Part shown: positions 1-64,000 of the stretch, one piece after another
Numbering within the stretch: the first letter of the stretch is position 1
Layout: each line of letters begins with the position of its first letter
The notes under the pieces: model-generated
What the model was told of the DNA's origin: nothing
Databases searched by the model: none
Seen by the model: the letters and a program-made list of their open reading frames with translations, nothing else
Position numbers and translations under genes: made by a program
IMG/VR virus record: IMGVR_UViG_3300046170_000302
Strand: one strand, 5' to 3'
DNA length: 64,000 bases
Origin: a virus
Lineage: Duplodnaviria > Caudoviricetes

Positions 1-63
1 CCCCGATGATCCTTTGAACTAACTCAATAAATACGATATACTGAAACGAGAAAGAAAATTACT

Positions 64-523
64 ATGGCTACATCAACAAAACTCCCACCTAATGCTTTTG
101 TGCATGAGATTCTTGCACATGTATCTAAACAAAAAAGTGTTGCAAAGAAAGTAGAAGCACTGCAAGAGTACCGTAATGATGCTCTTACTGCAGTTTTGAT
201 TTGGAACTTTGACGATACTGTTTATAGTCTTCTCCCCGAAGGTGAGGTTCCCTTTAACAAGAATGAAGTACCTGTAGGGACCTGACCACACCTCCCTGAG
301 AAGGGAGTGGAAGAACCTCTACCACTTTATCAAGGGTGGTAACGACAAACTCTCCAAGACCCGTAGAGAGTCCATGTTCATTCAAATGTTGGAAGGTCTC
401 CACCCAGAAGAGGCAGGTGTCATCTGTCTGGTGAAGGATAAGAACCTAGGGACAAAATACAAACTGACCAAAGACCACGTAGCTAAAGCCTTTCCTGATA
501 TAGTATGGGGAGGTAGATCGTAA
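64..523 (+). CDS. Conserved T4-like cyanophage hypothetical protein, split by an apparent 1-nt insertion near 280
   Basis: ORF 64..285 continues in the next frame (DHTSLRREWKNLYHFIKGGND...ESMFIQMLEGLHPEEA...AFPDIVWGGRS, TAA 521-523) if one C is removed from gggacctgac. Confidence 0.7.
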
Positions 524-528
524 ATCCT

Positions 529-780
529 ATGAAAATCGTTCACGAAAACTGTGACCTTGAAAAGTGTAACAACATCAAGTTACCAAACACTGCTTATGTT
601 GTGACTTACAAGGTCGATGGTAAAGAGTGTAATGACATTACCATCTCACAGAAACAGGTTGAGATCTTTGACCAGTATTATGACAAGTATAAGAAAGATC
701 TAATTAAGATTGTTCAATCAAAAGGAACAGCAAATCCAAAACTATGGAAAGGAGTGGAGAAAGATGTCAAAGGGGTTTGA
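529..780 (+). CDS. Hypothetical protein
   Basis: 83-aa ORF, tightly packed with its neighbours. Confidence 0.65.
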   Translation: MKIVHENCDLEKCNNIKLPNTAYVVTYKVDGKECNDITISQKQVEIFDQYYDKYKKDLIKIVQSKGTANPKLWKGVEKDVKGV

Positions 781-952
781 TATAAACTTCGAAGGTCTTG
801 ATATGAGCCAAGAAGGTGTTCAAGAACTTGTCAAGAAATATAAGAAGATCAAGAAGTATCAGAAGTCTTCACTGTTTGCGGTGAAGACTATGGATGGTAC
901 AGAAGAGATCGTATCTAAGATGGTAGAGGAAGCCCGTGAAGGAGGGTTCTAA
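764..952 (+). CDS. Hypothetical protein (MSKGFDINF...)
   Basis: Internal ATG at 764 preceded by ggag-like SD; overlaps the upstream stop. Confidence 0.6.
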   Translation: MSKGFDINFEGLDMSQEGVQELVKKYKKIKKYQKSSLFAVKTMDGTEEIVSKMVEEAREGGF

Positions 953-1026
953 TCCTGTTGATGTCCTCAGGTTGATATCAGAACTTGAGGGTAGTTCACA
1001 AATGCTCAATCTATTGGAATGTTATG

Positions 1027-1233
1027 ATGACAAAGAAACGATCGACGAAATCAAAAAGAGGTTTTACAGAATTTACTTCGACCTCAAACGATCCCTACGA
1101 CAGACATAAGTATAGGATGAGGTTTGGTGATACGGATAAAGCCATTATCTTTGATGACTATGAAACTATGAGAGTATTTTGGTTTCAACACGCAGGGATG
1201 AAAAGACCTTGTGTTATTGATGTAATCGATTAA
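1027..1233 (+). CDS. Hypothetical protein
   Basis: Part of ORF 985..1233; start codon uncertain (985, 1024 or 1027). Confidence 0.5.
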   Translation: MTKKRSTKSKRGFTEFTSTSNDPYDRHKYRMRFGDTDKAIIFDDYETMRVFWFQHAGMKRPCVIDVID

Positions 1234-1269
1234 ACTTTGTTAAATAAATATTCGAAAGGTTAGTAGAAT

Positions 1270-1584
1270 ATGCTATCGACCAAGTATCGGCTACGGCTTG
1301 AATTTATCTGTAAGTGTATTGCTAGTGGTGAGGAAGTAAAACTAGATGATATGGTCTGGGCACAGAAACTTGCTAAAGCAAATACATCTGCTAATGAGAT
1401 GTTAAAGAAAGCAAGACGACAATCTTCTCAAGATATTGAGGAAGGTAGTACCGACGATTTTCTGAATAGGATGGGTTTAGGAGACCCCGATCCATCCAAT
1501 CACAAAACGGGGTTTAGTAGTGCTGATGATATCAAGGACTGGTTTAAACAAGACAAACCTAAGGATTGGAGACAGAGGGACTAA
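1270..1584 (+). CDS. Conserved cyanophage hypothetical protein
   Basis: 104-aa ORF preceded by TAAATAAATA (1241-1250), a late-promoter-like sequence. Confidence 0.7.
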   Translation: MLSTKYRLRLEFICKCIASGEEVKLDDMVWAQKLAKANTSANEMLKKARRQSSQDIEEGSTDDFLNRMGLGDPDPSNHKTGFSSADDIKDWFKQDKPKDWRQRD

Positions 1585-1817
1585 TGCAATCAGTAATCTA
1601 TTCGAATAAAAGTCAAGAGTGTGAGAGAGCTATCATGCTTCTCTCAAATGTCCATGAGGATTTTCATGAGTATATCCTAGATGAAGACTTTACTGACAAA
1701 CAATTTCATGCAGAGTTCGGTGATACAGCAGAGTATCCACAGATTTCTATTGGGCTGAAACACAGAGGTGGATTGAAAGAAACCCTTCAGTTCATGAAAG
1801 ATAACAATATGTTCTAA
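1584..1817 (+). CDS. Glutaredoxin-like protein with a degenerate active site
   Basis: TAATG overlap start; Grx-like pattern (VIYS..xCxxA..LL; FG....YPQI.IG....GG); only one Cys (CERA). Confidence 0.6.
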   Translation: MQSVIYSNKSQECERAIMLLSNVHEDFHEYILDEDFTDKQFHAEFGDTAEYPQISIGLKHRGGLKETLQFMKDNNMF

Positions 1818-1819
1818 CC

Positions 1820-1849
1820 TTGACATAAATAGTGTAGAAGTGTTATAAT
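1820..1849 (+). promoter_or_regulatory. Sigma70-like promoter overlapping a late-promoter motif
   Basis: TTGACA 1820-1825, 18-bp spacer, extended TGnTATAAT 1841-1849; ATAAATA at 1825-1831. Confidence 0.8.
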
Positions 1850-1856
1850 AACACTG

Positions 1857-1903
1857 TCGTTCATCAGAGGTAACTCTGACGCAAGTAAGTTGACTCGGAA
1901 CGG
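1857..1903 (+). ncRNA. glnA (glutamine riboswitch class I)-like motif, unit 1
   Basis: CGTTC (1858-62) pairs with GAACG (1898-1902); hairpin TCAGAG-GTAA-CTCTGA (1864-79); followed by CGCAAGTAAG, resembling the glnA pattern CGUUCAUC..GACGGAAGUA..GAAGGAACG as I recall it. Confidence 0.55.
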
Positions 1904-1904
1904 A

Positions 1905-2089
1905 GCGTTCATCCTATGGTTGATTTCTTTTTATATACAACACTCAGTTGTTCTGATGCCGATAGCATTATGCTACGGATGAGGAGTAATGATGATCTTA
2001 ACGCATCAAGTTAGGATTGAATTGGTGGAGGTTCTAAAAGAATCTACACCAGAGTGTCCATGGGACGCAAAAGGCAACTGAAGGAACGG
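1905..2089 (+). ncRNA. glnA-like motif, unit 2, with a 138-nt loop inside P2
   Basis: CGTTCA-TCCTATGG (1906-1919) ... CCATGGGA-CGCAAAAGGCAACTGAAGGAACG (2058-2088); 8-bp P2 (one G-U) and 5-bp P1. Confidence 0.5.
1916..2081 (+). CDS. Small (~54 aa) cyanophage protein nested in the RNA motif, with an apparent 1-nt insertion near 2007
   Basis: GGAG 1902-1905 then ATG 1916; removing one base gives MVDFFLYTTLSCSDADSIMLRMRSNDDLNAQVRIELVEVLKESTPECPWDAKGN, TGA 2079-2081. Confidence 0.55.
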
Positions 2090-2122
2090 GGCCTAAAAAT
2101 CCAACTACTTCAGGAGTATCAA

Positions 2123-2257
2123 ATGAAAGTCACGTATCGTGGTGTGTCGTATGACACAGTTGAGTATCAGAACAGACCCCAAGTTACCAAAAAAGTAACT
2201 GAAGTCTATCGTGGTATCAATCACACCGAAACTGTAAAAGTGGAGGTATCAAAATGA
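2123..2257 (+). CDS. DUF4278-like small protein
   Basis: AGGAG SD at 2112-2116; MKVTYRGVSY...EVYRGI, two YRG motifs typical of DUF4278. Confidence 0.7.
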   Translation: MKVTYRGVSYDTVEYQNRPQVTKKVTEVYRGINHTETVKVEVSK

Positions 2258-2361
2258 ATATACTTGCCATCGAGCAAAGAAAGATTCTCAAGAAAAAAGC
2301 TATCAAGGTAGCTCAACTTGAGTTGACTAAGAAAACACTTGTTTGTTCTAACAACAAGTGA
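2254..2361 (+). CDS. Small basic protein (35 aa)
   Basis: ATGA overlap, GGAGG SD; MNILAIEQRKILKKKAIKVAQLELTKKTLVCSNNK. Confidence 0.55.
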   Translation: MNILAIEQRKILKKKAIKVAQLELTKKTLVCSNNK

Positions 2362-2368
2362 TATAATT

Positions 2369-2393
2369 AAGGGAGGTAATACTCCCTTTTTTT
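2369..2393 (+). terminator. Rho-independent terminator
   Basis: AAGGGAG-GTAATA-CTCCCTT stem followed by a T run. Confidence 0.75.
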
Positions 2394-2394
2394 A

Positions 2395-2556
2395 ATGGAA
2401 AAAGATAAACTCAAACTAATAACCAGAAACCTAAGACTGTTGGTAGATGCGCTGGAGTCTGAAGTTTATTCTGATGTAAAGGCTTATACTGAACGAATGG
2501 AAGAGACACTCCCTCCTCTCCCAGATTATGACGAGGTATTTGAAGATGATGAATGA
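2395..2556 (+). CDS. Small conserved cyanophage hypothetical protein
   Basis: MEKDKLKLITRNLRLLVDALESEVYSD...DYDEVFEDDE, read directly (below the ORF-track cutoff). Confidence 0.6.
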   Translation: MEKDKLKLITRNLRLLVDALESEVYSDVKAYTERMEETLPPLPDYDEVFEDDE

Positions 2557-2762
2557 TTGGAGATACACGGATGAAAGAATGGAACTAAGGGGTGTTTGCT
2601 TAAGCATTCTTCTAAATAAGTATGGTGGAGCAAGGATTGAAGAAGCCTCCTACTCAACTAAAGATATTTACGAATGCGTCGATACCTGGGTCAGTCAAGG
2701 GAATAAAATTTCTCATGGTATCGAATCTTACTTTAAGACTTATTTTTCTAACACCTACTTAA
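2546..2762 (+). CDS. Hypothetical protein (MMNDWRYTDERM...), apparently fused to the next gene by an insertion
   Basis: Removing one T from tactta-atg (2756-2764) creates a TAATG stop/start overlap, which is common in this genome. Confidence 0.5.
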
Positions 2763-2941
2763 TGTACGTTACACATAACAATTACGAAAGAGCTTTAAGA
2801 CAATTTAGTATTCAAGTTGAATACATATGTGCAGCGGAGATGGCTGGTAAGATTGATTCTGAGGAAGCATACCAACGAATCAAGACCCAACTTAAGACAG
2901 TCAAGAAAGTTAGAAAGTCTGTTAGAACAGGCGTACAATAA
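2762..2941 (+). CDS. Hypothetical protein ([12 protein letters not shown]...)
   Basis: C-terminal part of ORF 2528..2941 with its own ATG at 2762. Confidence 0.5.
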
Positions 2942-3021
2942 GAGTCATTCTGAATATCCAAACTCGATATTCTTTGTTCAATAATGTGAGTGGAAGAAAC
3001 CCAATGGACCAATCAGAAAAG

Positions 3022-3658
3022 ATGAAACCCGGAGCTAAGTTAGTATCGGTTACGCCCGATGCTGAAAAACATATAGCATTCTGTGCTAGGGTGAGTAATC
3101 CAAACAACCAGGACAACGAAAAGTTTTCTGGTCTACTAAAGTATTGCATCAAGAATCAACACTGGAGTATCTTTGAACAGGCGTTCATGACTCTAGAGAT
3201 AACTACCAACAGGGGTATCGCAGCTCAAATCCTGCGGCACCGTTCGTTCACTTTCCAGGAATTCTCACAGAGGTATGCCTCTACAGATTTCCTAGGTGAG
3301 ATTGAACTGCCTGAACTTCGTCGTCAGGATGATAAGAATAGACAGAACTAGTATTGATGATCTTGATCCTGAACTCATTGATAAACTTGAGAGACAGATG
3401 GTAACTCTCTTTAGTTCTGCCAACTCTCTGTATCAACAGATGTTGTCAGCAGGTGTTGCTAAGGAGTGTGCACGCTTTGTGTTACCTCTTGCAACGCCAA
3501 CTAAAATCTACATGACAGGCTCAATTCGCAGTTGGTTACATTATATTGATCTGAGATCTTCCAATGGAACTCAGAAAGAACATATGGATATTGCCAACAA
3601 CTGTAAAGAGATCTTTGTAGAACAGTTCCCATCTATTGCAGAAGCTATGGAATGGTGA
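3022..3658 (+). CDS. thyX: Flavin-dependent thymidylate synthase ThyX, frameshifted near 3349
   Basis: [14 protein letters not shown] signature, [25 protein letters not shown]; removing the T in aac-t-agt joins the two halves; start may be 3004 or 3022. Confidence 0.92.
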
Positions 3659-3689
3659 TACATAAATATACACACTGAAAACGGATATT

Positions 3690-3935
3690 ATGGCAAAGTA
3701 TGATGTGGTAAACACAGATACTGGGGAAACTAAGATCATTGACGTTAGTGTTCATGAGATTACCCAGTGGTATGAAGACAACCCTGAGTGGAGAAGGGAT
3801 TGGTCTCAAGGAGCAGCACCATCGATTGGTATGGTTGGAGAAGTTTATGATAAACTTAAGAAGACTCATCCAGGTTGGAATGATGTTCTTCATAAAGCAT
3901 CTAAAGCTCCCAAGTCAATTGTCAAACCTATTTGA
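3690..3935 (+). CDS. Conserved cyanophage hypothetical protein (typically upstream of phoH)
   Basis: 81-aa ORF after the late-promoter motif ATAAATA at 3662-3668. Confidence 0.7.
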   Translation: MAKYDVVNTDTGETKIIDVSVHEITQWYEDNPEWRRDWSQGAAPSIGMVGEVYDKLKKTHPGWNDVLHKASKAPKSIVKPI

Positions 3936-3940
3936 ATCAC

Positions 3941-4702
3941 ATGCCTAGAAAGAGTAAGTCCGGTATTGGTACGAACCCTGTCCCCTTTGGTACAAGTAAT
4001 AGGGCAATGAAAAGAAAGAAACCAATCAATTTAGATTACATCAAAAAGATTGAACCTCTCACTGAGAACCAACAAAAGTTCTTTGAAGAGTATGGGAAAG
4101 ATCAGAACTTGGTTGCATATGGTGTAGCTGGTACAGGTAAAACCTTTATCACCCTTTACAACGCTCTTCTGGATGTCCTAGATCCTAAGACACCCTATGA
4201 CAAGATCTACATCGTCAGGTCTCTTGTGGCTACCCGAGAGATTGGGTTCCTTCCTGGCGATCATGAAGATAAATCATCTTTGTATCAGATCCCATACAAG
4301 AACATGGTAAAATACATGTTCGAGATGCCAGATGACAACTCCTTTGAAATGTTGTATGCTAACCTCAAGGCACAAGGAACTATTAGTTTCTGGAGTACAT
4401 CATTCATTCGTGGTACCACGTTTGATAATGCCATCTTGATTATTGACGAGTTCCAGAACTTGAATTTTCACGAACTTGACAGTATCATTACTAGGGTAGG
4501 TGAGAGTTCTAAGATCTTCTTCTGTGGAGATGCCACTCAGTCTGACTTGACTAAGACAGCTGAGAAGAATGGTATTGTTGACTTCATGTCTATCATCAAG
4601 AACATGCCTTCGTTTGCTACGATTGAGTTCCAGGCAGAGGACATCTGTAGAAGTGGATTGGTTAAGGAATACATCATTGCAAAACTTGAATTAGGTCTTT
4701 AA
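3941..4702 (+). CDS. phoH: PhoH-family ATPase
   Basis: Walker A GVAGTGKT, GFLPGD, IRGTTFDN, IIDEFQN, GDATQSDL. Confidence 0.95.
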   Translation: MPRKSKSGIGTNPVPFGTSNRAMKRKKPINLDYIKKIEPLTENQQKFFEEYGKDQNLVAYGVAGTGKTFITLYNALLDVLDPKTPYDKIYIVRSLVATREIGFLPGDHEDKSSLYQIPYKNMVKYMFEMPDDNSFEMLYANLKAQGTISFWSTSFIRGTTFDNAILIIDEFQNLNFHELDSIITRVGESSKIFFCGDATQSDLTKTAEKNGIVDFMSIIKNMPSFATIEFQAEDICRSGLVKEYIIAKLELGL

Positions 4703-5379
4703 TGTTTACACATAGTGATGTACCTTTCGTTCCCATTGAACGAGAGACGATTGATGGAGTTCGTTACTACAAAGTATTCGGAACAGAAGAACTAGTAAAG
4801 ATGCCTTCGATCACTTCTGTGATTAGTTGGAGAAATCGTAACAAGTTTAAAGCCTGGAGAAAGAAAGTTGGTGAGACTGTTGCCAACAACATTACTCGTA
4901 AGGCCACACATCGTGGCACTGATGCTCACACACTGATTGAAGAGTATCTGAATAACTCAGAGACATTCTCTGATGTTCTTCCTCTATCTCAGTTCCTATT
5001 CAAACAGGCTAAACCTGAACTGAATAAGATTGATAACATTCTTTGTCAAGAGACAGCACTTTACAGTACCCAACTTGGTATTGCTGGTAGTGTTGATTGT
5101 ATCGCTGAGTTTGATGGTGAGTTGGCAGTGATTGACTTTAAGACATCAGCTAAACCCAAACCACGGGAGTGGATTGAAGACTACTTTGTTCAGTGTGCAG
5201 CATACGCTTGTATGTTGTATGAGATGAAGGGTATAATGGTTAAGAAGTTTGTCATTATCATGACATGTGAAGACGGTGAATGTGTAGTCTATGAAGAACG
5301 AGACAAGAAAAAGTACATCAACCTTCTCTCCGAGTATATTAGAGAGTTTGTTGAATCTAAATTACAGGAATATGCTTAA
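4702..5379 (+). CDS. PD-(D/E)xK exonuclease of T4-like cyanophages
   Basis: PSITSVI, RGTDAH, AGSVDCIAEFDGELAVIDFKTS, YFVQCAAYA motifs; located between phoH and gp33. Confidence 0.85.
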   Translation: MFTHSDVPFVPIERETIDGVRYYKVFGTEELVKMPSITSVISWRNRNKFKAWRKKVGETVANNITRKATHRGTDAHTLIEEYLNNSETFSDVLPLSQFLFKQAKPELNKIDNILCQETALYSTQLGIAGSVDCIAEFDGELAVIDFKTSAKPKPREWIEDYFVQCAAYACMLYEMKGIMVKKFVIIMTCEDGECVVYEERDKKKYINLLSEYIREFVESKLQEYA

Positions 5380-5641
5380 TCCTGAAGAGAAGAAACTAAA
5401 CGAAATCTTTGAGAGCAAGTTCTATTGTCCTCAGAGATTTGCCGAAGAGATCGAGAAGTTAGTTCACAACTCAAAGGAGATGAAGTATGTTGATGCTATC
5501 ATTCACTTTTGTGAAGAGAACAACTTGGATGTAGAATCAGTTCCCAAACTGATATCCAAACCATTGAAAGAGAAGATCAAGGTGGAAGCCATGGAAAACA
5601 ATCTTCTCAAGCGTACATCACATGCTAAACTCCCATTATGA
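5372..5641 (+). CDS. 33: Late-transcription co-activator gp33
   Basis: FAEEIEKLV...YVDAIIHFCEENNLDVESVPKLISKPLKEKIKVEA; synteny. Confidence 0.85.
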   Translation: MLNPEEKKLNEIFESKFYCPQRFAEEIEKLVHNSKEMKYVDAIIHFCEENNLDVESVPKLISKPLKEKIKVEAMENNLLKRTSHAKLPL

Positions 5642-6243
5642 TTCCTAAAGTGACAGACTACGAAGTTTATAAAACATACCTTGGTATATCAAGACACTTT
5701 ACAAGTGAGTCTTATGACTATCAAAAGTATCAAGGTAAAGTGAGATGTAGTCTGAATAGCTTTTACAAAAACAAACAGAGGTTCTGGTTTGAGAAACTCT
5801 CTAGGAAGTATGATGATCAGGAGATAAAAGAATTATTCATCTCCAACTATGCCTTGTCTGATGATAACTCTAAGATTTGGATTGGTAACTTGGTAAGAGA
5901 AGGTGAGACTCTCTATCAAGAGTGGAAGAAGCAACAACAAAGTATGAGTTATCTTTTCAGAGAGGAGTGTGAAAAGATATTTGATGACAATAAGATTGAT
6001 GATGTATTTGATTGTGCCAAGGGACATCCTATCATCCTGAAGAAACACCTTAGTAAGGAAGTCTCTCTTGAAACTTTGATCATCTGTGATAGAATACTCT
6101 CATATAAGAACAGGTTTGATGGTTCTCTCAAAGATCCTGTATGGGAATCAGTGAGTATGAAGATGAAAAAGTACTCACCATTTATGAATATAGATACATT
6201 TAAGTACAAAAAGATTTTAAAAGAAGTTGTATTAGGAAGATGA
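5638..6243 (+). CDS. 59: Helicase loader gp59
   Basis: YKTYLGISRHFTSESYDYQKYQGK, GHPIILK, SLETLII; synteny 33-59-32. Confidence 0.88.
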   Translation: MIPKVTDYEVYKTYLGISRHFTSESYDYQKYQGKVRCSLNSFYKNKQRFWFEKLSRKYDDQEIKELFISNYALSDDNSKIWIGNLVREGETLYQEWKKQQQSMSYLFREECEKIFDDNKIDDVFDCAKGHPIILKKHLSKEVSLETLIICDRILSYKNRFDGSLKDPVWESVSMKMKKYSPFMNIDTFKYKKILKEVVLGR

Positions 6244-6573
6244 GTTTTTTCAATTCAGAGTTTGTTCAGGAAGAATTAAAAGAGATCTCTACCCTACAAG
6301 AAGAGATCTATGAGAAGATGTATGCCTTCTCTGATATGAATAAGGAAGATAAACTCTATCATGTTGAAGTATTGGAAAAACTTCTGACTAAACAAAGGAT
6401 CCTATATACTAGGATGAGTTTGTCTGATGATCCTGATGCAAAGAGCATGAAGGAAACTATCATGAGTCAAGCAGTAATGTTGGGGTTTCCCACCTAACAC
6501 AGACATTTCATATGTGTTTGCTAACATGACAGGTATTATTACCAACATGAAGAAGGCAATCGCTGAAAGTTAG
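6240..6573 (+). CDS. DUF1825-like conserved cyanophage protein, frameshifted near 6490
   Basis: MSFFNSEFVQEEL...YTRMSLSDDPDA; removing one C extends it to GFPPNTDISYVFANMTGII...ES, TAG 6571-6573. Confidence 0.65.
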
Positions 6574-6647
6574 ACTATAATAATACTGGGCTGGACGATC
6601 CCTAAGCTAAGTCACACAAGCCAAATACAAAACATACGAGGTACAAA

Positions 6648-7595
6648 ATGGGTTTCGGAGACCTGAAGAAGCAGTCTTCTCTTGGTAGTCTTACTGCCAA
6701 ACTTGTTAAAGAAGTAGAGAAGCAAAATGGAGGTGGCCAAGGCGGAGCTGATGAACGCCTATGGAAACCAGTCATGGATAAGAGTGGTAACGGTTATGCC
6801 GTCATTCGATTCCTCCCAGCACCTGATGGAGAAGATCTCCCTTGGGCAAAGATGTTCTCTCATGCCTTCCAAGGAAACGGTGGATGGTATATCGAGAACT
6901 CACTCACCACTATCGGACAGAAAGACCCTCTGGGTGAACTGAACCGTGAACTGTGGAACAGTGGTAATGATTCTGATAAGGACACAGTTCGTAAACAGAA
7001 ACGTAAACTCTCCTTCTACGCCAACATTTATGTTGTCAAAGATCCTGCCAATCCTCAGAATGAGGGTGGAGTATTCCTCTACAAGTTCGGTAAGAAGATC
7101 TTTGATAAGATCATGGAAGCAATGCAACCTGAGTTTGAAGATGAAGAGGCAATCAATCCCTTCGACTTCTGGCAAGGAGCAAACTTCAAACTGAAACTGA
7201 AGAAGGTTGCTGGTTATTGGAACTATGATTCCAGTGAGTTCGCAAACGTTGGTCCACTCTTGGACGACGATGATGCTATGGAAGCCATCTGGAAGAAAGA
7301 GTATTCACTTTCTGCCTTGGTTGCACCAGATCAATTTAAATCCTATGATGATCTGAAGAAGCGTCTTGATAATGTATTAGGTACAACATCAACACGTCAA
7401 GCAGCACAAGAAACACAGTATGATAACTACCAAGCAACAGAACAGAAGCGAGTCACAGAAGAGGAGGTCATGCAGAAGCTTGAAGACTCTTATCAGGCAG
7501 CCAAATCAACACCCACTGCTAGTGTCAGCAATACTAGTGACGGAGATGACGAGGAAGATCCTATGAGTTACTTCTCTAAGTTGGCTGATAGTTAA
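6648..7595 (+). CDS. 32: Single-stranded DNA-binding protein gp32
   Basis: DKSGNGYAVIRFLP, WYIENSLTT, YKFGKKIFDKI, NPFDFWQGANFKLK, acidic tail DPMSYFSKLA. Confidence 0.96.
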   Translation: MGFGDLKKQSSLGSLTAKLVKEVEKQNGGGQGGADERLWKPVMDKSGNGYAVIRFLPAPDGEDLPWAKMFSHAFQGNGGWYIENSLTTIGQKDPLGELNRELWNSGNDSDKDTVRKQKRKLSFYANIYVVKDPANPQNEGGVFLYKFGKKIFDKIMEAMQPEFEDEEAINPFDFWQGANFKLKLKKVAGYWNYDSSEFANVGPLLDDDDAMEAIWKKEYSLSALVAPDQFKSYDDLKKRLDNVLGTTSTRQAAQETQYDNYQATEQKRVTEEEVMQKLEDSYQAAKSTPTASVSNTSDGDDEEDPMSYFSKLADS

Positions 7596-7620
7596 ACCAA
7601 AATCAACTATTGATTTCATT

Positions 7621-7652
7621 TACCTAGGATAAAAAATCCTGGGTATTTTTTT
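7621..7652. terminator. Probable bidirectional terminator between convergent gp32 and gp53
   Basis: TACCTAGGAT-AAAAA-ATCCTGGGTA hairpin followed by a T run. Confidence 0.6.
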
Positions 7653-7666
7653 GCCCTATTACTTTT

Positions 7667-8341
7667 TTACTGATACAATCTGATGTTGTCACCACGAGTA
7701 AGTGACCTGCCGATGTATTGAGTACTACCTTCCTTATATGGCATCAGTTCTTCAATATCATTAAGAATGACTGTAAGATACTCTGCTTTGAGTAGGAAGA
7801 TATTTGATTTATCTTCTCTGACCTTATCCTCATAGACAAGATTGGATACTTCACCTGTTATGTTATTTGCAATAACTTCCTCACCTATTCCACTATCAAA
7901 GTAAGTGATTGAGAAATCTTGTGGAACTTCTAATCCTTTGGGAACAATTACATTCTTTTTGGTATCAAGAACTTCTATTGTTTCATAGTGATGAACACCA
8001 TACATGTTTTCATAAGAACTATACTTATTCATCAGATAATTGTCATAGGAGACCTGATCCATAGGCCACTCTGTCTGAAGATTGATAATGTTATTGGAAA
8101 GCATTACCAACCAATCAAGATTGGAGTCTTCATACACCTTATAAGCTACAGAGTCAGGTCTCTCTTGACTTTTGATGGTATACTTACTGAACAATGTGAG
8201 ATCACCAAAGATTTCATCAGACAACTTTACTCTCTTGAAGAGGTTCTTTGTCTTAACATAATCATTAATAAGTTTTGAGTTAGGAAGACGACTTACATAG
8301 TCGAAATCTGGTACATGTTTGAAATAAGTTTTGCTAGCCAT
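7667..8341 (-). CDS. 53: Baseplate wedge protein gp53
   Basis: YFKHVPDFDY, RPDSVAYKVY...DWLVMLSNNI, WPM, VHHYET. Confidence 0.88.
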   Translation of the reverse strand: MASKTYFKHVPDFDYVSRLPNSKLINDYVKTKNLFKRVKLSDEIFGDLTLFSKYTIKSQERPDSVAYKVYEDSNLDWLVMLSNNIINLQTEWPMDQVSYDNYLMNKYSSYENMYGVHHYETIEVLDTKKNVIVPKGLEVPQDFSITYFDSGIGEEVIANNITGEVSNLVYEDKVREDKSNIFLLKAEYLTVILNDIEELMPYKEGSTQYIGRSLTRGDNIRLYQ

Positions 8342-9696
8342 TAGAATCCAGTGCCTCCTGCATTTTGTTGTTCGTCTGCGTAGATAGGAACGATTTCTTG
8401 GAACGTCATAGTTACGTCGTATCCAGTCATGGCACCATCTTGATATGTCATGTAACTATTATCTGGGGTATAGTTAACATTGAACCCTGATAACATACAA
8501 GGTTTCATCCTATTCATAAATGGGTGATCTTCTCCACCGTTGTGAATGTATTTGATAGTGAAGATGTTTGGAGTTTTTAGGAACATCTCTGTAGCTGACC
8601 TTTGGACAGCCATATTTCTTTTAAAGATTCTAATAATCTCTTTAACTGCTACTGATTCATCTTCAAATCTAGGTCTAAACTGAAAAGCGAAGTTAAAAGT
8701 TCTCAGGTTTGGTCCTTTGAATAATAACTCCATATTTGGATTGAGAACAGAACCTGTGGATCTAGTAAGAAGACCTGGAGCCTGTGCTGCTTGTCCAGCA
8801 AAATAAGCTATAATTTGAGTTCTGATTGCACTGTCTGCTTTTAAAAGATTATCTAATTCTTCTTTACTTTGACTAGCAAATGCACCCAAACCAGCAACCA
8901 TTCCTTCACCACTAGTTACATTAAGAGTCTTCAGTGCAATATTTCCAGCAGCTTGTTGAATCATATTCATACTATCACTACCAAAAGTAACAGAGTTAGA
9001 TTCTTCTCTTCCAGGTAACATTGGGAGACTGATAGTTTCTAATGCATTGCCTAGTCTTTCTGTTCCAGTTGAAGTTGTTAGATTCTCTAATCCACCAGCT
9101 TTATATTCATGAGCTGTGAATGTAACAAAATCATATCCAAGATCTGGAATCTGTCCCAGTGGATATCTTAGATTCTGTCCAGGAACAGAACCAATAGGTT
9201 TTTCTGCTATTGGTTTTAATTCAAAACTATCACTATCTTCTTCTTCTCCTTGATTTTTATCAGGATCCTCTACATTAATGCCCTGACTATTATTCTTAAG
9301 ACCTGTTTCTGGATTAAACACTCCAGGTATTCCATTCTCAGAAAAAGATACTTTATTTCTTACAGCTTGTGATACACCAGTATAGTTTTCATCGTTATTT
9401 AGAACGGCAGCTCTATCATTGTTGAATAACTTTGTTCCTTCTGTAAAAAACTTTTTATTAAAATCTTCTGGTTTAAGATCAGGTTTACCCTGAGTTCTCT
9501 GTTTGTTATTATATCTGCGACGAAATCCTGCTTGATCATTGTAAGACCACTTTCCTTTTCCATCACCAGTCGCTAAAAGATCTCCCTGAGTTCCAAGAAA
9601 GGAACCAGATCTAAGTTCGATAACACCAGTGTCGGTATCAGTGGTTTCTTCTACTGGTAGACCATTCCAAACTCTAGTGGTCTTAACTTTGGCCAT
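8341..9696 (-). CDS. 48: Baseplate tail-tube cap gp48
   Basis: LRYPL, NPNMELLFKGPNLRTFNFAFQFRPR, FLKTPNIF, VNYTPD, MTFQEIVPIY. Confidence 0.85.
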   Translation of the reverse strand: MAKVKTTRVWNGLPVEETTDTDTGVIELRSGSFLGTQGDLLATGDGKGKWSYNDQAGFRRRYNNKQRTQGKPDLKPEDFNKKFFTEGTKLFNNDRAAVLNNDENYTGVSQAVRNKVSFSENGIPGVFNPETGLKNNSQGINVEDPDKNQGEEEDSDSFELKPIAEKPIGSVPGQNLRYPLGQIPDLGYDFVTFTAHEYKAGGLENLTTSTGTERLGNALETISLPMLPGREESNSVTFGSDSMNMIQQAAGNIALKTLNVTSGEGMVAGLGAFASQSKEELDNLLKADSAIRTQIIAYFAGQAAQAPGLLTRSTGSVLNPNMELLFKGPNLRTFNFAFQFRPRFEDESVAVKEIIRIFKRNMAVQRSATEMFLKTPNIFTIKYIHNGGEDHPFMNRMKPCMLSGFNVNYTPDNSYMTYQDGAMTGYDVTMTFQEIVPIYADEQQNAGGTGF

Positions 9697-9708
9697 TTGG
9701 ATTATACC

Positions 9709-10104
9709 TTACGAGTTATTTATCTTGTAGTTTTGATATGGAATACTTCTCAGGTCTTCCAACTCTGATGGATACACTAGGTATGGGTTAGTAACTAGCT
9801 CTTCCCAAGTATAATTACGATAGTCTCCCCAGTGATAGTTGATACCTGAGAACCCCCACTGATATACACCAGTACAAGCTATGAGAGGATTTGAATCATA
9901 TTCAATCCTAGGTGTCTTTGGTTTATAGGAGAAGGTGTAGTATGCACCAACCTGTGGTATTGGTGCAGGTGTATCAGTAAGAAGAGTGAGGATAGCTTCC
10001 ATCATTCTGTCAGATTCTCTTAAAATTCTGACATCATCTACGAGGCCGTTTATTCGACTGTCTTCTCCGTTGTACTCCTCCAGATCCAGTGCGTCTACTA
10101 TCAT
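9709..10104 (-). CDS. 2: DNA end-protector-like protein (gp2, short form)
   Basis: VGAYYTFSYKPKT..YDSNPLI...GFSGINYHW; synteny next to gp4. Confidence 0.6.
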   Translation of the reverse strand: MIVDALDLEEYNGEDSRINGLVDDVRILRESDRMMEAILTLLTDTPAPIPQVGAYYTFSYKPKTPRIEYDSNPLIACTGVYQWGFSGINYHWGDYRNYTWEELVTNPYLVYPSELEDLRSIPYQNYKINNS

Positions 10105-10549
10105 GTTGTTTGATACCTAACTCATCCTCTGTGATGATTCTAAATTCAATACCATTATCTTTAGCAAACTCTGTAGCTGCTGCCCACTTAGCCATATTCT
10201 TTTCATACATTGAAGCTTCATAAAGAAATGATTTAGTAACACGAACACCTGGTTTGGGTGGTTGTGTTTGTTTCTTTGGTTTAACTTCTATAATTTGTTT
10301 CTTTACCTTACCAGATGAATCACGAAACTCAATCAGATAGTCTGGATAATATCTATGTAATCTTCCATCTACTGGTGAGATGTAAGGGATACTAAACTCT
10401 TCTGAAGCCCACCTAAGTATGTTGGGATTGGTATCACACCACTTACAAAACACCCTTTCCCATGAGGAACGACAGATGATGTTATTGGGATTGCCTTGAT
10501 ACTTCTCAGGGTGAGAAGGTTTATACTTTGACTTTACGAATTGTCCCAA
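10034..10549 (-). CDS. 4: Head completion nuclease gp4
   Basis: KYQGNPNNIICRSSWE, WASEE..IPY, YYPDY, EVKPKKQT, NMAKWAAA, ITEDELG; the last ~25 aa overlap gp2 and may not be genuine. Confidence 0.9.
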   Translation of the reverse strand: MGQFVKSKYKPSHPEKYQGNPNNIICRSSWERVFCKWCDTNPNILRWASEEFSIPYISPVDGRLHRYYPDYLIEFRDSSGKVKKQIIEVKPKKQTQPPKPGVRVTKSFLYEASMYEKNMAKWAAATEFAKDNGIEFRIITEDELGIKQHDSRRTGSGGVQRRRQSNKRPRR

Positions 10550-10580
10550 AACTCATATACATAGTAATAGTAATCAAGTA

Positions 10581-10588
10581 TATTTATA
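10581..10588 (-). promoter_or_regulatory. T4-type late promoter for the gp4-gp2-gp48-gp53 unit
   Basis: Reverse complement reads TATAAATA, just upstream of gp4. Confidence 0.55.
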
Positions 10589-10589
10589 G

Positions 10590-11300
10590 ATGGCTATCGG
10601 ACCCATCAAAACATCAGATCTGAAGAGTCGTATACTTCAACTTGCTCAGACATCCGTATATCAAATCAAGTTAGCACCTCCTGATGCTGTTAAGACACAC
10701 CTTAACTTGAATGGATTTAATTATGATAATGATGGTGAGAATATAGAACTATTATGTAATAGTGCTGTTTTACCTGGAACTAGTTTATCAACACATGAAG
10801 TGATCGGTGATTATCAAGGTGTTCGTGAGAGGATGGCCTATCGCCGTCAGTATGATGATACAGTTGATCTAACATTCTATGTTGATCATGACTACAAAGT
10901 TGTAGATTTCTTCAATGGTTGGATTGATTATATTTCTGGGCAAGGGAATGGTCAGAGACTAAGTAATGTTAATGCAAGGAAGTTTGGAGCAAACTACAGG
11001 ATGAATTATCCTGCTAGCTACAAAACTAATATGTATATTGTCAAGTTCGAAAAAGATGTATCGACAGTTCAACGAGTATTTGAATCTGATCCCACATCAT
11101 ATCAACTAACATATACACTAGTCAATTCCTTTCCAATTAACATCATTAGTACTCCTATTTCATATGAGGGAAGTCAGGTTCTCAAGTTTTCAGTATCAAT
11201 GAGTATGCAGAGATATACAATTGATAAATCTCAAATTATCGGTAGAGACGATTCACTTCTATCAGGAACAACCCTAGGAACAAGTGGCAATATTGCCTGA
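10590..11300 (+). CDS. Tail-tube-like protein (gp54/gp19 family, tail-tube initiator)
   Basis: LLCNSAVLPG, VDLTFYVDHDY, FFNGWIDYI, YTLVNSFPINI; divergent from gp4 and upstream of gp26. Confidence 0.7.
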   Translation: MAIGPIKTSDLKSRILQLAQTSVYQIKLAPPDAVKTHLNLNGFNYDNDGENIELLCNSAVLPGTSLSTHEVIGDYQGVRERMAYRRQYDDTVDLTFYVDHDYKVVDFFNGWIDYISGQGNGQRLSNVNARKFGANYRMNYPASYKTNMYIVKFEKDVSTVQRVFESDPTSYQLTYTLVNSFPINIISTPISYEGSQVLKFSVSMSMQRYTIDKSQIIGRDDSLLSGTTLGTSGNIA

Positions 11301-11331
11301 TAAATATACACACTGAGGTTTTTAGAATATT

Positions 11332-12052
11332 ATGCCTTTACCAAAAATTGCAACACCCACCTATGAGTTGGTGTTACCTTCCACAAAAAAAACTATTAGC
11401 TATCGTCCTTTCCTTGTGAAGGAAGAGAAACTTCTTGTTCTTGCTTTAGAAAGTGAAGATAGTAAACAGATCACAACCGCAGTTAAGGCTGTAATTAAAA
11501 ATTGTGTGACAACAAGAGGTGTAAAAGTAGATCAACTACCTACATTTGATATTGAGTATCTGTTCCTCAACATTCGTGGCAAATCTGTTGGAGAAGAAGT
11601 AGAAGTCAACATCACTGCCCCTGATGATGGTGAGACACAAATTCCTATCACTATTTCTCTTGATGAGATTAAAGTTGTAGAGAGTGAAGATCACAACAAA
11701 CAGATCAAACTTGATGATGAGTTGATGATGGAGATGAGGTATCCTTCATTGGATCAGTTCATTAAGAACAACTTCTCTGATACCGATGAGTTGAATATTG
11801 AGAAATCATTTGAACTGGTGGCAAGTTGTATTGATAAGATCTACAATGAAGATGAAGTATGGTCTACTTCTGACTGTACTAAGAAAGAAGTTGTCGAATT
11901 CCTTGAGGGTATGAACTCAATTCAATTTAAACAAATTGAGAAATTCTTTGAGACAATGCCTAAACTTTCACATACAGTTGAGGTAGTCAATCCTAAAACT
12001 AAAGAGAAGAGTACTATCGTATTAGAAGGGTCTCTCAAGTTTTTTCGCGTAG
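11332..12052 (+). CDS. 26: Baseplate hub assembly protein gp26
   Basis: MPLPKIATPTYEL, YRPFLVKEEKLL, FDIEYLFLNIRGKSVGE, FFETMPKLSH; removing one G at 12028-30 gives LEGLSSFFA with TAG at 12050-52. Confidence 0.88.
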
Positions 12053-12054
12053 CC

Positions 12055-12228
12055 ATGATCCACATGGATCTTGAGGCTTATTTTAAACTCAACTTCGCTT
12101 TGATGCAGTACCATAAATACTCATTGACAGAGATTGAAAATATGATGCCTTGGGAGCGTGATGTTTATGTCGCACTTCTCCAACAACACCTTGAGGAAGA
12201 AGAAGAAAAGGCTAAACAGAGGAGTTAA
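12055..12228 (+). CDS. 51: Baseplate hub assembly catalyst gp51
   Basis: MDLEAYFKLNFALMQYHKYSLTEIENMMPWERDVYVALL. Confidence 0.85.
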   Translation: MIHMDLEAYFKLNFALMQYHKYSLTEIENMMPWERDVYVALLQQHLEEEEEKAKQRS

Positions 12229-14943
12229 TGGCTTTAACAATCTACGAAGGAATTAAAGATGATCAACAAGTCGATGAGAATATCGATGAGGAGATCCTTC
12301 GCCTTCTTGGATTGGAAGATGTAAGTGACTTAGATTATGATGAATATAAAACTCTTCTGAAGGAGAGGATGGCTGCCGGTAGAATGCCAGGTAATGATAT
12401 CCCTACAGAAGATACAGAAAGACTTACGGAAGAATTCAAAAGAGTAAAGAAAGAGACTGGTAGATTTAAGGTAAAGAATAATAAGATCAAGTTTGATTCC
12501 GTAATTAAAGCAACAGAAAAAACAAGACCAGTATCTAATCCTACCAAGACATTGATGGGTAGTGATGTAGAACCTGAAGAAAAAGAAACTGAAGTTGAAG
12601 GTGAACCACAAGAAATGATGGGGTTTCTCACCGCAGTGGTGGCACCTAGTCTCTCAAAGATTGAAACAAGTCTTTTTAATATTCTTTCAAATCTAAGTAG
12701 TCAGCAACAAGCAGAAGATAAAGCCTCAGAAAAGGGTAGAGTTGCTGGTCAGAAGGCAAAGAAAAGAGATAAGGAAGAGAAACAAGAGTCAGGAAAAGGT
12801 CTCTTAGATGGTTTGGGAAATATAGGCAAGAAAGTTTTATCACCTCTATCTGGTCTTTTTAGTTCCATCTTTAAGTTTCTTTATAATATTGTTCTTGGTA
12901 TGTTGGCACTTGGGGTGCTTGAGTTCCTGAAAGATCCTGGTAAGATATTCAGAGATATTGGTAATTCAATTATTGATTTCTTCAATGGGTTTATAAAAAG
13001 TATATTTGATATTATATTTTTCCCCTATGAATACCTTTATCAACTTATTAAATGGTTCTATCAATGAATTTGAGTTTGCTATAAACAGTACTATAGGTAA
13101 GATACCTGGTATTCCTGATCTCAAACTTCCAGACATTCCAAATATAGAAGCCCCACAGATACCTAGGATTGAACCTCCCCCAGAGAAGACTGAAAAACCA
13201 AAAGATCCTGCTGCAAAAGTACCTATTCCTGCAACTGCCATGGCAGGTGGTGGCGAAGTTACTAATGTCACCAATAATAATACTACCAATAATAATATTA
13301 TTGATGGTAATAGTGGGGCTACTAATAAGTATTACCAACTTATGGAAGGCGGTGGTAAAGTTAGAACTGATAGTGGAGAGAAGGTTACAGGTGCTGGTCC
13401 TGATACACAACTGGTAGCACTCCAACCTGGTGAATCAGTTATGCAGGTAGGTGCAAGAGAAAGACAGATAGAATCTACTGGTATTGATCCATTATCATTT
13501 AATGTTGGACCTAATGCCAATAAACCTAAGATGGCAAAGGTTCAGAGTGCCTCTGGTGGAGGGTTGATTCCTGCTATGTCTGGTGGTGGTTATGTTGGAG
13601 CGAGTAATGTTGTTGACACTGGATATCAAGACTACAAAGGTAGGCCAGTTATGTTGGCACCACCTGCAGCATCTGCATTCAAACAGATGGTTAGTGATGG
13701 AATGCCATACAATCCTGCTGATGTCGCAAATGTTTATAGAGACAAAGCTGAGTACAATAGATTAAAAAGTCAAGGATATAGTCCAGCTTCAAATAGTTTC
13801 CACAACCATGGTGAAGCTGCTGATATTCATGGTGCAATGAACACCTGGATTAGAAAAAATGGTGCTAAGTATGGGTGGAGAGCTAATGATTATAGTGGAT
13901 CACATGGTGGTCACTTTGAATACAAAGGTGGTGGTAAAACTCAAGTAGATCCTCAAGAGACTGTAACAGGTAAACCTAAATCATCTAGTGGTGGAGGAGG
14001 AAGTAACAAAGGAAGATGGGGTCCTATTCTTGACCTAATCGCTGAGGGGGAATCAGATACATCTGGTGGATATGATGCTATGAATCCTGGTAGAAATACA
14101 AAAGCTGAGGGCAAACCAATCACTCAGATGACTATGAAACAGGTCAGAGATATGGCTATGAGTTCTACCAAGGGAACAGGTGCAGCTGGTAGGTATCAAA
14201 TTATGCCAGTATATAATGGTGTGAATGTATTCAAACAACTAGTAGAGTCTGTTGGTCTAAACTATGAGACAGATTTATTCTCACCTGCAAATCAGGACAA
14301 GATGGGAATCTATCGTTTAGCAGTGACCAGAGGAGGAAATGATTGGTTATCTGGTAAGATGTCAGATGAAGCTTTTGGTAAAGGAATATCTTATGAGTGG
14401 GCAGCACTCAAGAGTAAGTCTGGTGGTGCCTATGATGGTGATGGTAGAAATAAATCTACCATTGGATATAATAGAGTACTCAAAGCAATGGGTGATGTAA
14501 AGAGTGGTAAGGGTGTTAGTACAGAAGATTTGAGAACTCCAAATCAGACACCTGGATCTTCTGGACTACCTCAAGTAAGTACAAGTTCTTCAACACCTGC
14601 GCCCGCACTGGACTTTTCACCCATTGCTGAGATGGCAGGAACACCTGGTGTTAATAATCAATCATCAGGACCAAGTACCTCAGACCTGACTGTTCCAAGT
14701 ATGACACCTGGCAGTTCTTCACTACCGATAGTGTCACCTAAAGTAAAACCATCATCAAGATCTAACATACAACCACCCAAGTCTCGAACTGGATCAGGTG
14801 GTATTGTTCCTCTACCTATACCAGGACAAAAACAACCAACTTCTAGTTCTGGTGGAAACCAAACAGATGCACCCATGTTCTCATCAACAGATCAGAATAA
14901 TCCAGAGTTGTTGGTCATCAAATCCATTTATAATATCGTATAA
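12228..14943 (+). CDS. Tape-measure/baseplate-hub-like virion protein with peptidase M15-like and lysozyme-like domains; frameshifted near 13024
   Basis: Coiled-coil N-terminus and hydrophobic segments; SFHNHGEAAD...HFEY (M15-like); IAEGES...AAGRYQ...EWAAL (lysozyme-like). Confidence 0.65.
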
Positions 14944-17900
14944 TGGCTGTAATATCAGGATCTATAGCAGCTCTTACAGCTGCATCTAAAGTCTTGGCCG
15001 GAACGATGACCAAGAAGGCAGTGATGGATGGTGCCAAGAAGTTTATAAAAGGTAAGACTAAGAATGCTGTAAAGAATAGAGTTACTGGTAAGGGTAGAAA
15101 GAAAAAGAAAGGAAAGGGTGGAGAAGGTGGAACTGAAGAACCTGGTGCAATCACAAAGGTTGGTTCATCTGATATCATACCAACATCACCTATGTTTGGT
15201 GGGTTGGCTCTTCCTGATCCTGTAGAACCAAAAGTTCAAACAGTAAAACCAGTAGGTAAGGTTTCATTCACATCCATCACTAATCAGTTGGATAGTATTG
15301 TATCTCTCACTGGATCAATTGAATCTGTTACTGGAAAAGGTATTGCGTCCAAGAAGAAGAGGGCAGCTACTGCAAGAAAGGATAGAGAGAAGGCAAAGAA
15401 GAGAGAGAAGGAGAATAAGAGAGAGGGTATTCTGGCTGGTGTTGGTGGTTTCTTATTGAACCAAGGTAAAAAAGCTGGTGAAGGGTTAGGTATCTTTAAC
15501 TTCTTTACACAGTTATTCTTAGGGTTTGTTGCACTCTCATTACTCAAGTTTGCCAGACCAATCATGTCTGGTATTGAGTTTGCAACCAAAAATCTTCACC
15601 TAACATTCTTAGGATTTAAAGGTCTGAATGAAACATTCAAACTACTTGGACCTAAGGTATCCAAGTTCTTTAAAGATGGTCTTACTAAGTTAAAGAATTT
15701 CAAACCAAATATCTGGGGTAAGATTGGGAATGGTATTAAGGCTACCTTTAAAGCTCTAGGTAAAGTTCTTCCTGGTTTTATTACTAGGGGAGTAGAGAAG
15801 ATTGCTGATATATCCAAGGCAATCGGTAATGCAGCAAAGGCAGCAGGTAGAGCTGCTACATTCAATACAAGAACACAACAACTAGGAAGAACATCAGGAG
15901 CATTAGATAGACTTACTAATAGAGGTGGTGCTGGTGCTGGTCGTAACCTTGGTATTGGTGAGGGTTTTAGAAGACTTCCTGGTGGTTCTGGAAGAATAAC
16001 CAACACTCTGAGTAAGAAAACCTTACAGATACGAGCACAACATGGCGATGAAGCTGCCAGAATGTTCCAAGGCCTGCTTGATAATGGTGTAGATCCTGCA
16101 AGAGCAACTAGAAATGTTAACAAGGCAATAAGTTCTGGCAAACTAACATCTATCCCTATGAAGGGATCCCTTGGTGGTGGTATTAAAGGAAGCCAACTCT
16201 TTAAAGGTGGTGCTAATAGATCTCTGAACAGAGGTTTGATTAAAACCTTTGGAAAGAATAAGATTACGAAGGGAATTGTGAATAGTGGTGGACTACTGGC
16301 AACCAAGTCAGGTATGTCTAGAATACCTATTGTTGGTCCTCTGATTGTTGCTATCACTACTTATTTTGAAGATGCTGATGGTGATGGTAAACCAGATAAG
16401 AACCTTGATAAAACTTTGTTTAAAACCGGTGGTACCTTTTTGGGTGGTTTCTTAGGAACCTTCCTTCCTATTCCTATTCTTGGAACCATTCTTGGTGAGT
16501 TGATTGGTGAGTATGTTGGTGAGTTGTTCTATATTCTACTTAAAGGTGGTGGAGTTAGTGAGGTTGGTAACAAGTTAAAAGAAGATATTGCGGCTGTTCT
16601 TCAAACAGGACAAAAGGTTCTTGGTTGGGCTGGTGATGGTTTCAAGAGAATGTATGAGGGTATTCCTAAGTGGACAATGCCTGATTTTGGAGCCCTTAAT
16701 AATATCGTATATGGGCCAGTCAATTTGCTCCTAAATGCGACAATGGGAAAAGGAATACAAGATGTTGAAATTCCAAATCCTTTTTGGATGTTGAACCCTC
16801 TCAATGTAATGGATAAAGCTGCTATGGTTGGTAAGGCTTTCTTCAGTAGAGATCCAATGATTCCTGGTAATATTAAGAAGGGTCAAGGAGATCTAACCAA
16901 TGCCTCTGGACAGACTGGTGTTATGTCAGAACAGGCTAAAGAGATATCTGAAGGTAAATACTATCTTCAACCGGGAGTTGGATACTTTAGAACTGGTGGA
17001 GATGGTGGTTTCGTAGGTAATACTGAAGAGGAAGCCATCAGTAATACTTCTCCTGATAGTCCACCTGCTTCAACAGATGAATCTGTTGGTGGAATTGGTG
17101 ATGCAAGGACTGAAACAAAATCAACAAACGTCGGGGATTTAATCATCGCTGGTGCAAGAAAAATTATAGGCCTAGGAAAAGGTGTTGTTGATCAATGCGC
17201 TAACACTACTCGTGCTGCGTTAAAAGCAGCAGGGAATCCTAACGCTAAAAAAGTGACACAAAAAGGTGACTTAGATACTCCAAAGGGAACTGCGTATAAT
17301 GCTCCATCCTTCGCAGCATCCTTTGGTGGAACTGACATGGGTAAGATTATTACTCAGAAATCTAAGATTAAAAAAGGAGACATGCTTCTTTGGAAAGCAG
17401 ATGTAGATAAGGGAGGAATCGTCAATAAAGGTGCAATTACTCATGTTGGGATTGCTGCTGATGATGGACTAAAACATCAGTACGATCACAATACAAGTAA
17501 AGGATTTCATTATCGTCCACATTGGGATTCTTATGGAGGAACTTCATGGTTTGCTGGTGTCAGATTGGGCGAAAGTGGTGGTATGACTCCTTCAAAAATG
17601 GGTGAGGATGATCAATCAAGTGGCAATGATCCTATTGAACCAGGAGATCCTAGAACTAGTTTATCATCTGAATCACCTAAAGTAGACACCTCAATACCTT
17701 TAAATTCATTTAAATTCTCATCCATTGATAAGAAGGCAGGAACACCTTACGCAGGTATCTCAACTGCTGCTGATTATGAAAAAGCTCTCAAGAAGTATGA
17801 GGCCAGAAAGGATACTCCTGTAAAGGCAGAAGTTACTCCTACAGAAACTATGACTGGTCAAGATGTAAAACCAGTTGATCCTCCCTGAGACGAAGAAACC

Positions 17901-18283
17901 TGAAAGGTCTGACTACACAGGTAGATCTGGTGCATGCCAGATTATGAAGAGGATATGAAAGAGTATAACTCACAACAGAAGGAAGAACCAAAGATCACTC
18001 CAACTGATACACCAGAAGGCTCCAGGTCAAACACCAGAACCATCAACACCTACGATCACACCACAGAAAGGCACCAACTCAGAATATTGGTAGTGTTGAG
18101 AAACAAGCTTCATATGAAAACCCTGGCGAAGGATCACCAACTATTGTTCCATTACCACCCCCACAACAATCATCAGGAGGTGGTGGAGGTGGCAAATCCT
18201 CTACTGGATCAACAGGTTCTGGAAACCTGTTAAATAGTTATTATGAAGCACAACTCTTAGGGTCCTTGTATAAAGTAGGTTAA
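14943..18283 (+). CDS. Second tape-measure-like virion protein with an NlpC/P60- or CHAP-like domain; frameshifts near 17885-18075
   Basis: Ala/Gly/Lys-rich helical repeats, hydrophobic GxxxG stretches, DQCA...HVGI; the terminal frame reads NLLNSYYEAQLLGSLYKVG, TAA 18281-83. Confidence 0.6.
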
Positions 18284-19570
18284 TGTCAGAAAAAGATCTA
18301 TCACAAGCAGGTAATATTGAATCATTTCAGATCAACTCCAATACTGGAGGTGGATCTGTAGATCTTTCTGCTGGTGTGGTAGAATATAATTACTATGAGA
18401 GTGTTCTTTCAAATACAATATCTGCCAGTGCAACTATTGTTGAAACAGGCAATGAAGCCGATGGTCCTGGTAGAGGATCTTTGGATGGTCTACCCATCAG
18501 AGGTGGTGAGAGAGCACAGATTAAGATAAGTGATAATCAGGGTGGAACACTAGAGGTTCCTTTGTATGTGAACAGAGGCAAGAGATGCTATCCCTGGAAC
18601 ACAACAGGACTTGTATGTTCTTGACTTCGCCTCTCAAGAATACTTTGCTAATACACAGACCAGAGTTACTAAAAGATATGAAGGTAAGATATCTGATCAC
18701 ATCAGTTCTATTCTAGGTGATGTTCTTCCTGTGTCTGGTGAGGTTGATGTAGACGAAACATCACTGGAGTATAACTTTATTGGTAATGATAGAAAACCAT
18801 TTTATGTTTGTACTTGGCTAGCATCAAAGTCTGTTCCTGCACAGGGTGTAGGTGGTGCAGCTGGTTTCTTATTCTTTCAAACCAGAGAAGGGTTTCACTT
18901 TAAATCTATTGATAATTTGTTCAGAGGATCATCAGTAAAGAAGTTTAATTACAATAACACTGGTAATAAAGTTAAAGGTAAAGATAACAACATTCTAAAC
19001 TATACTATCGAAAGTGATACTGAACTACACCAGAACCTCACACTGGGAACTTATAATAACAAATCAATTTTCTTTGACTTCTTAGCTATGAATTACAGAG
19101 AGGTTTCATATAGTATTGAGCAACAATCGAGTGATGTTGAGGTTGCTGGTAGAAAAGGTGATGACTATAGTTTTGTAGCAAAAGAATTCACAAGAACACC
19201 ATCTAGATTTATGACTCACATTCTGGACATTGGTGTGAATCCAAAAGGAACTGGAGACGCACAACTCGATAATCAGAAAGCCAATCCTGGAGAACCAAAT
19301 TTCCAAGCTGAAGATACTGCGGTTCAGAGTATAATGAGATATAATCAGTTGTTCAGTGTAAAGGCACAAATAACTATCGCTGGTGATTTTAGTATTAAAG
19401 CTGGTGATCTAGTTGAATGTAGTTTTCCTGAGTTGTCCGGTGCTGATCTAACTAATACCAATGATCAAAGTGGAGGCATATATATGGTAGCACATGTGTG
19501 TCATAGGATTACTCCACAGTCAACTTTTACCAGTCTTGGTTTGGTAAGAGACTCATATGGCGAGAGGTAA
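18283..19570 (+). CDS. Baseplate hub protein (gp27-like position), frameshifted near 18577
   Basis: Directly upstream of gp5; ITIAGDFSIKAGDLV and SGGIYMVAHVCH resemble hub-protein C-termini; removing one G joins the two ORFs. Confidence 0.55.
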
Positions 19571-19578
19571 AATTTTTA

Positions 19579-22317
19579 ATGATTGACGAAACTTTATTTA
19601 AAAAACATTTCGTAGGTAGAGATGGTTTCCAATGGTGGATCGGACAGATCCCACCTGAGGAATCATGGCGAGAAAATATACCTGGAACACAACAAGATAA
19701 CAATCGGGAAACAAAAGGTTTTGGTGAGAGATACCGTGTTCGTATCATGGGATATCATACTGCCAACGCAGATGATATTCCTGATGATGAACTGCCATGG
19801 GCATATGTGATGTATCCTGTCACCGCAGGTGGTGGTGGTAGAGGTTCATCTCAGAGTGCAAACCTGACACAAGGAACATTTGTGTTCGGTTGGTTCATGG
19901 ATGGTGATGATGCACAAATTCCTATTATCATGGGTATCTTAGGATACAATGATTATAATGCGGTGATGAAGAACATTAGTCCAACTAGGTTTCTTCCTTT
20001 TGATGGATATCCAGCACAAGATCCGGTGTTTGGTTCAAAGAGATCTACACTTCAAGTAAGAGAGAATGGTGGTGATGAAATATTATCACAAGAAAATGCT
20101 ACTGGAAATCTTGTTAATGACCAGATAACAAGTAGTGTCAATGGTAATAATGTTACTAAAGTTAAGTCAGATCCAAAACCAGATCCACCAGTTTCTCTTG
20201 CTTTTCCTGAAGATTGTGAACCAATACCAGCACACAGTATTTCAGTTGAAATTAAGAATGCGTTGAATGAGGTTCAAAAGATTAACCAAATGATATATGA
20301 TGCTAGAGCAGCTTTAACAGCTGGTCTTGCGGATGCTCAAGAGTATATTCAAAAGTTAACTAAGAAATTGACTGATAAGATTTCTGGGTTCATGAAGACA
20401 ATCATTAATAGAATACAAAAAGAATTAATGCATCTAAGGAATTTTGCCGAAAGAGAATTATTTGCGATTTTTCCACCGGACGTGAAAGATTTTTTCAAAG
20501 AAACTGTAACTAAAATAATGGACGTGATGGCTTGCGCTGGTATAACTAGTGCATCACTATTGCCTAGTCAGATTTCTGGATTACTTGGTAATATGTTCGG
20601 AGTACTTTCAGGAGATAGTATTGATCTTTCAATTACAGTTCCAACTAAACTTGTAAATGTTCCTTCTTGTTTTATAGAAGATTTTGTCTCTACAGTCATA
20701 GGAAATGTTGTTGGTAACATTATTAGTGCTGTTGATGGTCTATTATCTGATGTGAGTGGTGTTGTTAGTAGTATTGGAGGGCTTCTTGATGAAGCCGGTG
20801 GTGTTGTAATGGATGTTATTGCATTGCTACAGTGTTTGAAAAGACCCAAATGTGCTACAGTTAAAGAATGGAGTATGAGTTCTGGTGCTAGCAATGGTGG
20901 TTCTTTTGATATTGATCGTATCATCAGTAGGGCTGAAAGTGTAACTAGTTCAGTCACTCAACTTGGAAGTTCATTTGATGATATTGATTTCTCTGGTATA
21001 TTTGATGGTGCTTCATGTGATGTTGGACCAAGGAGTTGTGGTCCTCCGACAATTCAGGTTGTAGGCCCTGGAAGTGGTGCAAAAATCAATCTAATTGTGT
21101 CTGGTGGTGGTGAAATCATGGGCGCAGATATCGTCAGTTCTGGTTATGGTTTTGATAGTGATAGTTCCTCTCTCAATGTATATGATGATTGTGGATTAGG
21201 ACAAGGTGGTGTTATTGAACCAATATTTGGTCCTGTTGTTTCAAACTACAATATTCTTGGTGGTGATCTTCCTGATGATATCATTGTGAGACCTGAATAT
21301 GGCACTGTACCTGTTCCTGAAGGTTTTGATAGTTCATTCTCCGCTAACTTTACTGGTGATCTCGTTGCTGGTTCAAATGTAATTAAGAATGTACAACCTA
21401 AATCTGTTCTTGAAAGTTTAGTACCAGGAATGATTATAAAATTGACTGGTAATGCAGGAAGTGTTGAACTACCTGGCACTGCTACAATTACTGCTTTTGG
21501 ATCTATTATTTTAGATAGAACATTTGCGGGAACTGGTGAAGCTCTTGGTGCTTCCCTTAATGCTAGTGGTACATCGACACAAACTGGTATTATAGGTGTA
21601 ACCGTCATCAATCCTGGTTATGGTTATCTTTCATCACCAAATGGCGCGACAGGGGGCGATGGTCAAGTATGGGCAGAAACGGATGAAACTATTATAATAG
21701 GTGATGGTAGGTTTGTTCCCTCTAATGGTGGAATTATACCTGGTGAAGATGGATTTGGTACTGATTATTATCCACCAATCCCACCAGGAAATACTGTAAA
21801 CATTCCACCAGGATCAACAGTAACCACACCATCTAATTCAAATCTGTCTGAAGGTTTTGATCCTGATGGAAACACAACTGAAATACTACCTGGCACTCCT
21901 ACTCTTTTCCCTAATGGTGGTAGTATGACTTCACCAACAATTATGGAGGGTGTTAAATTTGTTGATAAGTATCCATCAACTTCTTCTTATCCGGTCATAT
22001 TGTATCTTTGTGAGTTGATTGTTGACGAATCTGGTGTGGATTATCAACCAACAGATAAAGTTGTCATCAAACCTGATATGGGAGCCACGGCTGTACCTAA
22101 GTTTGATAGGTTTGGTAGATTACTTTCTATTAAAGTAACTGCTGGTGGTGAAGGTTTCCAAGAAATGCCTCAATGTTACATTGAATCAGATAGTGGATTT
22201 GGTTCATTCATTGTTCCCAAGTTCTGTATAGATAGAGTGGGTGAAAATGATCTCGAAAGAGAACCAGATTTACAGGACAAAGTTATTTCTGTTATCGATT
22301 GTGTAGGTAGTGTCTAA
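19579..22317 (+). CDS. 5: Baseplate central spike protein gp5, N-terminal part
   Basis: FVGRDGFQWWIGQ, RYRVRIMGYH, LPWA, GTFVFGWFMDGDDAQIPIIMG (gp5 OB-fold). Confidence 0.8.
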   Translation: MIDETLFKKHFVGRDGFQWWIGQIPPEESWRENIPGTQQDNNRETKGFGERYRVRIMGYHTANADDIPDDELPWAYVMYPVTAGGGGRGSSQSANLTQGTFVFGWFMDGDDAQIPIIMGILGYNDYNAVMKNISPTRFLPFDGYPAQDPVFGSKRSTLQVRENGGDEILSQENATGNLVNDQITSSVNGNNVTKVKSDPKPDPPVSLAFPEDCEPIPAHSISVEIKNALNEVQKINQMIYDARAALTAGLADAQEYIQKLTKKLTDKISGFMKTIINRIQKELMHLRNFAERELFAIFPPDVKDFFKETVTKIMDVMACAGITSASLLPSQISGLLGNMFGVLSGDSIDLSITVPTKLVNVPSCFIEDFVSTVIGNVVGNIISAVDGLLSDVSGVVSSIGGLLDEAGGVVMDVIALLQCLKRPKCATVKEWSMSSGASNGGSFDIDRIISRAESVTSSVTQLGSSFDDIDFSGIFDGASCDVGPRSCGPPTIQVVGPGSGAKINLIVSGGGEIMGADIVSSGYGFDSDSSSLNVYDDCGLGQGGVIEPIFGPVVSNYNILGGDLPDDIIVRPEYGTVPVPEGFDSSFSANFTGDLVAGSNVIKNVQPKSVLESLVPGMIIKLTGNAGSVELPGTATITAFGSIILDRTFAGTGEALGASLNASGTSTQTGIIGVTVINPGYGYLSSPNGATGGDGQVWAETDETIIIGDGRFVPSNGGIIPGEDGFGTDYYPPIPPGNTVNIPPGSTVTTPSNSNLSEGFDPDGNTTEILPGTPTLFPNGGSMTSPTIMEGVKFVDKYPSTSSYPVILYLCELIVDESGVDYQPTDKVVIKPDMGATAVPKFDRFGRLLSIKVTAGGEGFQEMPQCYIESDSGFGSFIVPKFCIDRVGENDLEREPDLQDKVISVIDCVGSV

Positions 22318-22994
22318 TGTCGCAAAATGTAAACTATCATAAAATTAGATACGGAACCGCTGAGGGTGAGATCAAGTTTGGACATGTCCATACTGATAAT
22401 GTAAGATCTGCAGTGATGTTAAGGAGTGGATACACTTACGAACATTACATGACCATGGATGGTCCTGGTGGAAAGAAGTTTAGAAAACATAGTACAAATT
22501 TTAGAGGGCCAGGATCCTTTCAAGTTAAACATGGTAAAGGTGTCCCTGATAATGAGCCAGGTATCTTTTTAGATGCAGAGAGTGGTGATGTTGTAATCAG
22601 AGCATCCAATGGTCGTATTAGACTTGAGGCTCTTGATATTGACATTATTGCCACTGGTGGAAATGATGAAAAACTCCCAAGAGGAAACATTCAAATTAGT
22701 GCTACTGATAAAGTTATTACAACTGGTAATATTATTGATTGTAAAGCAGTGGTCGCGGCTAAGTTTTTCTCAAATAAAAGTGTTGAAGTTTGTGGAGAGG
22801 GTGTATTAAACATGTATGGTGGTCTCACTGAGTGGTGTGATGGTTCTACTGCTGTTGTAGGTTCTAAGACAGCTGCAAGTCAAATACCTGTTGTTGGTGC
22901 TTTTTTTGACATAATTGGAACAGGTTGGGAACAAAAAATGAAATTTGGATATGCTACTAATGGTGCTTCGCTCTTTGGATTATTTGGTAAATGA
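22317..22994 (+). CDS. gp5 C-terminal/spike-like protein
   Basis: Short beta-strand repeats (IFLDAESGDVVIRASNGRIRLEALDIDI); TAATG-coupled to gp5. Confidence 0.45.
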   Translation: MSQNVNYHKIRYGTAEGEIKFGHVHTDNVRSAVMLRSGYTYEHYMTMDGPGGKKFRKHSTNFRGPGSFQVKHGKGVPDNEPGIFLDAESGDVVIRASNGRIRLEALDIDIIATGGNDEKLPRGNIQISATDKVITTGNIIDCKAVVAAKFFSNKSVEVCGEGVLNMYGGLTEWCDGSTAVVGSKTAASQIPVVGAFFDIIGTGWEQKMKFGYATNGASLFGLFGK

Positions 22995-23317
22995 AAATTA
23001 ATCACCCCGTAGAAGAAGGAAAGAGTTTAGTCTATGGTTCACTAGATGGACCTGAGAACTCTGTATATTGCAGAGGAAGACTGAAAGGTGGTAAGAAGGT
23101 TATCAACCTACCTATTGAGTGGGTTGAACTTGTGAGACCTGGTTCAGTCACAGTTAGTATTACACCTGTTGGTGCCTTTCAAGATATCATTGTGAAGGGT
23201 GTGAGTGACAATCAAGTGAAACTAGAGGCTAGACCTGGTGTTCCTATTGATTGTCATTACTTTATTATTGGCGAAAGACAAGATGTTCCTAGATTGGAGG
23301 TAATACAAGATGCCTAA
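22991..23317 (+). CDS. Small baseplate-region protein (LDGPENSVYCRG domain)
   Basis: 108-aa ORF sharing a domain with the C-terminus of the next gene. Confidence 0.55.
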   Translation: MKINHPVEEGKSLVYGSLDGPENSVYCRGRLKGGKKVINLPIEWVELVRPGSVTVSITPVGAFQDIIVKGVSDNQVKLEARPGVPIDCHYFIIGERQDVPRLEVIQDA

Positions 23318-24289
23318 TGTACCTGATTTTGGTGTAAAAAAACAATTAACAGTTGGTATATCAGTTCCTCAAGCTCTCAATTTAGTTGGGATAAAGGGCA
23401 ATATCAGAGGTAGTGCCTTCATTGAAGGACCCCTAGATGTTGGTACTCCTGTCTTTGCTCCTGGTGAGAGTAATGTGTGTATCAGTAGATGTATCAATCC
23501 TGATGCTACTCCACTACCACTCTCATTGGTCAAAATAAGAAACGCTCCACTAGTTCCAGCACTACCAACTGATGTGATCATTGGTGATCTTGCTGGTCCT
23601 GTTGGTGTGACTGTATTCTGTGGTCCTTCATTCTTTACAGTTCAAGCAACAGCAATAACTTTGTTGAAGTATTGTATTCCAATATTGCTGTTCTTCATGA
23701 TGAAGTTTCTGCAATGTATACAGATATTTCAGCTAAAGTATTTACCGGTTTTAAGAGTGAACTTGGTCTTGATATTAACTTTTCCTTTGCAAAGAAATGC
23801 AGCACCTGTTATAAGTCCTGAAACAGTCGAAACTTTTTCGGACTATGTTTCTCCCTATGGAACGACACTGTTGACTACTTGGGCAACAGCACTTAGTAAG
23901 AAGGGATTTGATATTCCACACCCAACCTAAGGAAAATCATAGACTAAGACACTATTTGTCTTGAAGGTCCAGACGCTGAGGTATTCTATCGTGGTAGAAT
24001 GGAGAATACTACAACCATTAACCTACCAGATTACTGGAGAGAGTTAGTTGATCCTGACAGTATTGGTGTCCATCTTACACCCATGGGTTCTTATCAAGAA
24101 TTGTTTGTTGAGAAGATTGAATGGGGAACTAAAGTGACTGTGAAGAATGCATCAGGTGGTCCTATCAAGTGTAGTTATGTGGTATTTGGTGTGAGAACTG
24201 ATGGTGAAAAGAATATCCCTGAGTATGAAGGCTTAACAACTAATGACTATCCAGGTGATAATAGTGAGTATAGATTGAATGATAATTGA
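23310..24289 (+). CDS. Baseplate-region virion protein with several frameshifts
   Basis: ORF pieces 23310..23930 and 23999..24289 linked by KGFDIPHPT / CLEGPDAEVFYRGRMEN. Confidence 0.5.
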
Positions 24290-24960
24290 TGAGTAAAGTT
24301 CATGAGATATTTCCTCTGGTTGTTTATCAGGGGAATATTGATTGTCATAGCGAGTTCAAACAATATACTGATGAACTGAAACAATATTGGTTCAATGGTT
24401 ATGAGAATGAAAGTCCTGAATACTCAGGTCGCATCTTCTTACATACAGAAGAAAAGTATGAACCTTTCTTTGATGATCTGAAAAAAAATATTGATGATTA
24501 CATGACTCACTTGAATGTGGATCATGAGAAGTTGAGTTACTTTGTATCCAAATCATGGGTTGGATATCACAATAAAGAAGTGCCTGTTTTGAATGTTCAT
24601 AGTCACAATGAGGCAAATATAAGTTTTGTTTACTACCTCAAGTCATGTGACAATTCAGACAAATTCTGTGTGTCACAATCTAAAAATGTAAATGAGAATA
24701 CTGGTGGATTATTTGAGACTAGTAAACAAAGAAATACAATCAAAGGATTTAACAAATACAACTGTAACAACTATACTATTACACCACATGAAGGCAGTGT
24801 TCTCATCTTTCCAAGTGATGTTCTTCACTCTACTCTGAAGGTGTCAGACCAAGAGAATGAAAGAATTGTAATTGCTGGTGATGTAAGAGTGACTTTGAAA
24901 CCAGAGTATCAAAATTATCATCAAGGGTGCACTCATCCCACAAAGTGGTTAGAACTGTAA
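24289..24960 (+). CDS. 2OG-Fe(II) oxygenase (TIGR02466-like)
   Basis: HSHNEANISFVYYL, PHEGSVLIFPSDVLH, RIVIAGD. Confidence 0.75.
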   Translation: MSKVHEIFPLVVYQGNIDCHSEFKQYTDELKQYWFNGYENESPEYSGRIFLHTEEKYEPFFDDLKKNIDDYMTHLNVDHEKLSYFVSKSWVGYHNKEVPVLNVHSHNEANISFVYYLKSCDNSDKFCVSQSKNVNENTGGLFETSKQRNTIKGFNKYNCNNYTITPHEGSVLIFPSDVLHSTLKVSDQENERIVIAGDVRVTLKPEYQNYHQGCTHPTKWLEL

Positions 24961-24981
24961 ATAAATAACTAAAAACTCATA

Positions 24982-26520
24982 ATGGCTGAATTATATACAG
25001 ATCAAATGTCCAGTGGTGTTTCTGGTATCAGTACAACTGCTAGAAATACTGTTGAGCAGGCAAAATTGAAGATTACTTTAAGTGATAATGAAAAGATTCC
25101 ATACGATGAAGCTATCAAGAATGTAGATAGGAACCTGCAAAATATTATTGTTGAAACAAACAATACTCTTGAGAAAGTAAGAGATGAATATCAGAAGAGG
25201 ATTGATGTTCAGAATTGTAGAAGTGATCTCTTCTGGAGAGTAACTGGTATCAATACTGCTGCAGTTACTAGTGGTCCTGGAGCAGGTGGTATCAGAAATG
25301 ATGTTATTTGTACCTGTACTAAACTATCTCCAACTTATCCTAAACTTGAAAATACTGGCACTGGAACTTCCGCTATTGGATTCTCTACAGGGTCAATGAT
25401 GTGGTATACAGGACCAGTTGGTGGTGGAGGTACTGGTCCAGGAATTACTACAGTTGCTATGGGTGGTGATGAAACACTAGTCAGTGCTGGTTCTGCATTT
25501 GATACTTATCTACAACCCGACAACCTCCATGGTCTTCTATTGTATAATGAGCCATATGTTAGAGATATCGGTGATTTATTCGTAGCTACTGGTATTGGAA
25601 CTATTTCTGCAGGGTTTAATACAATCACATTATTAACACCTAATCTTAATCTTGGAATTAAACCTGGCATGGTTGTAACACCAAGCAGATTTGGTATTTT
25701 TGCAGAAGCTGGTAATGTTGTTGTTGGTGTCAGCTCTACTACCATGGATCTTAGTCCTTATAGTGATGTTCTCAATATAGGATCCGCATCAACAGTTTCT
25801 GTTCCATTAATCACACTACAAGATCCGTCTGTTTCTGCTGTAACTGCACCAGGCAGTGATGGTAAGTATACATATTTTGATTTTAGTAAAGATCCAAACT
25901 TAATTAGTGACGAAGTGGCAGTTGAAATAACTGATAATGCTTATGTTCCTCAGGTGATCAGTTTAATTTCTTCTAGTAATAATTTTGGCAAAGGTGTTGA
26001 AATTGAGTATATCAATAATGGAGCAAGTTCATCTCCTCAAGAGTGGAACAAGTTTATGGAGGGTGTAACAGATCCTGATCTATTGCCTGATGAAGATGTA
26101 AAAATTACTAAACCAGTAGTTGGTGCTGATAAGATCTATTATGCAGTTGGATTTGATCAGAAACCAATTCTACTTGGTGGTGGTAATGCATCAGAAGGTG
26201 ATGTAAGAACATTTCAAGGAACAACTGGATTTGCTCAACAAGCATACGCATCTCTATCAGGTTGTAATGATAGTGATCTGAATGCCGCTATTAGTGCTAG
26301 AGATGATGCAGAAGCTGCATTATTAGGTAGTAACTCATTTCCTGAGAAAATATCATTAGTTAATTCCATCAGGTCAAAGAGAAATGACATCTATATTACA
26401 ATCTGGGCATATAGAACACATATTGGTAACTCAGAAAATGAATTCACTGCAAACAATAGTTTTATGAACGAAATTAATAGCTCCCCATATAAAAATTTGA
26501 TAAACACAGGGACCGAATAG
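24982..26520 (+). CDS. Virion structural protein, function unknown
   Basis: 512-aa ORF after TAAATAACTAAAAA; Gly/Thr-rich with GIGT motifs. Confidence 0.6.
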   Translation: MAELYTDQMSSGVSGISTTARNTVEQAKLKITLSDNEKIPYDEAIKNVDRNLQNIIVETNNTLEKVRDEYQKRIDVQNCRSDLFWRVTGINTAAVTSGPGAGGIRNDVICTCTKLSPTYPKLENTGTGTSAIGFSTGSMMWYTGPVGGGGTGPGITTVAMGGDETLVSAGSAFDTYLQPDNLHGLLLYNEPYVRDIGDLFVATGIGTISAGFNTITLLTPNLNLGIKPGMVVTPSRFGIFAEAGNVVVGVSSTTMDLSPYSDVLNIGSASTVSVPLITLQDPSVSAVTAPGSDGKYTYFDFSKDPNLISDEVAVEITDNAYVPQVISLISSSNNFGKGVEIEYINNGASSSPQEWNKFMEGVTDPDLLPDEDVKITKPVVGADKIYYAVGFDQKPILLGGGNASEGDVRTFQGTTGFAQQAYASLSGCNDSDLNAAISARDDAEAALLGSNSFPEKISLVNSIRSKRNDIYITIWAYRTHIGNSENEFTANNSFMNEINSSPYKNLINTGTE

Positions 26521-26523
26521 GAA

Positions 26524-26566
26524 ACTGTCACAAGACCCTTCCACAGGGGGTCGAGTGTGTTATAAT
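26524..26566 (+). promoter_or_regulatory. Early-type promoter without a -35 box
   Basis: ACTGTCACA 26524-32, inverted repeat GACCC/GGGTC 26534-52, extended TGnTATAAT 26558-66. Confidence 0.5.
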
Positions 26567-26588
26567 ATACAGGTATCAAAAGAACTCT

Positions 26589-26840
26589 ATGACGGACTAC
26601 AACCCAGAAGATTTTGAACTCGAAAACGAAGACGATGAGTATCTAACAGATGTCATGGTGAACGTTGGTGCAAGAACCTTTGTCATGTTCTCTAATGAAG
26701 GAACAGAACGTAAGGTAGAGTGTGATACGGTTGATGAGTTTATGGAAGTCCTGGAGATGGTCAGGGCTCTTGTTGATGATGAGATTGTTAGATACATATC
26801 ACCAGTAGTATCAGAACCCACAGGGAAATTCGACTTTTAG
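26589..26840 (+). CDS. Acidic hypothetical protein
   Basis: 83-aa ORF immediately after the promoter. Confidence 0.65.
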   Translation: MTDYNPEDFELENEDDEYLTDVMVNVGARTFVMFSNEGTERKVECDTVDEFMEVLEMVRALVDDEIVRYISPVVSEPTGKFDF

Positions 26841-26898
26841 TTTCAAAAAAGTCGAATAAAAAATCCCTGGTATTTTTTGACCCCTTTACTTTTTTTAA

Positions 26899-27078
26899 AT
26901 GAGAAAAGCAACTAGAGAAGCCATGGAAAATCTTTTCATCGCAAGGTGGAATGTTCCTAAAGCTGCCAAACATTGTGGTTTGACAGTAAAAGAACTTAAG
27001 ATCTGTTTCCATAACTACGTCGAAACTCATGATGTGACATACATAGAGGAAACTAATACCCAGTTACATCTTTTCTAA
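26899..27078 (+). CDS. Small hypothetical protein, possibly HTH-like
   Basis: MRKATREAMENLFIARWNVPKAAKHCGLTVKELKICF, read directly. Confidence 0.55.
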   Translation: MRKATREAMENLFIARWNVPKAAKHCGLTVKELKICFHNYVETHDVTYIEETNTQLHLF

Positions 27079-27243
27079 TGGTAGTAAATTTATGGTTTTC
27101 GAAAGGACTTAGAAATATGGAGATGGACACTTACCTCTAATGAAGACAGTTATCTTCAGGAGAGTGGTAGTCAGAGAGATTTGAGAGATGCTATGGACGA
27201 TATTGCTAACACAATTGAATACCTTCTAAATAATGAAGTGTGA
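27078..27243 (+). CDS. Small hypothetical protein, frameshifted near 27105
   Basis: TAATG overlap; removing one A gives MVVNLWFSKDLEIWRWTL...DAMDDIANTIEYLLNNEV. Confidence 0.45.
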
Positions 27244-27267
27244 AGGAAGTGCCACTCTGTGGTAATC

Positions 27268-27293
27268 AAAACCACCTTATAGGTGGTTTCTTT
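27268..27293 (+). terminator. Rho-independent terminator
   Basis: AAACCACC-TTATA-GGTGGTTT followed by CTTT. Confidence 0.65.
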
Positions 27294-27336
27294 ATGCATA
27301 CTAAATAAGGTTAATAGAAGTAATTGTGCGAGTAAG

Positions 27337-30300
27337 ATGCCACTCAGTCGCTTAGATAATTTCCTAAAGAACGTTCGTGGTAACATTCTTTATGTAAACC
27401 CAAATGACCTGGATGCCACTGATAGTATTGAGAATCAGGGCAACTCGATGGGTCGCCCGTTCCTTACAATTCAGAGAGCACTTGTAGAAGCAGCTAGATT
27501 CTCATATCAGGTTGGATTAGACAATGATCGTTTTGCAAAGACGACGATCATGTTGTATCCTGCAGAACACGTTATTGATAACAGACCAGGATGGATTCCT
27601 GATGGCACAAATAACTATCAGTTGAGGGATGGCACTACCTCTTCTGATTTTTCACCTTTTAACTCCACATCAAACTTTGATCTTACTACCACTGATAATG
27701 CACTTTACAAACTGAACTCTATTCATGGTGGTGTCATTGTTCCCCGTGGTGTTTCGATTGTTGGACAAGATCTGAGAAAGACAAAGATTCGTCCTCTATA
27801 TGTTCCCAACCCTGAGAACGATAGTATTGAAAGAACTTCTCTATTCAGACTGACAGGTGGTTGTTACCTGTGGCAGTTCTCGATGTTTGATGCTGATCCA
27901 AATGGATTAGCATATAAGGACTATACAACTGCTCAGTTTGTTCCTAACTTCTCACACCACAAACTCACTTGTTTTGAGTATGCTGATGGTGCAAATGGTG
28001 TCAATATTGCTGATAACTTTGTAACCTACTCATCTGCCAGAACTGATCTGGATATGTATTATGAGAAGGTTGGTTTGGCCTATGGTTCTGCATCTGGTAG
28101 AGCAATCGAACCTGATTATCCTTCAGGAACACTTGATATTCAAACCAAGGTTGATGAATTCCGTATTGTCGGACCAACTGGTGGTGAAGTTGGTATTACA
28201 AGTATCAAGGCTGGTGATGGTTCTACATCTACTGCTATTGTTACTGCAACAATGTCGTCTGGTGTTGCTGGTTTGGATGTAGATACTACATTCATTGTAA
28301 ATGGTGTTGCAGATAGTGATTATAATGGTAGTTATTCTGTTCAGGAAGTTCTGACTAGTAATTCTGATGGTGAAACACTATCATTTCACTTACCAAATTC
28401 CTGATATTCCTGTCGATGCACTTCCTGCTGTGACTGGTGCGACTGTATCTCTCGATACTGATACAGTTACCTCTGCATCTCCATACATCTTCAATATCTC
28501 ACTGAGATCAGTGTATGGTATGTGTGGTATGCACGCTGATGGATCAAAAGCCACTGGATTTAAATCCATGGTTGTTGCTCAATTCACTGGTGTATCTCTC
28601 CAGAAGGATGACAATGCATTCCTGAAGTTCAACCAAAGCACAGGTGGATTTGATGATTCCACCACTGTAGATAACCTCCATAGTGATCCTAACGCTATCT
28701 ACAAGCCTTCATATTATAACTTCCATATGAAGACATCGAACAACTCTGTAACTCAGCAAGTTTCGATCTTCGCTATTGGTTTTGCACAACAGTTCATCAA
28801 CGAATCTGGTGGTGATACCAGTATTACGAACTCCAACTCTAACTTTGGTCAGAACTCACTGATTTCGAAAGGATTTAGAGAAGAAGCATTTACAAGAGAC
28901 GATGTTGGTTATATTTCACACATTATTCCACCAAGGGAGAGTGTAACACAGAATGTCAATCTAGAATTTAATTCTATTGATGTAGCAAAGACTGTTGGTG
29001 TTGCATCCACTGGTCATCTTTATCTGTATCAGGAGACAAACGAGTCTTCTATTCCTGAAACTGTTATTCAGGGATACAGAGTTGGAGCTAAGGTGAATGA
29101 TAAGTTGAATGTTATCATCTCACAAGGTGGAACTCCAACTAACTACTTTGCTCGTATCGTGATGCCTGATACAGACAAGAGTTCTGTAAAGGCATACAAT
29201 ATTGGTAGAAATGTAGGAACAGGTAATAGTATTGCATCTTCTACTATCACCTTCACTGAGAATCATGGATTTATTAATGGTGAAAGTGTTAGAATTCTGA
29301 GTGATAATGCTAGACTACCTGATGGTCTGGACAACAATAGACTATATTTCGCTATTACTGATGGTGTTGCTGCTAACCAGATTCAACTGGCAACCACACT
29401 CAATGATTCTCTAGATGGTTCAGAAACCAGTTTCAACAACGCTGGTGGTAACCTGGTAATTGAATCGAGAGTTTCTGATAAGATCGCTGGTGATATTGGA
29501 CACCCTGTTCAGTATGACAACACTCAGAATCAGTGGTTTGTTAATGTATCTACTACCACCACAGAGAATACCATCTATGGAACAGTAGCTTCTCTTGGTG
29601 TGGCTGGTCTTGGAGATGCAACACCAAGAACATTCATCACTAGAAAACCTGATACCAGAAAGAATAACGAGAAGATTTATACATTCAGATATGTAGTTCC
29701 TGCTGGTAGTGGTATTACCTCTGCTCGTGCTCCTAGAGTCAATTATGTTCTTCAGGAATCAAACAAAGTAACTGGTGACAGTAATGTTGAGGTTGCACTT
29801 CAGTATAACCCAAGTTTGGTCACCATGACCAACGAAACTGAGATGAGAAACTTCAGTTTCTTGAGAGAGGCTAATTGGTCTGGTGGTACTTCATACTTCA
29901 CTTCTGAACAACCACATGGTTTGATTGAAGGAACACAAATTAGAATCAAGAATGTCCAGTCTGGTAATAATACAACTGGTGTTCGCTAACTCAGCATTCA
30001 ATAATAAATTCACAGTTTCTGGTATCTCAAGTGCTAACACCTTCTTTGTAAGTGGTCCTGTAGCTGATCCTGGTTCATTCCAGAACAATACATCACTGAG
30101 AACCACATCTCTACCTACATTCCAGAGAACACAATCCAAGGATACTTTCTTCATCTATGATGTTAATACTCTAAGAGAGTATGTGACTGGAGAACAAGAT
30201 GGTATCTACTACTTGACTGTTATTGATTCTTCTAACACTCCTGTTGTATCACCATTCAATGATAAGGAACAATTCTCATTCCCATCACCTATCAGAGATC

Positions 30301-33184
30301 TGTATCCACAGTATGATAGAGATAATCCTCAGTTTGATCCAAAGGGTTCTAAGACATATGCCAAACCAACTCCTCTTGGTGAAGTTGTAGTTGATGATCC
30401 TAGAAACAGTATCACTAAAAAGACTATTGATACCTGCTTTACTTGACTTTGGTGTGGGTCTTGGTGTTACTGATATTATCTCCAACCCAACAGGAACAGC
30501 TCATACCATCTTCACTCAACATGATCATGGATTGAACAGAGCTGCTGTTGTTAGTGTTGCTAGTAGTGGTGCTGGATATGGTAATGGTACTGGATCTATT
30601 GAGAACCTTTATAACGCAATCCTTGTTAATACAGGAAGTGCAAGAGGAGTAAGTGCTACAGGCAAGAATCACAGTAGATGGTTCTGGTAGTATCTCAGGT
30701 GTTGAGGTCATGAACAGTGGTTCTGACTATCAAGTTGGAGATGTTCTGAATATAACTGGAACGGCTACAACCACAGGATTCTCACAAGCAACTGTAACTG
30801 TAACACAAATCAGTAGTAATGTTGGTGATACAGTTCGTGTTGCTGGTATTCAATCTACTTCATATGAAGGATATAACTCACTCTATCGTATTACTGGTAT
30901 TACTACCAATAACGCCTTTGAAGCTTCATCCGTTGTAGCTATCAGTGGAGCTAGTGTAACTGGTGTTGGTGTAACACTTTCTACAAACGCGTTCACTCAT
31001 GTAACTGGTAAGACACTGGATGTTTCATCTATTGTTTATGACAATGTAAGTGGATTTGCAACTGTTGTTACATCTCAAAATCATGGTTTGAGACCTAATA
31101 ATAAGATTGTGTTTGGTGGAGCTGATACTGAACTGGCTAATGGAGACTTCTTGGTTACAGAGATTACTAATCTCACAACATTCACAGCAAATATTGGTAT
31201 TAGTACTCTATCACCAACTATTGGTGGAACTATCAAGGCATATCTTCCTGGATTGACTTCACAAGAAGGTCCAGCTGTCCTATATGGTGAGAACTTTGGT
31301 GGTAGAGTTCAGGATATCTACGCTGGTATTACAACTACACTTTCTTCAGCTGTTTCTTCTTCGTCTGATGATGAAGTTGAAATCCTCAATATTGAAAATC
31401 TAGATATCAACATTGGTGATTATCTGAGAATTGATGATGAGGTTCTTAGAGTTAAGAGAACTGTAACTGGAAACCCAGTTCGTGTATTCAGAGGATTGTT
31501 TGGAACAAGAGCTTCTATACATGACGCTGGTTCTGTTGTAAGAAGAATTAAAGTCAATAGTGCTGAGTTTAGAAGACCTTCTATTGTTAGAGCTTCTGGT
31601 CACACCTTTGAGTATCAAGGTTATGGACCTGGTAACTACTCAACTGCACTTCCTGACAGACAGGATACTTCACCTACACTAACAGAACAGACACTATCCC
31701 AGTCCTTCAGGTCTGATGGTGGTCTCAGTGTTTACACTGGTATGAATGATAAGGGTGACTACTTTGTTGGTAACAGAAGACTTTCTTCTACTACTGGTAA
31801 GGCTGACATCTATAATACACCTGTACCAACGGTTACCTGGTGAGGATGTTGCATCTGTAGATAGAGATGTAAGTGTTGATATTGTTGAGACATCAGCAGC
31901 TGACATCACTGGTTCTATCAAGGTTAGTGGTGGTATCAATAATAACTTTGTATCAGAGTTTGATGGTCCTGTTGTACTGAATAAGAAGGTAACTTCTACT
32001 TCTGAAGATGGTTTGGAAGCTGTAAGTCTCTTCCTTCAGGGTGATGCCACTGTTTCTAGAAAATATACAGTTGGTATTTCTACTCCAGTGAACGCTGGAA
32101 ACCCTGGTGATGTAGTTTATAACGCTAATCCCAGCACCTGGTGGTATTCTTGGTTGGAGTTATACCACTGATAATAATTGGAGTACCTTTCGGTGCTGTA
32201 TCACTTGACCAGTATGGTCAGAGTGTTCTGTTTGATAAGGTTGGTATTGCAACTGGTGCACTCGGTGAGAGCACCGTATTGGTTGGTTCTGGTTCTACAC
32301 AGGTATCCATTGATGGAACAGGTGGTGTAGGTATTGGAACCACAGCTAATGGGTTCAAACTTCATGTCTTTGGTGGAAACATCAGAGGTACATTTGAGGG
32401 TGATGGTTCACAACTTTCTAACCTTGATAGTATCTGGACTAACAACTCCACCAATGAGTGGGCATATACCAAGGACAATCCTGACCTGAAGGTTGGTATT
32501 GGAACATCACTGGGTGTTACTTCACAACTAAGGATCGCAGGTACGGCTACTACTTCACTGTGGGTCGCCAATGAATCACGATTTGATGGTAAAGTATACT
32601 TCAACCAAGATGTTGTAATTGGTTCTGGTGTCACACTATCTGTTGGTGATATTGAAACAACTGGTGGTTCATTGAATGTTGGTCTGATGACCGCAACTCA
32701 ACTACATGTTGGAACTGGTGGCACGATTCTTTCTACCCCCGCGAATGGTGAGTTTGTTGGTGTCGGTATTGGAACTACGGCACCAAGAGCATCACTTGAT
32801 GTTGAAGGTACGGCTAGACTTAAGTCTTATTATGAGATAGCAAAAACTGTTACGAGTGATTCTGGTGTTGTAACTCTGAATCTTTCAGAGGCTCAATCAT
32901 TCCTTCTCACTACTTCTGAAAACATCACTTCCTTCACTCTCACAGGTGCGGCAGCTGATTCCACTACAGCATTCACACTGAAGATTCTTCAAGGTGGAAC
33001 AGCTCGTGGAGTTGGTATAGATACATTCAGAACAAGTGGTGGTTCACCGATTCCGGTATATTGGCCGGGTGGTTCAGTTCCTGTAGTTACACCAACAGCA
33101 GCTAAAACTGATATCTACTCCTTTATGACTTTTGATGGTGGAACTTCTCTGTTCGGTGTTGTTGGAGGTCAGAACTTCTCATGA
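27337..33184 (+). CDS. Very large cyanophage virion structural/fibre protein (~1950 aa), split by about 6-7 frameshifts
   Basis: MPLSRLDNFLKN...NQGNS..RPF.TIQRALVEA start; consecutive ORF pieces tile 27337-33184; C-terminal VTLNLS...YWPGG..P...DIYSF...GGQNFS. Confidence 0.7.
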
Positions 33185-35558
33185 GTGCAGTAGGATTTCA
33201 CTTATATCGTTCAATACCGACACAGTTGGACCTTAATGGTCCACTGTTGTCATTTACACAACAACCAGAATCTGTGAGCACTGATGGGTCATCAGTGACT
33301 CTAACTGGTATTGCAACAGTATCATTTGCCAGCACAAATCCAACTAACAGTGGAACACTTAAGTATCAATGGTATGAGATTGGTGTTGGTCCTGTCAGTG
33401 ATGGTAATGGAGTAACAGGATCTGCCACAACTACACTATCCTTACAGAGTTTGGTATCACCTACTGATAGTGGTAGAGACTTCTACCTTGAAGCTTCATA
33501 TGAACCATCAACAGAGACTGGTTCTGGTATTAATGAACCATTCAACTCAAATACTGTAACAGTAACAATTTTCCCATTCATTGAGATTATTGCTCAACCA
33601 TCTAATAGCACTACAATTCCAAATAGAAATACAACATTCAACATTGATGCAAGTCTTTCTGACGCAACATTTGCAGAATCTCTTACTTATCAATGGACTT
33701 TAAATGGAAATGATGCTGTAGATGGAACAACAACACAAGAAATTCCTGTCACAAGATTTGAAGAAACATTTTCTTCAGATACCACAGTCACACTTCCTAG
33801 TGATGCATTAGATATTGAGATTGAAGTTGCTGGTGGATCTGGTGGCGGTGGTGGTGGTGATGCAGGAGGTTCCCTGGTGGTGGAGGCAGGTGGTAGATAT
33901 GGTAAGTTTTCATATAATGGTGCAGGAACCACACTAGATTTGAAAGTTGGTAGATCTGGTAATGGTGGCACTAGTGGAAATGCAGGTGCCTATGGTACTG
34001 GTGGTGCTAGTGGAGTTGCGTGGCTGGTGGTAGAGGTGGTGGTGCTGGACCTGGTGGTTGGTCTGGTGGTGGAGGCGGAGGCGGTGGTGCCTCTGGTGTT
34101 TATGATAGAAATAGTGGTTCATATACTATCGTGTCTGGCGGCGGTGGAGGAGGCGGTGGTGCCTCACATAATGCATCAGCATCTGGTGGCGGATCTGGTA
34201 GTAGTTTTGTCCCTGTTGGTGGTTCATTTTCTGTCTCTGGTGGTTCTCAAGGACAAACTGCAGGTGGTGATGGCGGCGGTGGAGGAGGCGGAGGCGGTGG
34301 CGCCCCTGGTTCCGGCGGTGGTGGTTCAGGTCAAGATAACTCCCGTGGTGGCAGCGGAGGATCTGGTGGAGGTTCCAAGTTTGACAACACTAGAGCTACT
34401 ACACTATTAGATCAAAGAATTCTAGTGGTAATGGTTTCATTAAAATCAAGTATGATGTTCCCTGCTGGTAGTAGTTCCACAGGTATTGTAAAAATCATCA
34501 ATACTACATTGAGTGGTTCACAAACCGAATCACTTACTGCAAGTTCTGATACTGTCGGTATTCAAACAATAACTTGCAAGTTAACTCACCCAACCGCAAC
34601 TAACTCACCACTTGAAAGTGATGTAGCATTGTTCTCTGCTATCTCTAATGCAGATTCATTCCCAATTATTGTTGAGGCTATTGGTGGGTTGACAGAAGCT
34701 AGTATCTCATCTATTGATTTGTTTAATGGTGATTTTGAAATTGATACTACAGGCAGTGGTGATATTAGTGGTGGAGAGTATACAAACTACTACAGTATCT
34801 ACTCCCCAGATAAAGATATTGAGGTAGAGGTTGATTTATATGGTGGTAAGGGTGCTAATTCCGGTTCCTTTGTTGGTGGTGAAGGTGGATTCTCAAGAAT
34901 CAGATTTACAATGGAACAGAATGTTGAGTATATACTGACTGGATTGAATACACTTATTGATGCTCCATTCCTGTATCGTAAAGGTTCACTGATTGCCTGT
35001 GTGGGACAAGGTGGTTCCGCAGGTAGTAGTGGAAATGGTGGATTTGGTGGAGGTATTGGTGTATCTGGTGATGAAGGTTATGGTAGAAGAGGTGGAAATG
35101 GTGGTGAATCTGTTTCTGCTGGTACTCTTTCTAATATTGGTATCTTTGGTTCACTCTTTACCACTGCAGTACCAGTCGCACCAGATACAACAGCAACGAA
35201 CCCTGATGGTGGTAGAACACTACCCTGTCCTTATGGTGTCTATTGGAGAAACCAAGGCGTATCAGCCTGTTCTGATGTAGGAACTACACAGTTTAGATTG
35301 TCTGATGGCACTATCGTAACCAATACAGCAAATATCACTAGAGGATATAAGGCTGGTTATAGTATTATTGAAACTGCTGGTCTAGGTAATGTAAATGGTG
35401 GAAACGGTGGCAATGGAGCCACAGGTGGACAAGGTGGAGTTGGTGGAGATGGAGGCGGTGGTGCTTCTGGATACACGAATGGTAGTGTTACAGTTGTATC
35501 ATCTATTCTTGGTGGTAGTAATGGAGTTGCTAAGGCAATATTCAGAGTAGTTTTATAG
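33181..35558 (+). CDS. Fibre-tip/adhesin protein with Ig-like and glycine-rich domains; frameshifts near 33870, 34020 and 34410
   Basis: SFTQQP..YQWY Ig-like repeats, then GGGGGG-rich tracts in alternating frames. Confidence 0.6.
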
Positions 35559-35603
35559 TATAAATAAGTATAAGGTGGATAGTGAAACCTTTATAGGAGA
35601 AAA

Positions 35604-36569
35604 ATGGCTGTCAACAAGAATTTTGTAGTCAAAAATGGGATTGAAGTTGCAGAGGATTTAATCTTTGCAAATTCAGACCTAGGTAAAGTCGGTATTGGTT
35701 CCACTATCCCAACCACTACCCTTGACGTTAAAGGTCAGGGTATTGCAGCTGAAGATGGTCTGTTTACTGGAATTGTAACCGCAATATCTGAACTCAATGT
35801 GGGTTCAGGTGGAACAGTTATTACTGCATTGTCATCAGGTCTAATTGGACTTGGTACTGCATCTCCTCAATATAATGTACATATTGTAAGACCAAGCCCT
35901 GAGGCATCAGGTGAGATTTCAACCTCACTTTATGTGTCAGGTGATGTTACTGTAACTGGTCGTGTTCAATCAAACGCGATTACAAATAGTTCAGAAGTAA
36001 CGACTGCTAACTTAAATGTTACTGGTATTGCTACTGTCAGCAGTCTTGAGGCATCACAGAAGGAAATCTTCACTCAGTTTGATGTAGTTAATAGTGGTAG
36101 TGGAGCCTATCAGTTCAATGCAACTGGTATTGGTTTTACACAGAACACTAATAATCCCACTCTTTATCTAACAAGAGGTGAGAATTATCGTTTCTCTGTA
36201 AATGCATCTGGTCATCCATTTTATATTAAAACATTAAATTCAACTGGAACTGGTAATGCTTATAATGATGGTGTTGCCAATAATGGTGCAGCAGTTGGAA
36301 TTGTAACCTTTAAGGTTCCATATAATGCACCTGATATCTTACATTATAATTGCTCTATCCATTCTTCAATGCACGGAGAAATTCGTGTTGGAGGGTCAGG
36401 TGCTGGCGTAGGTGTTGGTTCTGAAGGAACTTTCATTGGTGCTGGTGTTACGATGATTGATTTTAAATCATCAAATGGATTAAACACCGTTGATATTTCA
36501 TCAGGAATTGCATCAGTCACCGTAACAACCGGTGCATCTATTGGTCTTGTAATCGCTCTTGGCGGTTAA
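35604..36569 (+). CDS. Fibre protein with a cupredoxin-like domain
   Basis: MAVNKNFVVKNG start; PTLYLTRGENYRF..GHPF...YNCSIHSSM. Confidence 0.65.
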   Translation: MAVNKNFVVKNGIEVAEDLIFANSDLGKVGIGSTIPTTTLDVKGQGIAAEDGLFTGIVTAISELNVGSGGTVITALSSGLIGLGTASPQYNVHIVRPSPEASGEISTSLYVSGDVTVTGRVQSNAITNSSEVTTANLNVTGIATVSSLEASQKEIFTQFDVVNSGSGAYQFNATGIGFTQNTNNPTLYLTRGENYRFSVNASGHPFYIKTLNSTGTGNAYNDGVANNGAAVGIVTFKVPYNAPDILHYNCSIHSSMHGEIRVGGSGAGVGVGSEGTFIGAGVTMIDFKSSNGLNTVDISSGIASVTVTTGASIGLVIALGG

Positions 36570-36596
36570 TAAATATAACTAACACCCCGTAAAACA

Positions 36597-37130
36597 ATGG
36601 CAGAATTATTTGTAAATGCGTTAGCTAAATCGGCAGGTATTGTTACGACCAGTTCCAATGGTACTATTGGAGCTAATGCTATCACAATCACCGGTATCTC
36701 AACTGTAGGAGTAAGTGTCGGTTATCTTGTTGATACCCAACACTTCAGAGGTGGCGCAAAAGTAAAAGCTCTTGGAGCAAGTCAAGTCACTGTAGATAAA
36801 ACATCTACAAATACTGCTTCTGCCGCTAATCAGAACGTTAAGTTCCTAGGACCAACAACCTCATACGCATCACCATCTTCAACTAAGAGTATTTTGATTG
36901 GTGGTACATTCTCAAACCTCACAAATAACAATGTGAATATTACAGTTGAGGTTGTGACTGGTGTAACATCTACAACTATTGCAAATAACATCCCTGTTCC
37001 TAGTGGAAGTTCTTTTGTTATTAGTGATGCTGGTAAGACAGTATTGGCTGGAGGAGATATAGTGAATATCTATTGTGATACAGAAAATGCTATTGATGTA
37101 ACACTAGGTGTTCTTCAGGGGGTTAGCTAA
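36597..37130 (+). CDS. Small adaptor-like virion protein
   Basis: 177 aa, beta-rich; C-terminus IPVPSGSSFVI...IDVTLGVLQ resembles the other small adaptors. Confidence 0.55.
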   Translation: MAELFVNALAKSAGIVTTSSNGTIGANAITITGISTVGVSVGYLVDTQHFRGGAKVKALGASQVTVDKTSTNTASAANQNVKFLGPTTSYASPSSTKSILIGGTFSNLTNNNVNITVEVVTGVTSTTIANNIPVPSGSSFVISDAGKTVLAGGDIVNIYCDTENAIDVTLGVLQGVS

Positions 37131-38020
37131 TGGCAGATAGAAGCGGGTATATCGGAAGAGCTCCAAGTGATAGTAGTATCACAGTTGCTCGTCAAACAAA
37201 TCAACCTACTGGGGTTACTACAACTTTTGTATTCAACTCTGGATATGAAGTAGGTTACCTTGACGTATATGTCAATGGTTCTAAACTTATTAACGCACTT
37301 GACTATACTGCAACTGATACCCAGAATGTATCACTTACTACTGCAGCACAAAGTGGTGATGTAATTGAGTTTGTAGCTTACAAGGCTTTTAATCTTACCA
37401 ATGTTGTTTCATCAACATCTGGTGATTTAACAGTTGAGGGTAGTGTTACTGCTAGTGGTAGTGTTACTGCTACTGGTAATGTTATTTCTAGTGGCAATGT
37501 CACTGCTACATCATTTATTGGTGATGGTTCGTCTCTGACAGGTATTGCTAATACTAACAACTTGAGAACTAATTTCTTAGAAGTTAGTGGGATTTCTACA
37601 CTTAGTGGTGGACTGACTGTTGCTGGAGTATCAACCTTTACTGGTAATGTAGTTCTTGATGCAAATCTGGATCTTCAAGATAATGATAAGATTTTGTTGG
37701 GAACTGGTGATGATTTAGAAATTTATCACACTGGATCTCACAGTTTTATTGTCGATTCCGGCACTGGTGATTTGTATGTCAGAGCATCGGCAGGATATGT
37801 TCAAGATGTAGCTAATGCCAACCAAACTTGGTTGAAATTTAATTCTGCTGCTGGTGTAGAAGCACACTTCGCAGGAAACAAGAAACTTGAAACTACCACT
37901 AATGGTGTCACTGTAACTGGTAGTGTGACTGCAACATCATTCAGTGGTTCGGGTGCTAACCTGACAAACCTTCCTGCTAGTGGTGACTCCAATGACATCA
38001 CTGCTTCCCTATTCAACTAA
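37130..38020 (+). CDS. Short fibre (stalk) protein
   Basis: LDVYVNGSKL...DYTATD...GDVIEF N-terminal domain; VTATSF.GDGS.LT repeats. Confidence 0.6.
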   Translation: MADRSGYIGRAPSDSSITVARQTNQPTGVTTTFVFNSGYEVGYLDVYVNGSKLINALDYTATDTQNVSLTTAAQSGDVIEFVAYKAFNLTNVVSSTSGDLTVEGSVTASGSVTATGNVISSGNVTATSFIGDGSSLTGIANTNNLRTNFLEVSGISTLSGGLTVAGVSTFTGNVVLDANLDLQDNDKILLGTGDDLEIYHTGSHSFIVDSGTGDLYVRASAGYVQDVANANQTWLKFNSAAGVEAHFAGNKKLETTTNGVTVTGSVTATSFSGSGANLTNLPASGDSNDITASLFN

Positions 38021-38039
38021 ATAAAGGAAAAATAGTAAG

Positions 38040-38444
38040 ATGGCGCTTAAAAAGACACAACTATTAGATATTGTATCAGTCACTGGTATTGCCACAGTTG
38101 GTATTCTTACTGTTGGAGTAACACAGACTGCAGGTGGAGTTGGTATTGCATCAACCACCTATATGAAAAATATTATTATGCACAATACTGGTCTTGGTAC
38201 TGCTAGGGTTTCACTTTATATTAACCCCAATACCACACCAGTTATTACAGGTTATGGTGTGACATCAAATAGATTTTTGAGAATAGATATTGCGCCAAAC
38301 GAAACAACATTCTTTGAAAGTACATATCCGATTGTAATGACACATCATGATAGTCTTACAGTAGAAGTTCAACCACCCGATGCAGGTGGAACAGGTATTG
38401 GTTCAGCAGTAAACTTTATCGTCAATGGCGACACTGATGTCTAA
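38040..38444 (+). CDS. Small adaptor-like virion protein
   Basis: Paralog of 50798..51160 (ET...E..YP.V.....DSL.V; VNFI..GD C-terminus). Confidence 0.6.
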   Translation: MALKKTQLLDIVSVTGIATVGILTVGVTQTAGGVGIASTTYMKNIIMHNTGLGTARVSLYINPNTTPVITGYGVTSNRFLRIDIAPNETTFFESTYPIVMTHHDSLTVEVQPPDAGGTGIGSAVNFIVNGDTDV

Positions 38445-38446
38445 TT

Positions 38447-40360
38447 ATGGCTCCCATCAAGACCAACAATCCATATGCATCATACTTTGATTTCTTCAGT
38501 AGGTCAGGTACTGATGCAGTCACTCCTGAACCACCACCAGCATCAGGATTAACAGCAACTGGTGGTGTCATTAGTGATTATACTTCTGGTTCTGATGTTT
38601 ATAGAGCACATATCTTTACTTCATCAGGGGCACTGAATGTAACTGCACTTGGTACTTTTGGTGATACTGTTGATTATCTACTAGTTGCCGGTGGTGGTGG
38701 TGCTGGTGCCAACATTGGTGCAGGTGGTGGTGGAGGAGGAGTTCTAACAGCAACTTCACAACCAGTATCAATTTCTCCTTATACTATAGTTATTGGTGGT
38801 GGTGGTGGATTCGGAATAACGCCTGGTGATACTGCTGGAGTTACAGGAAGCGATTCAACTGGATTCAGCGCAACAGCACTTGGTGGTGGTGGAGGCGGTG
38901 GTTATCAAGATGTTGGACTTGTGGGTGGATCTGGTGGAGGTGGAAGCGGCCACGGTGGAAATTATGCAGGTGGAGCTGCCACAAATTATCCAGGACCAAA
39001 TCAACAAGGTTTTCCTGGCGGTGCTGGTGCAGGTAATAGCGGTCCAGATGCAGTTCCTGGTGGTGGCGGCGGTGCTGGTGCTATTGGTGGAGATGGTGTT
39101 TCAAACACTAGAGGTGGTCATGGTGGCGATGGACTAGAAAATACTTATGACGGAACACCATATTATTATGGTGGTGGAGGTGGTGGTGGTGGCCACCCAG
39201 GATTAGGTGGTGGTAATGGTGGACGTGGAGGTGGAGCTGGAGGACATGGACCTGGTTCTCAAGGATCTGCTGGCGCAAATGGAAGATCTACTGCTTCCCC
39301 TTCAACATCTAGGGGTGGTAACGGAGGACCAATCACAGGTGGTGGTGGAGCTGGAGGAGGACCAGGTGCATCTGGTGGTTCTGGTGGTTCAGGAATTGTA
39401 GTAGTAAGATATCAAATTGTAGCATCACAATCAGGAACTGCAAAAGCAACTGGTGGTTCTATCAGTTATTATGGTAGTAAAACAATTCATGCCTTTACTA
39501 ATTCTGGCACTTTCACTGCACCTGGGCCATTTAGTGAAACTGTAGAGTATGTTGTTGTTGGTGGCGGCGGCGGTGGTTCAGATGCGCCTGCTCCAGGTGC
39601 TGGTGGAGGCGGTGGTGCTGGTGGATATAAAACAGGAAGTGTTTCATTATCAGGACCGTTTGCTGCACCAGTGACTATTGGTGCTGGTGGTGGAAGATTA
39701 ACTAACGGAGTTGACACCGTGTTTGGTGCCCCTTCACCACAAACTGCTGGTGGCGGTGGATATGGTGGAATTAGAGCTTCAAGTAATGGAAATAATGCTC
39801 CACTTGGATCTGGTGGTGGCGGTGGTGCTGGTAGAGCTGGTGGTACTGGCGGTCCTCAAGGAAATAATGGTGGAGATGGTGACGGCAATCCAAGTCCAGG
39901 AAATGGAGTTGCTGGTGGAGGTGGTGGTGCTGGACAAGCAGGAGCACCCTTCCAGGATATAAACCCAGGAAATGGTATTGGTGGATATGGTGGATATGGT
40001 ATTCAGGCACCAGCTACATTTAGAGATCCAGCGTCTACAGTAGGTGACCCTGGTGGATATGGTCAGACCCCTAATGGATCTGCAAATCAACCAGGTGGTT
40101 ATTGGTTTGCTGGTGGTGGAGGTGGTGGTGGACAAAGTGACACTAGTGTAAATGCTGCAGGTAGAGGTGGATCCGGTGGAGGAGGCAAAGGTGGTAGTGG
40201 TTGGGGACCTTCTCCATCTGGCACAACTCCGACTACACCAACGACTGGTCAAAATGGTCAATCAAACACTGGTGGTGGAGGTGGTGGTATGGGCAATAAT
40301 TCTACACTAAGAGGTGGTATAGGTGGTTCCGGTCTTGTCCTGATTGCGTATCCAACCTAA
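38447..40360 (+). CDS. Glycine-rich adhesin-like protein with two tandem domains
   Basis: ATGG...H.FT.SG, YL.V.GGG.G, poly-Gly tracts, GGSG.V...Y domain ends. Confidence 0.75.
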   Translation: MAPIKTNNPYASYFDFFSRSGTDAVTPEPPPASGLTATGGVISDYTSGSDVYRAHIFTSSGALNVTALGTFGDTVDYLLVAGGGGAGANIGAGGGGGGVLTATSQPVSISPYTIVIGGGGGFGITPGDTAGVTGSDSTGFSATALGGGGGGGYQDVGLVGGSGGGGSGHGGNYAGGAATNYPGPNQQGFPGGAGAGNSGPDAVPGGGGGAGAIGGDGVSNTRGGHGGDGLENTYDGTPYYYGGGGGGGGHPGLGGGNGGRGGGAGGHGPGSQGSAGANGRSTASPSTSRGGNGGPITGGGGAGGGPGASGGSGGSGIVVVRYQIVASQSGTAKATGGSISYYGSKTIHAFTNSGTFTAPGPFSETVEYVVVGGGGGGSDAPAPGAGGGGGAGGYKTGSVSLSGPFAAPVTIGAGGGRLTNGVDTVFGAPSPQTAGGGGYGGIRASSNGNNAPLGSGGGGGAGRAGGTGGPQGNNGGDGDGNPSPGNGVAGGGGGAGQAGAPFQDINPGNGIGGYGGYGIQAPATFRDPASTVGDPGGYGQTPNGSANQPGGYWFAGGGGGGGQSDTSVNAAGRGGSGGGGKGGSGWGPSPSGTTPTTPTTGQNGQSNTGGGGGGMGNNSTLRGGIGGSGLVLIAYPT

Positions 40361-40386
40361 ACATAAATAACTAAAAAGTATATAAG

Positions 40387-42457
40387 ATGGGCATTCGTTC
40401 TCAAAATAATCCAATAGCAGCATACCTGGATGTATTTTCTGGTACTGGAACGGATGCTACTGGTGCTGCTGCTGGTGGCGGTGGTGGTCCAGTTGCACCT
40501 CTAGGACTAACAGCAACTGGTGGTATCGTTAATGATTATGTTTCTGGATCAGAAGTTTATAGAGCACATGTCTTTACTTCATCAGGGGCACTGAGTGTAA
40601 CTGCTCTCTCTGCAAGTCTTCCAAATACTGTTGAGTATCTTGTTGTTGCCGGTGGTGGTGGCGGTGGTGCTGCATGGGGTGGAGGGGGTGGTGCCGGTCA
40701 AGTTTCTCCGGGAACTATGACAGTAACTACATCATCTCCATACGCAATAACTGTTGGTGGTGGAGGAGCTGGTGGATTTAATGCAGGTCCAAATGCTCCA
40801 ACAGCTGTTGGACTTATTGGTACTAATTCGTCTATAACACACCCAGCTGGACCATATACTGCAAATCGTGGTGGTGGTGGTGGTGGACAAAGTGATAATG
40901 CGCCACTTAGAAATGGACTTCCAGGTGGATCTGGTGGTGGTGCATCTTCTGACTGGCCATCAGGAAATACTAGTGGAACTGCTGGAGCTGCCACACCGGG
41001 ACCAGGAGGAAATGCAGGAGGCCTTAGCATTGGAACTGCAAACGCTGGTGGTGGTGGAGGTGCCGGTCAAGTGGGACAAACTGGCGGATCTGGAACAGGT
41101 GGGGCTGGTGGATATGGGGTTCGTAGTAATATTGCAGGTCCAAATTATCCAATAGGAACACCGGGACCAGGACCAACTACTGGTGGATGGATTGCTGGTG
41201 GAGGTGGTGGCGGATCTCCTGGAAATTCAGGTGCTGCTGGTGGAGCTGGAGGTGCTGGTGGTGGAGGTGCTGGAGGACCACAAGGTGGCACCGCCACCGG
41301 GGAAAATGCAACTTCCTCCACTGGCGGTGGTGGTGGAGGTAGTAATGGTATTAACGTTGGAGGATTCGGTGGTTCCGGTATTGTAGTAGTTAGATATCAA
41401 ATAGGACAAGTTGCAACCGCAAAAGCAACTGGTGGTGTTGTCAGTTTCAGGAATAATAAAACAGTTCATGTTTTCACATCTTCTGGAGAGTTTACTAATA
41501 CATCTGGATCAAGCTTAGATGTTGATTATCTTGTCGTCGGTGGCGGTGGTGCCGGTGGCGGTGGTGAGAATGGAGCAGGTGGAGGCGGTGGTGCTGGTGG
41601 ATTGAGAACATCATCACCAGAGGGCCCAGGAGGACCAGGATCACCGACAGAATCTGCACTATCTGTTGCTCCTGGATCACCAGCAAAATTAACTATCACA
41701 ATTGGTGCAGGTGGAGGTGGACTTGGGCAAGGTACAGCAACAGGTAACGATGGTACTGATTCACAAATAACACACCCCAGTTCACCTAACAATATAATTG
41801 GTAACGGTGGTGGTGGTGGTTCATATGGTTGGCCCAACCCTAGAGGTGCCGCCGGTCGAGATGGTGGATCTGGTGGTGGTGGAGGCAAATGGTCCAAATT
41901 CGAATGCCGGATCAGCAGAGTCTTCACCCAGAGTAATGGGATATGGTGGTGGTTCTGGTAAAGGTGATAGTGGACCAAGTTCTACTTATAGAGCAGGTGG
42001 CGGCGGTGGTGCTGGTAGTGTAGGTGAACAAGCTCTTGGAGTTCTTCAAGCAGGTGATGGTGGATCAGGAAAGAGAGTAGTAGCTTTTGTTGATCCTTCG
42101 GGAGTTGATTGGGGATTCTCTGGACCAGGTGGAGCAACAAATGGATGGCTCGCTGGCGGTGGCGGCGGTGGTTGTGGATATGAACCCGGTGGAAACGCAG
42201 GAACAACTGGCGGATATGGTGGAGGTGCATCACCTGATAGAGGAGCATTCTGGTCAGGTGGTGGAGATGGTGTTAGCCCTCCAGGAGCACCACCTGCTAC
42301 ATATGAGTCATCACTCACTACTGCATCTGGAAGAATTTCTAGTGGAGGTGGCGGCGGTGGCGGTGGATTTGGAAGACCAACGTATTCTGCAAATAATCCG
42401 CAACATCGCGCAGGAAGTGGTGGTTCAGGTATTATCGTTATTGCATACCCTACCTAA
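40387..42457 (+). CDS. Glycine-rich adhesin-like protein with two tandem domains; frameshifted near 41890
   Basis: Same motifs as 38447..40360; ORFs 40387..41961 and 41798..42457 overlap; ends GSGIIVIAYPT. Confidence 0.72.
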
Positions 42458-42514
42458 ATAACCCAGGACAATAGAGGTCCTAAATATTAAAAACATTTAA
42501 TTTAGATATTAAAC

Positions 42515-42955
42515 ATGGCTCATTTCGCACAACTAGATGGTGATAACATCGTCACTCAAGTCATTGTTGTGAGCAACGATGACACTTCCGACTCAGGTGG
42601 AGTAGAAACTGAAAGTATTGGTGTTGCTTTCTGTCAGAAACTCCTTGGTGCTTCTACTAATTGGAAGCAAACTTCTTATAATGGTAATATGAGAGGCAAC
42701 TATGCAGGTATTGGATATACCTACATGAGTAATGTTGCAACCCTTGGAGTTGGTTCTACTGATATCTTTATCTCACCACAACCTTATGGTTCATGGACAA
42801 TTGGTGTTGGTACTGCTACTTGGTACCCACCTACAACTCCTGGTAATGCACCTGTACTAACTGCTGATGAAGTAGCAGCAGGTAAGTATTATGTGTGGAA
42901 CGAAAGTAACTATCAGGCAGACCCAGCAACAGCATGGGTTCTGACCACACCTTAA
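42515..42955 (+). CDS. Conserved hypothetical protein (MAHFAQLD family), linked to glycine-rich genes
   Basis: MAHFAQLDGDNIVTQVIVV, WKQTSYN...RGNYAGIGYTY, F..PQPYGSW. Confidence 0.7.
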   Translation: MAHFAQLDGDNIVTQVIVVSNDDTSDSGGVETESIGVAFCQKLLGASTNWKQTSYNGNMRGNYAGIGYTYMSNVATLGVGSTDIFISPQPYGSWTIGVGTATWYPPTTPGNAPVLTADEVAAGKYYVWNESNYQADPATAWVLTTP

Positions 42956-42963
42956 TAATCACA

Positions 42964-42988
42964 GGGAGGGTTGAACCCTCCCTTTTTT
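42964..42988 (+). terminator. Rho-independent terminator
   Basis: GGGAGGGT-TGA-ACCCTCCC followed by a T run. Confidence 0.8.
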
Positions 42989-43021
42989 ATGCCTATAAAT
43001 AGATAAAAAGTAATAGCTGAG

Positions 43022-43927
43022 ATGACTAGGGCTAGAGAACTTGCAAAATTAGCTAATTCTTCAATTTTTAGCGTTGACTCCAGCAACAATGTTGGTATCA
43101 ATAGTTTAACTCCTGACGCTAAACTTGATGTTGTTGGTGTCGTCAGTGCCACTCAATACTTTGGTGATGGTTCAAACCTCACTGGTATTGTAGCTGGAGC
43201 TACACTGAACGCCTCAAGTGGAACACAGAGACTTGTAGTCACCAGTCAAACTTCTGGGAGTATGACCCAAGCAGCGACCAACGCTGATATTACATACGCT
43301 ACATCAACTAATACACTGAGTGCCACCACATTCAGTGGAGCATTTTCGGGTAATGTGACAGGTAATGTATCAGGAACTGCTGGAGGATTAACTGGAACAC
43401 CAAGTATTATAGTTCAAGATGTTACAGCTGAAACTGTTTCTGTTGCTGGAACAATCTCATATGAAGATGTAACCAACGTAAACTCTGTTGGTCTTGTCAC
43501 GGCAGGTCTGGGTGTTAGAATTGGTACGGGTGGTACTGTTGGACCCGAGGGTGTTGGTGTTGTCACATACTTCGGTGATGGTTCACAACTGACAGGTATT
43601 GCAGCTGGTATTGGAACAGAATCCTCAACACCATCAAACACAGTAGTTACATTGGATCTTTCTAAACAGGATCATAAACTCAGTGTTACAGGTGTCACAA
43701 CAATCACAGTATCTGGTGGAACAGAAGGAGAAAGTCATACAGTAAGGATTATTAACTCTGCTAGTGGTGTAACAGTAGGATTTTCAACTTACTTCTTATT
43801 CCCATCAGGGTCATCACCGTCATTCCCTTCGGCGAGTGGGGCAATTAGCCTTATGTCATTCACGGTAAATAGGGTAGGAGCAGCAGGAACACAACTCCTG
43901 GCTGGCGCATCACTTAACTTTAGCTGA
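43022..43927 (+). CDS. Short fibre (stalk) protein with a C-terminal docking-like domain
   Basis: MTRARELA start, YEDVTNVNSVG, C-terminal VVTLDLS...FLFPSGS.P...TQLLA...LNFS. Confidence 0.65.
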   Translation: MTRARELAKLANSSIFSVDSSNNVGINSLTPDAKLDVVGVVSATQYFGDGSNLTGIVAGATLNASSGTQRLVVTSQTSGSMTQAATNADITYATSTNTLSATTFSGAFSGNVTGNVSGTAGGLTGTPSIIVQDVTAETVSVAGTISYEDVTNVNSVGLVTAGLGVRIGTGGTVGPEGVGVVTYFGDGSQLTGIAAGIGTESSTPSNTVVTLDLSKQDHKLSVTGVTTITVSGGTEGESHTVRIINSASGVTVGFSTYFLFPSGSSPSFPSASGAISLMSFTVNRVGAAGTQLLAGASLNFS

Positions 43928-46900
43928 GGAGATTAGATAAATGGGAGTATTAATTCCTCAGGTAGTATGTGCTACGGAGTCGGGAGCATCAGGTGCTCAG
44001 GTTATTGATGGTAGTTTGAAGTTTGATAAAAGTAAAACTCAGTTTTTAGAAAAAACATTCAGTAGTGCAGGAAACAGAAAAACTTGGACATGGAGTGGAT
44101 GGTTTAAGCGTGGCACTATTCCAAGTTCAAATAATTTATGGACTGCTTATAATGGTAGTACCAGTGGATTAGACAATTTTGGGCAAATTTATACTGATGC
44201 AGCGGATGGTAGAATTGTCCTTTATCAAGGAGGCGGCGCACAATATAACAGCGAGGCTAGATTTAGAGACCACTCAGGTTGGTATCATATTGTTATATCT
44301 TGTGATGTTACTCAATCTACTTATGCCGATCGATTTAAAATTTATGTTAATGGTGTTCTAAACACTTCATCTAGTGGAACTATCGCTCAAAATACCGATT
44401 TAGCTTTTAATAACAATATTAAACATTACATTGGCACTAGTAACGGTGGTGGTGAACTTTTAGATGGAAATTTAACACAGGTATATTTCATTGATGGACA
44501 AGCACTTGGACCTGAAAGTTTTGGATTTACTGATCCACTCACAAATACTTGGAGACCTAAGAAATATACTGGTAGTGTTAATACACCAGTATCTTTTTCC
44601 AATTTGGCACCAATTTTAAATACAAATTCTGATGGTTCTGCAGTAACAAGTGGAACAAGAACAGATTCCAATAATTCAAATTGGATTTTGGGTCTTGCTA
44701 TGAATACATCTGCAAACATTTATACTGATTTAAGTCCATCTGATGGAGATGCAACAGATTATAGTAATGTAACTGCAAGTACAACTCAAAGCAAATATTA
44801 CGGAACAAGTGCATATTTTAATGGAAGTAATGCAAAATTAATTGTTAATGATAGTAGATTTAATTTCAGTGCCACTAATTTTACAATGGAGACATGGATT
44901 TATGTTCCATCGACTCCATCGGTATCTCAATTAATATTCTGCAGTAGCAATCCCGATTTAATTGGTAGTTCTTCTACTGCTGGGGTTTTAGTTGGATGGA
45001 ATAGTAGCAATCAATTGTTTGTATATGTTGGTTCTGACAATGTTCCATCAATTACTAACAGTGCTGCAACAGCAGTATCTACTGGAAAGTGGCATCATAT
45101 TGCAATTGTTAAAAACGGTGGCACAATAACTCTTTACATTGATGGTAGTGCTTCAGGAACTACTTCATCATCAGTCGGAAATTCTACATCAGGATTTTAT
45201 GTTGCTCATCAACCAGCAAATAATAGATGGCTTCAAGCATATTATCAGGACATTCGTGTATATACAACTGCAAAGTATACATCAAACTTTAGTCTACCAG
45301 CACCTGCAGGTGTAAATGGTTTCTACCTCCCAATGGATGGAAACTCACCAATCGGTCATGACCTATCAAATCCAAATCCAGTCAATAATGGAACTGTTTG
45401 GAGCAGTTCTGTAACAGGTACTCCGTATAACGCTAATCGAGGAGGCCCTACACTTTTTGACGGCGGCGACGATTACGCACAATCTGCTTACCCAGGTGTG
45501 CTTACTTGGACTCCTCCAGGTGGACAAGCATTTTCTACACTTGAACTGGAAGTTTATAGAGATGGATCAAATGCTTTAACTATTGTCCATGCAGGTGGAA
45601 CTACAGACGTTAGTAGTCAAATTTCAAACAGTCAATGGTATAAGTGGACTGTTACTGGGATTACGTCTCCAATAACCAGTATTTCCTGGGCGTCTACTAG
45701 TAACTCTTCGTACATAGCCGCAAGAGCCGTATATATTGATGGTGTAGAATTAATTGATGGCATGTATGGTAATGGTTGGACACCAGTAAACTTTGGTGGT
45801 TCAGTAGCACTTCCTAAAGCAACAGGAGCACTACCAATCCTGAATACTGACGGTGGTGGCAATGTTGCAAGGGTTGGTGTAAGAACTGATGCAAATGCTG
45901 CCAATCTTGTTCTTGCACTTCCACTAGTTGGCAGTAGTGCTGATGTAAGTAATTCAGTTAATAGTGGAAGCACTACAAAGATAATAACTGCTGTTGGTGG
46001 TGCTGCCGCATCAAGTGCTCAAAGTAATTTTTATGGTGGAAGTTTTGTTTATGATGGTAGTGGAGACGCATTAAAATCAACCTCATCAGGATTAACACCA
46101 GGAACATCAGATTTTTGTTGTGAAGGGTGGTTTTACTATAATGCATTACCTAGTTCATCTGCATACAGACTACTTGGAAATGTCAATACAAATGGGAATA
46201 CAACCGATTGGCAATTAATACACGCAACGAATGGAACTTTGACAATATGGAATGGTAGTGGTCATAGTTCACTTGGAGCAGCTCCATTAAAAGCTGGTTG
46301 TTGGAATCATATTGCATATGTTAGGGATGGTGCCACACATAAACTTTATGTAAATGGGGTTCAAATGACTACCACAGTAACAAGAAGTGGTCATGATTTA
46401 ACATTTAATGGACTTGACATTGGTGGTAGAAATGATGGTGCAGAATCTTTTAATGGATACATACAGGATGTTAGGTTCTATATTGGCACTACAAAATACA
46501 CCAGTAACTTTATACCAGCATCAACCTCCCCAGATATTCTTCCAGACACCCCATCAGGTGTGAGTGGTGGTTCTAAACTTGATAAAGTCACTGATGGTGC
46601 TGTTGCTTTTGATGGTAGTGGTGACTATTTGAGTGTTGGAGATAATGCTGATTTTGAACTTGGATCGGGAGATTTTACGATAGAATTTTATGCTTATCCT
46701 AAATCTTTAAGTTCTGATTCTACGGTAATAAGTAAGTACTCAAGTAGTAATAGAAGTTATTTGGTATGGATGAACTCAACAACGGTTTACTTTACATACT
46801 CTACTAACGGAAGTTCAAACGCTGCCAGTCTTTCAGTAACATACTCTGTTCCATTGAATAAGTGGACTCATTTTGCGATGGTTAGAGACGGAAGCACTCT

Positions 46901-49747
46901 CAATATGTTTATTGATGGTACGTTGGTATCGAGTCCATCAATTAGTGGAACTTTATATGATGGTTCCTCTAATCTTCAAATTGGTAGACAAGAGGATGGT
47001 GCTCAATATTATTGGAATGGTTACATTAGTAGTGTAAGACTTGTCAAAGGAACCGCACTATACACTTCTAATTTTACACCGCCAACCAGAGAACTCACTA
47101 ATGTAACCAACACAAAACTACTGTGTTGTCAGTCTAATACTCTTGCTGCTGCTGCTGCGGTTGTTCCAGGTGCTAGTGGTATTAATAATGGAACTGTATG
47201 GAGTTCAAATTTTTCTGGCAATTCACTCCCATACTCAAATTATGCTTATTCAATACCGAAATGCATTTGACGGAAGGTACTTCCACATTTGCGATGATTG
47301 CTGCTAGTAATGGTGATATTTTATCAACAATAGTAACTCTTCCAGGACTTACTTCTGGACATAGTGTAGAATTTTATGCTGAAAAGAATACAAATGCAGG
47401 AAATTTAACATTTAACGGGAGTGTCGTTTCTGGACTAACATCTTCTGCTGGTTGGGTAACTGCTGGAAATGCAAATGGAACATCTGACAACTTTGTCATG
47501 AATCCCAATCCGGGACAATCAACTTCAGATGCTATAAAAATATATGCTGTCAGGGTTAATGGAATTATTCTTGTAGATCTAATTAAAGCAAACGGAAACA
47601 CATTCCGTGGAGCAACCACCTTCAACCCATTCACAACTGATATAAATGCAGTTCGTGGACAAGAGACTGGTTATTGTACGATGAACCCTTTAGACAAAGG
47701 CAGTACCATTGTCTTGTCAAATGGAAACTTAGTTTTTTCCAGAAACAGTGGAGGATGGGCCAACTCTGGCGGTCGTGGAACGTTTGGTGTTTCCAGTGGT
47801 AAATATTATTGGGAATTTGTCAAAAATGATTCCGCAGCTTATACGATATTTGGCGTAGCAGTAAGTGAAGCAAGTTTTTCAGAGGATTATGGAGCACCAA
47901 ACAACGAAACTTGGAGTTATATATCTAACAGTGGAAATAAATTAGGTGACAGTTATGGTGGTGCGGGTGCCTCTTATGGCGCAAGTTTTACCGCTGGCGA
48001 TGCCATTGGTGTTGCTTTAGACGCTGACACAGGAACTTTATCGTTCTATAAAAATGGTGTAAATCAGGGTATAGCTTTTTCTACATTAAGTGGCAAAACT
48101 TTATTTCCTCATATTGCTGTTTATGGTGCTACGGACAGTGCTACTACAAACTTTGGTCAAAAACCCTTCAAGTTCCCACCACCAGCAGGTTTCCAACCAT
48201 TGAACCTTGCCAATATACGTCCAGAGACTGTGATTACACATCCTGATAAGTATGTTGGGGCAACCTTATGGACTGGTAATGATACTGCAAGAACAATATT
48301 AACGGGTAATGCTCCAGATTTTGTTTGGATTAAACAAAGAAACAACAATGGTGCAAACATGTTATTTGATAGTGTTAGAGGTGCAACAAAGCGTCTTGTT
48401 TCTAACCAAAACCTTGCAGAAGGTACTGTGCAAGGTGTGACATCTTTCAATTCAGATGGATTCAACTTGGGGAACGATGCTGATTGTAATTGGGGAGGTA
48501 AAACCACTGTTGGTTGGACTTGGAGAGCTGGTGGAAGCAAAGGCAACTTTAATGTTGATGATGTAGGGTATGAAAATGCCTCTGATGTGGGAATGAATGT
48601 TGGTGGTCAGAATAGTAATGCTTATGATCAAACTCGAACTTGGAGCAATTCAGTAGCCGCTGATGGTGGCAGCACCTTTGTTTCCAACCAAGGCCCAACC
48701 AAGATGTTTAACGGCGTGGCTGGGATGGGCGTCGAAAAGACTGAACTAACAAGTAACGGCAGCGCAACATTCACCTCTCCAGTTCAGCTATCAGGCAATC
48801 TTCGTATGTTTATTGCTTGTGGATCGAGAGGGTCTTCAGCAACCGGAACTTTTGATTTAAAGCTTGACGGAGTTTCTGTTTTTAACAACAGCACATTTCC
48901 CAATAATGCAGGTGCGTGGGTTGATTTTGGCACTAAAACATGGACTACGTTGCAATTTGGTACAGCAACAGGTGGTAACTGGTTGGGAATTTCTGCGATC
49001 GAAGTGGCAGGCAAACTTTTAGTAGATAATGGAGTGTCTGTTACAAATGCCCCATCAATCGCTAATGCTGGCGCATCTGTTGGAACCAAGCAAGGATTTA
49101 GTATTATTAAATTTACAAATACTACTAGTGATTCCACTCAATCTCATGGTCTTACACAAAAACCAGATTTTATCATATGGAAGAAAACATCTGGCACCAG
49201 TCACTGGGGAGTTTATCATTCATCTCTTGGTGCGACAAAAGTTTTGTACTTGAACCTTACTAATGCTGCTTCTACTGGTAGTGAATTTTGGAACAATACT
49301 GAACCCACTAATAGTTTAGTTACAACAAGAGCAGAACCTCATTCCTTTGGTTCTGCTGGAGATACGATTATGTATGTGTGGCACAACGTCCCCGGACTAC
49401 AGAAATTTGGATCCTGTAAAGGTTCGGGAGCATCTGCTGCACCAGATTTCGTTGAATTGGGATTTAAACCATCTATAGTATGGGTGAAGAGAACTGATAA
49501 CACAGGTAATTGGACAGTATGGGATTCTACTAGAAATACATTCAATCCTTCACAAAAACAATTGTTCCCAAATACCAGTGGAACAGAACAAGATTTGTCT
49601 GTTGATGCGATAGACATATTGAGTAACGGATTTGCTATTAGAAGTTCAAGTTCACTCACCCAAACTGGTTCTCAGACTTACATCTACTGTGCATGGGCAG
49701 AAGCACCAACAGTTAACTTGTTTGGAGCCCAATCCAATGCAAGATAA
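43792..49747 (+). repeat. Copy A of a diverged stalk + LamG/SPRY two-gene duplication (copy B 56914-62084)
   Basis: Exact shared boxes, e.g. 44529-60 = 57693-724, 45314-52 = 58130-68, 46537-68 = 59308-39. Confidence 0.8.
43941..49747 (+). CDS. Large LamG/SPRY-domain tail-fibre or receptor-binding protein A (~1930 aa), frameshifted near 47250
   Basis: Repeated LamG motifs (FT.E.W, WHH.A.V, YQDIRVY), SPRY-like (GKYYWEF, IGVALD), ends AWAEAP..NLFGAQSNAR. Confidence 0.75.
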
Positions 49748-49767
49748 ATAACTAAAAAGATATCGCC

Positions 49768-50464
49768 ATGGCTCTTGGTAGACCCTATATCACTAACAAA
49801 TAATGTAGCATCTAAGATCATCAGGCTTCTAGCTACCAACAACCAAACTGTCTTCACAGTTCCAGGTGGGTATCGTATTAACCAGATTGGTGTTTTCAGA
49901 AACGGTGTTAGATTATCTAATAATAGTGATTTCACAGCACTTGATGGTTCAACTGTAACTCTTGTCAATGCTGCACAAACAAATGATGAAGTCCTGTTTG
50001 AAATTCAGGATGATTTTAGAGTAGCTGATGCTATTGTATCAGCAGCTTCCACACAAACAATCAGTGGTGACTTAACTGTTACTGGAACTGTTTATGGTGC
50101 TATTGTTGGAGTTAACTCTGGTGGTATTGCAATTGGTGAAGCTAAAACACTAAACTTCATTGGTAGTGGTAACACCTTCGCACAGAACGGTGATACTATT
50201 GATATCTCCATCTCTGGTGGTAGTGGAGGAGGTGGTCTAGGAACCGCCATCAACTACAGTGATGAAACACCCACACCATTCAGTTACATTGACTCACATG
50301 TAACTGTAACTAGTAACCTACTGATTGATACAGAGAACGCTGGATTAACCACATCCTATGTTGTATCAGTTGTTCCAAATGTTGAAGTTGCTTCTGGTGT
50401 TGCACTTACCGTTGGAACTGGTAAGACTATGATTATTGATATCCTACAGATCGGAGACCTCTGA
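49768..50464 (+). CDS. Short fibre (stalk) protein, frameshifted near 49786
   Basis: ATG 49768 after TAAATAACTAAAAA; removing one C gives MALGRPISLTNNVASK; VFRNGVRL...DFTA.DG. Confidence 0.6.
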
Positions 50465-50769
50465 TGTCAAAAATAATTACAAATAATATCACTCCCCGTA
50501 GTGGTAGTAGTGTAGGACTTACTGGTGACTTAGTAGCCAGTGGAAGTATTACTGGAACTACAGGAACTTTTAGTGGTTCTGTATCAGTTGGTGGCACCAT
50601 CACCTATGAAGATGTAACTAACGTCGATTCAGTCGGTATCATTACTGCTCGTAGTGGTATTGTTGTTACAGGTGTTGTTACCGCTACTAGTTTTGCTGGT
50701 GATGGATCAGCACTTACAGGTGTTGAGAGTTGGAATCAATTTGACACCTGGCTATATGGTGGCGGTTAA
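50464..50769 (+). CDS. Short fibre-like protein
   Basis: ITYEDVTNVDSVG, VTATSFAGDGSALT. Confidence 0.6.
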   Translation: MSKIITNNITPRSGSSVGLTGDLVASGSITGTTGTFSGSVSVGGTITYEDVTNVDSVGIITARSGIVVTGVVTATSFAGDGSALTGVESWNQFDTWLYGGG

Positions 50770-50797
50770 TCTTACTAAATAACTAAAAAGAAAAGTC

Positions 50798-51160
50798 ATG
50801 GCACTGGAAAGGGGAAAACTTACTAATGTGGTACAGGTCGCAGCAGGTGCTACTGTTGCTATGATTACTTGTGCCTCTTCTAAGAAAGTTTATATTAAAT
50901 CAATCATTTGTCATGCATCTGGAACTGGAATAGCAACTGCTACCGCCCAGGTTTATTTTGTTCCTAATGGTGGAAGTGTTTCTTCAACAAATAAAATCTT
51001 TGATGTTGATGTGGTATCAGGAGAAACAGTATTAATCGAACCATCATATCCTCTTGTATTGGATACAACTGGTGATAGTCTGCGAGTTGGAACAGGAAAT
51101 GTTACTGGAATTGCAGCAACTCACGTAAACTTCATCATTACTGGCGATAAGGAGGCTTGA
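50798..51160 (+). CDS. Small adaptor-like virion protein
   Basis: Paralog of 38040..38444. Confidence 0.6.
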   Translation: MALERGKLTNVVQVAAGATVAMITCASSKKVYIKSIICHASGTGIATATAQVYFVPNGGSVSSTNKIFDVDVVSGETVLIEPSYPLVLDTTGDSLRVGTGNVTGIAATHVNFIITGDKEA

Positions 51161-51163
51161 TAC

Positions 51164-52252
51164 ATGGCACCATTTAAGTCATCACTTGCAAGAAGTGCAG
51201 GAAAACTCCTTGGTGTCTTTAGACAAGCAGATTTATCATTAAGAGGTGCTACTCAGATTAGTAGACGGATAGTACTACCTATGACTACTGCTAGTGGTGG
51301 AACTACATATACCATCGGAGATTATAAGTATCATATCTATCAACAACCACAGACTGGAGGAACTCTTAATGTTTCTACTGCTGGTGAAGCAGAGATACTT
51401 GTTTTATCTGGCGGTGGTTCTGGTGCTCCTGACCAAATGGGTGGAGGTGGTGGAGGAGCAATTGTTTTTACAAACAATCCTGTAGATTTAGAAGCAATTA
51501 ATTATTCTATCACCGTTGGTAGTGGCGGTGCATACTCACCATATCCTCAATATGGTGCAGGACAAAGAGGTCAAAATTCTGTATTTGGATCATCTCCACA
51601 AAATATCTATCTAATTGCTTTAGGTGGTGGTGGAGCAAAGAACCCTGTTTCACTTCCTCAATCATACGCAGATAACGCTGGATGTGGTGGAGGGGGTGGT
51701 CCTGGTGTTAATGGATTTCCAGCATCTCAACCTGGTCAATCACAGACAGCACCTACTCCAGTAGTTAGTCAGGGATTTCAGGGAGGAGCACACCCTGGAA
51801 ATGCTGGTACTAACACAAGCGGTTCTGGTGGTGGTGGCGGTGGTGCTGGTACGGTAGGAAGACATGGTGGTCCACCAGCTCCAGCACCAACTAGAGGAGT
51901 TGGTGGTGATGGATACCAAGTTCCATCAGATTTCTTGCCTACAAGTGCTCCAGGTGCTATGGCAACCACTTTGGGTGGAATTCCTACTGGTAATGGTGCT
52001 TGGAGATATTTTGGTGGCGGTGGTGGAGGATCAGATAATAACAACAACGGTGGAACATCAAGAAACTTTGGTGCTCCCGGTGGATTAGGTAATCCTGGTG
52101 GAAGAGGAGCGCAAGACCCTGGACCAGGGGGAGTTGGAGGAAGTCCTGGAACTGCTCATAGGGCAGGTGGAGGTGGTGGTGGATCCACACATAGTGGTAT
52201 TGGTGGTGCCGGTGGGTCTGGAATAGTTATGGTAAGATACAAGTATCAGTAG
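51164..52252 (+). CDS. Glycine-rich adhesin-like protein, single domain
   Basis: EILVLSGGGSG, poly-Gly tracts, GGSGIVMVRY end. Confidence 0.72.
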   Translation: MAPFKSSLARSAGKLLGVFRQADLSLRGATQISRRIVLPMTTASGGTTYTIGDYKYHIYQQPQTGGTLNVSTAGEAEILVLSGGGSGAPDQMGGGGGGAIVFTNNPVDLEAINYSITVGSGGAYSPYPQYGAGQRGQNSVFGSSPQNIYLIALGGGGAKNPVSLPQSYADNAGCGGGGGPGVNGFPASQPGQSQTAPTPVVSQGFQGGAHPGNAGTNTSGSGGGGGGAGTVGRHGGPPAPAPTRGVGGDGYQVPSDFLPTSAPGAMATTLGGIPTGNGAWRYFGGGGGGSDNNNNGGTSRNFGAPGGLGNPGGRGAQDPGPGGVGGSPGTAHRAGGGGGGSTHSGIGGAGGSGIVMVRYKYQ

Positions 52253-52907
52253 TAATATTTTTTTGAAGACCACTTCTAGTAAAATATAAACTATTAAATT
52301 TTGTCGGCAAACAATTAAAGGAAAGAGAAAGTCTTCCCTCTTTGTTTGTTGGCAAATAACTGTGCTTTAAATAAGAAGGCCATAATAAAATAGTTCCATT
52401 AGATACTTCTGTTTGTATTTGTGTATTGTGAAATGCATATCCCAATTTGTTTTCTTCTTGTGATGGATTGTCAACCATGATATTTCCTGTTGAAGAAGAG
52501 TTTTCATAAGGACTATGGAAAACTAAAAAATCTTCACCAACGTCAATAAACAAAGTTCCAGATATGACAGAGTTGCAGTGATTGTGAACGTATTGCCAGG
52601 ATCCTTTTTTAGCATAGTTAAACCATGCATCAGTTACTTCTAGATCTGTGATGTGATTCATCACATTTTTATATACAAAATTTGAATATTTTTTAATCTT
52701 TTCCTTCAACCAGAGTAATCTACGATACTCATCAAAAACTTCTCTATAATGAATGAGAGATTGGCATTCATCATTAATATACTTGCCATTATACTCTTTT
52801 CCTCTTATATTGGAAAAGAAAAAAGATTTTACTTTTTTATTTTCATCTTCAGTAATCTGCATAGATACTACAGGAACTGGAAAAAACGAGGCAACTTGGT
52901 GTTCCAT
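52227..52907 (-). CDS. 2OG-Fe(II) oxygenase (TIGR02466-like), AT-rich, antisense to the cluster
   Basis: DAWFN, HNHCNSVISGTLFI, GTILLWPSYLKH, RLSLSFN. Confidence 0.75.
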   Translation of the reverse strand: MEHQVASFFPVPVVSMQITEDENKKVKSFFFSNIRGKEYNGKYINDECQSLIHYREVFDEYRRLLWLKEKIKKYSNFVYKNVMNHITDLEVTDAWFNYAKKGSWQYVHNHCNSVISGTLFIDVGEDFLVFHSPYENSSSTGNIMVDNPSQEENKLGYAFHNTQIQTEVSNGTILLWPSYLKHSYLPTNKEGRLSLSFNCLPTKFNSLYFTRSGLQKNITTDTCILP

Positions 52908-52934
52908 TCTTAAAATTATTTTCTATATTATATC

Positions 52935-53486
52935 ATGAACTTAAAAAATGATAAAGTTATATCTGTAAAGGAAAAACATAATATATTAATTTGTCAATAT
53001 CCATTTTGGGAATCTCTTAATCCAAAACTTCACGTCCTTATAAAAAATTTTCCAGATGAATATCAAAAAAATACAAATGTAAAAGCAAAAATGACTCACT
53101 ATTGTGTCATAAATCAAGAATTTGAAAAAATTGGAAGATGGGTATATCAAAAATTACCATCTATTTGCCCTCAAGGTTTAAATACAACATCTAAATTTAA
53201 ATTAATAGATATTTGGGGTGCTTTATATAATGAAAATGACTATGCGACTTCTCATCAACATAGACCTTTAGCGTACTCATTTGTTTATTTTGTCAATACT
53301 CCAAAGAATTCTTCTCCTTTAGTATTTAACTCATCAAATACTAAAATAAATCCAGAATCAGGAAAATGTGTTATTTTTCCTTCTTGGTTAGTTCATAGTG
53401 TTCCAAAAAATAAATCTAAAGAAAGAAGTGTGATAGCAGGAAATTTTGCATGGATGTCAGAAGATACCCCATATAGATTTAATTGA
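52935..53486 (+). CDS. 2OG-Fe(II) oxygenase (TIGR02466-like), AT-rich
   Basis: DIWGALY, HQH..AYSFVYFV, GKCVIFPSWLVHSV, RSVIAGN. Confidence 0.78.
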   Translation: MNLKNDKVISVKEKHNILICQYPFWESLNPKLHVLIKNFPDEYQKNTNVKAKMTHYCVINQEFEKIGRWVYQKLPSICPQGLNTTSKFKLIDIWGALYNENDYATSHQHRPLAYSFVYFVNTPKNSSPLVFNSSNTKINPESGKCVIFPSWLVHSVPKNKSKERSVIAGNFAWMSEDTPYRFN

Positions 53487-53570
53487 CATCCCAATAAAAC
53501 TGATATATAGTACAACTGAATACATTATAGGTATATGGCATTCCAAAGCGTTTGGTATTGCATATTTAAG
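53484..53570 (+). pseudogene. Promoter plus truncated 5' fragment of an oxygenase gene, copy of 62099-62161
   Basis: TTGACA 53483-88; aaactgatatata(g/a)tacaactgaatacattata shared; MAFQSVWY vs MAYQSIWY. Confidence 0.55.
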
Positions 53571-53597
53571 TCCAGCATAAATAACTAAAAACACATT

Positions 53598-53816
53598 ATG
53601 TCTAGAATACAAGTAGACAACATTTTTGATAAAGAAGGAGCAGGAGCTCCTACCTTTCCTGCTGGTGTAGTAGTAACAGGTGTTTCTACTGCTACTACAT
53701 TTGACGGTAATGCAACAACTGCTAGTGCTGCTAAATCTGGTAGTTCATTAGAAACATCAATCAACGGCAAAACATCACCAGGTAAGGCTATTGCTTTGTC
53801 TATGGTGTTCGGCTGA
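53598..53816 (+). CDS. Short fibre-like (stalk) protein
   Basis: MSRIQVDNI...GAPTFPAG, after TAAATAACTAAAAA. Confidence 0.55.
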   Translation: MSRIQVDNIFDKEGAGAPTFPAGVVVTGVSTATTFDGNATTASAAKSGSSLETSINGKTSPGKAIALSMVFG

Positions 53817-53844
53817 TAAATAGACAAAAGAGGTATTGTAGGTA

Positions 53845-54246
53845 ATGGCTGCTCCAAATATAGTAAACGTTACAACTATCACAGGGGTAACCACTTTTCA
53901 TGCTGGTATCGCTGTAACCACTGGAGGAAGAGGTTCTCTAGGTATCACGACTGTGGTGTCAAATGCCGCATCAAGTGGTAAGGTATTAAAGATTAATTCA
54001 CTGGTTGCAGCAGGTATAGCAGCAACCACTGGAGTTACTCTTCAGTATTTTAACAATATTAATCATGTATCTGCGAGTAGTACAGTATCAATTGGTATGA
54101 CATTATCAGTACCAACATTCTCCACACTTGCACTCATTACCAAAGACAACTCAGTGTATCTGGAAGAAAATACTTCACTTGGTATTTTTGCACAACCAGC
54201 AACAGGAACTATTGACGTAGTTTGTTCATACGAAGAAATTAGTTAA
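53845..54246 (+). CDS. Small adaptor-like virion protein
   Basis: MAAPNIVNV..ITG, GKVLKINSL, K...VYLEE, IDVVCSYEEIS. Confidence 0.6.
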   Translation: MAAPNIVNVTTITGVTTFHAGIAVTTGGRGSLGITTVVSNAASSGKVLKINSLVAAGIAATTGVTLQYFNNINHVSASSTVSIGMTLSVPTFSTLALITKDNSVYLEENTSLGIFAQPATGTIDVVCSYEEIS

Positions 54247-54258
54247 GGAGGATAAACC

Positions 54259-56304
54259 ATGGGATATCTAGGCAGACGCATAGGTTTATCACAAGACAAC
54301 GGAGATTCTAATCCAGGAGCATCAGGTGGTGCTGTTGGTGGTGGAATATTAGATTTATTTGCACATGGATATTTTGAGAGACAAGGAGATCTTTACAATG
54401 CTCCTGGTTCTTCAGCACTAGTAGGTTTAACAGCAACTGGTGGTGCGATTAGTGATTATATTTCTGGTACTGATGTTTACAGAGCACATGTCTTTACTTC
54501 ATCAGGAACTTTTGATGTAAGTGCTTTAACAGATAATGTTCCAAGTGGGAATAGTGTTGAGTATCTTGTAGTTGCTGGCGGAGGTGGTGGTGGTGGATCA
54601 TTTGGTGGTGCCGGAGGTGCTGGTGGTTTAAGAACTAATTTAACAGGTCATCCATTAACTGGTGCAGCATTTCCAGTATCAGTATCTTCATATACGGTAA
54701 CTGTTGGAGCTGGTGGTGCTGGTAACCCAGATCGTAGTAGAGGAGCAAAAGGAGTCGATTCAGTTTTTGGATCTATAACATCAACTGGTGGTGGTTTTGG
54801 TGGAGGAAACGACAGTGGTGTACACCCAGCAGGACCTGGTGGTTCTGGTGGTTCTGGTGGTTTATCTGGTGGAGCAGGAACACCAGGAAATGGAAATGAT
54901 CCACCAGTTTCTCCGCCACAAGGAAATAACGGCGGTACATCAATTGATGCTGGTACATATGCTGGAAACTGCACTGGTGGTGGCGGTGGTGCTGGAGCAG
55001 TAGGCACAAATGCTTCTTCCCCAGGAGTTGGAGGAGCAGGTGGTGCTGGTGTTCAGGTTGCAATTGCAGGACCAGCTGCTGATACAACTGGTGTTGGAGC
55101 AATAAACCCAGGACCAGGACAATATCAATGGTTTGCAGGTGGTGGCGGTGGTCACAGTGGAGAAGTATCAGGACGAACTAGATCTTCTGGTGGTGTAGGT
55201 GGCGGAGGACAAGGTGGAATCAGTAATGGTGCTGTCCTAGGACCCAGAGTTGGATTACCTGCACAATATGCTACAGGTGGTGGCGGTGGTGCTTCTGGTG
55301 GTGGTAATCCTAGTCCTGGTGGTTCTGGTGGTTCCGGTATTGTAGTTGTAAGGTATAAAATAGCATCAGTAGCAACTACAAAAGCAACTGGTGGTGCTAT
55401 TAGTTTCTATAGTAATAAGACTATTCATGCCTTTAGAAGTTCTGGTACTTTTACCGCCCCAGGCACTTTTGATGAAACAGTAGAGTATGTTGTAGTTGGT
55501 GGTGGTGGCGGAGGTGGTGGTACTGCCCCCGGACCCAACACTGCTCATGGTGGCGGTGGTGGTGGCGCAGGTGCATATAGAACAGCTTCTATTCCTCTTG
55601 CGGGTCCATTTACTGCTCCAGTTACTGTTGGTTCATCTGGGTCTGGTGGAGTTGGGTCAAACAATGGCGCAGACGGTGGAACAACTACTTTTGCAGCACC
55701 AACGTCAATCGTGTCCCCTGGTGGTGGTGGCGGTGGTTATGGACAACCTGGTGCAAATGTTAATGGAACATCATCTCCTGGTGGATCTGGTGGTGGTGCT
55801 ACAAGAATAATTGGTTCTGCTCCTGGTTCAGGATCTTATGGTAATCCTGGTGGTTACCGAACACCAGCTGTTAATGACCAGGGTGCTGGTGGTGGCGGTG
55901 GTGCTGGTGGTGCTGGTGGCAACTATGGTGGTCCTGCACCTTATCACACAGGATATGGTGGACTTGGTGTCCGACTCCCCGCAACATTTCAATTTGATGG
56001 TAATTTAGGATACCCTGGACCGGGAAGCACTCATTCTTGGGTTGCTGGCGGTGGCGGTGGCGGTGCTGGCGACAATGCCAATGGTCCTGTAACTAATGCA
56101 TCAGGTGGTCCGGGTGGTGCAGGTAGTTCGAGTGCAGGTCCGTTCGCAGGTGCTGGTGCCGGAGGAAGTCATATAAACAATGGAGGATCAAACGCTGAAG
56201 TTAATTCTGGATCTGGTGGTGGAGGAGATGGTCCTGGTCCCGCATCTCCCAAGACAGGTTCTAATGGTGGTTCCGGTATTGTCCTCATTGCATATCCTAC
56301 CTAA
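54259..56304 (+). CDS. Glycine-rich adhesin-like protein with two tandem domains
   Basis: Paralog of 38447 and 40387; ends GSGIVLIAYPT. Confidence 0.75.
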   Translation: MGYLGRRIGLSQDNGDSNPGASGGAVGGGILDLFAHGYFERQGDLYNAPGSSALVGLTATGGAISDYISGTDVYRAHVFTSSGTFDVSALTDNVPSGNSVEYLVVAGGGGGGGSFGGAGGAGGLRTNLTGHPLTGAAFPVSVSSYTVTVGAGGAGNPDRSRGAKGVDSVFGSITSTGGGFGGGNDSGVHPAGPGGSGGSGGLSGGAGTPGNGNDPPVSPPQGNNGGTSIDAGTYAGNCTGGGGGAGAVGTNASSPGVGGAGGAGVQVAIAGPAADTTGVGAINPGPGQYQWFAGGGGGHSGEVSGRTRSSGGVGGGGQGGISNGAVLGPRVGLPAQYATGGGGGASGGGNPSPGGSGGSGIVVVRYKIASVATTKATGGAISFYSNKTIHAFRSSGTFTAPGTFDETVEYVVVGGGGGGGGTAPGPNTAHGGGGGGAGAYRTASIPLAGPFTAPVTVGSSGSGGVGSNNGADGGTTTFAAPTSIVSPGGGGGGYGQPGANVNGTSSPGGSGGGATRIIGSAPGSGSYGNPGGYRTPAVNDQGAGGGGGAGGAGGNYGGPAPYHTGYGGLGVRLPATFQFDGNLGYPGPGSTHSWVAGGGGGGAGDNANGPVTNASGGPGGAGSSSAGPFAGAGAGGSHINNGGSNAEVNSGSGGGGDGPGPASPKTGSNGGSGIVLIAYPT

Positions 56305-56324
56305 ATAACTAAAAAGTAGATAAG

Positions 56325-57052
56325 ATGTCACAGCTCTACGTTAACAATATTAAGAGTCGAGTGGGTGGAGCTGTTAGTTTCACTCAGGGCATCATTAGTG
56401 CTGGAGCAACCTTCAGTGGGAAATGTATCGGTTGGTGGGAACACTGACCGTATGAGATGTAACCAATATTGACTCAGTTGGTGTTGTAACTGCTAGAACA
56501 GGAATTAAAGTTCTCGCAGGTGGTATTAATGCAGTTGGTGTTGTAACTGCTACTAGTTTTTCAGGTGATGGATCAAGTCTTTCTGGTGTTGTTTCTGGTA
56601 TTGAAGTTAAATCTGGCGGATCATCAGTAGGTACATCACTTACAGCAATTAATTTCTCTGGTGCTACAGCTAGTACTGGGTCTGCTGGAATTACAACGAT
56701 TACTATTGCTGCTGCAGGTATCAACACAACAGCATCATCACCATCAGCAAATACAGTTGTTACACTAAATTTAAGCACAGCACAACATCATGACCTGACA
56801 CTAACAGCAGGTATTACAACAATTACTTGTAGTGGTGGTAGTTTTGGTGATTCGCACTCAGTTGTGATAAGTCAACCATCATCAGGTATTGCTACTGTTG
56901 GGTTTAGCACATTCTTCTTATTCCCATCAGGGTCAACACCAAGTATGTCAACAGGAAGTGGTAAGGTAGATTTAGTTTCATTTGTAGTGAAACGAGTAGG
57001 CGCAGGAGGGACACAGTTACTAGCATCTGCTGGTCTCAACTACAGCAACTGA
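56325..57052 (+). CDS. Short fibre (stalk) protein, paralog of 43022..43927; frameshifts near 56420-56460
   Basis: MSQLYVNNIK start; NIDSVGVVTA; C-terminal VVTLNLS...FLFPSGSTP...TQLLASAGLNYSN. Confidence 0.55.
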
Positions 57053-57065
57053 GGAGGATAGATAA

Positions 57066-60000
57066 ATGGGAGTATTAATTCCGAGTTTACAGTCAGGACT
57101 TCTTAATCAGTCTAGTGCTCAAATAGTTGATGGTAGTTTGAAGTTTAATGAAACATCAGGTAGTTATCTAACTAGAACTCCAAGCTCTAATGGAAATAGA
57201 AAAACTTGGACTTGGAGTTGCTGGTGTAAGATTGCAAAACTTCCAGTAAGTGGAACAAATGGTGATAGAACTTTGTTTTCCGCAGTTGATACTTCAAATG
57301 GTGGTGATGACGATGCTATAAGATTTATTAGATCTGGAATAACTGGAGGGCAGAGTTTATATTGGAGTTCCTCTGAGTATAATGTAGGGGATGAAGAAGC
57401 AATATACACAAATGCGGTTCTACGCGATCCTAATGCGTTTTATCATGTAGTTCTTATAAAAGATACAACACAATCAAGTTTGGCTAATGGTCAAATGAGA
57501 ATGTATATTAATGGAGTAGAACAATCATTAGTTGAATCAAATGCTATTTCGCAAAATGCAGAAAGAGCTATAAATTCACAAATCCCACATGCCATTGGTG
57601 ATCATTATGGTCAAGATAGACCATGGGATGGAATGATGACTCAGGTCTATCTAATAGACGGATTATCACTTGGTCCTGGATATTTTGGATTCACTGATCC
57701 ACTCACAAATACTTGGAGACCTAAAAAGTTTAAAGCAGAGGGAACGACTTTAAATGATGGTACTGTTTGGAGTTCTAAGGTAACAGGAGCAAATAATCCA
57801 GCAAATGCATTTGATGGAAGTCTATCCTCAAATATGGATAATAATGGTTCTGCTGGAACACCTATTGTTCTAACGGCATCTTTCACAAATGTAACCTCAT
57901 TTAGATACTATACAAGTAATAGCAGTGCTCATGATGTTTCATTTAGTGGAGGAAGTGTAACAACTGATGCGGCATCATCTGGCTGGAGAACTGTTTCTGC
58001 ACCTTCATCAATAACTTCAATATCATGGATTCATTCAAATGAACCGGCTGCGTATGTTGTAATAGAGGCAATTGAAATTAATGGAGAAATTTTAAGAGAT
58101 AGCACTACAACAAACCTTGCCTTTGGAACAAATGGTTTCTACCTCCCAATGGATGGAAACTCACCAATTGGAGAAGATAAATCTGGTAGAGGAAACAACT
58201 GGACACCATCAGGATTTGGTGGTTCTTTAGAACTTGGTAATCCAAATGTATCTGGTGCAAAACCAATCCTGAATACTGATGGTGGTGGTAATGTTGCAAG
58301 ACCTGGTGTATTTGGTAGTGAAGTAGGAGCATATTATGCAGTTACTGTTGCATCGGTAGGTGGTGGAAACAGATATCACTTTGATGGAGTAGATAGACCT
58401 AATCCCACACTAATTCGTGGTGCAACATATACCTTCGACCAATCAGATAGTTCTAACTCTGGTCATCCACTCAGATTTGCCACAGCTGCTGATGCTGCTG
58501 GAAGTTCACAATATACTGATGGTGTTGTAACAAATGGAACACCTGGTTCTGCTGGTGCATATACCAAGATTACAGTTCCACATAATGCACCAAATACCTT
58601 ACATTATTATTGCACAAATCACGGTGGTATGGGAAGCTCTACTTCTCAAACCACTGATGAAACCAAAGCAGACCCTTATGCCTGGAAGAATACTCTTGCA
58701 CTTCCATTAGTTGGTAGTGCTAATGATGTAAGTAATTCTGTTAATAGTGGAAGCACGACAAAGACAATTACTGTTTCTGGTCCGGTTGCCTCAACTGTTC
58801 AAAGTAACTTTTATAGTGGTAGTTTTGTATTTGATGGTTCTAATGATAGAATAATTACTGCAACTGATGCATCTCTGGAATTTGATGGAGATTTTACTTT
58901 CGAAGCATGGGCTAATAGAACTGCAACTGGAAGAGAGTGTTTATTTGCACAATGGCTTAACTCTTCAAGTGCTAATAGGTGGAGACTTGAATTGGATAAA
59001 ACCAGCGGTAAGGTTACTTTTGTTGATGGAGAGAGCAATGAACAATCATTTACTTATACAAGCGGTGTAGGAACATGGAATCACTGGGCTATCACCCGTA
59101 GTGGTAATACTGCATATATTTTTGAAAATGGAAATCAGATTGGGACATGGACCAGTACTACAAATCTTGGAAACGGAGGAGATTTTACTGTAGGAAATAC
59201 TGAAGATGGAGGGCTTTGGTGGCAGGGATATATACAGGATGTAAGAGCTTATAAAGGAGTAGCAAAATACACCAGTAACTTTGTAGTTCCCGCAACCTCC
59301 CCAGACGTTCTTCCAGACACCCCATCAGGTGTGAGTGGTAGTTCTAAACTTACTAAAGTCATTGATGGTGCTGTGCATTTTGATGGAACTGGTGACTATT
59401 TGAGTCTTGCTGATAGTGATGATATTGACTTGACTGGAAGTATTAGTTTTACAGTTGAGGCATTTATCTACAAAAAGGATAGTGCAGAGGATCAAATTTT
59501 TGAATTTAGAGGTGGAGGATCTACAGGATGGACTTTATATACCACAACAAGTAATACTCTTCAGATATATGACTCTGTTGCAAATACTCAAGTTGGAACA
59601 TCAACGGGAAAGATCATTCCAAACGCATGGAATCATATTGCTCTGACCAAGAATGGTAGTGGATCTAACAATTGTGACTTTTGGATTAATGGAGTAAATT
59701 CTGGAACATTTAGTTTAGCTTCCTTTGCAACAACAGATAGTACTGGACTTCGTATTGGTGCATCTAAAGATACTTCGGCATTCTTTACTGGGTTTATGAG
59801 TAATGTTCGTATCCTCAAAGGAACCGCACTTTATACCTCAAACTTCACACCATCAACAACACCACTCACTAATGTAACCAACACAAAACTCCTGTGTTGC
59901 CAGTCTAATACTTCTGCTAATTTAACAGGAGTATCACCAGCAACTTTCAGTAATGATGGAAGAACATATAGTTCAGGTGTAACATTCTCTCCAGGAGTAT

Positions 60001-62084
60001 TGAGTTCAACTAGAGGTGGTGATAAAGCATTTAATGGCACAATCTCTGATAATGCCTCAGCATCTACTAATAATCCTTCACTTTTGACTGCATCTTTTTC
60101 AGCAAACCTTACTGGAGTTACATCTTTAAAAATATACAGTGGTTCTAATAGTTCTAATGCTTATATTAATGGTGCATCAGGTAGTACTGTTTCAATTACA
60201 GCAAACAACTGGACTGACTTAACATCATTAGCATCTGGTGCAAGTGGAACTATCAGTAGTATATCGGTTGTAACTGCTGGAGATAATGCACAGTTAGCTG
60301 CTGTAGAAGTTAATGGTTGTATTCTTGTTGATGGACTTGTGGGAGAGGCATTGGTAAGAGTAGGAGACACAGCAGCAACCAACTTCAACCCATTCAACAC
60401 TGATATAAACACAGTTCGTGGACAAGAGACTGATTATTGCACTATAAATCCATTAGATGGATATGTTTCCACGAAAGATGGAAACCTGGAGACATCCACA
60501 AGTAGTGGATGGCAGAGTATTAGAGCAACACTTGGAATGAATTCTGGTAAGTTCTATTGGGAAACTCAAAACAACCAAGATGCTTCAGCAATCCTTGGAA
60601 TTGCTGATTCGGAAGCAACAGGGTTTGTGGATGGAAGTATTTTTGGCAGTACTGGTCATGGAGGCGGAGATGCAAATCCTGCATATACTTGGGCAGGTGC
60701 GAACTACTACTTTAATGCAACTACAGCAGGCACCGGACTTTCAAACCATGTTCCTTCAGATGTTGTTCAGTATGCGTTTGATGCTGATAGTGGTAAACTT
60801 TGGTTTGGAAGAAATGGTGTTTGGTACAGTTCCTCTTGGGGAACCACTGGAAACCCTGCGGGTGGTTCTAACGCAACAGTGAGTGGCATAAACACTACTA
60901 AGACATATCTTGCCTGTGCTTCCTTTTATAATGGTTCAGGTAAATTTAACTTTGGACAAAAACCCTTCAAGTTCCCACCACCTGATGGTTTCTCACCACT
61001 GAATGCTGCTAATGTTCTTCCAGAGACTGTAATTACACGTCCTGATAAGTATGTTGGGGCAACAATTTGGGATGGAACAGGATCAGCAAGAAGCATAGAT
61101 ATTGGTACACAACCAGACCTAGTTTGGGTTAAAGTAAGAAATCATACTTATTATCATTATTTGGTTGATTCTGTCAGAGGAGCAGGAAAAGAATTAAACT
61201 CAAACACAACCGACGATGAATATACGGACACCAGCAATATATCTGCATTTAACGCCAACGGATTTAGTTTGGGAACTGGGGCTGGTGTAAACCAATCTGG
61301 TGGAAAAAATTATGTGGCATGGTGCTGGAAAGCTGGTGGAAACAAAAACACCTTTAATGTTGATGATGTAGGTTATGCAAGTGCTGCTGCGGCAGGATTA
61401 GATGGTGGAAATATTAATCCTAACCGTGCATCTGTTGGGACCAAGCAAGGTTTCAGTATCATAAGATATACTGGGACCGATGCAACATCAAATACTTTTT
61501 CTCACGGATTGACCCAAAAACCAGATTTTGCAATATTTAAGAATACATCTCAAGATGGAGACGATTGGATTGTATATCACTCCTCTATAGGAGCAACAAA
61601 GAGACTAAAATTAAACTCATCTAATGCAGCTGATTCTCAAACCTCTCAATTCAATGATACCGAACCAACATCGTCAGTGTTCACCATTGGAACCTATGAT
61701 AATATTAATAAACTGAATAATAATTATATCAGTTACATATGGCACAATGTCCCCGGACTACAGAAATTTGGTTCCGTTGAAACGGTTAGTGACGTTGGGT
61801 ATGCTGAGATAGGATTTAGACCAGCACTTGTAATCTTTAAAAATATAGATGCCAGTTCGAGTTGGTCCATTAGAGATAATAAAAGAGTCCCGTATAATCC
61901 CAATGACATATTATTGAGGGCAGATACAGCCGGTGAAGACTTTACAAGCAGTGGAAAAGTAGATTTTCTCTCTAATGGGTTTAAGATTCAAGGTAGTGGT
62001 TTTGGCAGTTATACATATATCTACGCAGCATGGGCAGAAGCACCAGCATTTAACTTGTATGGCGCACAGTCAAACGCCAGATAA
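57066..62084 (+). CDS. Large LamG/SPRY-domain tail-fibre or receptor-binding protein B (1672 aa) with a cupredoxin-like insert
   Basis: Intact ORF, paralog of 43941..49747; GHPLRF...YCTNHGGM. Confidence 0.8.
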   Translation: MGVLIPSLQSGLLNQSSAQIVDGSLKFNETSGSYLTRTPSSNGNRKTWTWSCWCKIAKLPVSGTNGDRTLFSAVDTSNGGDDDAIRFIRSGITGGQSLYWSSSEYNVGDEEAIYTNAVLRDPNAFYHVVLIKDTTQSSLANGQMRMYINGVEQSLVESNAISQNAERAINSQIPHAIGDHYGQDRPWDGMMTQVYLIDGLSLGPGYFGFTDPLTNTWRPKKFKAEGTTLNDGTVWSSKVTGANNPANAFDGSLSSNMDNNGSAGTPIVLTASFTNVTSFRYYTSNSSAHDVSFSGGSVTTDAASSGWRTVSAPSSITSISWIHSNEPAAYVVIEAIEINGEILRDSTTTNLAFGTNGFYLPMDGNSPIGEDKSGRGNNWTPSGFGGSLELGNPNVSGAKPILNTDGGGNVARPGVFGSEVGAYYAVTVASVGGGNRYHFDGVDRPNPTLIRGATYTFDQSDSSNSGHPLRFATAADAAGSSQYTDGVVTNGTPGSAGAYTKITVPHNAPNTLHYYCTNHGGMGSSTSQTTDETKADPYAWKNTLALPLVGSANDVSNSVNSGSTTKTITVSGPVASTVQSNFYSGSFVFDGSNDRIITATDASLEFDGDFTFEAWANRTATGRECLFAQWLNSSSANRWRLELDKTSGKVTFVDGESNEQSFTYTSGVGTWNHWAITRSGNTAYIFENGNQIGTWTSTTNLGNGGDFTVGNTEDGGLWWQGYIQDVRAYKGVAKYTSNFVVPATSPDVLPDTPSGVSGSSKLTKVIDGAVHFDGTGDYLSLADSDDIDLTGSISFTVEAFIYKKDSAEDQIFEFRGGGSTGWTLYTTTSNTLQIYDSVANTQVGTSTGKIIPNAWNHIALTKNGSGSNNCDFWINGVNSGTFSLASFATTDSTGLRIGASKDTSAFFTGFMSNVRILKGTALYTSNFTPSTTPLTNVTNTKLLCCQSNTSANLTGVSPATFSNDGRTYSSGVTFSPGVLSSTRGGDKAFNGTISDNASASTNNPSLLTASFSANLTGVTSLKIYSGSNSSNAYINGASGSTVSITANNWTDLTSLASGASGTISSISVVTAGDNAQLAAVEVNGCILVDGLVGEALVRVGDTAATNFNPFNTDINTVRGQETDYCTINPLDGYVSTKDGNLETSTSSGWQSIRATLGMNSGKFYWETQNNQDASAILGIADSEATGFVDGSIFGSTGHGGGDANPAYTWAGANYYFNATTAGTGLSNHVPSDVVQYAFDADSGKLWFGRNGVWYSSSWGTTGNPAGGSNATVSGINTTKTYLACASFYNGSGKFNFGQKPFKFPPPDGFSPLNAANVLPETVITRPDKYVGATIWDGTGSARSIDIGTQPDLVWVKVRNHTYYHYLVDSVRGAGKELNSNTTDDEYTDTSNISAFNANGFSLGTGAGVNQSGGKNYVAWCWKAGGNKNTFNVDDVGYASAAAAGLDGGNINPNRASVGTKQGFSIIRYTGTDATSNTFSHGLTQKPDFAIFKNTSQDGDDWIVYHSSIGATKRLKLNSSNAADSQTSQFNDTEPTSSVFTIGTYDNINKLNNNYISYIWHNVPGLQKFGSVETVSDVGYAEIGFRPALVIFKNIDASSSWSIRDNKRVPYNPNDILLRADTAGEDFTSSGKVDFLSNGFKIQGSGFGSYTYIYAAWAEAPAFNLYGAQSNAR

Positions 62085-62137
62085 TTGATATTCTGATTAA
62101 ACTGATATATAATACAACTGAATACATTATACATTGA

Positions 62138-62765
62138 ATGGCATATCAATCTATTTGGTATTACACAGATCTTCCTGAAGATGTTGTAAATATCGTGGAG
62201 AAGGATCTCACAGAGAAGTTTGATCCTTCAATGGCAGACTCCAAACTTCATGGAGATGCACTCAACAAAGACAAACGTGACTCACAGAACACCTGGATAC
62301 CCTCTAATCATTGGGTTGGTGGTTTCTTGTGGAGTTTTGTTGAACGTGCAAACAGAGAGAACTTTTTGTATGATTTGAGTAATATTGATGGTGAAAGTCT
62401 TCAATATACTCGATATGAGACAGGTCAGTTCTATGGATGGCATAATGATGCTGGACTTGCAACACAATATAAACCTGTAAGCGTAGGGTAACAGAGGTAA
62501 TGGACAGGAGAATGTTCAGGACTTTGTAAATGAGAACTGCGAAAGAGTTCGTAAGTTATCCTTCTCACTACAACTGAGTGACCCTGATGATTATGAGGGT
62601 GGTAATGTTCAGTTTATGGATGAGGGTGGTAAGAGTTACTTTGCCCCTCGTAAGAGAGGTTGTATCGTGTTGTTTGACTCACGGACACAACATAGGGTAT
62701 TGAAGGTTACTAAAGGAACCCGTAAGTCTATTGTGGGTTGGGTTGTTGGACCGAGGTGGAAGTAA
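62138..62765 (+). CDS. 2OG-Fe(II) oxygenase (prolyl-hydroxylase/PKHD-like), frameshifted near 62488
   Basis: QYTRY..GQFYGWHND, then RKLSFSLQLSDPDDYEGG, GCIVLFDSRTQHRV..VTKGTRKSIVGW..GPRWK. Confidence 0.8.
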
Positions 62766-63481
62766 TGGCAGAACAAATGAACGAACTGCAGTTATTGTTT
62801 CAAGAGAAACAAAACACTGGAACATCATGGACTCGTAATGAAAAGTTTGATAAAGATGGATACTTAGTTGTTAAGGATCTGTGGGATGCTGAAGAACTTT
62901 ATCACCCACTTCCAGAACTGAGAGGACAACTCAACTACTGGGATAAGAATGTAGAGAACTTCAATCATACTGAAGTAGAACAACAAGTAGAAGGATCACT
63001 TGCACGATACTGGCACCCACAATATCGTCTAATTCATAGTGGTATTCGTCTAAAACTGGAAGAGATTATCGGTCGTAAGTTATATAATACTTACTACTAT
63101 GACAGGTATTACTTTCCTGGACAAGAGCTAAGTAAGCATGCTGACCGTGATGCATGTGAGATTTCAGTATCAGTTCACATTAGCACTAACCTAGAAGGTA
63201 AGGATGCTAAGTGGCCCTTTATGATTAAGACACCTGATACATACACTGATAAGAAGAAAACAGCTGTTCTTGTTCCTGGTGAAGAAAGAAGTCTGTCACT
63301 AGAACCTGGTGATGGTTTGTTGTATAAAGGATGTGAAAGACCACACTGGCGTGAAGCAATGCCAGGTAAAGTGAAGAAAGTATTTGGTAAGAAAGTTGAA
63401 CTCTATTATCATCAAATCTTCTTTCATTATGTTCTTGCTGATGGTCAGAGAGCACACTGTGCAGGGGATATGGCACGATGA
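62765..63481 (+). CDS. 2OG-Fe(II) oxygenase-like protein
   Basis: YYYDRYY..GQEL..HADRDACEISVS, PGDGLLYKGCERPHWR, QIFFHY. Confidence 0.72.
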   Translation: MAEQMNELQLLFQEKQNTGTSWTRNEKFDKDGYLVVKDLWDAEELYHPLPELRGQLNYWDKNVENFNHTEVEQQVEGSLARYWHPQYRLIHSGIRLKLEEIIGRKLYNTYYYDRYYFPGQELSKHADRDACEISVSVHISTNLEGKDAKWPFMIKTPDTYTDKKKTAVLVPGEERSLSLEPGDGLLYKGCERPHWREAMPGKVKKVFGKKVELYYHQIFFHYVLADGQRAHCAGDMAR

Positions 63482-64000
63482 AGGCACCTCTTTTTGAATA
63501 TCCTACCTATCAATATCAAATTAAGGATTGGGATTTTAAGAAGAAAGGATTGCTGAAGAGGTTAAAGGGAGGAGAAGTTTATTAGAACTGACCTCCAAAC
63601 CTTTGAGACTGATAGACAGACTAACAAGAAATCTTATCTTCATTACTTCCAAGACTTAATCAAGGATGAGTTGTGGGAGTTTGTTCAGGAAGCACAAGTC
63701 ACCTGTAGTATGACTGATGTATGGGCAGTTCGTTATCAAAAAGGAGACCAGCAAACAATTCATAACCATAAGAGTTGGGGATTTACTGGTATTCTTTATG
63801 TTGACTTTTGACCCTAAAGTTCATACTCCCACTTGTTTTGTGGCTCCGTGGCAAGACCCAAGAACTGATACTACATCACTTAGCATATCCACAGAATGTA
63901 AAAGGAGGGAACAATCTTTATCTCTCCATCATATACCTTACACTTTGTCCATCCTAATCAGGTAAGAAAACACAGAACTATTATATCTTTTGACTTACTT
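63478..64000 (+). CDS. 2OG-Fe(II) oxygenase (TIGR02466-like), frameshifted and running off the window
   Basis: Across frames: DVWAVRYQKGD...HNHKSWGFTGILYV, LHFVHPNQ...RTIISFD. Confidence 0.6.

Follow-up and report, generated by a model that had tools for sequence, protein, structure and literature searches.

A putative nested double glutamine riboswitch with a gene in its hairpin loop in cyanophage genomes

In a viral genome record (IMG/VR IMGVR_UViG_3300046170_000302, of which the 64,000-nucleotide stretch analysed here is called the window), the strands CGTTCA and GGAACG of a motif resembling the glnA riboswitch each occur twice behind a promoter, and a small open reading frame (ORF) lies between the parts of the second copy. 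How these strands pair with one another, which ligand they recognise and how a gene fits inside the RNA are the questions that this locus raises. The initial annotation had read positions 1857-2089 as two tandem units, the second of which wraps around a complete ORF. The window derives from a T4-like cyanomyovirus, and the relatives of the stretch are Synechococcus phages.

The element lies between a glutaredoxin-like gene (1584-1817) on one side and small ORFs upstream of thyX and phoH on the other, within a small operon bounded by a sigma-70 promoter and an intrinsic terminator (2369-2395); this region is absent from the nearest record, G001. The promoter, the terminator, every RNA element described below and both the nested and the DUF4278 gene are on the plus strand. 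The promoter is as strong as had been noticed at first: TTGACA-18-TATAAT with an extended TG (1820-1849) agrees with the consensus at 12 of 12 positions just before the motifs. Transcription is predicted to start at about position 1856, immediately before the aptamer, and in relatives the -10 box likewise lies 7-8 nt ahead of the outer CGTTCA. An NtcA box of the form GTA-N8-TAC was not seen by eye at the window promoter. A perfect 8+8 inverted repeat, AGTGTTAT-A-ATAACACT (1839-1855), encloses the -10 box, and inverted repeats of 5-9 nt centred on the -10 box are present in 87 of 134 distinct upstream regions of the listed relatives, with arms that differ among them (for example GGTCTAT/ATAGACC); these repeats resemble the promoter-early stem-loop cassettes of T4-type phages. 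Late-promoter-like sequences (ATAAATA/CTAAATA) lie over the -35 box in the window (1823-1831) and in relatives such as L001, L004 and L011, and a late transcript would start upstream of the inverted repeat and bear a 5' hairpin just before the aptamer. Near the end of the operon, a 35-aa Lys-rich ORF (2254-2361), which has no match in Pfam or PHROG, overlaps the stop codon of the DUF4278 gene (ATGA) and ends just before the terminator.

Pairing of the repeated strands

Two scans of IMG/VR with short conserved words gave at least 158 parsable loci, in which base pairs were counted by script; the partner-shuffle tests on these loci take no account of sequence relatedness. Direct reading places every motif of the initial annotation at its position. 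The first CGUUC, followed by A (1858-1863), and the last GAACG, followed by G2089 (2084-2089), form the two strands of the outer P1, 1858-1862 pairing with 2084-2088 according to both covariation and the fold of the window. The second and third strands form the inner P1 hairpin G-GAACG, loop GAG, CGUUC-A (1897-1911), in which GGAACG occupies 1897-1902, GAG 1903-1905 and CGTTCA 1906-1911, and which covaries in 12 listed loci. The order of the four strands is CGTTCA/GGAACG/CGTTCA/GGAACG in 135 of 158 listed loci, CGTTCA/GCAACG/CGTTGA/GGAACG in 10 and CGTTTA/GCAACG/CGTTGA/GAAACG in two (L124 and L156), and none of the 158 listed loci has a one-sided strand change. Only the pairing of the first strand with the last and of the second with the third leaves all pairs whole. 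The loci with variant P1 strands are scattered on the tree of the nested ORF and carry diverse ORF alleles.

The outer junction CGCAAGTA (1880-1887) consists of CGC, which provides the triplex strand and the long-range C in roles known from glutamine-II (PMC6698751), and of AAGUA, which aligns with the 5' half of loop E in RF01739. The pentamer behind the AAGUA of unit 1 can pair with the one ahead of the GAAGG of unit 2, so that the covarying helix P3 is formed by AGUUG (1888-1892) and CAACU (2075-2079) in the window; AGUCG/CGACU is the pair in most listed loci, and AGUCA/UGACU, AAUCG/CGAUU and AGACU/AGUCU also occur. As in RF01739, P3 is flanked by the two halves of loop E, AAGUA at 1883-1887 and GAA at 2080-2082, and P1 with CGUUC/GAACG closes the junction. 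The UGA stop codon of the nested ORF (2079-2081) lies within the 3' half of loop E, which is followed by G2083, and direct reading of 2080-2089 gives GAAGGAACGG as the 3' end of the element. Thus, the GAA that had been thought missing from unit 1 has its place at 2080-2082, and the tandem reading gives way to a nested pairing with a shared long-range P3 and its loop E; a pair of aptamers each closing on its own P1 does not fit the covariation, which fits nested pairing only.

The P3 loop of the outer aptamer is 182 nt long and houses the second core. This core comprises P1 (1898-1902/1906-1910) closed by the GAG loop, a P2 hairpin termed P2b, CGC (2066-2068) and the P3 that it shares with the outer fold. 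Its junction order is canonical (CGUUC-A, P2b, CGC, short junction, P3, G-GAACG, G), and it departs from the canonical arrangement in having an open P3 and a P1 capped by a loop. The inner junction, CGC and AAAAGG (2066-2074, with CGCA at 2066-2069), also encodes A-K-G, and CGCA[A/C]A is kept in 158 of 158 listed loci, those lacking an ORF included. The nested fold is the minimum-energy fold of three out of four compact aptamer domains and also the consensus that RNAalifold gives for eight compact loci. Judged from its sequence and those of its relatives, the leader appears to be a single type-I glutamine aptamer of canonical form, with a second, circularly permuted core in its P3 loop. A small covarying hairpin also follows right after the outer P1 (2090-2102 in the window; GGGCU..AUCCC, GGUUUUAAUUAACC and GGAAUUAACAUUCU across relatives), and its 5' strand begins at the long-range G.

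The Rfam gathering cut-offs are 35 bits for RF01739 and 33 bits for RF01704, and a scan of the whole window at these thresholds gave no match. Unit 1 of the window reaches 29.4 bits with RF01739, under the cut-off, the model being unable to bridge the 182-nt insert; across the window and its relatives, unit 1 by itself has scores of 25-29 bits. For L117, a compact locus without an ORF, the same model gives 46.4 bits; its alignment is the nested one, joining the 5' half of unit 1 to the 3' half of unit 2 across a P3 insert of 41 nt. With RF01704, the window gives no match at E-values up to 10 and relatives give 26.4-28.1 bits, below the cut-off of 33, so that neither matches a glutamine-II model in which the 3' tail contributes a P2 helix. 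The element is missed by standard riboswitch searches because genes split the aptamer, and model-based scans should permit long loop inserts.

The gene in the second hairpin

The outer core has a P2 hairpin of its own, P2a (1864-1879), which in the window is a 6-bp stem with a GUAA loop (TCAGAG-GTAA-CTCTGA) by direct reading and covariation; among listed relatives, the mean P2a stem is 5.82 bp, against 2.70 with shuffled partners, and none of 2000 shuffles equalled it. P2b is formed by TCCTATGG (UCCUAUGG) at 1912-1919, which contains the start codon (1916-1918), and by CCATGGGA (CCAUGGGA) at 2058-2065, which also encodes P-W-D, both strands being identified by direct reading and covariation. 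This long-range stem, for which covariation among cyanophages had been proposed as one check, does covary across the 158 listed phage loci. Its positions 1-4 are paired in 99-100% of the distinct sequences through several pair types, and its mean length is 5.62 against 4.53 with shuffled partners, a value that none of 2000 shuffles reached. The pair types include UCCCA/UGGGA, CCCCA/UGGGG, UCCUAUG/CAUAGGA, UCUAUG/CAUAGA and UCCUC/GAGGA, and UCCGUC/GACGGA in an ORF-less locus. All three bases of the AUG are paired in only about 45% of listed loci. The peptide tracks the RNA, W-D becoming W-G, Q-D, E-D or I-D as the 5' strand of P2b changes, and the RNA-dictated tail DAND is common to unrelated peptide families. 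The ORF fills the hairpin loop of the second core in the way first described, with the start codon in the 5' strand and the last codons encoding the 3' strand and the junction.

As written in the window, the frame of ATG 1916 stops at 2014 after 32 aa, and the tail P-W-D-A-K-G-N-stop, which direct reading bears out with TGA at 2079-2081, belongs to a separate 30-aa frame (1989-2081); the span 1916-2081, at 166 nt, is one base longer than a continuous frame would be. Environmental contigs of the same phage, assembled independently from three DNA runs in three studies, are identical to 1700-2400 save that one base is absent at 2005, and a contig from an RNA library supports the reading without this base. 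Without it, the nested ORF (ORF-B, 1916-2081) encodes 54 aa with 61-65% identity to family members over the full length. Since independent contigs omit the extra base and the ORF is then a full-length family match, the base is private to this record; it is an error or a rare variant, and the phage population carries the intact gene. The ORF of about 54 aa in the initial annotation is therefore a family gene once base 2005 is dropped, but its frame in the window is broken into 32 and 30 aa. Other apparent frameshifts in the window record may have the same cause.

The nested ORF behaves as a gene among relatives. Its codon positions have entropies of 1.06/0.51/1.42, and the median dN/dS is 0.30. 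The annotated relatives S-SKS1, ACG-2014b and SynMITS9220M01 are laid out alike, and their ORF of 53-54 aa is intact and annotated as a 'hypothetical protein'. ORF-B belongs to the phrog_504 family, as does the nested ORF of the relative L028, which matches the profile with an E-value of 6.8e-23 over residues 1-53. The PHROG families of loop ORFs, to which no function is assigned, are phrog_504 and phrog_13397 in P2b and phrog_6471 in P2a, and the loop peptides have in common a hydrophobic N-terminus and two Cys about 35 positions apart. Profile comparison of the ORF families (best probability 69%) is too weak to establish that the two-Cys peptides share an ancestor. The AlphaFold2 model of the nested product is a helical hairpin (pLDDT 81.5), for which Foldseek against the PDB finds nothing below an E-value of 2.5. 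Pfam has no family for nested ORFs, and a search of the Atlas and 5.8 billion proteins with the nested ORF returns unnamed metagenomic relatives only.

Start and stop codons have nearly fixed places in the RNA. In 145 of 146 listed loci, the ATG follows CGTTCA at a distance of 3-5 nt, and the ORF stops at the U[G/A]A of CGACU[G/A]AAGG, within loop E, in 138 of 146 listed relatives; the last five codons of the nested ORF are set by the RNA core. GGAG, which the initial annotation had taken as the Shine-Dalgarno sequence of the ORF at the junction of the two units, is present at 1902-1905 and tracks the ORF, occurring in the inner loop of 137 of 148 listed ORF-bearing loci against one of 10 ORF-less ones (Fisher's test, 1e-8, uncorrected for relatedness). 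GGAG is likely to be the Shine-Dalgarno sequence of the nested ORF. ORF-sized inserts occupy P2b in 148 of 158 listed loci; in the 150 listed loci where P2a can also be located, both hairpins have inserts in 33, P2a alone in one and neither in nine. The P2a loop thus holds an ORF of 66-75 aa in 34 of 150 listed relatives. The start codon of these P2a ORFs pairs with CAU ahead of the stop, and for each of the stops TGA, TAA and TAG the 5' strand has a compensating change.

Ligand, output and rival explanations

The proposed regulated output is the gene at 2123-2257, which encodes a 44-aa, IF17-like DUF4278 protein with a double YRG motif (PF14105, E-value 1.8e-6, above the cut-off; phrog_5049), and a YRG protein is encoded downstream of the element in every parsed listed locus. 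The alignment with RF01739 and the match with PF14105 support the initial assignment of glutamine-riboswitch cores upstream of a DUF4278 gene.

The long-range pair is G23-C60 in type I (cited in PMC6212724) and C19:G41 in glutamine-II (PMC6698751), and the corresponding pairs here are C1882 with G2089 in the outer core and C2068 with G1903 in the inner core. The G after the outer P1 is present in 157 of 158 listed loci. The inner loop varies (GAG, GAGC, GAU, GUUC, GAA, GGUA and others), and its first base, equivalent to the glutamine-II partner of the C of CGC, is always G in listed loci. Glutamine is contacted by C1, G18, C19, C39 and G40 in the solved glutamine-II structure (PMC6698751), and the equivalents of all five are present in both cores. 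Among the core pairs only C5:G36 varies, as it does in glutamine-II; three listed loci have G:U in place of A6:C17. Therefore, CGC in place of CGG is a swapped long-range pair and not evidence for another ligand, and the earlier suggestion of a different ligand is not upheld, the glutamine-contacting nucleotides being kept in both cores. We infer that the leader senses glutamine with both of them. Glutamine-II RNA in two pieces still binds glutamine (PMC6698751), and altered strand connectivity is therefore plausible. The geometry of the 3-4-nt loop that closes the inner P1 may be strained, as its first G is needed for the long-range pair as well.

CUUCAG (2108-2113), whose consensus is CUU[C/U]AG, overlaps the Shine-Dalgarno sequence AGGAG (2112-2116) of the DUF4278 gene and, according to covariation and folds, can pair with CUGAAG at 2078-2083. 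The latter segment, CU[G/A]AAG, runs from the final two bases of P3 through the stop codon and the GAA of loop E to the next G. Stop codon and partner covary in listed loci: UAA occurs with U in 48 of 48, UGA with C in 77 and with U in 29, and A.C in none. When the Shine-Dalgarno region is included, minimum-energy folds shift to the CUGAAG/CUUCAG helix and self-pairing of unit 1. Glutamine in both cores would lock the nested fold, which would keep CUGAAG from CUUCAG and leave the Shine-Dalgarno sequence of the DUF4278 gene free (ON), while burying the Shine-Dalgarno sequence and AUG of the nested ORF (OFF). Without glutamine, CUGAAG would pair beside the DUF4278 Shine-Dalgarno sequence and the nested start would be exposed. 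The ON direction and the anti-ribosome-binding-site logic have been shown or proposed for gifB (PMC6212724). Ribosomes that reach the end of the nested ORF would open P2b and P3 as well as loop E, and it is plausible, as first suggested, that folding hides the nested ATG and that translation melts the fold. Ribosomes terminating within the anti-Shine-Dalgarno segment could turn DUF4278 on at any glutamine level.

A nested double glutamine riboswitch whose P2b loop carries a real gene and which switches in this way is the best explanation of the locus and is probably correct. There is also the possibility, held more tentatively and rather doubtful as a whole, of a two-site cooperative glutamine switch that sets opposite outputs on one mRNA, swaps strands between tandem-like and nested folds and is reset or blocked by ribosomes. 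The identical CGUUC/GAACG copies would permit a swap from a ligand-free, tandem-like fold to a ligand-bound, nested one and back, and glutamine would turn the IF17-like gene on and the loop-encoded genes for two-Cys peptides off. If this is true, one leader lets the phage sense nitrogen and translation status at once.

Two independent tandem aptamers would pair 1858-1862 with 1898-1902 and 1906-1910 with 2084-2088. The strands are identical and both pairings are possible in the window, the weak Rfam matches (unit 1 at 25-29 bits, unit 2 as glutamine-II at 28 bits) are in line with two units, and the unit-1 pairing appears in the minimum-energy fold that includes the Shine-Dalgarno region, which may be the ligand-free state. 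However, in 12 listed loci this pairing produces C.C, G.G, U.C or G.A mismatches where the nested one is perfect, it accounts for neither the covarying P3 nor the split loop E, and the nested alignment alone exceeds the Rfam cut-off, so that independent tandem aptamers are very unlikely. A ligand other than glutamine, as CGC instead of CGG might indicate, is hardly credible: the leader does depart from the type-I consensus and the Rfam score of the window is below the cut-off, but CGC with a G after GAACG is the arrangement of glutamine-II, which binds glutamine, and the downstream gene is the usual IF17-like one.

More weight attaches to the idea that only the outer aptamer binds glutamine and that the inner CGUUC/GAACG/CGC is a scaffold or a remnant of duplication. 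It is unlikely in view of the inner core bases, which are as conserved as the outer ones despite saturated synonymous sites (dS about 1.3) and whose sole change is a compensatory flip at a pair that also varies in glutamine-II; moreover, the first base of the inner loop is invariably G, and glutamine-II binds without loop E or P3. What speaks for it is that the inner core has no loop E and a P1 closed by a tight loop, and that binding by a permuted glutamine aptamer has no known precedent. The ORFs could instead be passengers, with the aptamer arms serving as recombination anchors for small-gene cassettes and translation uncoupled from the switch. Several unrelated-looking peptide families do occupy the same loop, ORF-less versions occur with the same downstream gene, and the scatter of aptamer variants on the ORF tree suggests mosaicism; even so, this is somewhat unlikely, since the positions of start and stop are too constant (ATG in 145 of 146 listed loci, stop in 138 of 146), the start codon in the first hairpin pairs with pre-stop bases and TGA/TAA/TAG changes are compensated, and the inner-loop GGAG tracks the presence of an ORF.

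Known glutamine riboswitches and distribution among cyanophages

The element preferred here, a nested double glutamine riboswitch, shares the parts of the three-way junction of type-I glnA RNA (RF01739), exemplified by the Synechocystis gifB leader (PMC6212724): P1 with CGUUC/GAACG, the P2 hairpin, CGN-AAGUA, P3 with loop E, and the long-range pair after P1. Like that leader, it lies upstream of a DUF4278/IF17-type gene and would likely act as a translational ON switch through release of a segment complementary to the ribosome-binding site. Unlike type I, its P3 loop of 182 nt contains a second core, its long-range pair is C:G rather than G:C, its hairpin loops hold whole genes, and the matches of the window are all below the Rfam cut-off. 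With glutamine-II (the Downstream-peptide motif, RF01704; 6QN3, PMC6698751), it has in common the core CGUUCA-hairpin-CGCA...GGAACGG and the C:G long-range pair; glutamine-II needs no loop E, as in the inner core here, and is found in marine picocyanobacteria, where it too lies ahead of YRG peptides. In glutamine-II, however, the CGUUC/GAACG helix is a pseudoknot and the P2 helix uses the 3' tail, whereas the inner helix here is circularly permuted into a hairpin with a loop of 3-4 nt.

Two cores for the same ligand in one leader also occur in tandem cooperative aptamers such as the glycine riboswitch and tandem glnA RNAs (PMC2864571), and by analogy a sharper response would be expected; unlike in those, one core lies inside the loop of the other and shares a helix with it rather than standing beside it. 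The glnA alignment of 2010 takes a phage-like scaffold as unit 1 only and the rest as flank (Weinberg 2010; PMC2864571). No description of nesting, permutation or loop-borne genes in glutamine riboswitches was found in the searchable literature, which does not include two key papers, and 'circularly permuted' was found there only as a term for genomes.

Group I and group II introns carry protein genes in peripheral loops of a structured RNA, with long-range stems around the gene. The host RNA here is a metabolite sensor and not a ribozyme, and the start, stop and last codons of the ORF belong to the sensor itself, unlike in these introns. The nested reading would mean that a natural aptamer tolerates circular permutation, nesting in its own copy and whole genes in its loops, and that the start codon, stop codon and C-terminal residues of the loop genes are dictated by the RNA fold. 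The element would tie host nitrogen status and the control of glutamine synthetase by IF17-like peptides to phage infection of the main phototrophs of the ocean.

A survey that found only two glutamine aptamers in cyanophage genomes concluded that riboswitches are rarely used by phages (McCown 2017; PMC5473149); Klähn 2018 does not mention phages. BLAST with the 71-nt core finds 414 phage records, all of cyanophages and with one copy per record. A scan of genome contigs with the 15-mer junction returned chance matches in unrelated bacteria. A conserved additional segment of the form AACGGAUCC-hairpin-GAGAAGGUUAA, or alternatively ACUCGGAUCAC-hairpin-UUAAAGGAG, separates the outer P1 from the anti-Shine-Dalgarno partner in L024, L040, L043, L116, L117 and some 15 more loci, and may be another structured module. 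A variant of the stem, GATTATGG...CCATAATC behind the second CGTTCA, is present in L148 and L161, where the ORF is longer or fused, its frame running from the ATG through the usual span without a stop.

Follow-up and report, generated by a model that had tools for sequence, protein, structure and literature searches.

Conserved joints between variable domain cassettes suggest recombinational exchange in two probable tail-fibre genes of a marine T4-like phage

The stretch of DNA analysed here, referred to as the window, comprises 64,000 nt of a tailed-phage genome and contains two long genes, A and B, in a structural module with baseplate hub (gp5-like) and tail-fibre PHROGs upstream (Table 1). 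The first ORF of gene A encodes, in this order, a LamG domain, an extra segment with a second LamG, an unnamed domain of 136 aa, two more LamG domains and the start of a small domain, the remainder of which is followed in the second ORF by SPRY and by DUF7483 with an inserted domain of ~135 aa. The order in gene B is LamG, an unnamed domain of 134 aa, an extra cassette of 128 aa (58311-58694), LamG, LamG, an unnamed domain of 152 aa, SPRY and DUF7483. Pfam scores are above gathering scores for LamG_3 (241.7 bits), SPRY (71) and DUF7483 (259) in A, and for LamG_3 (136.9) and DUF7483 (268.5) in B, in which SPRY (20-23 bits) is below the cut-off. Among cultured phages, homologues carry annotations as fibre or virion structural proteins (e.g. 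in PSS2, Syn1, ACG-2014e and RB11-B), and A and B probably belong to a large, modular tail-fibre (host-recognition) gene family of marine T4-like phages.

At the border of the two ORFs of gene A, frame 0 reads YSIPKCI followed by a stop, frame 1 reads NAFDG, which is a motif of the family (cf. KAFNG in B), and frame 2 reads GTSTFAM onward. This arrangement fits two 1-nt insertions, which two metagenome contigs appear to lack. One of them aligns across the break without mismatches but with 2 gaps (1052 nt over 1054), and the other, 96% alike, is 5 nt shorter; both length differences equal 2 modulo 3, and thus the two frames of A would fuse. The homologue of the upstream gene at the B locus shares 45% identity with it over 216 aligned positions (tblastn), with one in-frame stop, and a metagenome contig differs from the window here by four 1-nt indels at 56423-56455.

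Table 1. Genes at the two loci and conserved joints between genes A and B. Coordinates are those of the window; x marks a variable residue.
Feature	A locus	Strand	B locus	Content	Basis
Upstream gene	43022..43927	+		301 aa, repeated xYFGDGSxLTGI motifs	ORF list, translation
Putative fibre gene A, first ORF	43941..47270	+		1109 aa	Pfam on whole ORF and inter-joint pieces
Gene A frame break	47255..47280	+			three-frame translation
Putative fibre gene A, second ORF	47261..49747	+			Pfam; alignment to B
Homologue of upstream gene		+	56325..57052	frameshifted in the window	tblastn, ORF list
Putative fibre gene B		+	57066..62084	1672 aa, single ORF	Pfam; alignment to A
Joint I0	43792..44120	+	56914-57230	upstream 3' end, stop, ribosome-binding site, ATG, first ~60 codons (MGVLIP..GNRKTWTWS)	
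Joint I2	44460..44575	+	57627-57727	FGFTDPLTNTWRPKK; box 2	
Joint I3	45300..45360	+	58130-58171	NGFYLPMDGNSPIG; box 3, 39 nt exact	
Joints I3b + I3c	45771..46067	+	58200-58310, 58694-58838	LPILNTDGGGNVAR; LALPLVGSxxDVSNSVNSGSTTK	
Joint I4	46490..46690	+	59226-59432	KYTSNF..PDILPDTPSGVSG..DGAVxFDG; box 4	
Joint I5	47031..47150	+	59815-59918	KGTALYTSNFTPPT..LTNVTNTKLLCCQSNT; box 5	
Joint I5b	47601..47697	+	60374-60457	FNPFxTDINxVRGQETxYCTxNPLD	
Joint I6	48141..48290	+	60948-61141	NFGQKPFKFPPPxGFxPLN..PETVITxPDKYVGAT; boxes 6, 7; SPRY end / DUF7483 start	
Joint I7	48501..48640	+	61326-61384	WxWKAGG..FNVDDVGY	
Joint I8a	49041..49130	+	61428-61550	ASVGTKQGFSII	
Joint I8	49371..49410	+	61740-61787	WHNVPGLQKFGS; box 8, inside DUF7483	
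Joint I9, C-terminus	49671..49747	+	62013-62084	YIYxAWAEAPxxNLxGAQSNAR	

A preliminary description of this DNA had listed eight exact matches between the two loci (boxes 1-8) and a further match across both start codons. All eight coordinate pairs proved to be exact and of the claimed lengths, and the same 23-nt string is found at both starts (43935 and 57060), where it spans the stop codon, the GGAG ribosome-binding site and the ATG. Box 1 (43792-813) is located not in the fibre gene but in the 3' end of the upstream gene, the last ~45 codons of which (from 43792) form part of the first conserved joint; its copy (56914-35) lies in the 3' end of the B-locus homologue. Chance is excluded as a source of the nine matches. 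With the A/B protein alignment fixed and the codons of B redrawn from codon usage in 2000 trials, exact runs of at least 22 nt in the coding alignment numbered 0.09 on average and three at most, versus seven observed (39, 32, 32, 27, 26, 24 and 23 nt). The box offsets are colinear and shift by 1 modulo 3 beyond box 5, because the frame of gene A changes near 47260.

The boxes are peaks within longer conserved segments. Blastn aligns A with B in 14 colinear segments of 42-209 nt and 66-98% identity, and 12-13 colinear joints of about 40-200 nt can be distinguished, each coding for an inter-domain connector; those at 45777-46058, 47611-47694, 48521-48579, 49073-49192 and 49676-49747 are additional to the boxes first listed. 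The boxes had been placed at every domain border, but boxes 7 and 8 lie inside the DUF7483 region, away from any border between Pfam domains. Both Pfam and the A/B alignment bear out that the domains between boxes differ in sequence, number and length. In particular, B has an extra cassette between I3b and I3c, and A has one of ~400 nt between I7 and I8a.

When gene A was compared with 23 other fibre genes, nucleotide similarity was limited to 12-13 islands, each present in 10-19 genes, and none is detectable between the islands. Their order is the same in about 20 genes, although the distances between them vary, and Pfam analysis of the pieces of A and B assigned one domain to each inter-island segment. 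Other phages retain the same nucleotide boxes with different domain content (about 20 contigs, often with 0-4 mismatches). The cassettes between joints are unrelated, optional or of different length: slots I2-I3, I3-I3b, I5-I5b and I6-I8 measure only 16-63 nt when empty and about 350-1370 nt when occupied, and one gene (L038) lacks the first LamG. Conserved syntenic motifs alternate here with hypervariable segments, as in modular adhesins. Each joint sequence is unique within its gene, with no within-gene repeats, so that exchange would stay in register. Joints I2, I5 and I9 are also conserved at the nucleotide level in the isolates SynMITS9220M01, Syn1 and S-RIM44; I2 has a 93% match in SynMITS9220M01, and I5 an 81% match in Syn1 and S-RIM44.

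Synonymous divergence is lower in joints than in cassettes, in agreement with the initial claim (A-B NG86 dS of 0.61 versus 1.56). At residues identical in A and B, the fraction with the same codon is 0.70-0.79 in joints and 0.42 elsewhere, and in comparisons with 25 other loci the same-codon fraction of conserved blocks is higher in the fibre genes than in the neighbouring genes for 22 of them (Wilcoxon p = 3.6e-5). Codon homozygosity at equally conserved residues is 0.74 in joints (233 columns) and 0.54 in cassettes (75 columns; p = 3e-11). The fixed codon coincides with the genome-preferred one in just 92 of 193 columns, and thus codon optimisation does not explain the fixation.

A reading with no recombination signal, in which joint peptides are strongly constrained, codons are biased and diversifying selection has made the cassettes diverge where they stand, appears very improbable. 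Every box codes for the most conserved peptide motifs, and since the joints are also the most conserved peptides of the fibre genes, much of their nucleotide similarity can be put down to protein constraint alone; in other genes, too, conserved blocks exceed the codon-usage expectation (0.59 versus 0.44). However, codon choice at conserved cassette residues is near random (0.54), and the synonymous sites of cassettes are saturated, whereas those of joints are not. Moreover, one and the same slot can hold different folds or different lengths or stay empty, which point mutation is unable to produce, and genes that otherwise differ, those of clonal isolates included, can have cassettes in common at 87-99% identity. 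Constraint as the only cause is largely refuted by these data. The excess conservation of synonymous sites is also what could be expected if the boxes were functional elements of the DNA or RNA (RNA structures, internal signals or recombinase sites), a proposal that we consider hardly credible: Rfam searches gave no matches, the folding energies of seven joints are ordinary (z from -1.4 to +1.0), the repeats are direct with every box sequence different, and scans of genes between A and B and on either side detected no recombinase, integrase or reverse transcriptase domain.

Similarity between cassettes of different genes follows the joints. Tracts of 87-97% identity in otherwise unrelated genes span from joint to joint, e.g. 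from I3c to I4 in L012 and L027 (97%). Similarly, L018 resembles L028b from I3b to I4 and L028a from I4 to I5, with the breakpoint of the chimera in I4. That breakpoints fall in the conserved segments is supported by 22 of the 28 endpoints of high-identity segments, which lie in joints (25% expected; 0 of 5000 permutations as high), and comparative evidence places the exchange junctions in or near conserved motifs. Pairwise distances among different joints are uncorrelated (mean Spearman 0.09), and the nearest relative of A differs joint by joint. Only about seven shared cassettes were found, most cassettes being unique at 80% nucleotide identity.

A comparison with G001, a close relative that is 96% identical to the window over about 30 kb of backbone and has different fibre bodies, fits this pattern. 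The stretch 42421-44108, which covers the upstream gene and runs into A, is 93% identical to G001; identity falls at 44108 in A and at 57229 in B, where both 93% tracts end. In B, a tract of 90.5% begins exactly at 58130, the start of box 3. In A, identity resumes at 49026-49410, with a tract of 88% that stops at 49410, the end of box 8, and the backbone identity of 97% is back at 49658. Sharing of cassettes that ends in joints is seen in isolates too. Among cultured Synechococcus phages, RB11-B and RN05-S share 95-97% identity along the greater part of the fibre gene, with similarity absent across 3392-3773 and 3864-4323, and positions 3329-3884 of RB11-B are 99.1% identical to S-B43; the shared zones are located in the joint homologous to I3c.

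These observations are probably best explained by population-wide homologous recombination at position-specific joints, which would swap whole fibre domains. The fibre protein would consist of beta-sandwich domains that fold independently (LamG, SPRY, small unnamed domains, DUF7483) and are strung together by about 12 position-specific joints, each connector peptide running from the final strand of a domain through a linker to the opening strand of the domain that follows. During co-infection, general homologous recombination by phage or host machinery, with no dedicated recombinase, could cross over within the joints, since joint DNA is conserved across the phage population, and one crossover would replace, add or remove the whole cassette between two joints with both frame and register preserved. 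Repeated exchange may uncouple the joints from ancient, diversely selected cassettes and leave their synonymous sites less diverged than those of cassettes or of conserved parts of backbone genes; the exact A/B matches would then be peaks of family-wide conservation. The case for exchange is comparative, with crossovers inside joints deduced from sequences. A joint dS of 0.6, above zero, implies that exchange is infrequent on the time scale of a lysate, and exact identity of 22-39 nt within flanks of roughly 80% identity is a poor substrate for homologous recombination.

A further possibility, which we regard as doubtful, is second-order selection, i.e. that the synonymous sites of joints are kept constant since standard joints permit cassette exchange. 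The global metapopulation of marine myoviruses, and partly other marine phages, would then share about 12 mutually distinct, position-specific DNA 'addresses' selected for exchangeability, an evolved recombination standard that would let any cassette enter the matching slot of any fibre gene in frame, much like natural overhangs for modular cloning. No other part of the gene is as conserved as the joints, in protein as well as in codons, every joint is unique in sequence within its gene, the fixed codons are often non-preferred ones (ATA, CTA, CGT, TTC, AAC), and in a model of I4-LamG-I5 the joints are predicted as non-globular linkers (pLDDT <50 at residues 1-34 and 202-220). Nevertheless, identity by descent through gene flow would produce the same pattern even if DNA were not under selection, a low pLDDT is no proof of disorder when a monomer is modelled, as the linkers may form an oligomeric shaft, and synonymous variation is present in joints and common to genes in patches.

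The boxes had initially been described as homogenised crossover points. The view that gene conversion within one genome keeps homogenising A and B, with the boxes serving mainly as A-B crossover points, is unlikely to hold for the joints in general. A-B identity in joints is mostly 0.69-0.87, within the range for other phages (means of 0.72-0.92) or below it, I0 (0.69) and I9 (0.80) being under the mean; only I3 (0.98), I8 (0.97), I3c (0.83) and perhaps I4 stand out, the first three near the top of the family range. B is the nearest relative of A at 4 of 13 joints (I3, I3c, I7 and I8), a rough excess over about one expected by our own estimate that suggests some local exchange between the two genes, but A is the nearest relative of B at just 1 of 13. 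L018, whose cassettes most resemble the two paralogs of another phage, L028a and L028b, also speaks for this view. On the other hand, the overall joint dS of 0.61, the recurrence of the boxes in about 20 other contigs and the retention of both fibre genes in G001, with neither deletion nor A/B hybrid, argue against concerted evolution. Within family-wide recombination, homogenisation between A and B is a minor addition at most, with small added exchange likely at I3, I3c, I7 and I8.

The mechanism had also been characterised as a recombinase-free, shufflon-like diversifier. The first part agrees with the outcome for 18 ORFs at about 38.4-63.5 kb, which surround A and B or lie between them: searched with Pfam and PHROGs, they yielded no recombinase or reverse transcriptase gene. 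The comparison with a shufflon is poor: the scanned ORFs lack a tyrosine recombinase of the Rci type, the boxes are direct, colinear and each different, with no single inverted repeat sequence, they lie in two separate genes, and there is no sign of programmed or frequent rearrangement. A diversity-generating retroelement was rejected as well, as neighbouring ORFs have no detected reverse transcriptase domain, no long near-identical repeat pair is present in or beside the genes, and the cassettes differ in fold and length. Neither A/B chimeras nor the 13-kb deletion that had been envisaged was reliably seen in metagenome contigs, the short side of the one candidate A/B junction being just 22-27 nt.

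Collapse of the two copies in assembly is an unlikely source of the A/B identity. Exact-k-mer contigs (k=31) from four independent seawater metagenomes, each produced by a different study, contain single cassettes at 0 mismatches and enter the boxes from both sides (e.g. 44000-44564, 44544-45338, 45329-45806 and 57049-57704). Among the contigs listed, nearly all of those that end inside A or B do so in a joint, even where the two genes have less than 31 exact nt in common at that joint. More generally, there is very little chance that either the identity or the mosaic arose by collapse or chimeric joining of co-occurring strains, since cultured, clonal phage genomes show this architecture too, together with a cassette swap at 99% identity, and the isolates named above conserve I2, I5 and I9. 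The clustered 1-nt indels at about 47257-47277 and 56423-56455, absent from metagenome contigs, hint at local consensus errors in the window. The comparison genes are themselves mostly from short-read metagenome assemblies, which could join cassettes of different strains across joints or pick the majority joint sequence, and thus some apparent recombinants and part of the joint similarity could have been created in silico.

The region of A and B corresponds to the host recognition cluster of marine cyano- and pelagimyophages, the same kind of phage, which is a large, hypervariable, non-syntenic island of the structural module with tail fibres and concanavalin-A-like receptor-binding proteins (Zaragoza-Solas et al. 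2020, PMC7029224). The variability described there is at the gene level and includes neither nucleotide-conserved joints within genes nor exchange of domain cassettes. The closest mechanism is that of T-even gp37/gp38, in which glycine-rich motifs (GRMs) separate hypervariable segments (Tetart et al. 1996, 1998; Trojet et al. 2011, PMC3157838). In both cases conserved syntenic motifs alternate with hypervariable segments of a host-recognition protein, with no dedicated recombinase. The likeness would be one of mechanism and not of family; the Pfam domains found here are LamG_3, SPRY and DUF7483. The variable units of gp38 are loops in one small domain, with five motifs and four segments (PMC3157838), whereas A and B vary by entire folded domains (110-450 aa), and the genes extend over 5-6 kb, with about 12 joints and optional empty slots that non-homologous domains can fill. 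Both exchange and its effect on host range are experimental for gp38, whereas for the family of A and B the evidence for exchange is comparative; cassette swaps would presumably alter host range here as well.

Short conserved segments beside variable cassettes are also typical of the Neisseria pilE/pilS minicassettes and Borrelia vlsE, where homologous recombination through conserved flanks yields new combinations. Those systems use programmed, high-frequency, one-way gene conversion from silent copies in one genome, whereas A and B are both full genes and exchange would be mainly between phages over evolutionary time. In the shufflon of IncI plasmids, alternative C-terminal segments of an adhesin-like protein are likewise combined via short repeats, but by the Rci recombinase acting on inverted 19-bp sfx repeats at one locus, whereas no inversion was seen for A and B. 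The family of A and B may thus represent a new, large-scale example of a known phage route to changed host recognition, in which exchange, in distinction from gp37/gp38, would act on whole domains through joints conserved in many ocean phages.

Each of the eight exact nucleotide matches (boxes 1-8, 22-39 nt) listed in the preliminary description for the two giant tail-fibre genes of the window, the paralogs A and B, was confirmed, as was the 23-nt string spanning both start codons. Comparison of the two loci by blastn yields 14 colinear segments (42-209 nt, 66-98% identity), and the exact boxes are the peaks of these segments. To estimate chance identity, the protein alignment was held constant and B codons were resampled from codon usage; the mean number of exact runs of at least 22 nt under resampling was 0.09, and the observed number, seven, was reached in 0 of 2000 trials. 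Thus the set of matches is real and exceeds what chance and amino-acid conservation give. The boxes encode the most conserved peptides, FGFTDPLTNTWRPKK, NGFYLPMDGNSPIG, ILPDTPSGVSG, LTNVTNTKLLCCQSNT, NFGQKPFKFPPP, PDKYVGAT, and WHNVPGLQKFGS. Box 1 lies within the 3' end of the gene upstream of A, a homologue of which precedes B, the start-codon box covers a stop codon, a GGAG ribosome-binding site and the ATG, and boxes 7 and 8 are located inside DUF7483.

Both genes (G+C content of the window, 40%) encode LamG_3, SPRY, and DUF7483 domains, with one domain per segment between conserved stretches, and their products are 36-40% identical in the aligned parts. The surrounding genes, for a baseplate hub and tail fibres, are those of a T4-like myovirus and include a gp5 homologue with about 40% identity to Synechococcus phage counterparts. 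Cultured cyano- and pelagiphages have homologues of both fibre genes at about 30% identity, with annotations as fibre or virion proteins; in megablast searches against cultured phages gene A had no match and gene B a single one of 44 nt, at box 2. A sequence search of PDB gave weak LamG and SPRY-type matches only, and no relative with a solved structure. In the AlphaFold model of one LamG domain with its flanking conserved connectors, or joints, I4 and I5, the jelly roll (residues 35-190) is predicted confidently and the joints (residues 1-34 and 202-220) with low confidence, as would be expected of linkers or of parts folding only in the oligomer; the model would be compatible with a flexible linker as well as with an oligomeric shaft, and cannot tell them apart. 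The near-invariant motif of joint I5, with its two adjacent cysteines, could serve in a disulfide, in metal binding, or in contacts within an oligomer. The similarity of the extra cassette (segment between two joints) of B to a Pelagibacter podophage sequence hints that cassettes may be shared across phage groups with different hosts.

Positions of the fibre genes and associated features in the window
Feature	Position	Description
Gene A	43941-47270; 47198/47261-49747	Two ORFs (ORF list); LamG, extra segment + LamG, unnamed 136-aa domain, LamG, LamG, unnamed ~150-aa domain, SPRY, DUF7483 with ~135-aa insert
Gene B	57066-62084	One ORF (ORF list); LamG, unnamed 134-aa domain, extra 128-aa cassette, LamG, LamG, unnamed 152-aa domain, SPRY, DUF7483
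Direct repeat in A	45384-45403; 47184-47203	20 nt, 19/20 identical, codes NNGTVWS; opens two small unnamed domains, in slots (joint-to-joint stretches) I3-I3b and I5-I5b
Joint I5 motif	47109-47135; 59880-59906	Near-invariant LTNVTNTKLLCCQS, two adjacent cysteines, in ~15 genes
Split of A	47255-47280	Two apparent 1-nt insertions ~20 nt apart, producing two ORFs
Extra cassette of B	58311-58694	128 aa between I3b and I3c, no Pfam match
Part of the same cassette	58442-58637	DNA 68% identical to part of a tail fibre gene of Pelagibacter podophage EXVC032P Baldr
Upstream-gene homologue before B	56325-57052	Frameshifts and one in-frame stop
Glycine-rich paralogs	38447-40360; 40387-41961	Match phrog_2295
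Glycine-rich paralogs	51164-52252; 54259-56304	Match phrog_2295; PF21722 (the two paralogs scanned with Pfam)
Metagenome depth spike	55369-56019	Maximum about 2000; numerous loose ends at 55884-55919
2OG-Fe(II) oxygenase genes	52227-53486	Two genes on opposite strands, between A and B

A search with the upstream gene provided 47 viral loci, from which 22 further fibre genes were extracted. About 20 loci carry the boxes of the window with 0-4 mismatches; the order is kept and the spacing varies. The 39-mer of box 3 occurs letter for letter in IMG/VR only in the closest relative, contig G001; hence the boxes are kept with few mismatches and not letter for letter. Gene A resembles the 23 other fibre genes only in 12-13 islands, any one of which occurs in 10-19 of them, and no similarity is detectable between the islands. 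Slots occur in an empty state (16-63 nt) and a filled one (about 350-1370 nt), and the first LamG domain is absent from one gene of the set. Within a gene every joint occurs once and so has its own address. Among clear internal repeats, only the one coding for NNGTVWS in gene A could permit out-of-register exchange.

In otherwise unrelated genes, tracts of 87-97% identity extend from joint to joint. In particular, L012 and L027 share 727 nt (97%) from I3c to I4, L026 and L038 the stretch from I8a to I8, and L028a and L035 that from I0 to I2, and the L018 gene is L028b-like from I3b to I4 (93%) and L028a-like from I4 to I5 (89%). Tract ends fall within joints in 22 of 28 cases versus 25% expected, which was matched in none of 5000 permutations. 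Similarly, G001 is 96% identical to the window over a backbone of about 30 kb and its fibre genes are mosaic: high identity stops at 44108 and 57229, both within I0, and returns at 58130 (where box 3 begins), over 49026-49410 (up to the final base of box 8), and at 49658, in I9. Pairwise distances at different joints are uncorrelated (mean Spearman 0.09). Clustering of cassettes at 80% nucleotide identity left mainly singletons, and no combinatorial table of types could be obtained.

Since metagenome assemblies may create chimeras, we also compared clonal genomes, the phages RB11-B, RN05-S, and S-B43 isolated on Synechococcus sp. MW02. The RB11-B and RN05-S fibre genes are 95-97% identical over most of their length and have no similarity in two cassette-sized gaps, 3392-3773 and 3864-4323; RB11-B positions 3329-3884 are 99.1% identical to S-B43, and the shared zones fall in the joint homologous to I3c. 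The swapped cassette, carbohydrate-binding-like and of about 128 aa, is replaced in RN05-S and in S-B43 is located at the N-terminal end of the gene. We conclude that A and B probably undergo recombination at conserved fibre motifs, acting on whole domains and across the phage population.

The preliminary description had read the boxes as homogenised crossover points for swapping domains between the paralogs or co-infecting phages. At most joints the A-B identity does not exceed that of A or B to fibre genes of other phages, standing out only at I3, I3c, I8, and perhaps I4; of the 13 joints, four have B as the nearest relative of A and one has A as that of B. Homogenisation between A and B thus makes a small contribution at most. 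The original observation is confirmed and its interpretation partly supported.

Synonymous sites set the joints apart. By the Nei-Gojobori method (NG86), dS and dN between A and B are 0.61 and 0.26 in joints versus 1.56 and 0.85 in cassettes, so dS in the conserved stretches is not the gene-wide value. At identical residues the same codon is used in a fraction of 0.42 in poorly conserved zones (expected 0.43) and of 0.70-0.79 in conserved blocks (expected 0.44-0.47). Among 25 loci, 22 share more codons with the window in conserved blocks of the fibre genes than in those of neighbouring genes (mean excess +0.10, p = 3.6e-5), the values at four-fold sites being 0.69 and 0.53, respectively. Codon homozygosity in protein-guided alignments, taken at columns with at least 85% residue conservation, is 0.74 in joints (n = 233) versus 0.54 in cassette interiors (n = 75; p = 3e-11). 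The same trend is seen in the cultured phage SynMITS9220M01 (0.65 in conserved blocks versus 0.42-0.44 elsewhere, n = 74). Selection for optimal codons does not account for the fixation, since the fixed codon is the genome-preferred one in only 92 of 193 columns. These tests indicate that the joints either have a more recent common descent than cassettes and backbone alike or are constrained at the DNA level.

The 31-mers of gene A were detected in 20 runs (seawater, marine or cave) from 12 studies. Exact-k-mer contigs from four runs carry single cassettes at 100% identity and end in joints, including those where A and B have fewer than 31 exact bases in common; one sample thus holds identical joint sequences beside alternative cassettes. 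These contigs also speak against the boxes being a product of assembly collapse of the two copies. Among the metagenome joints there was no valid evidence of a 13-kb deletion or hybrid between A and B: the candidate 43759->56885 appeared in two runs with a short side of only 22-27 nt, and 58762->46023 and 61346->48548, short contigs lying within joints, were not counted. No recombinase or reverse transcriptase was found near A and B, Rfam gave no matches, and RNA folding of seven joints no signal; identification of the system as a shufflon or a DGR was rejected.

At the split of gene A (~47257-47277) the three frames read YSIP (frame 0), NAFDG (frame 1), and GTSTFAM (frame 2), and NAFDG is the family motif at the expected distance past GTVWSS. 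A metagenome contig of low depth (3.8x), otherwise identical to A, is 2 nt shorter over this site, its two gaps being located only to within 46587-47640; a second, 96%-like contig is 5 nt shorter. Both differences equal 2 modulo 3 and would fuse the ORFs into a single frame; in the population A probably forms a single gene of about 1930 aa, and the window copy is either broken or mis-sequenced. In the damaged gene upstream of B, a metagenome contig differs by four 1-nt indels (56423, 56439, 56449, and 56455). The presence of two indel clusters in the window points to local consensus errors of the source assembly.

Nucleotide blocks recur among the four glycine-rich phrog_2295 paralogs and at several sites of G001, and the island-and-cassette pattern may extend to these paralogs. 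The two oxygenase genes appear to lie on a variable accessory insert, as metagenome depth is at its regional minimum in this segment and G001 has no counterpart of it.

For uncultured ocean phages, the main unknown is host recognition. If domains are indeed exchangeable between fixed joints, the latter would be universal primer or anchor sites, from which long reads could amplify, phase, and catalogue receptor-binding cassettes straight from seawater, and cassette content would be readable as a host-range barcode. In cultured Synechococcus phages the joints would also offer natural sites at which chimeric fibres could be spliced in frame, so as to test what each domain binds. The same structure would explain why short-read assemblies of these abundant phages break or turn chimeric exactly here.

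A literature search for DUF7483 returned no paper, and no description of the joint-and-cassette architecture was found in the literature on cyanophage LamG fibre mosaics; earlier work on the hypervariable host recognition cluster of marine myophages describes it on the level of genes (PMC7029224). Among known systems the T-even adhesin gp37/gp38 comes closest, where conserved motifs part hypervariable segments and exchanges occur in or near the motifs (PMC3157838). As in gp37/gp38, recombination in A and B would take place at conserved motifs of fibre genes, a principle already known from T-even phages; new here are the scale, the exchange of entire domains, slots that are optional, and a measurable deficit of synonymous change in the joints.
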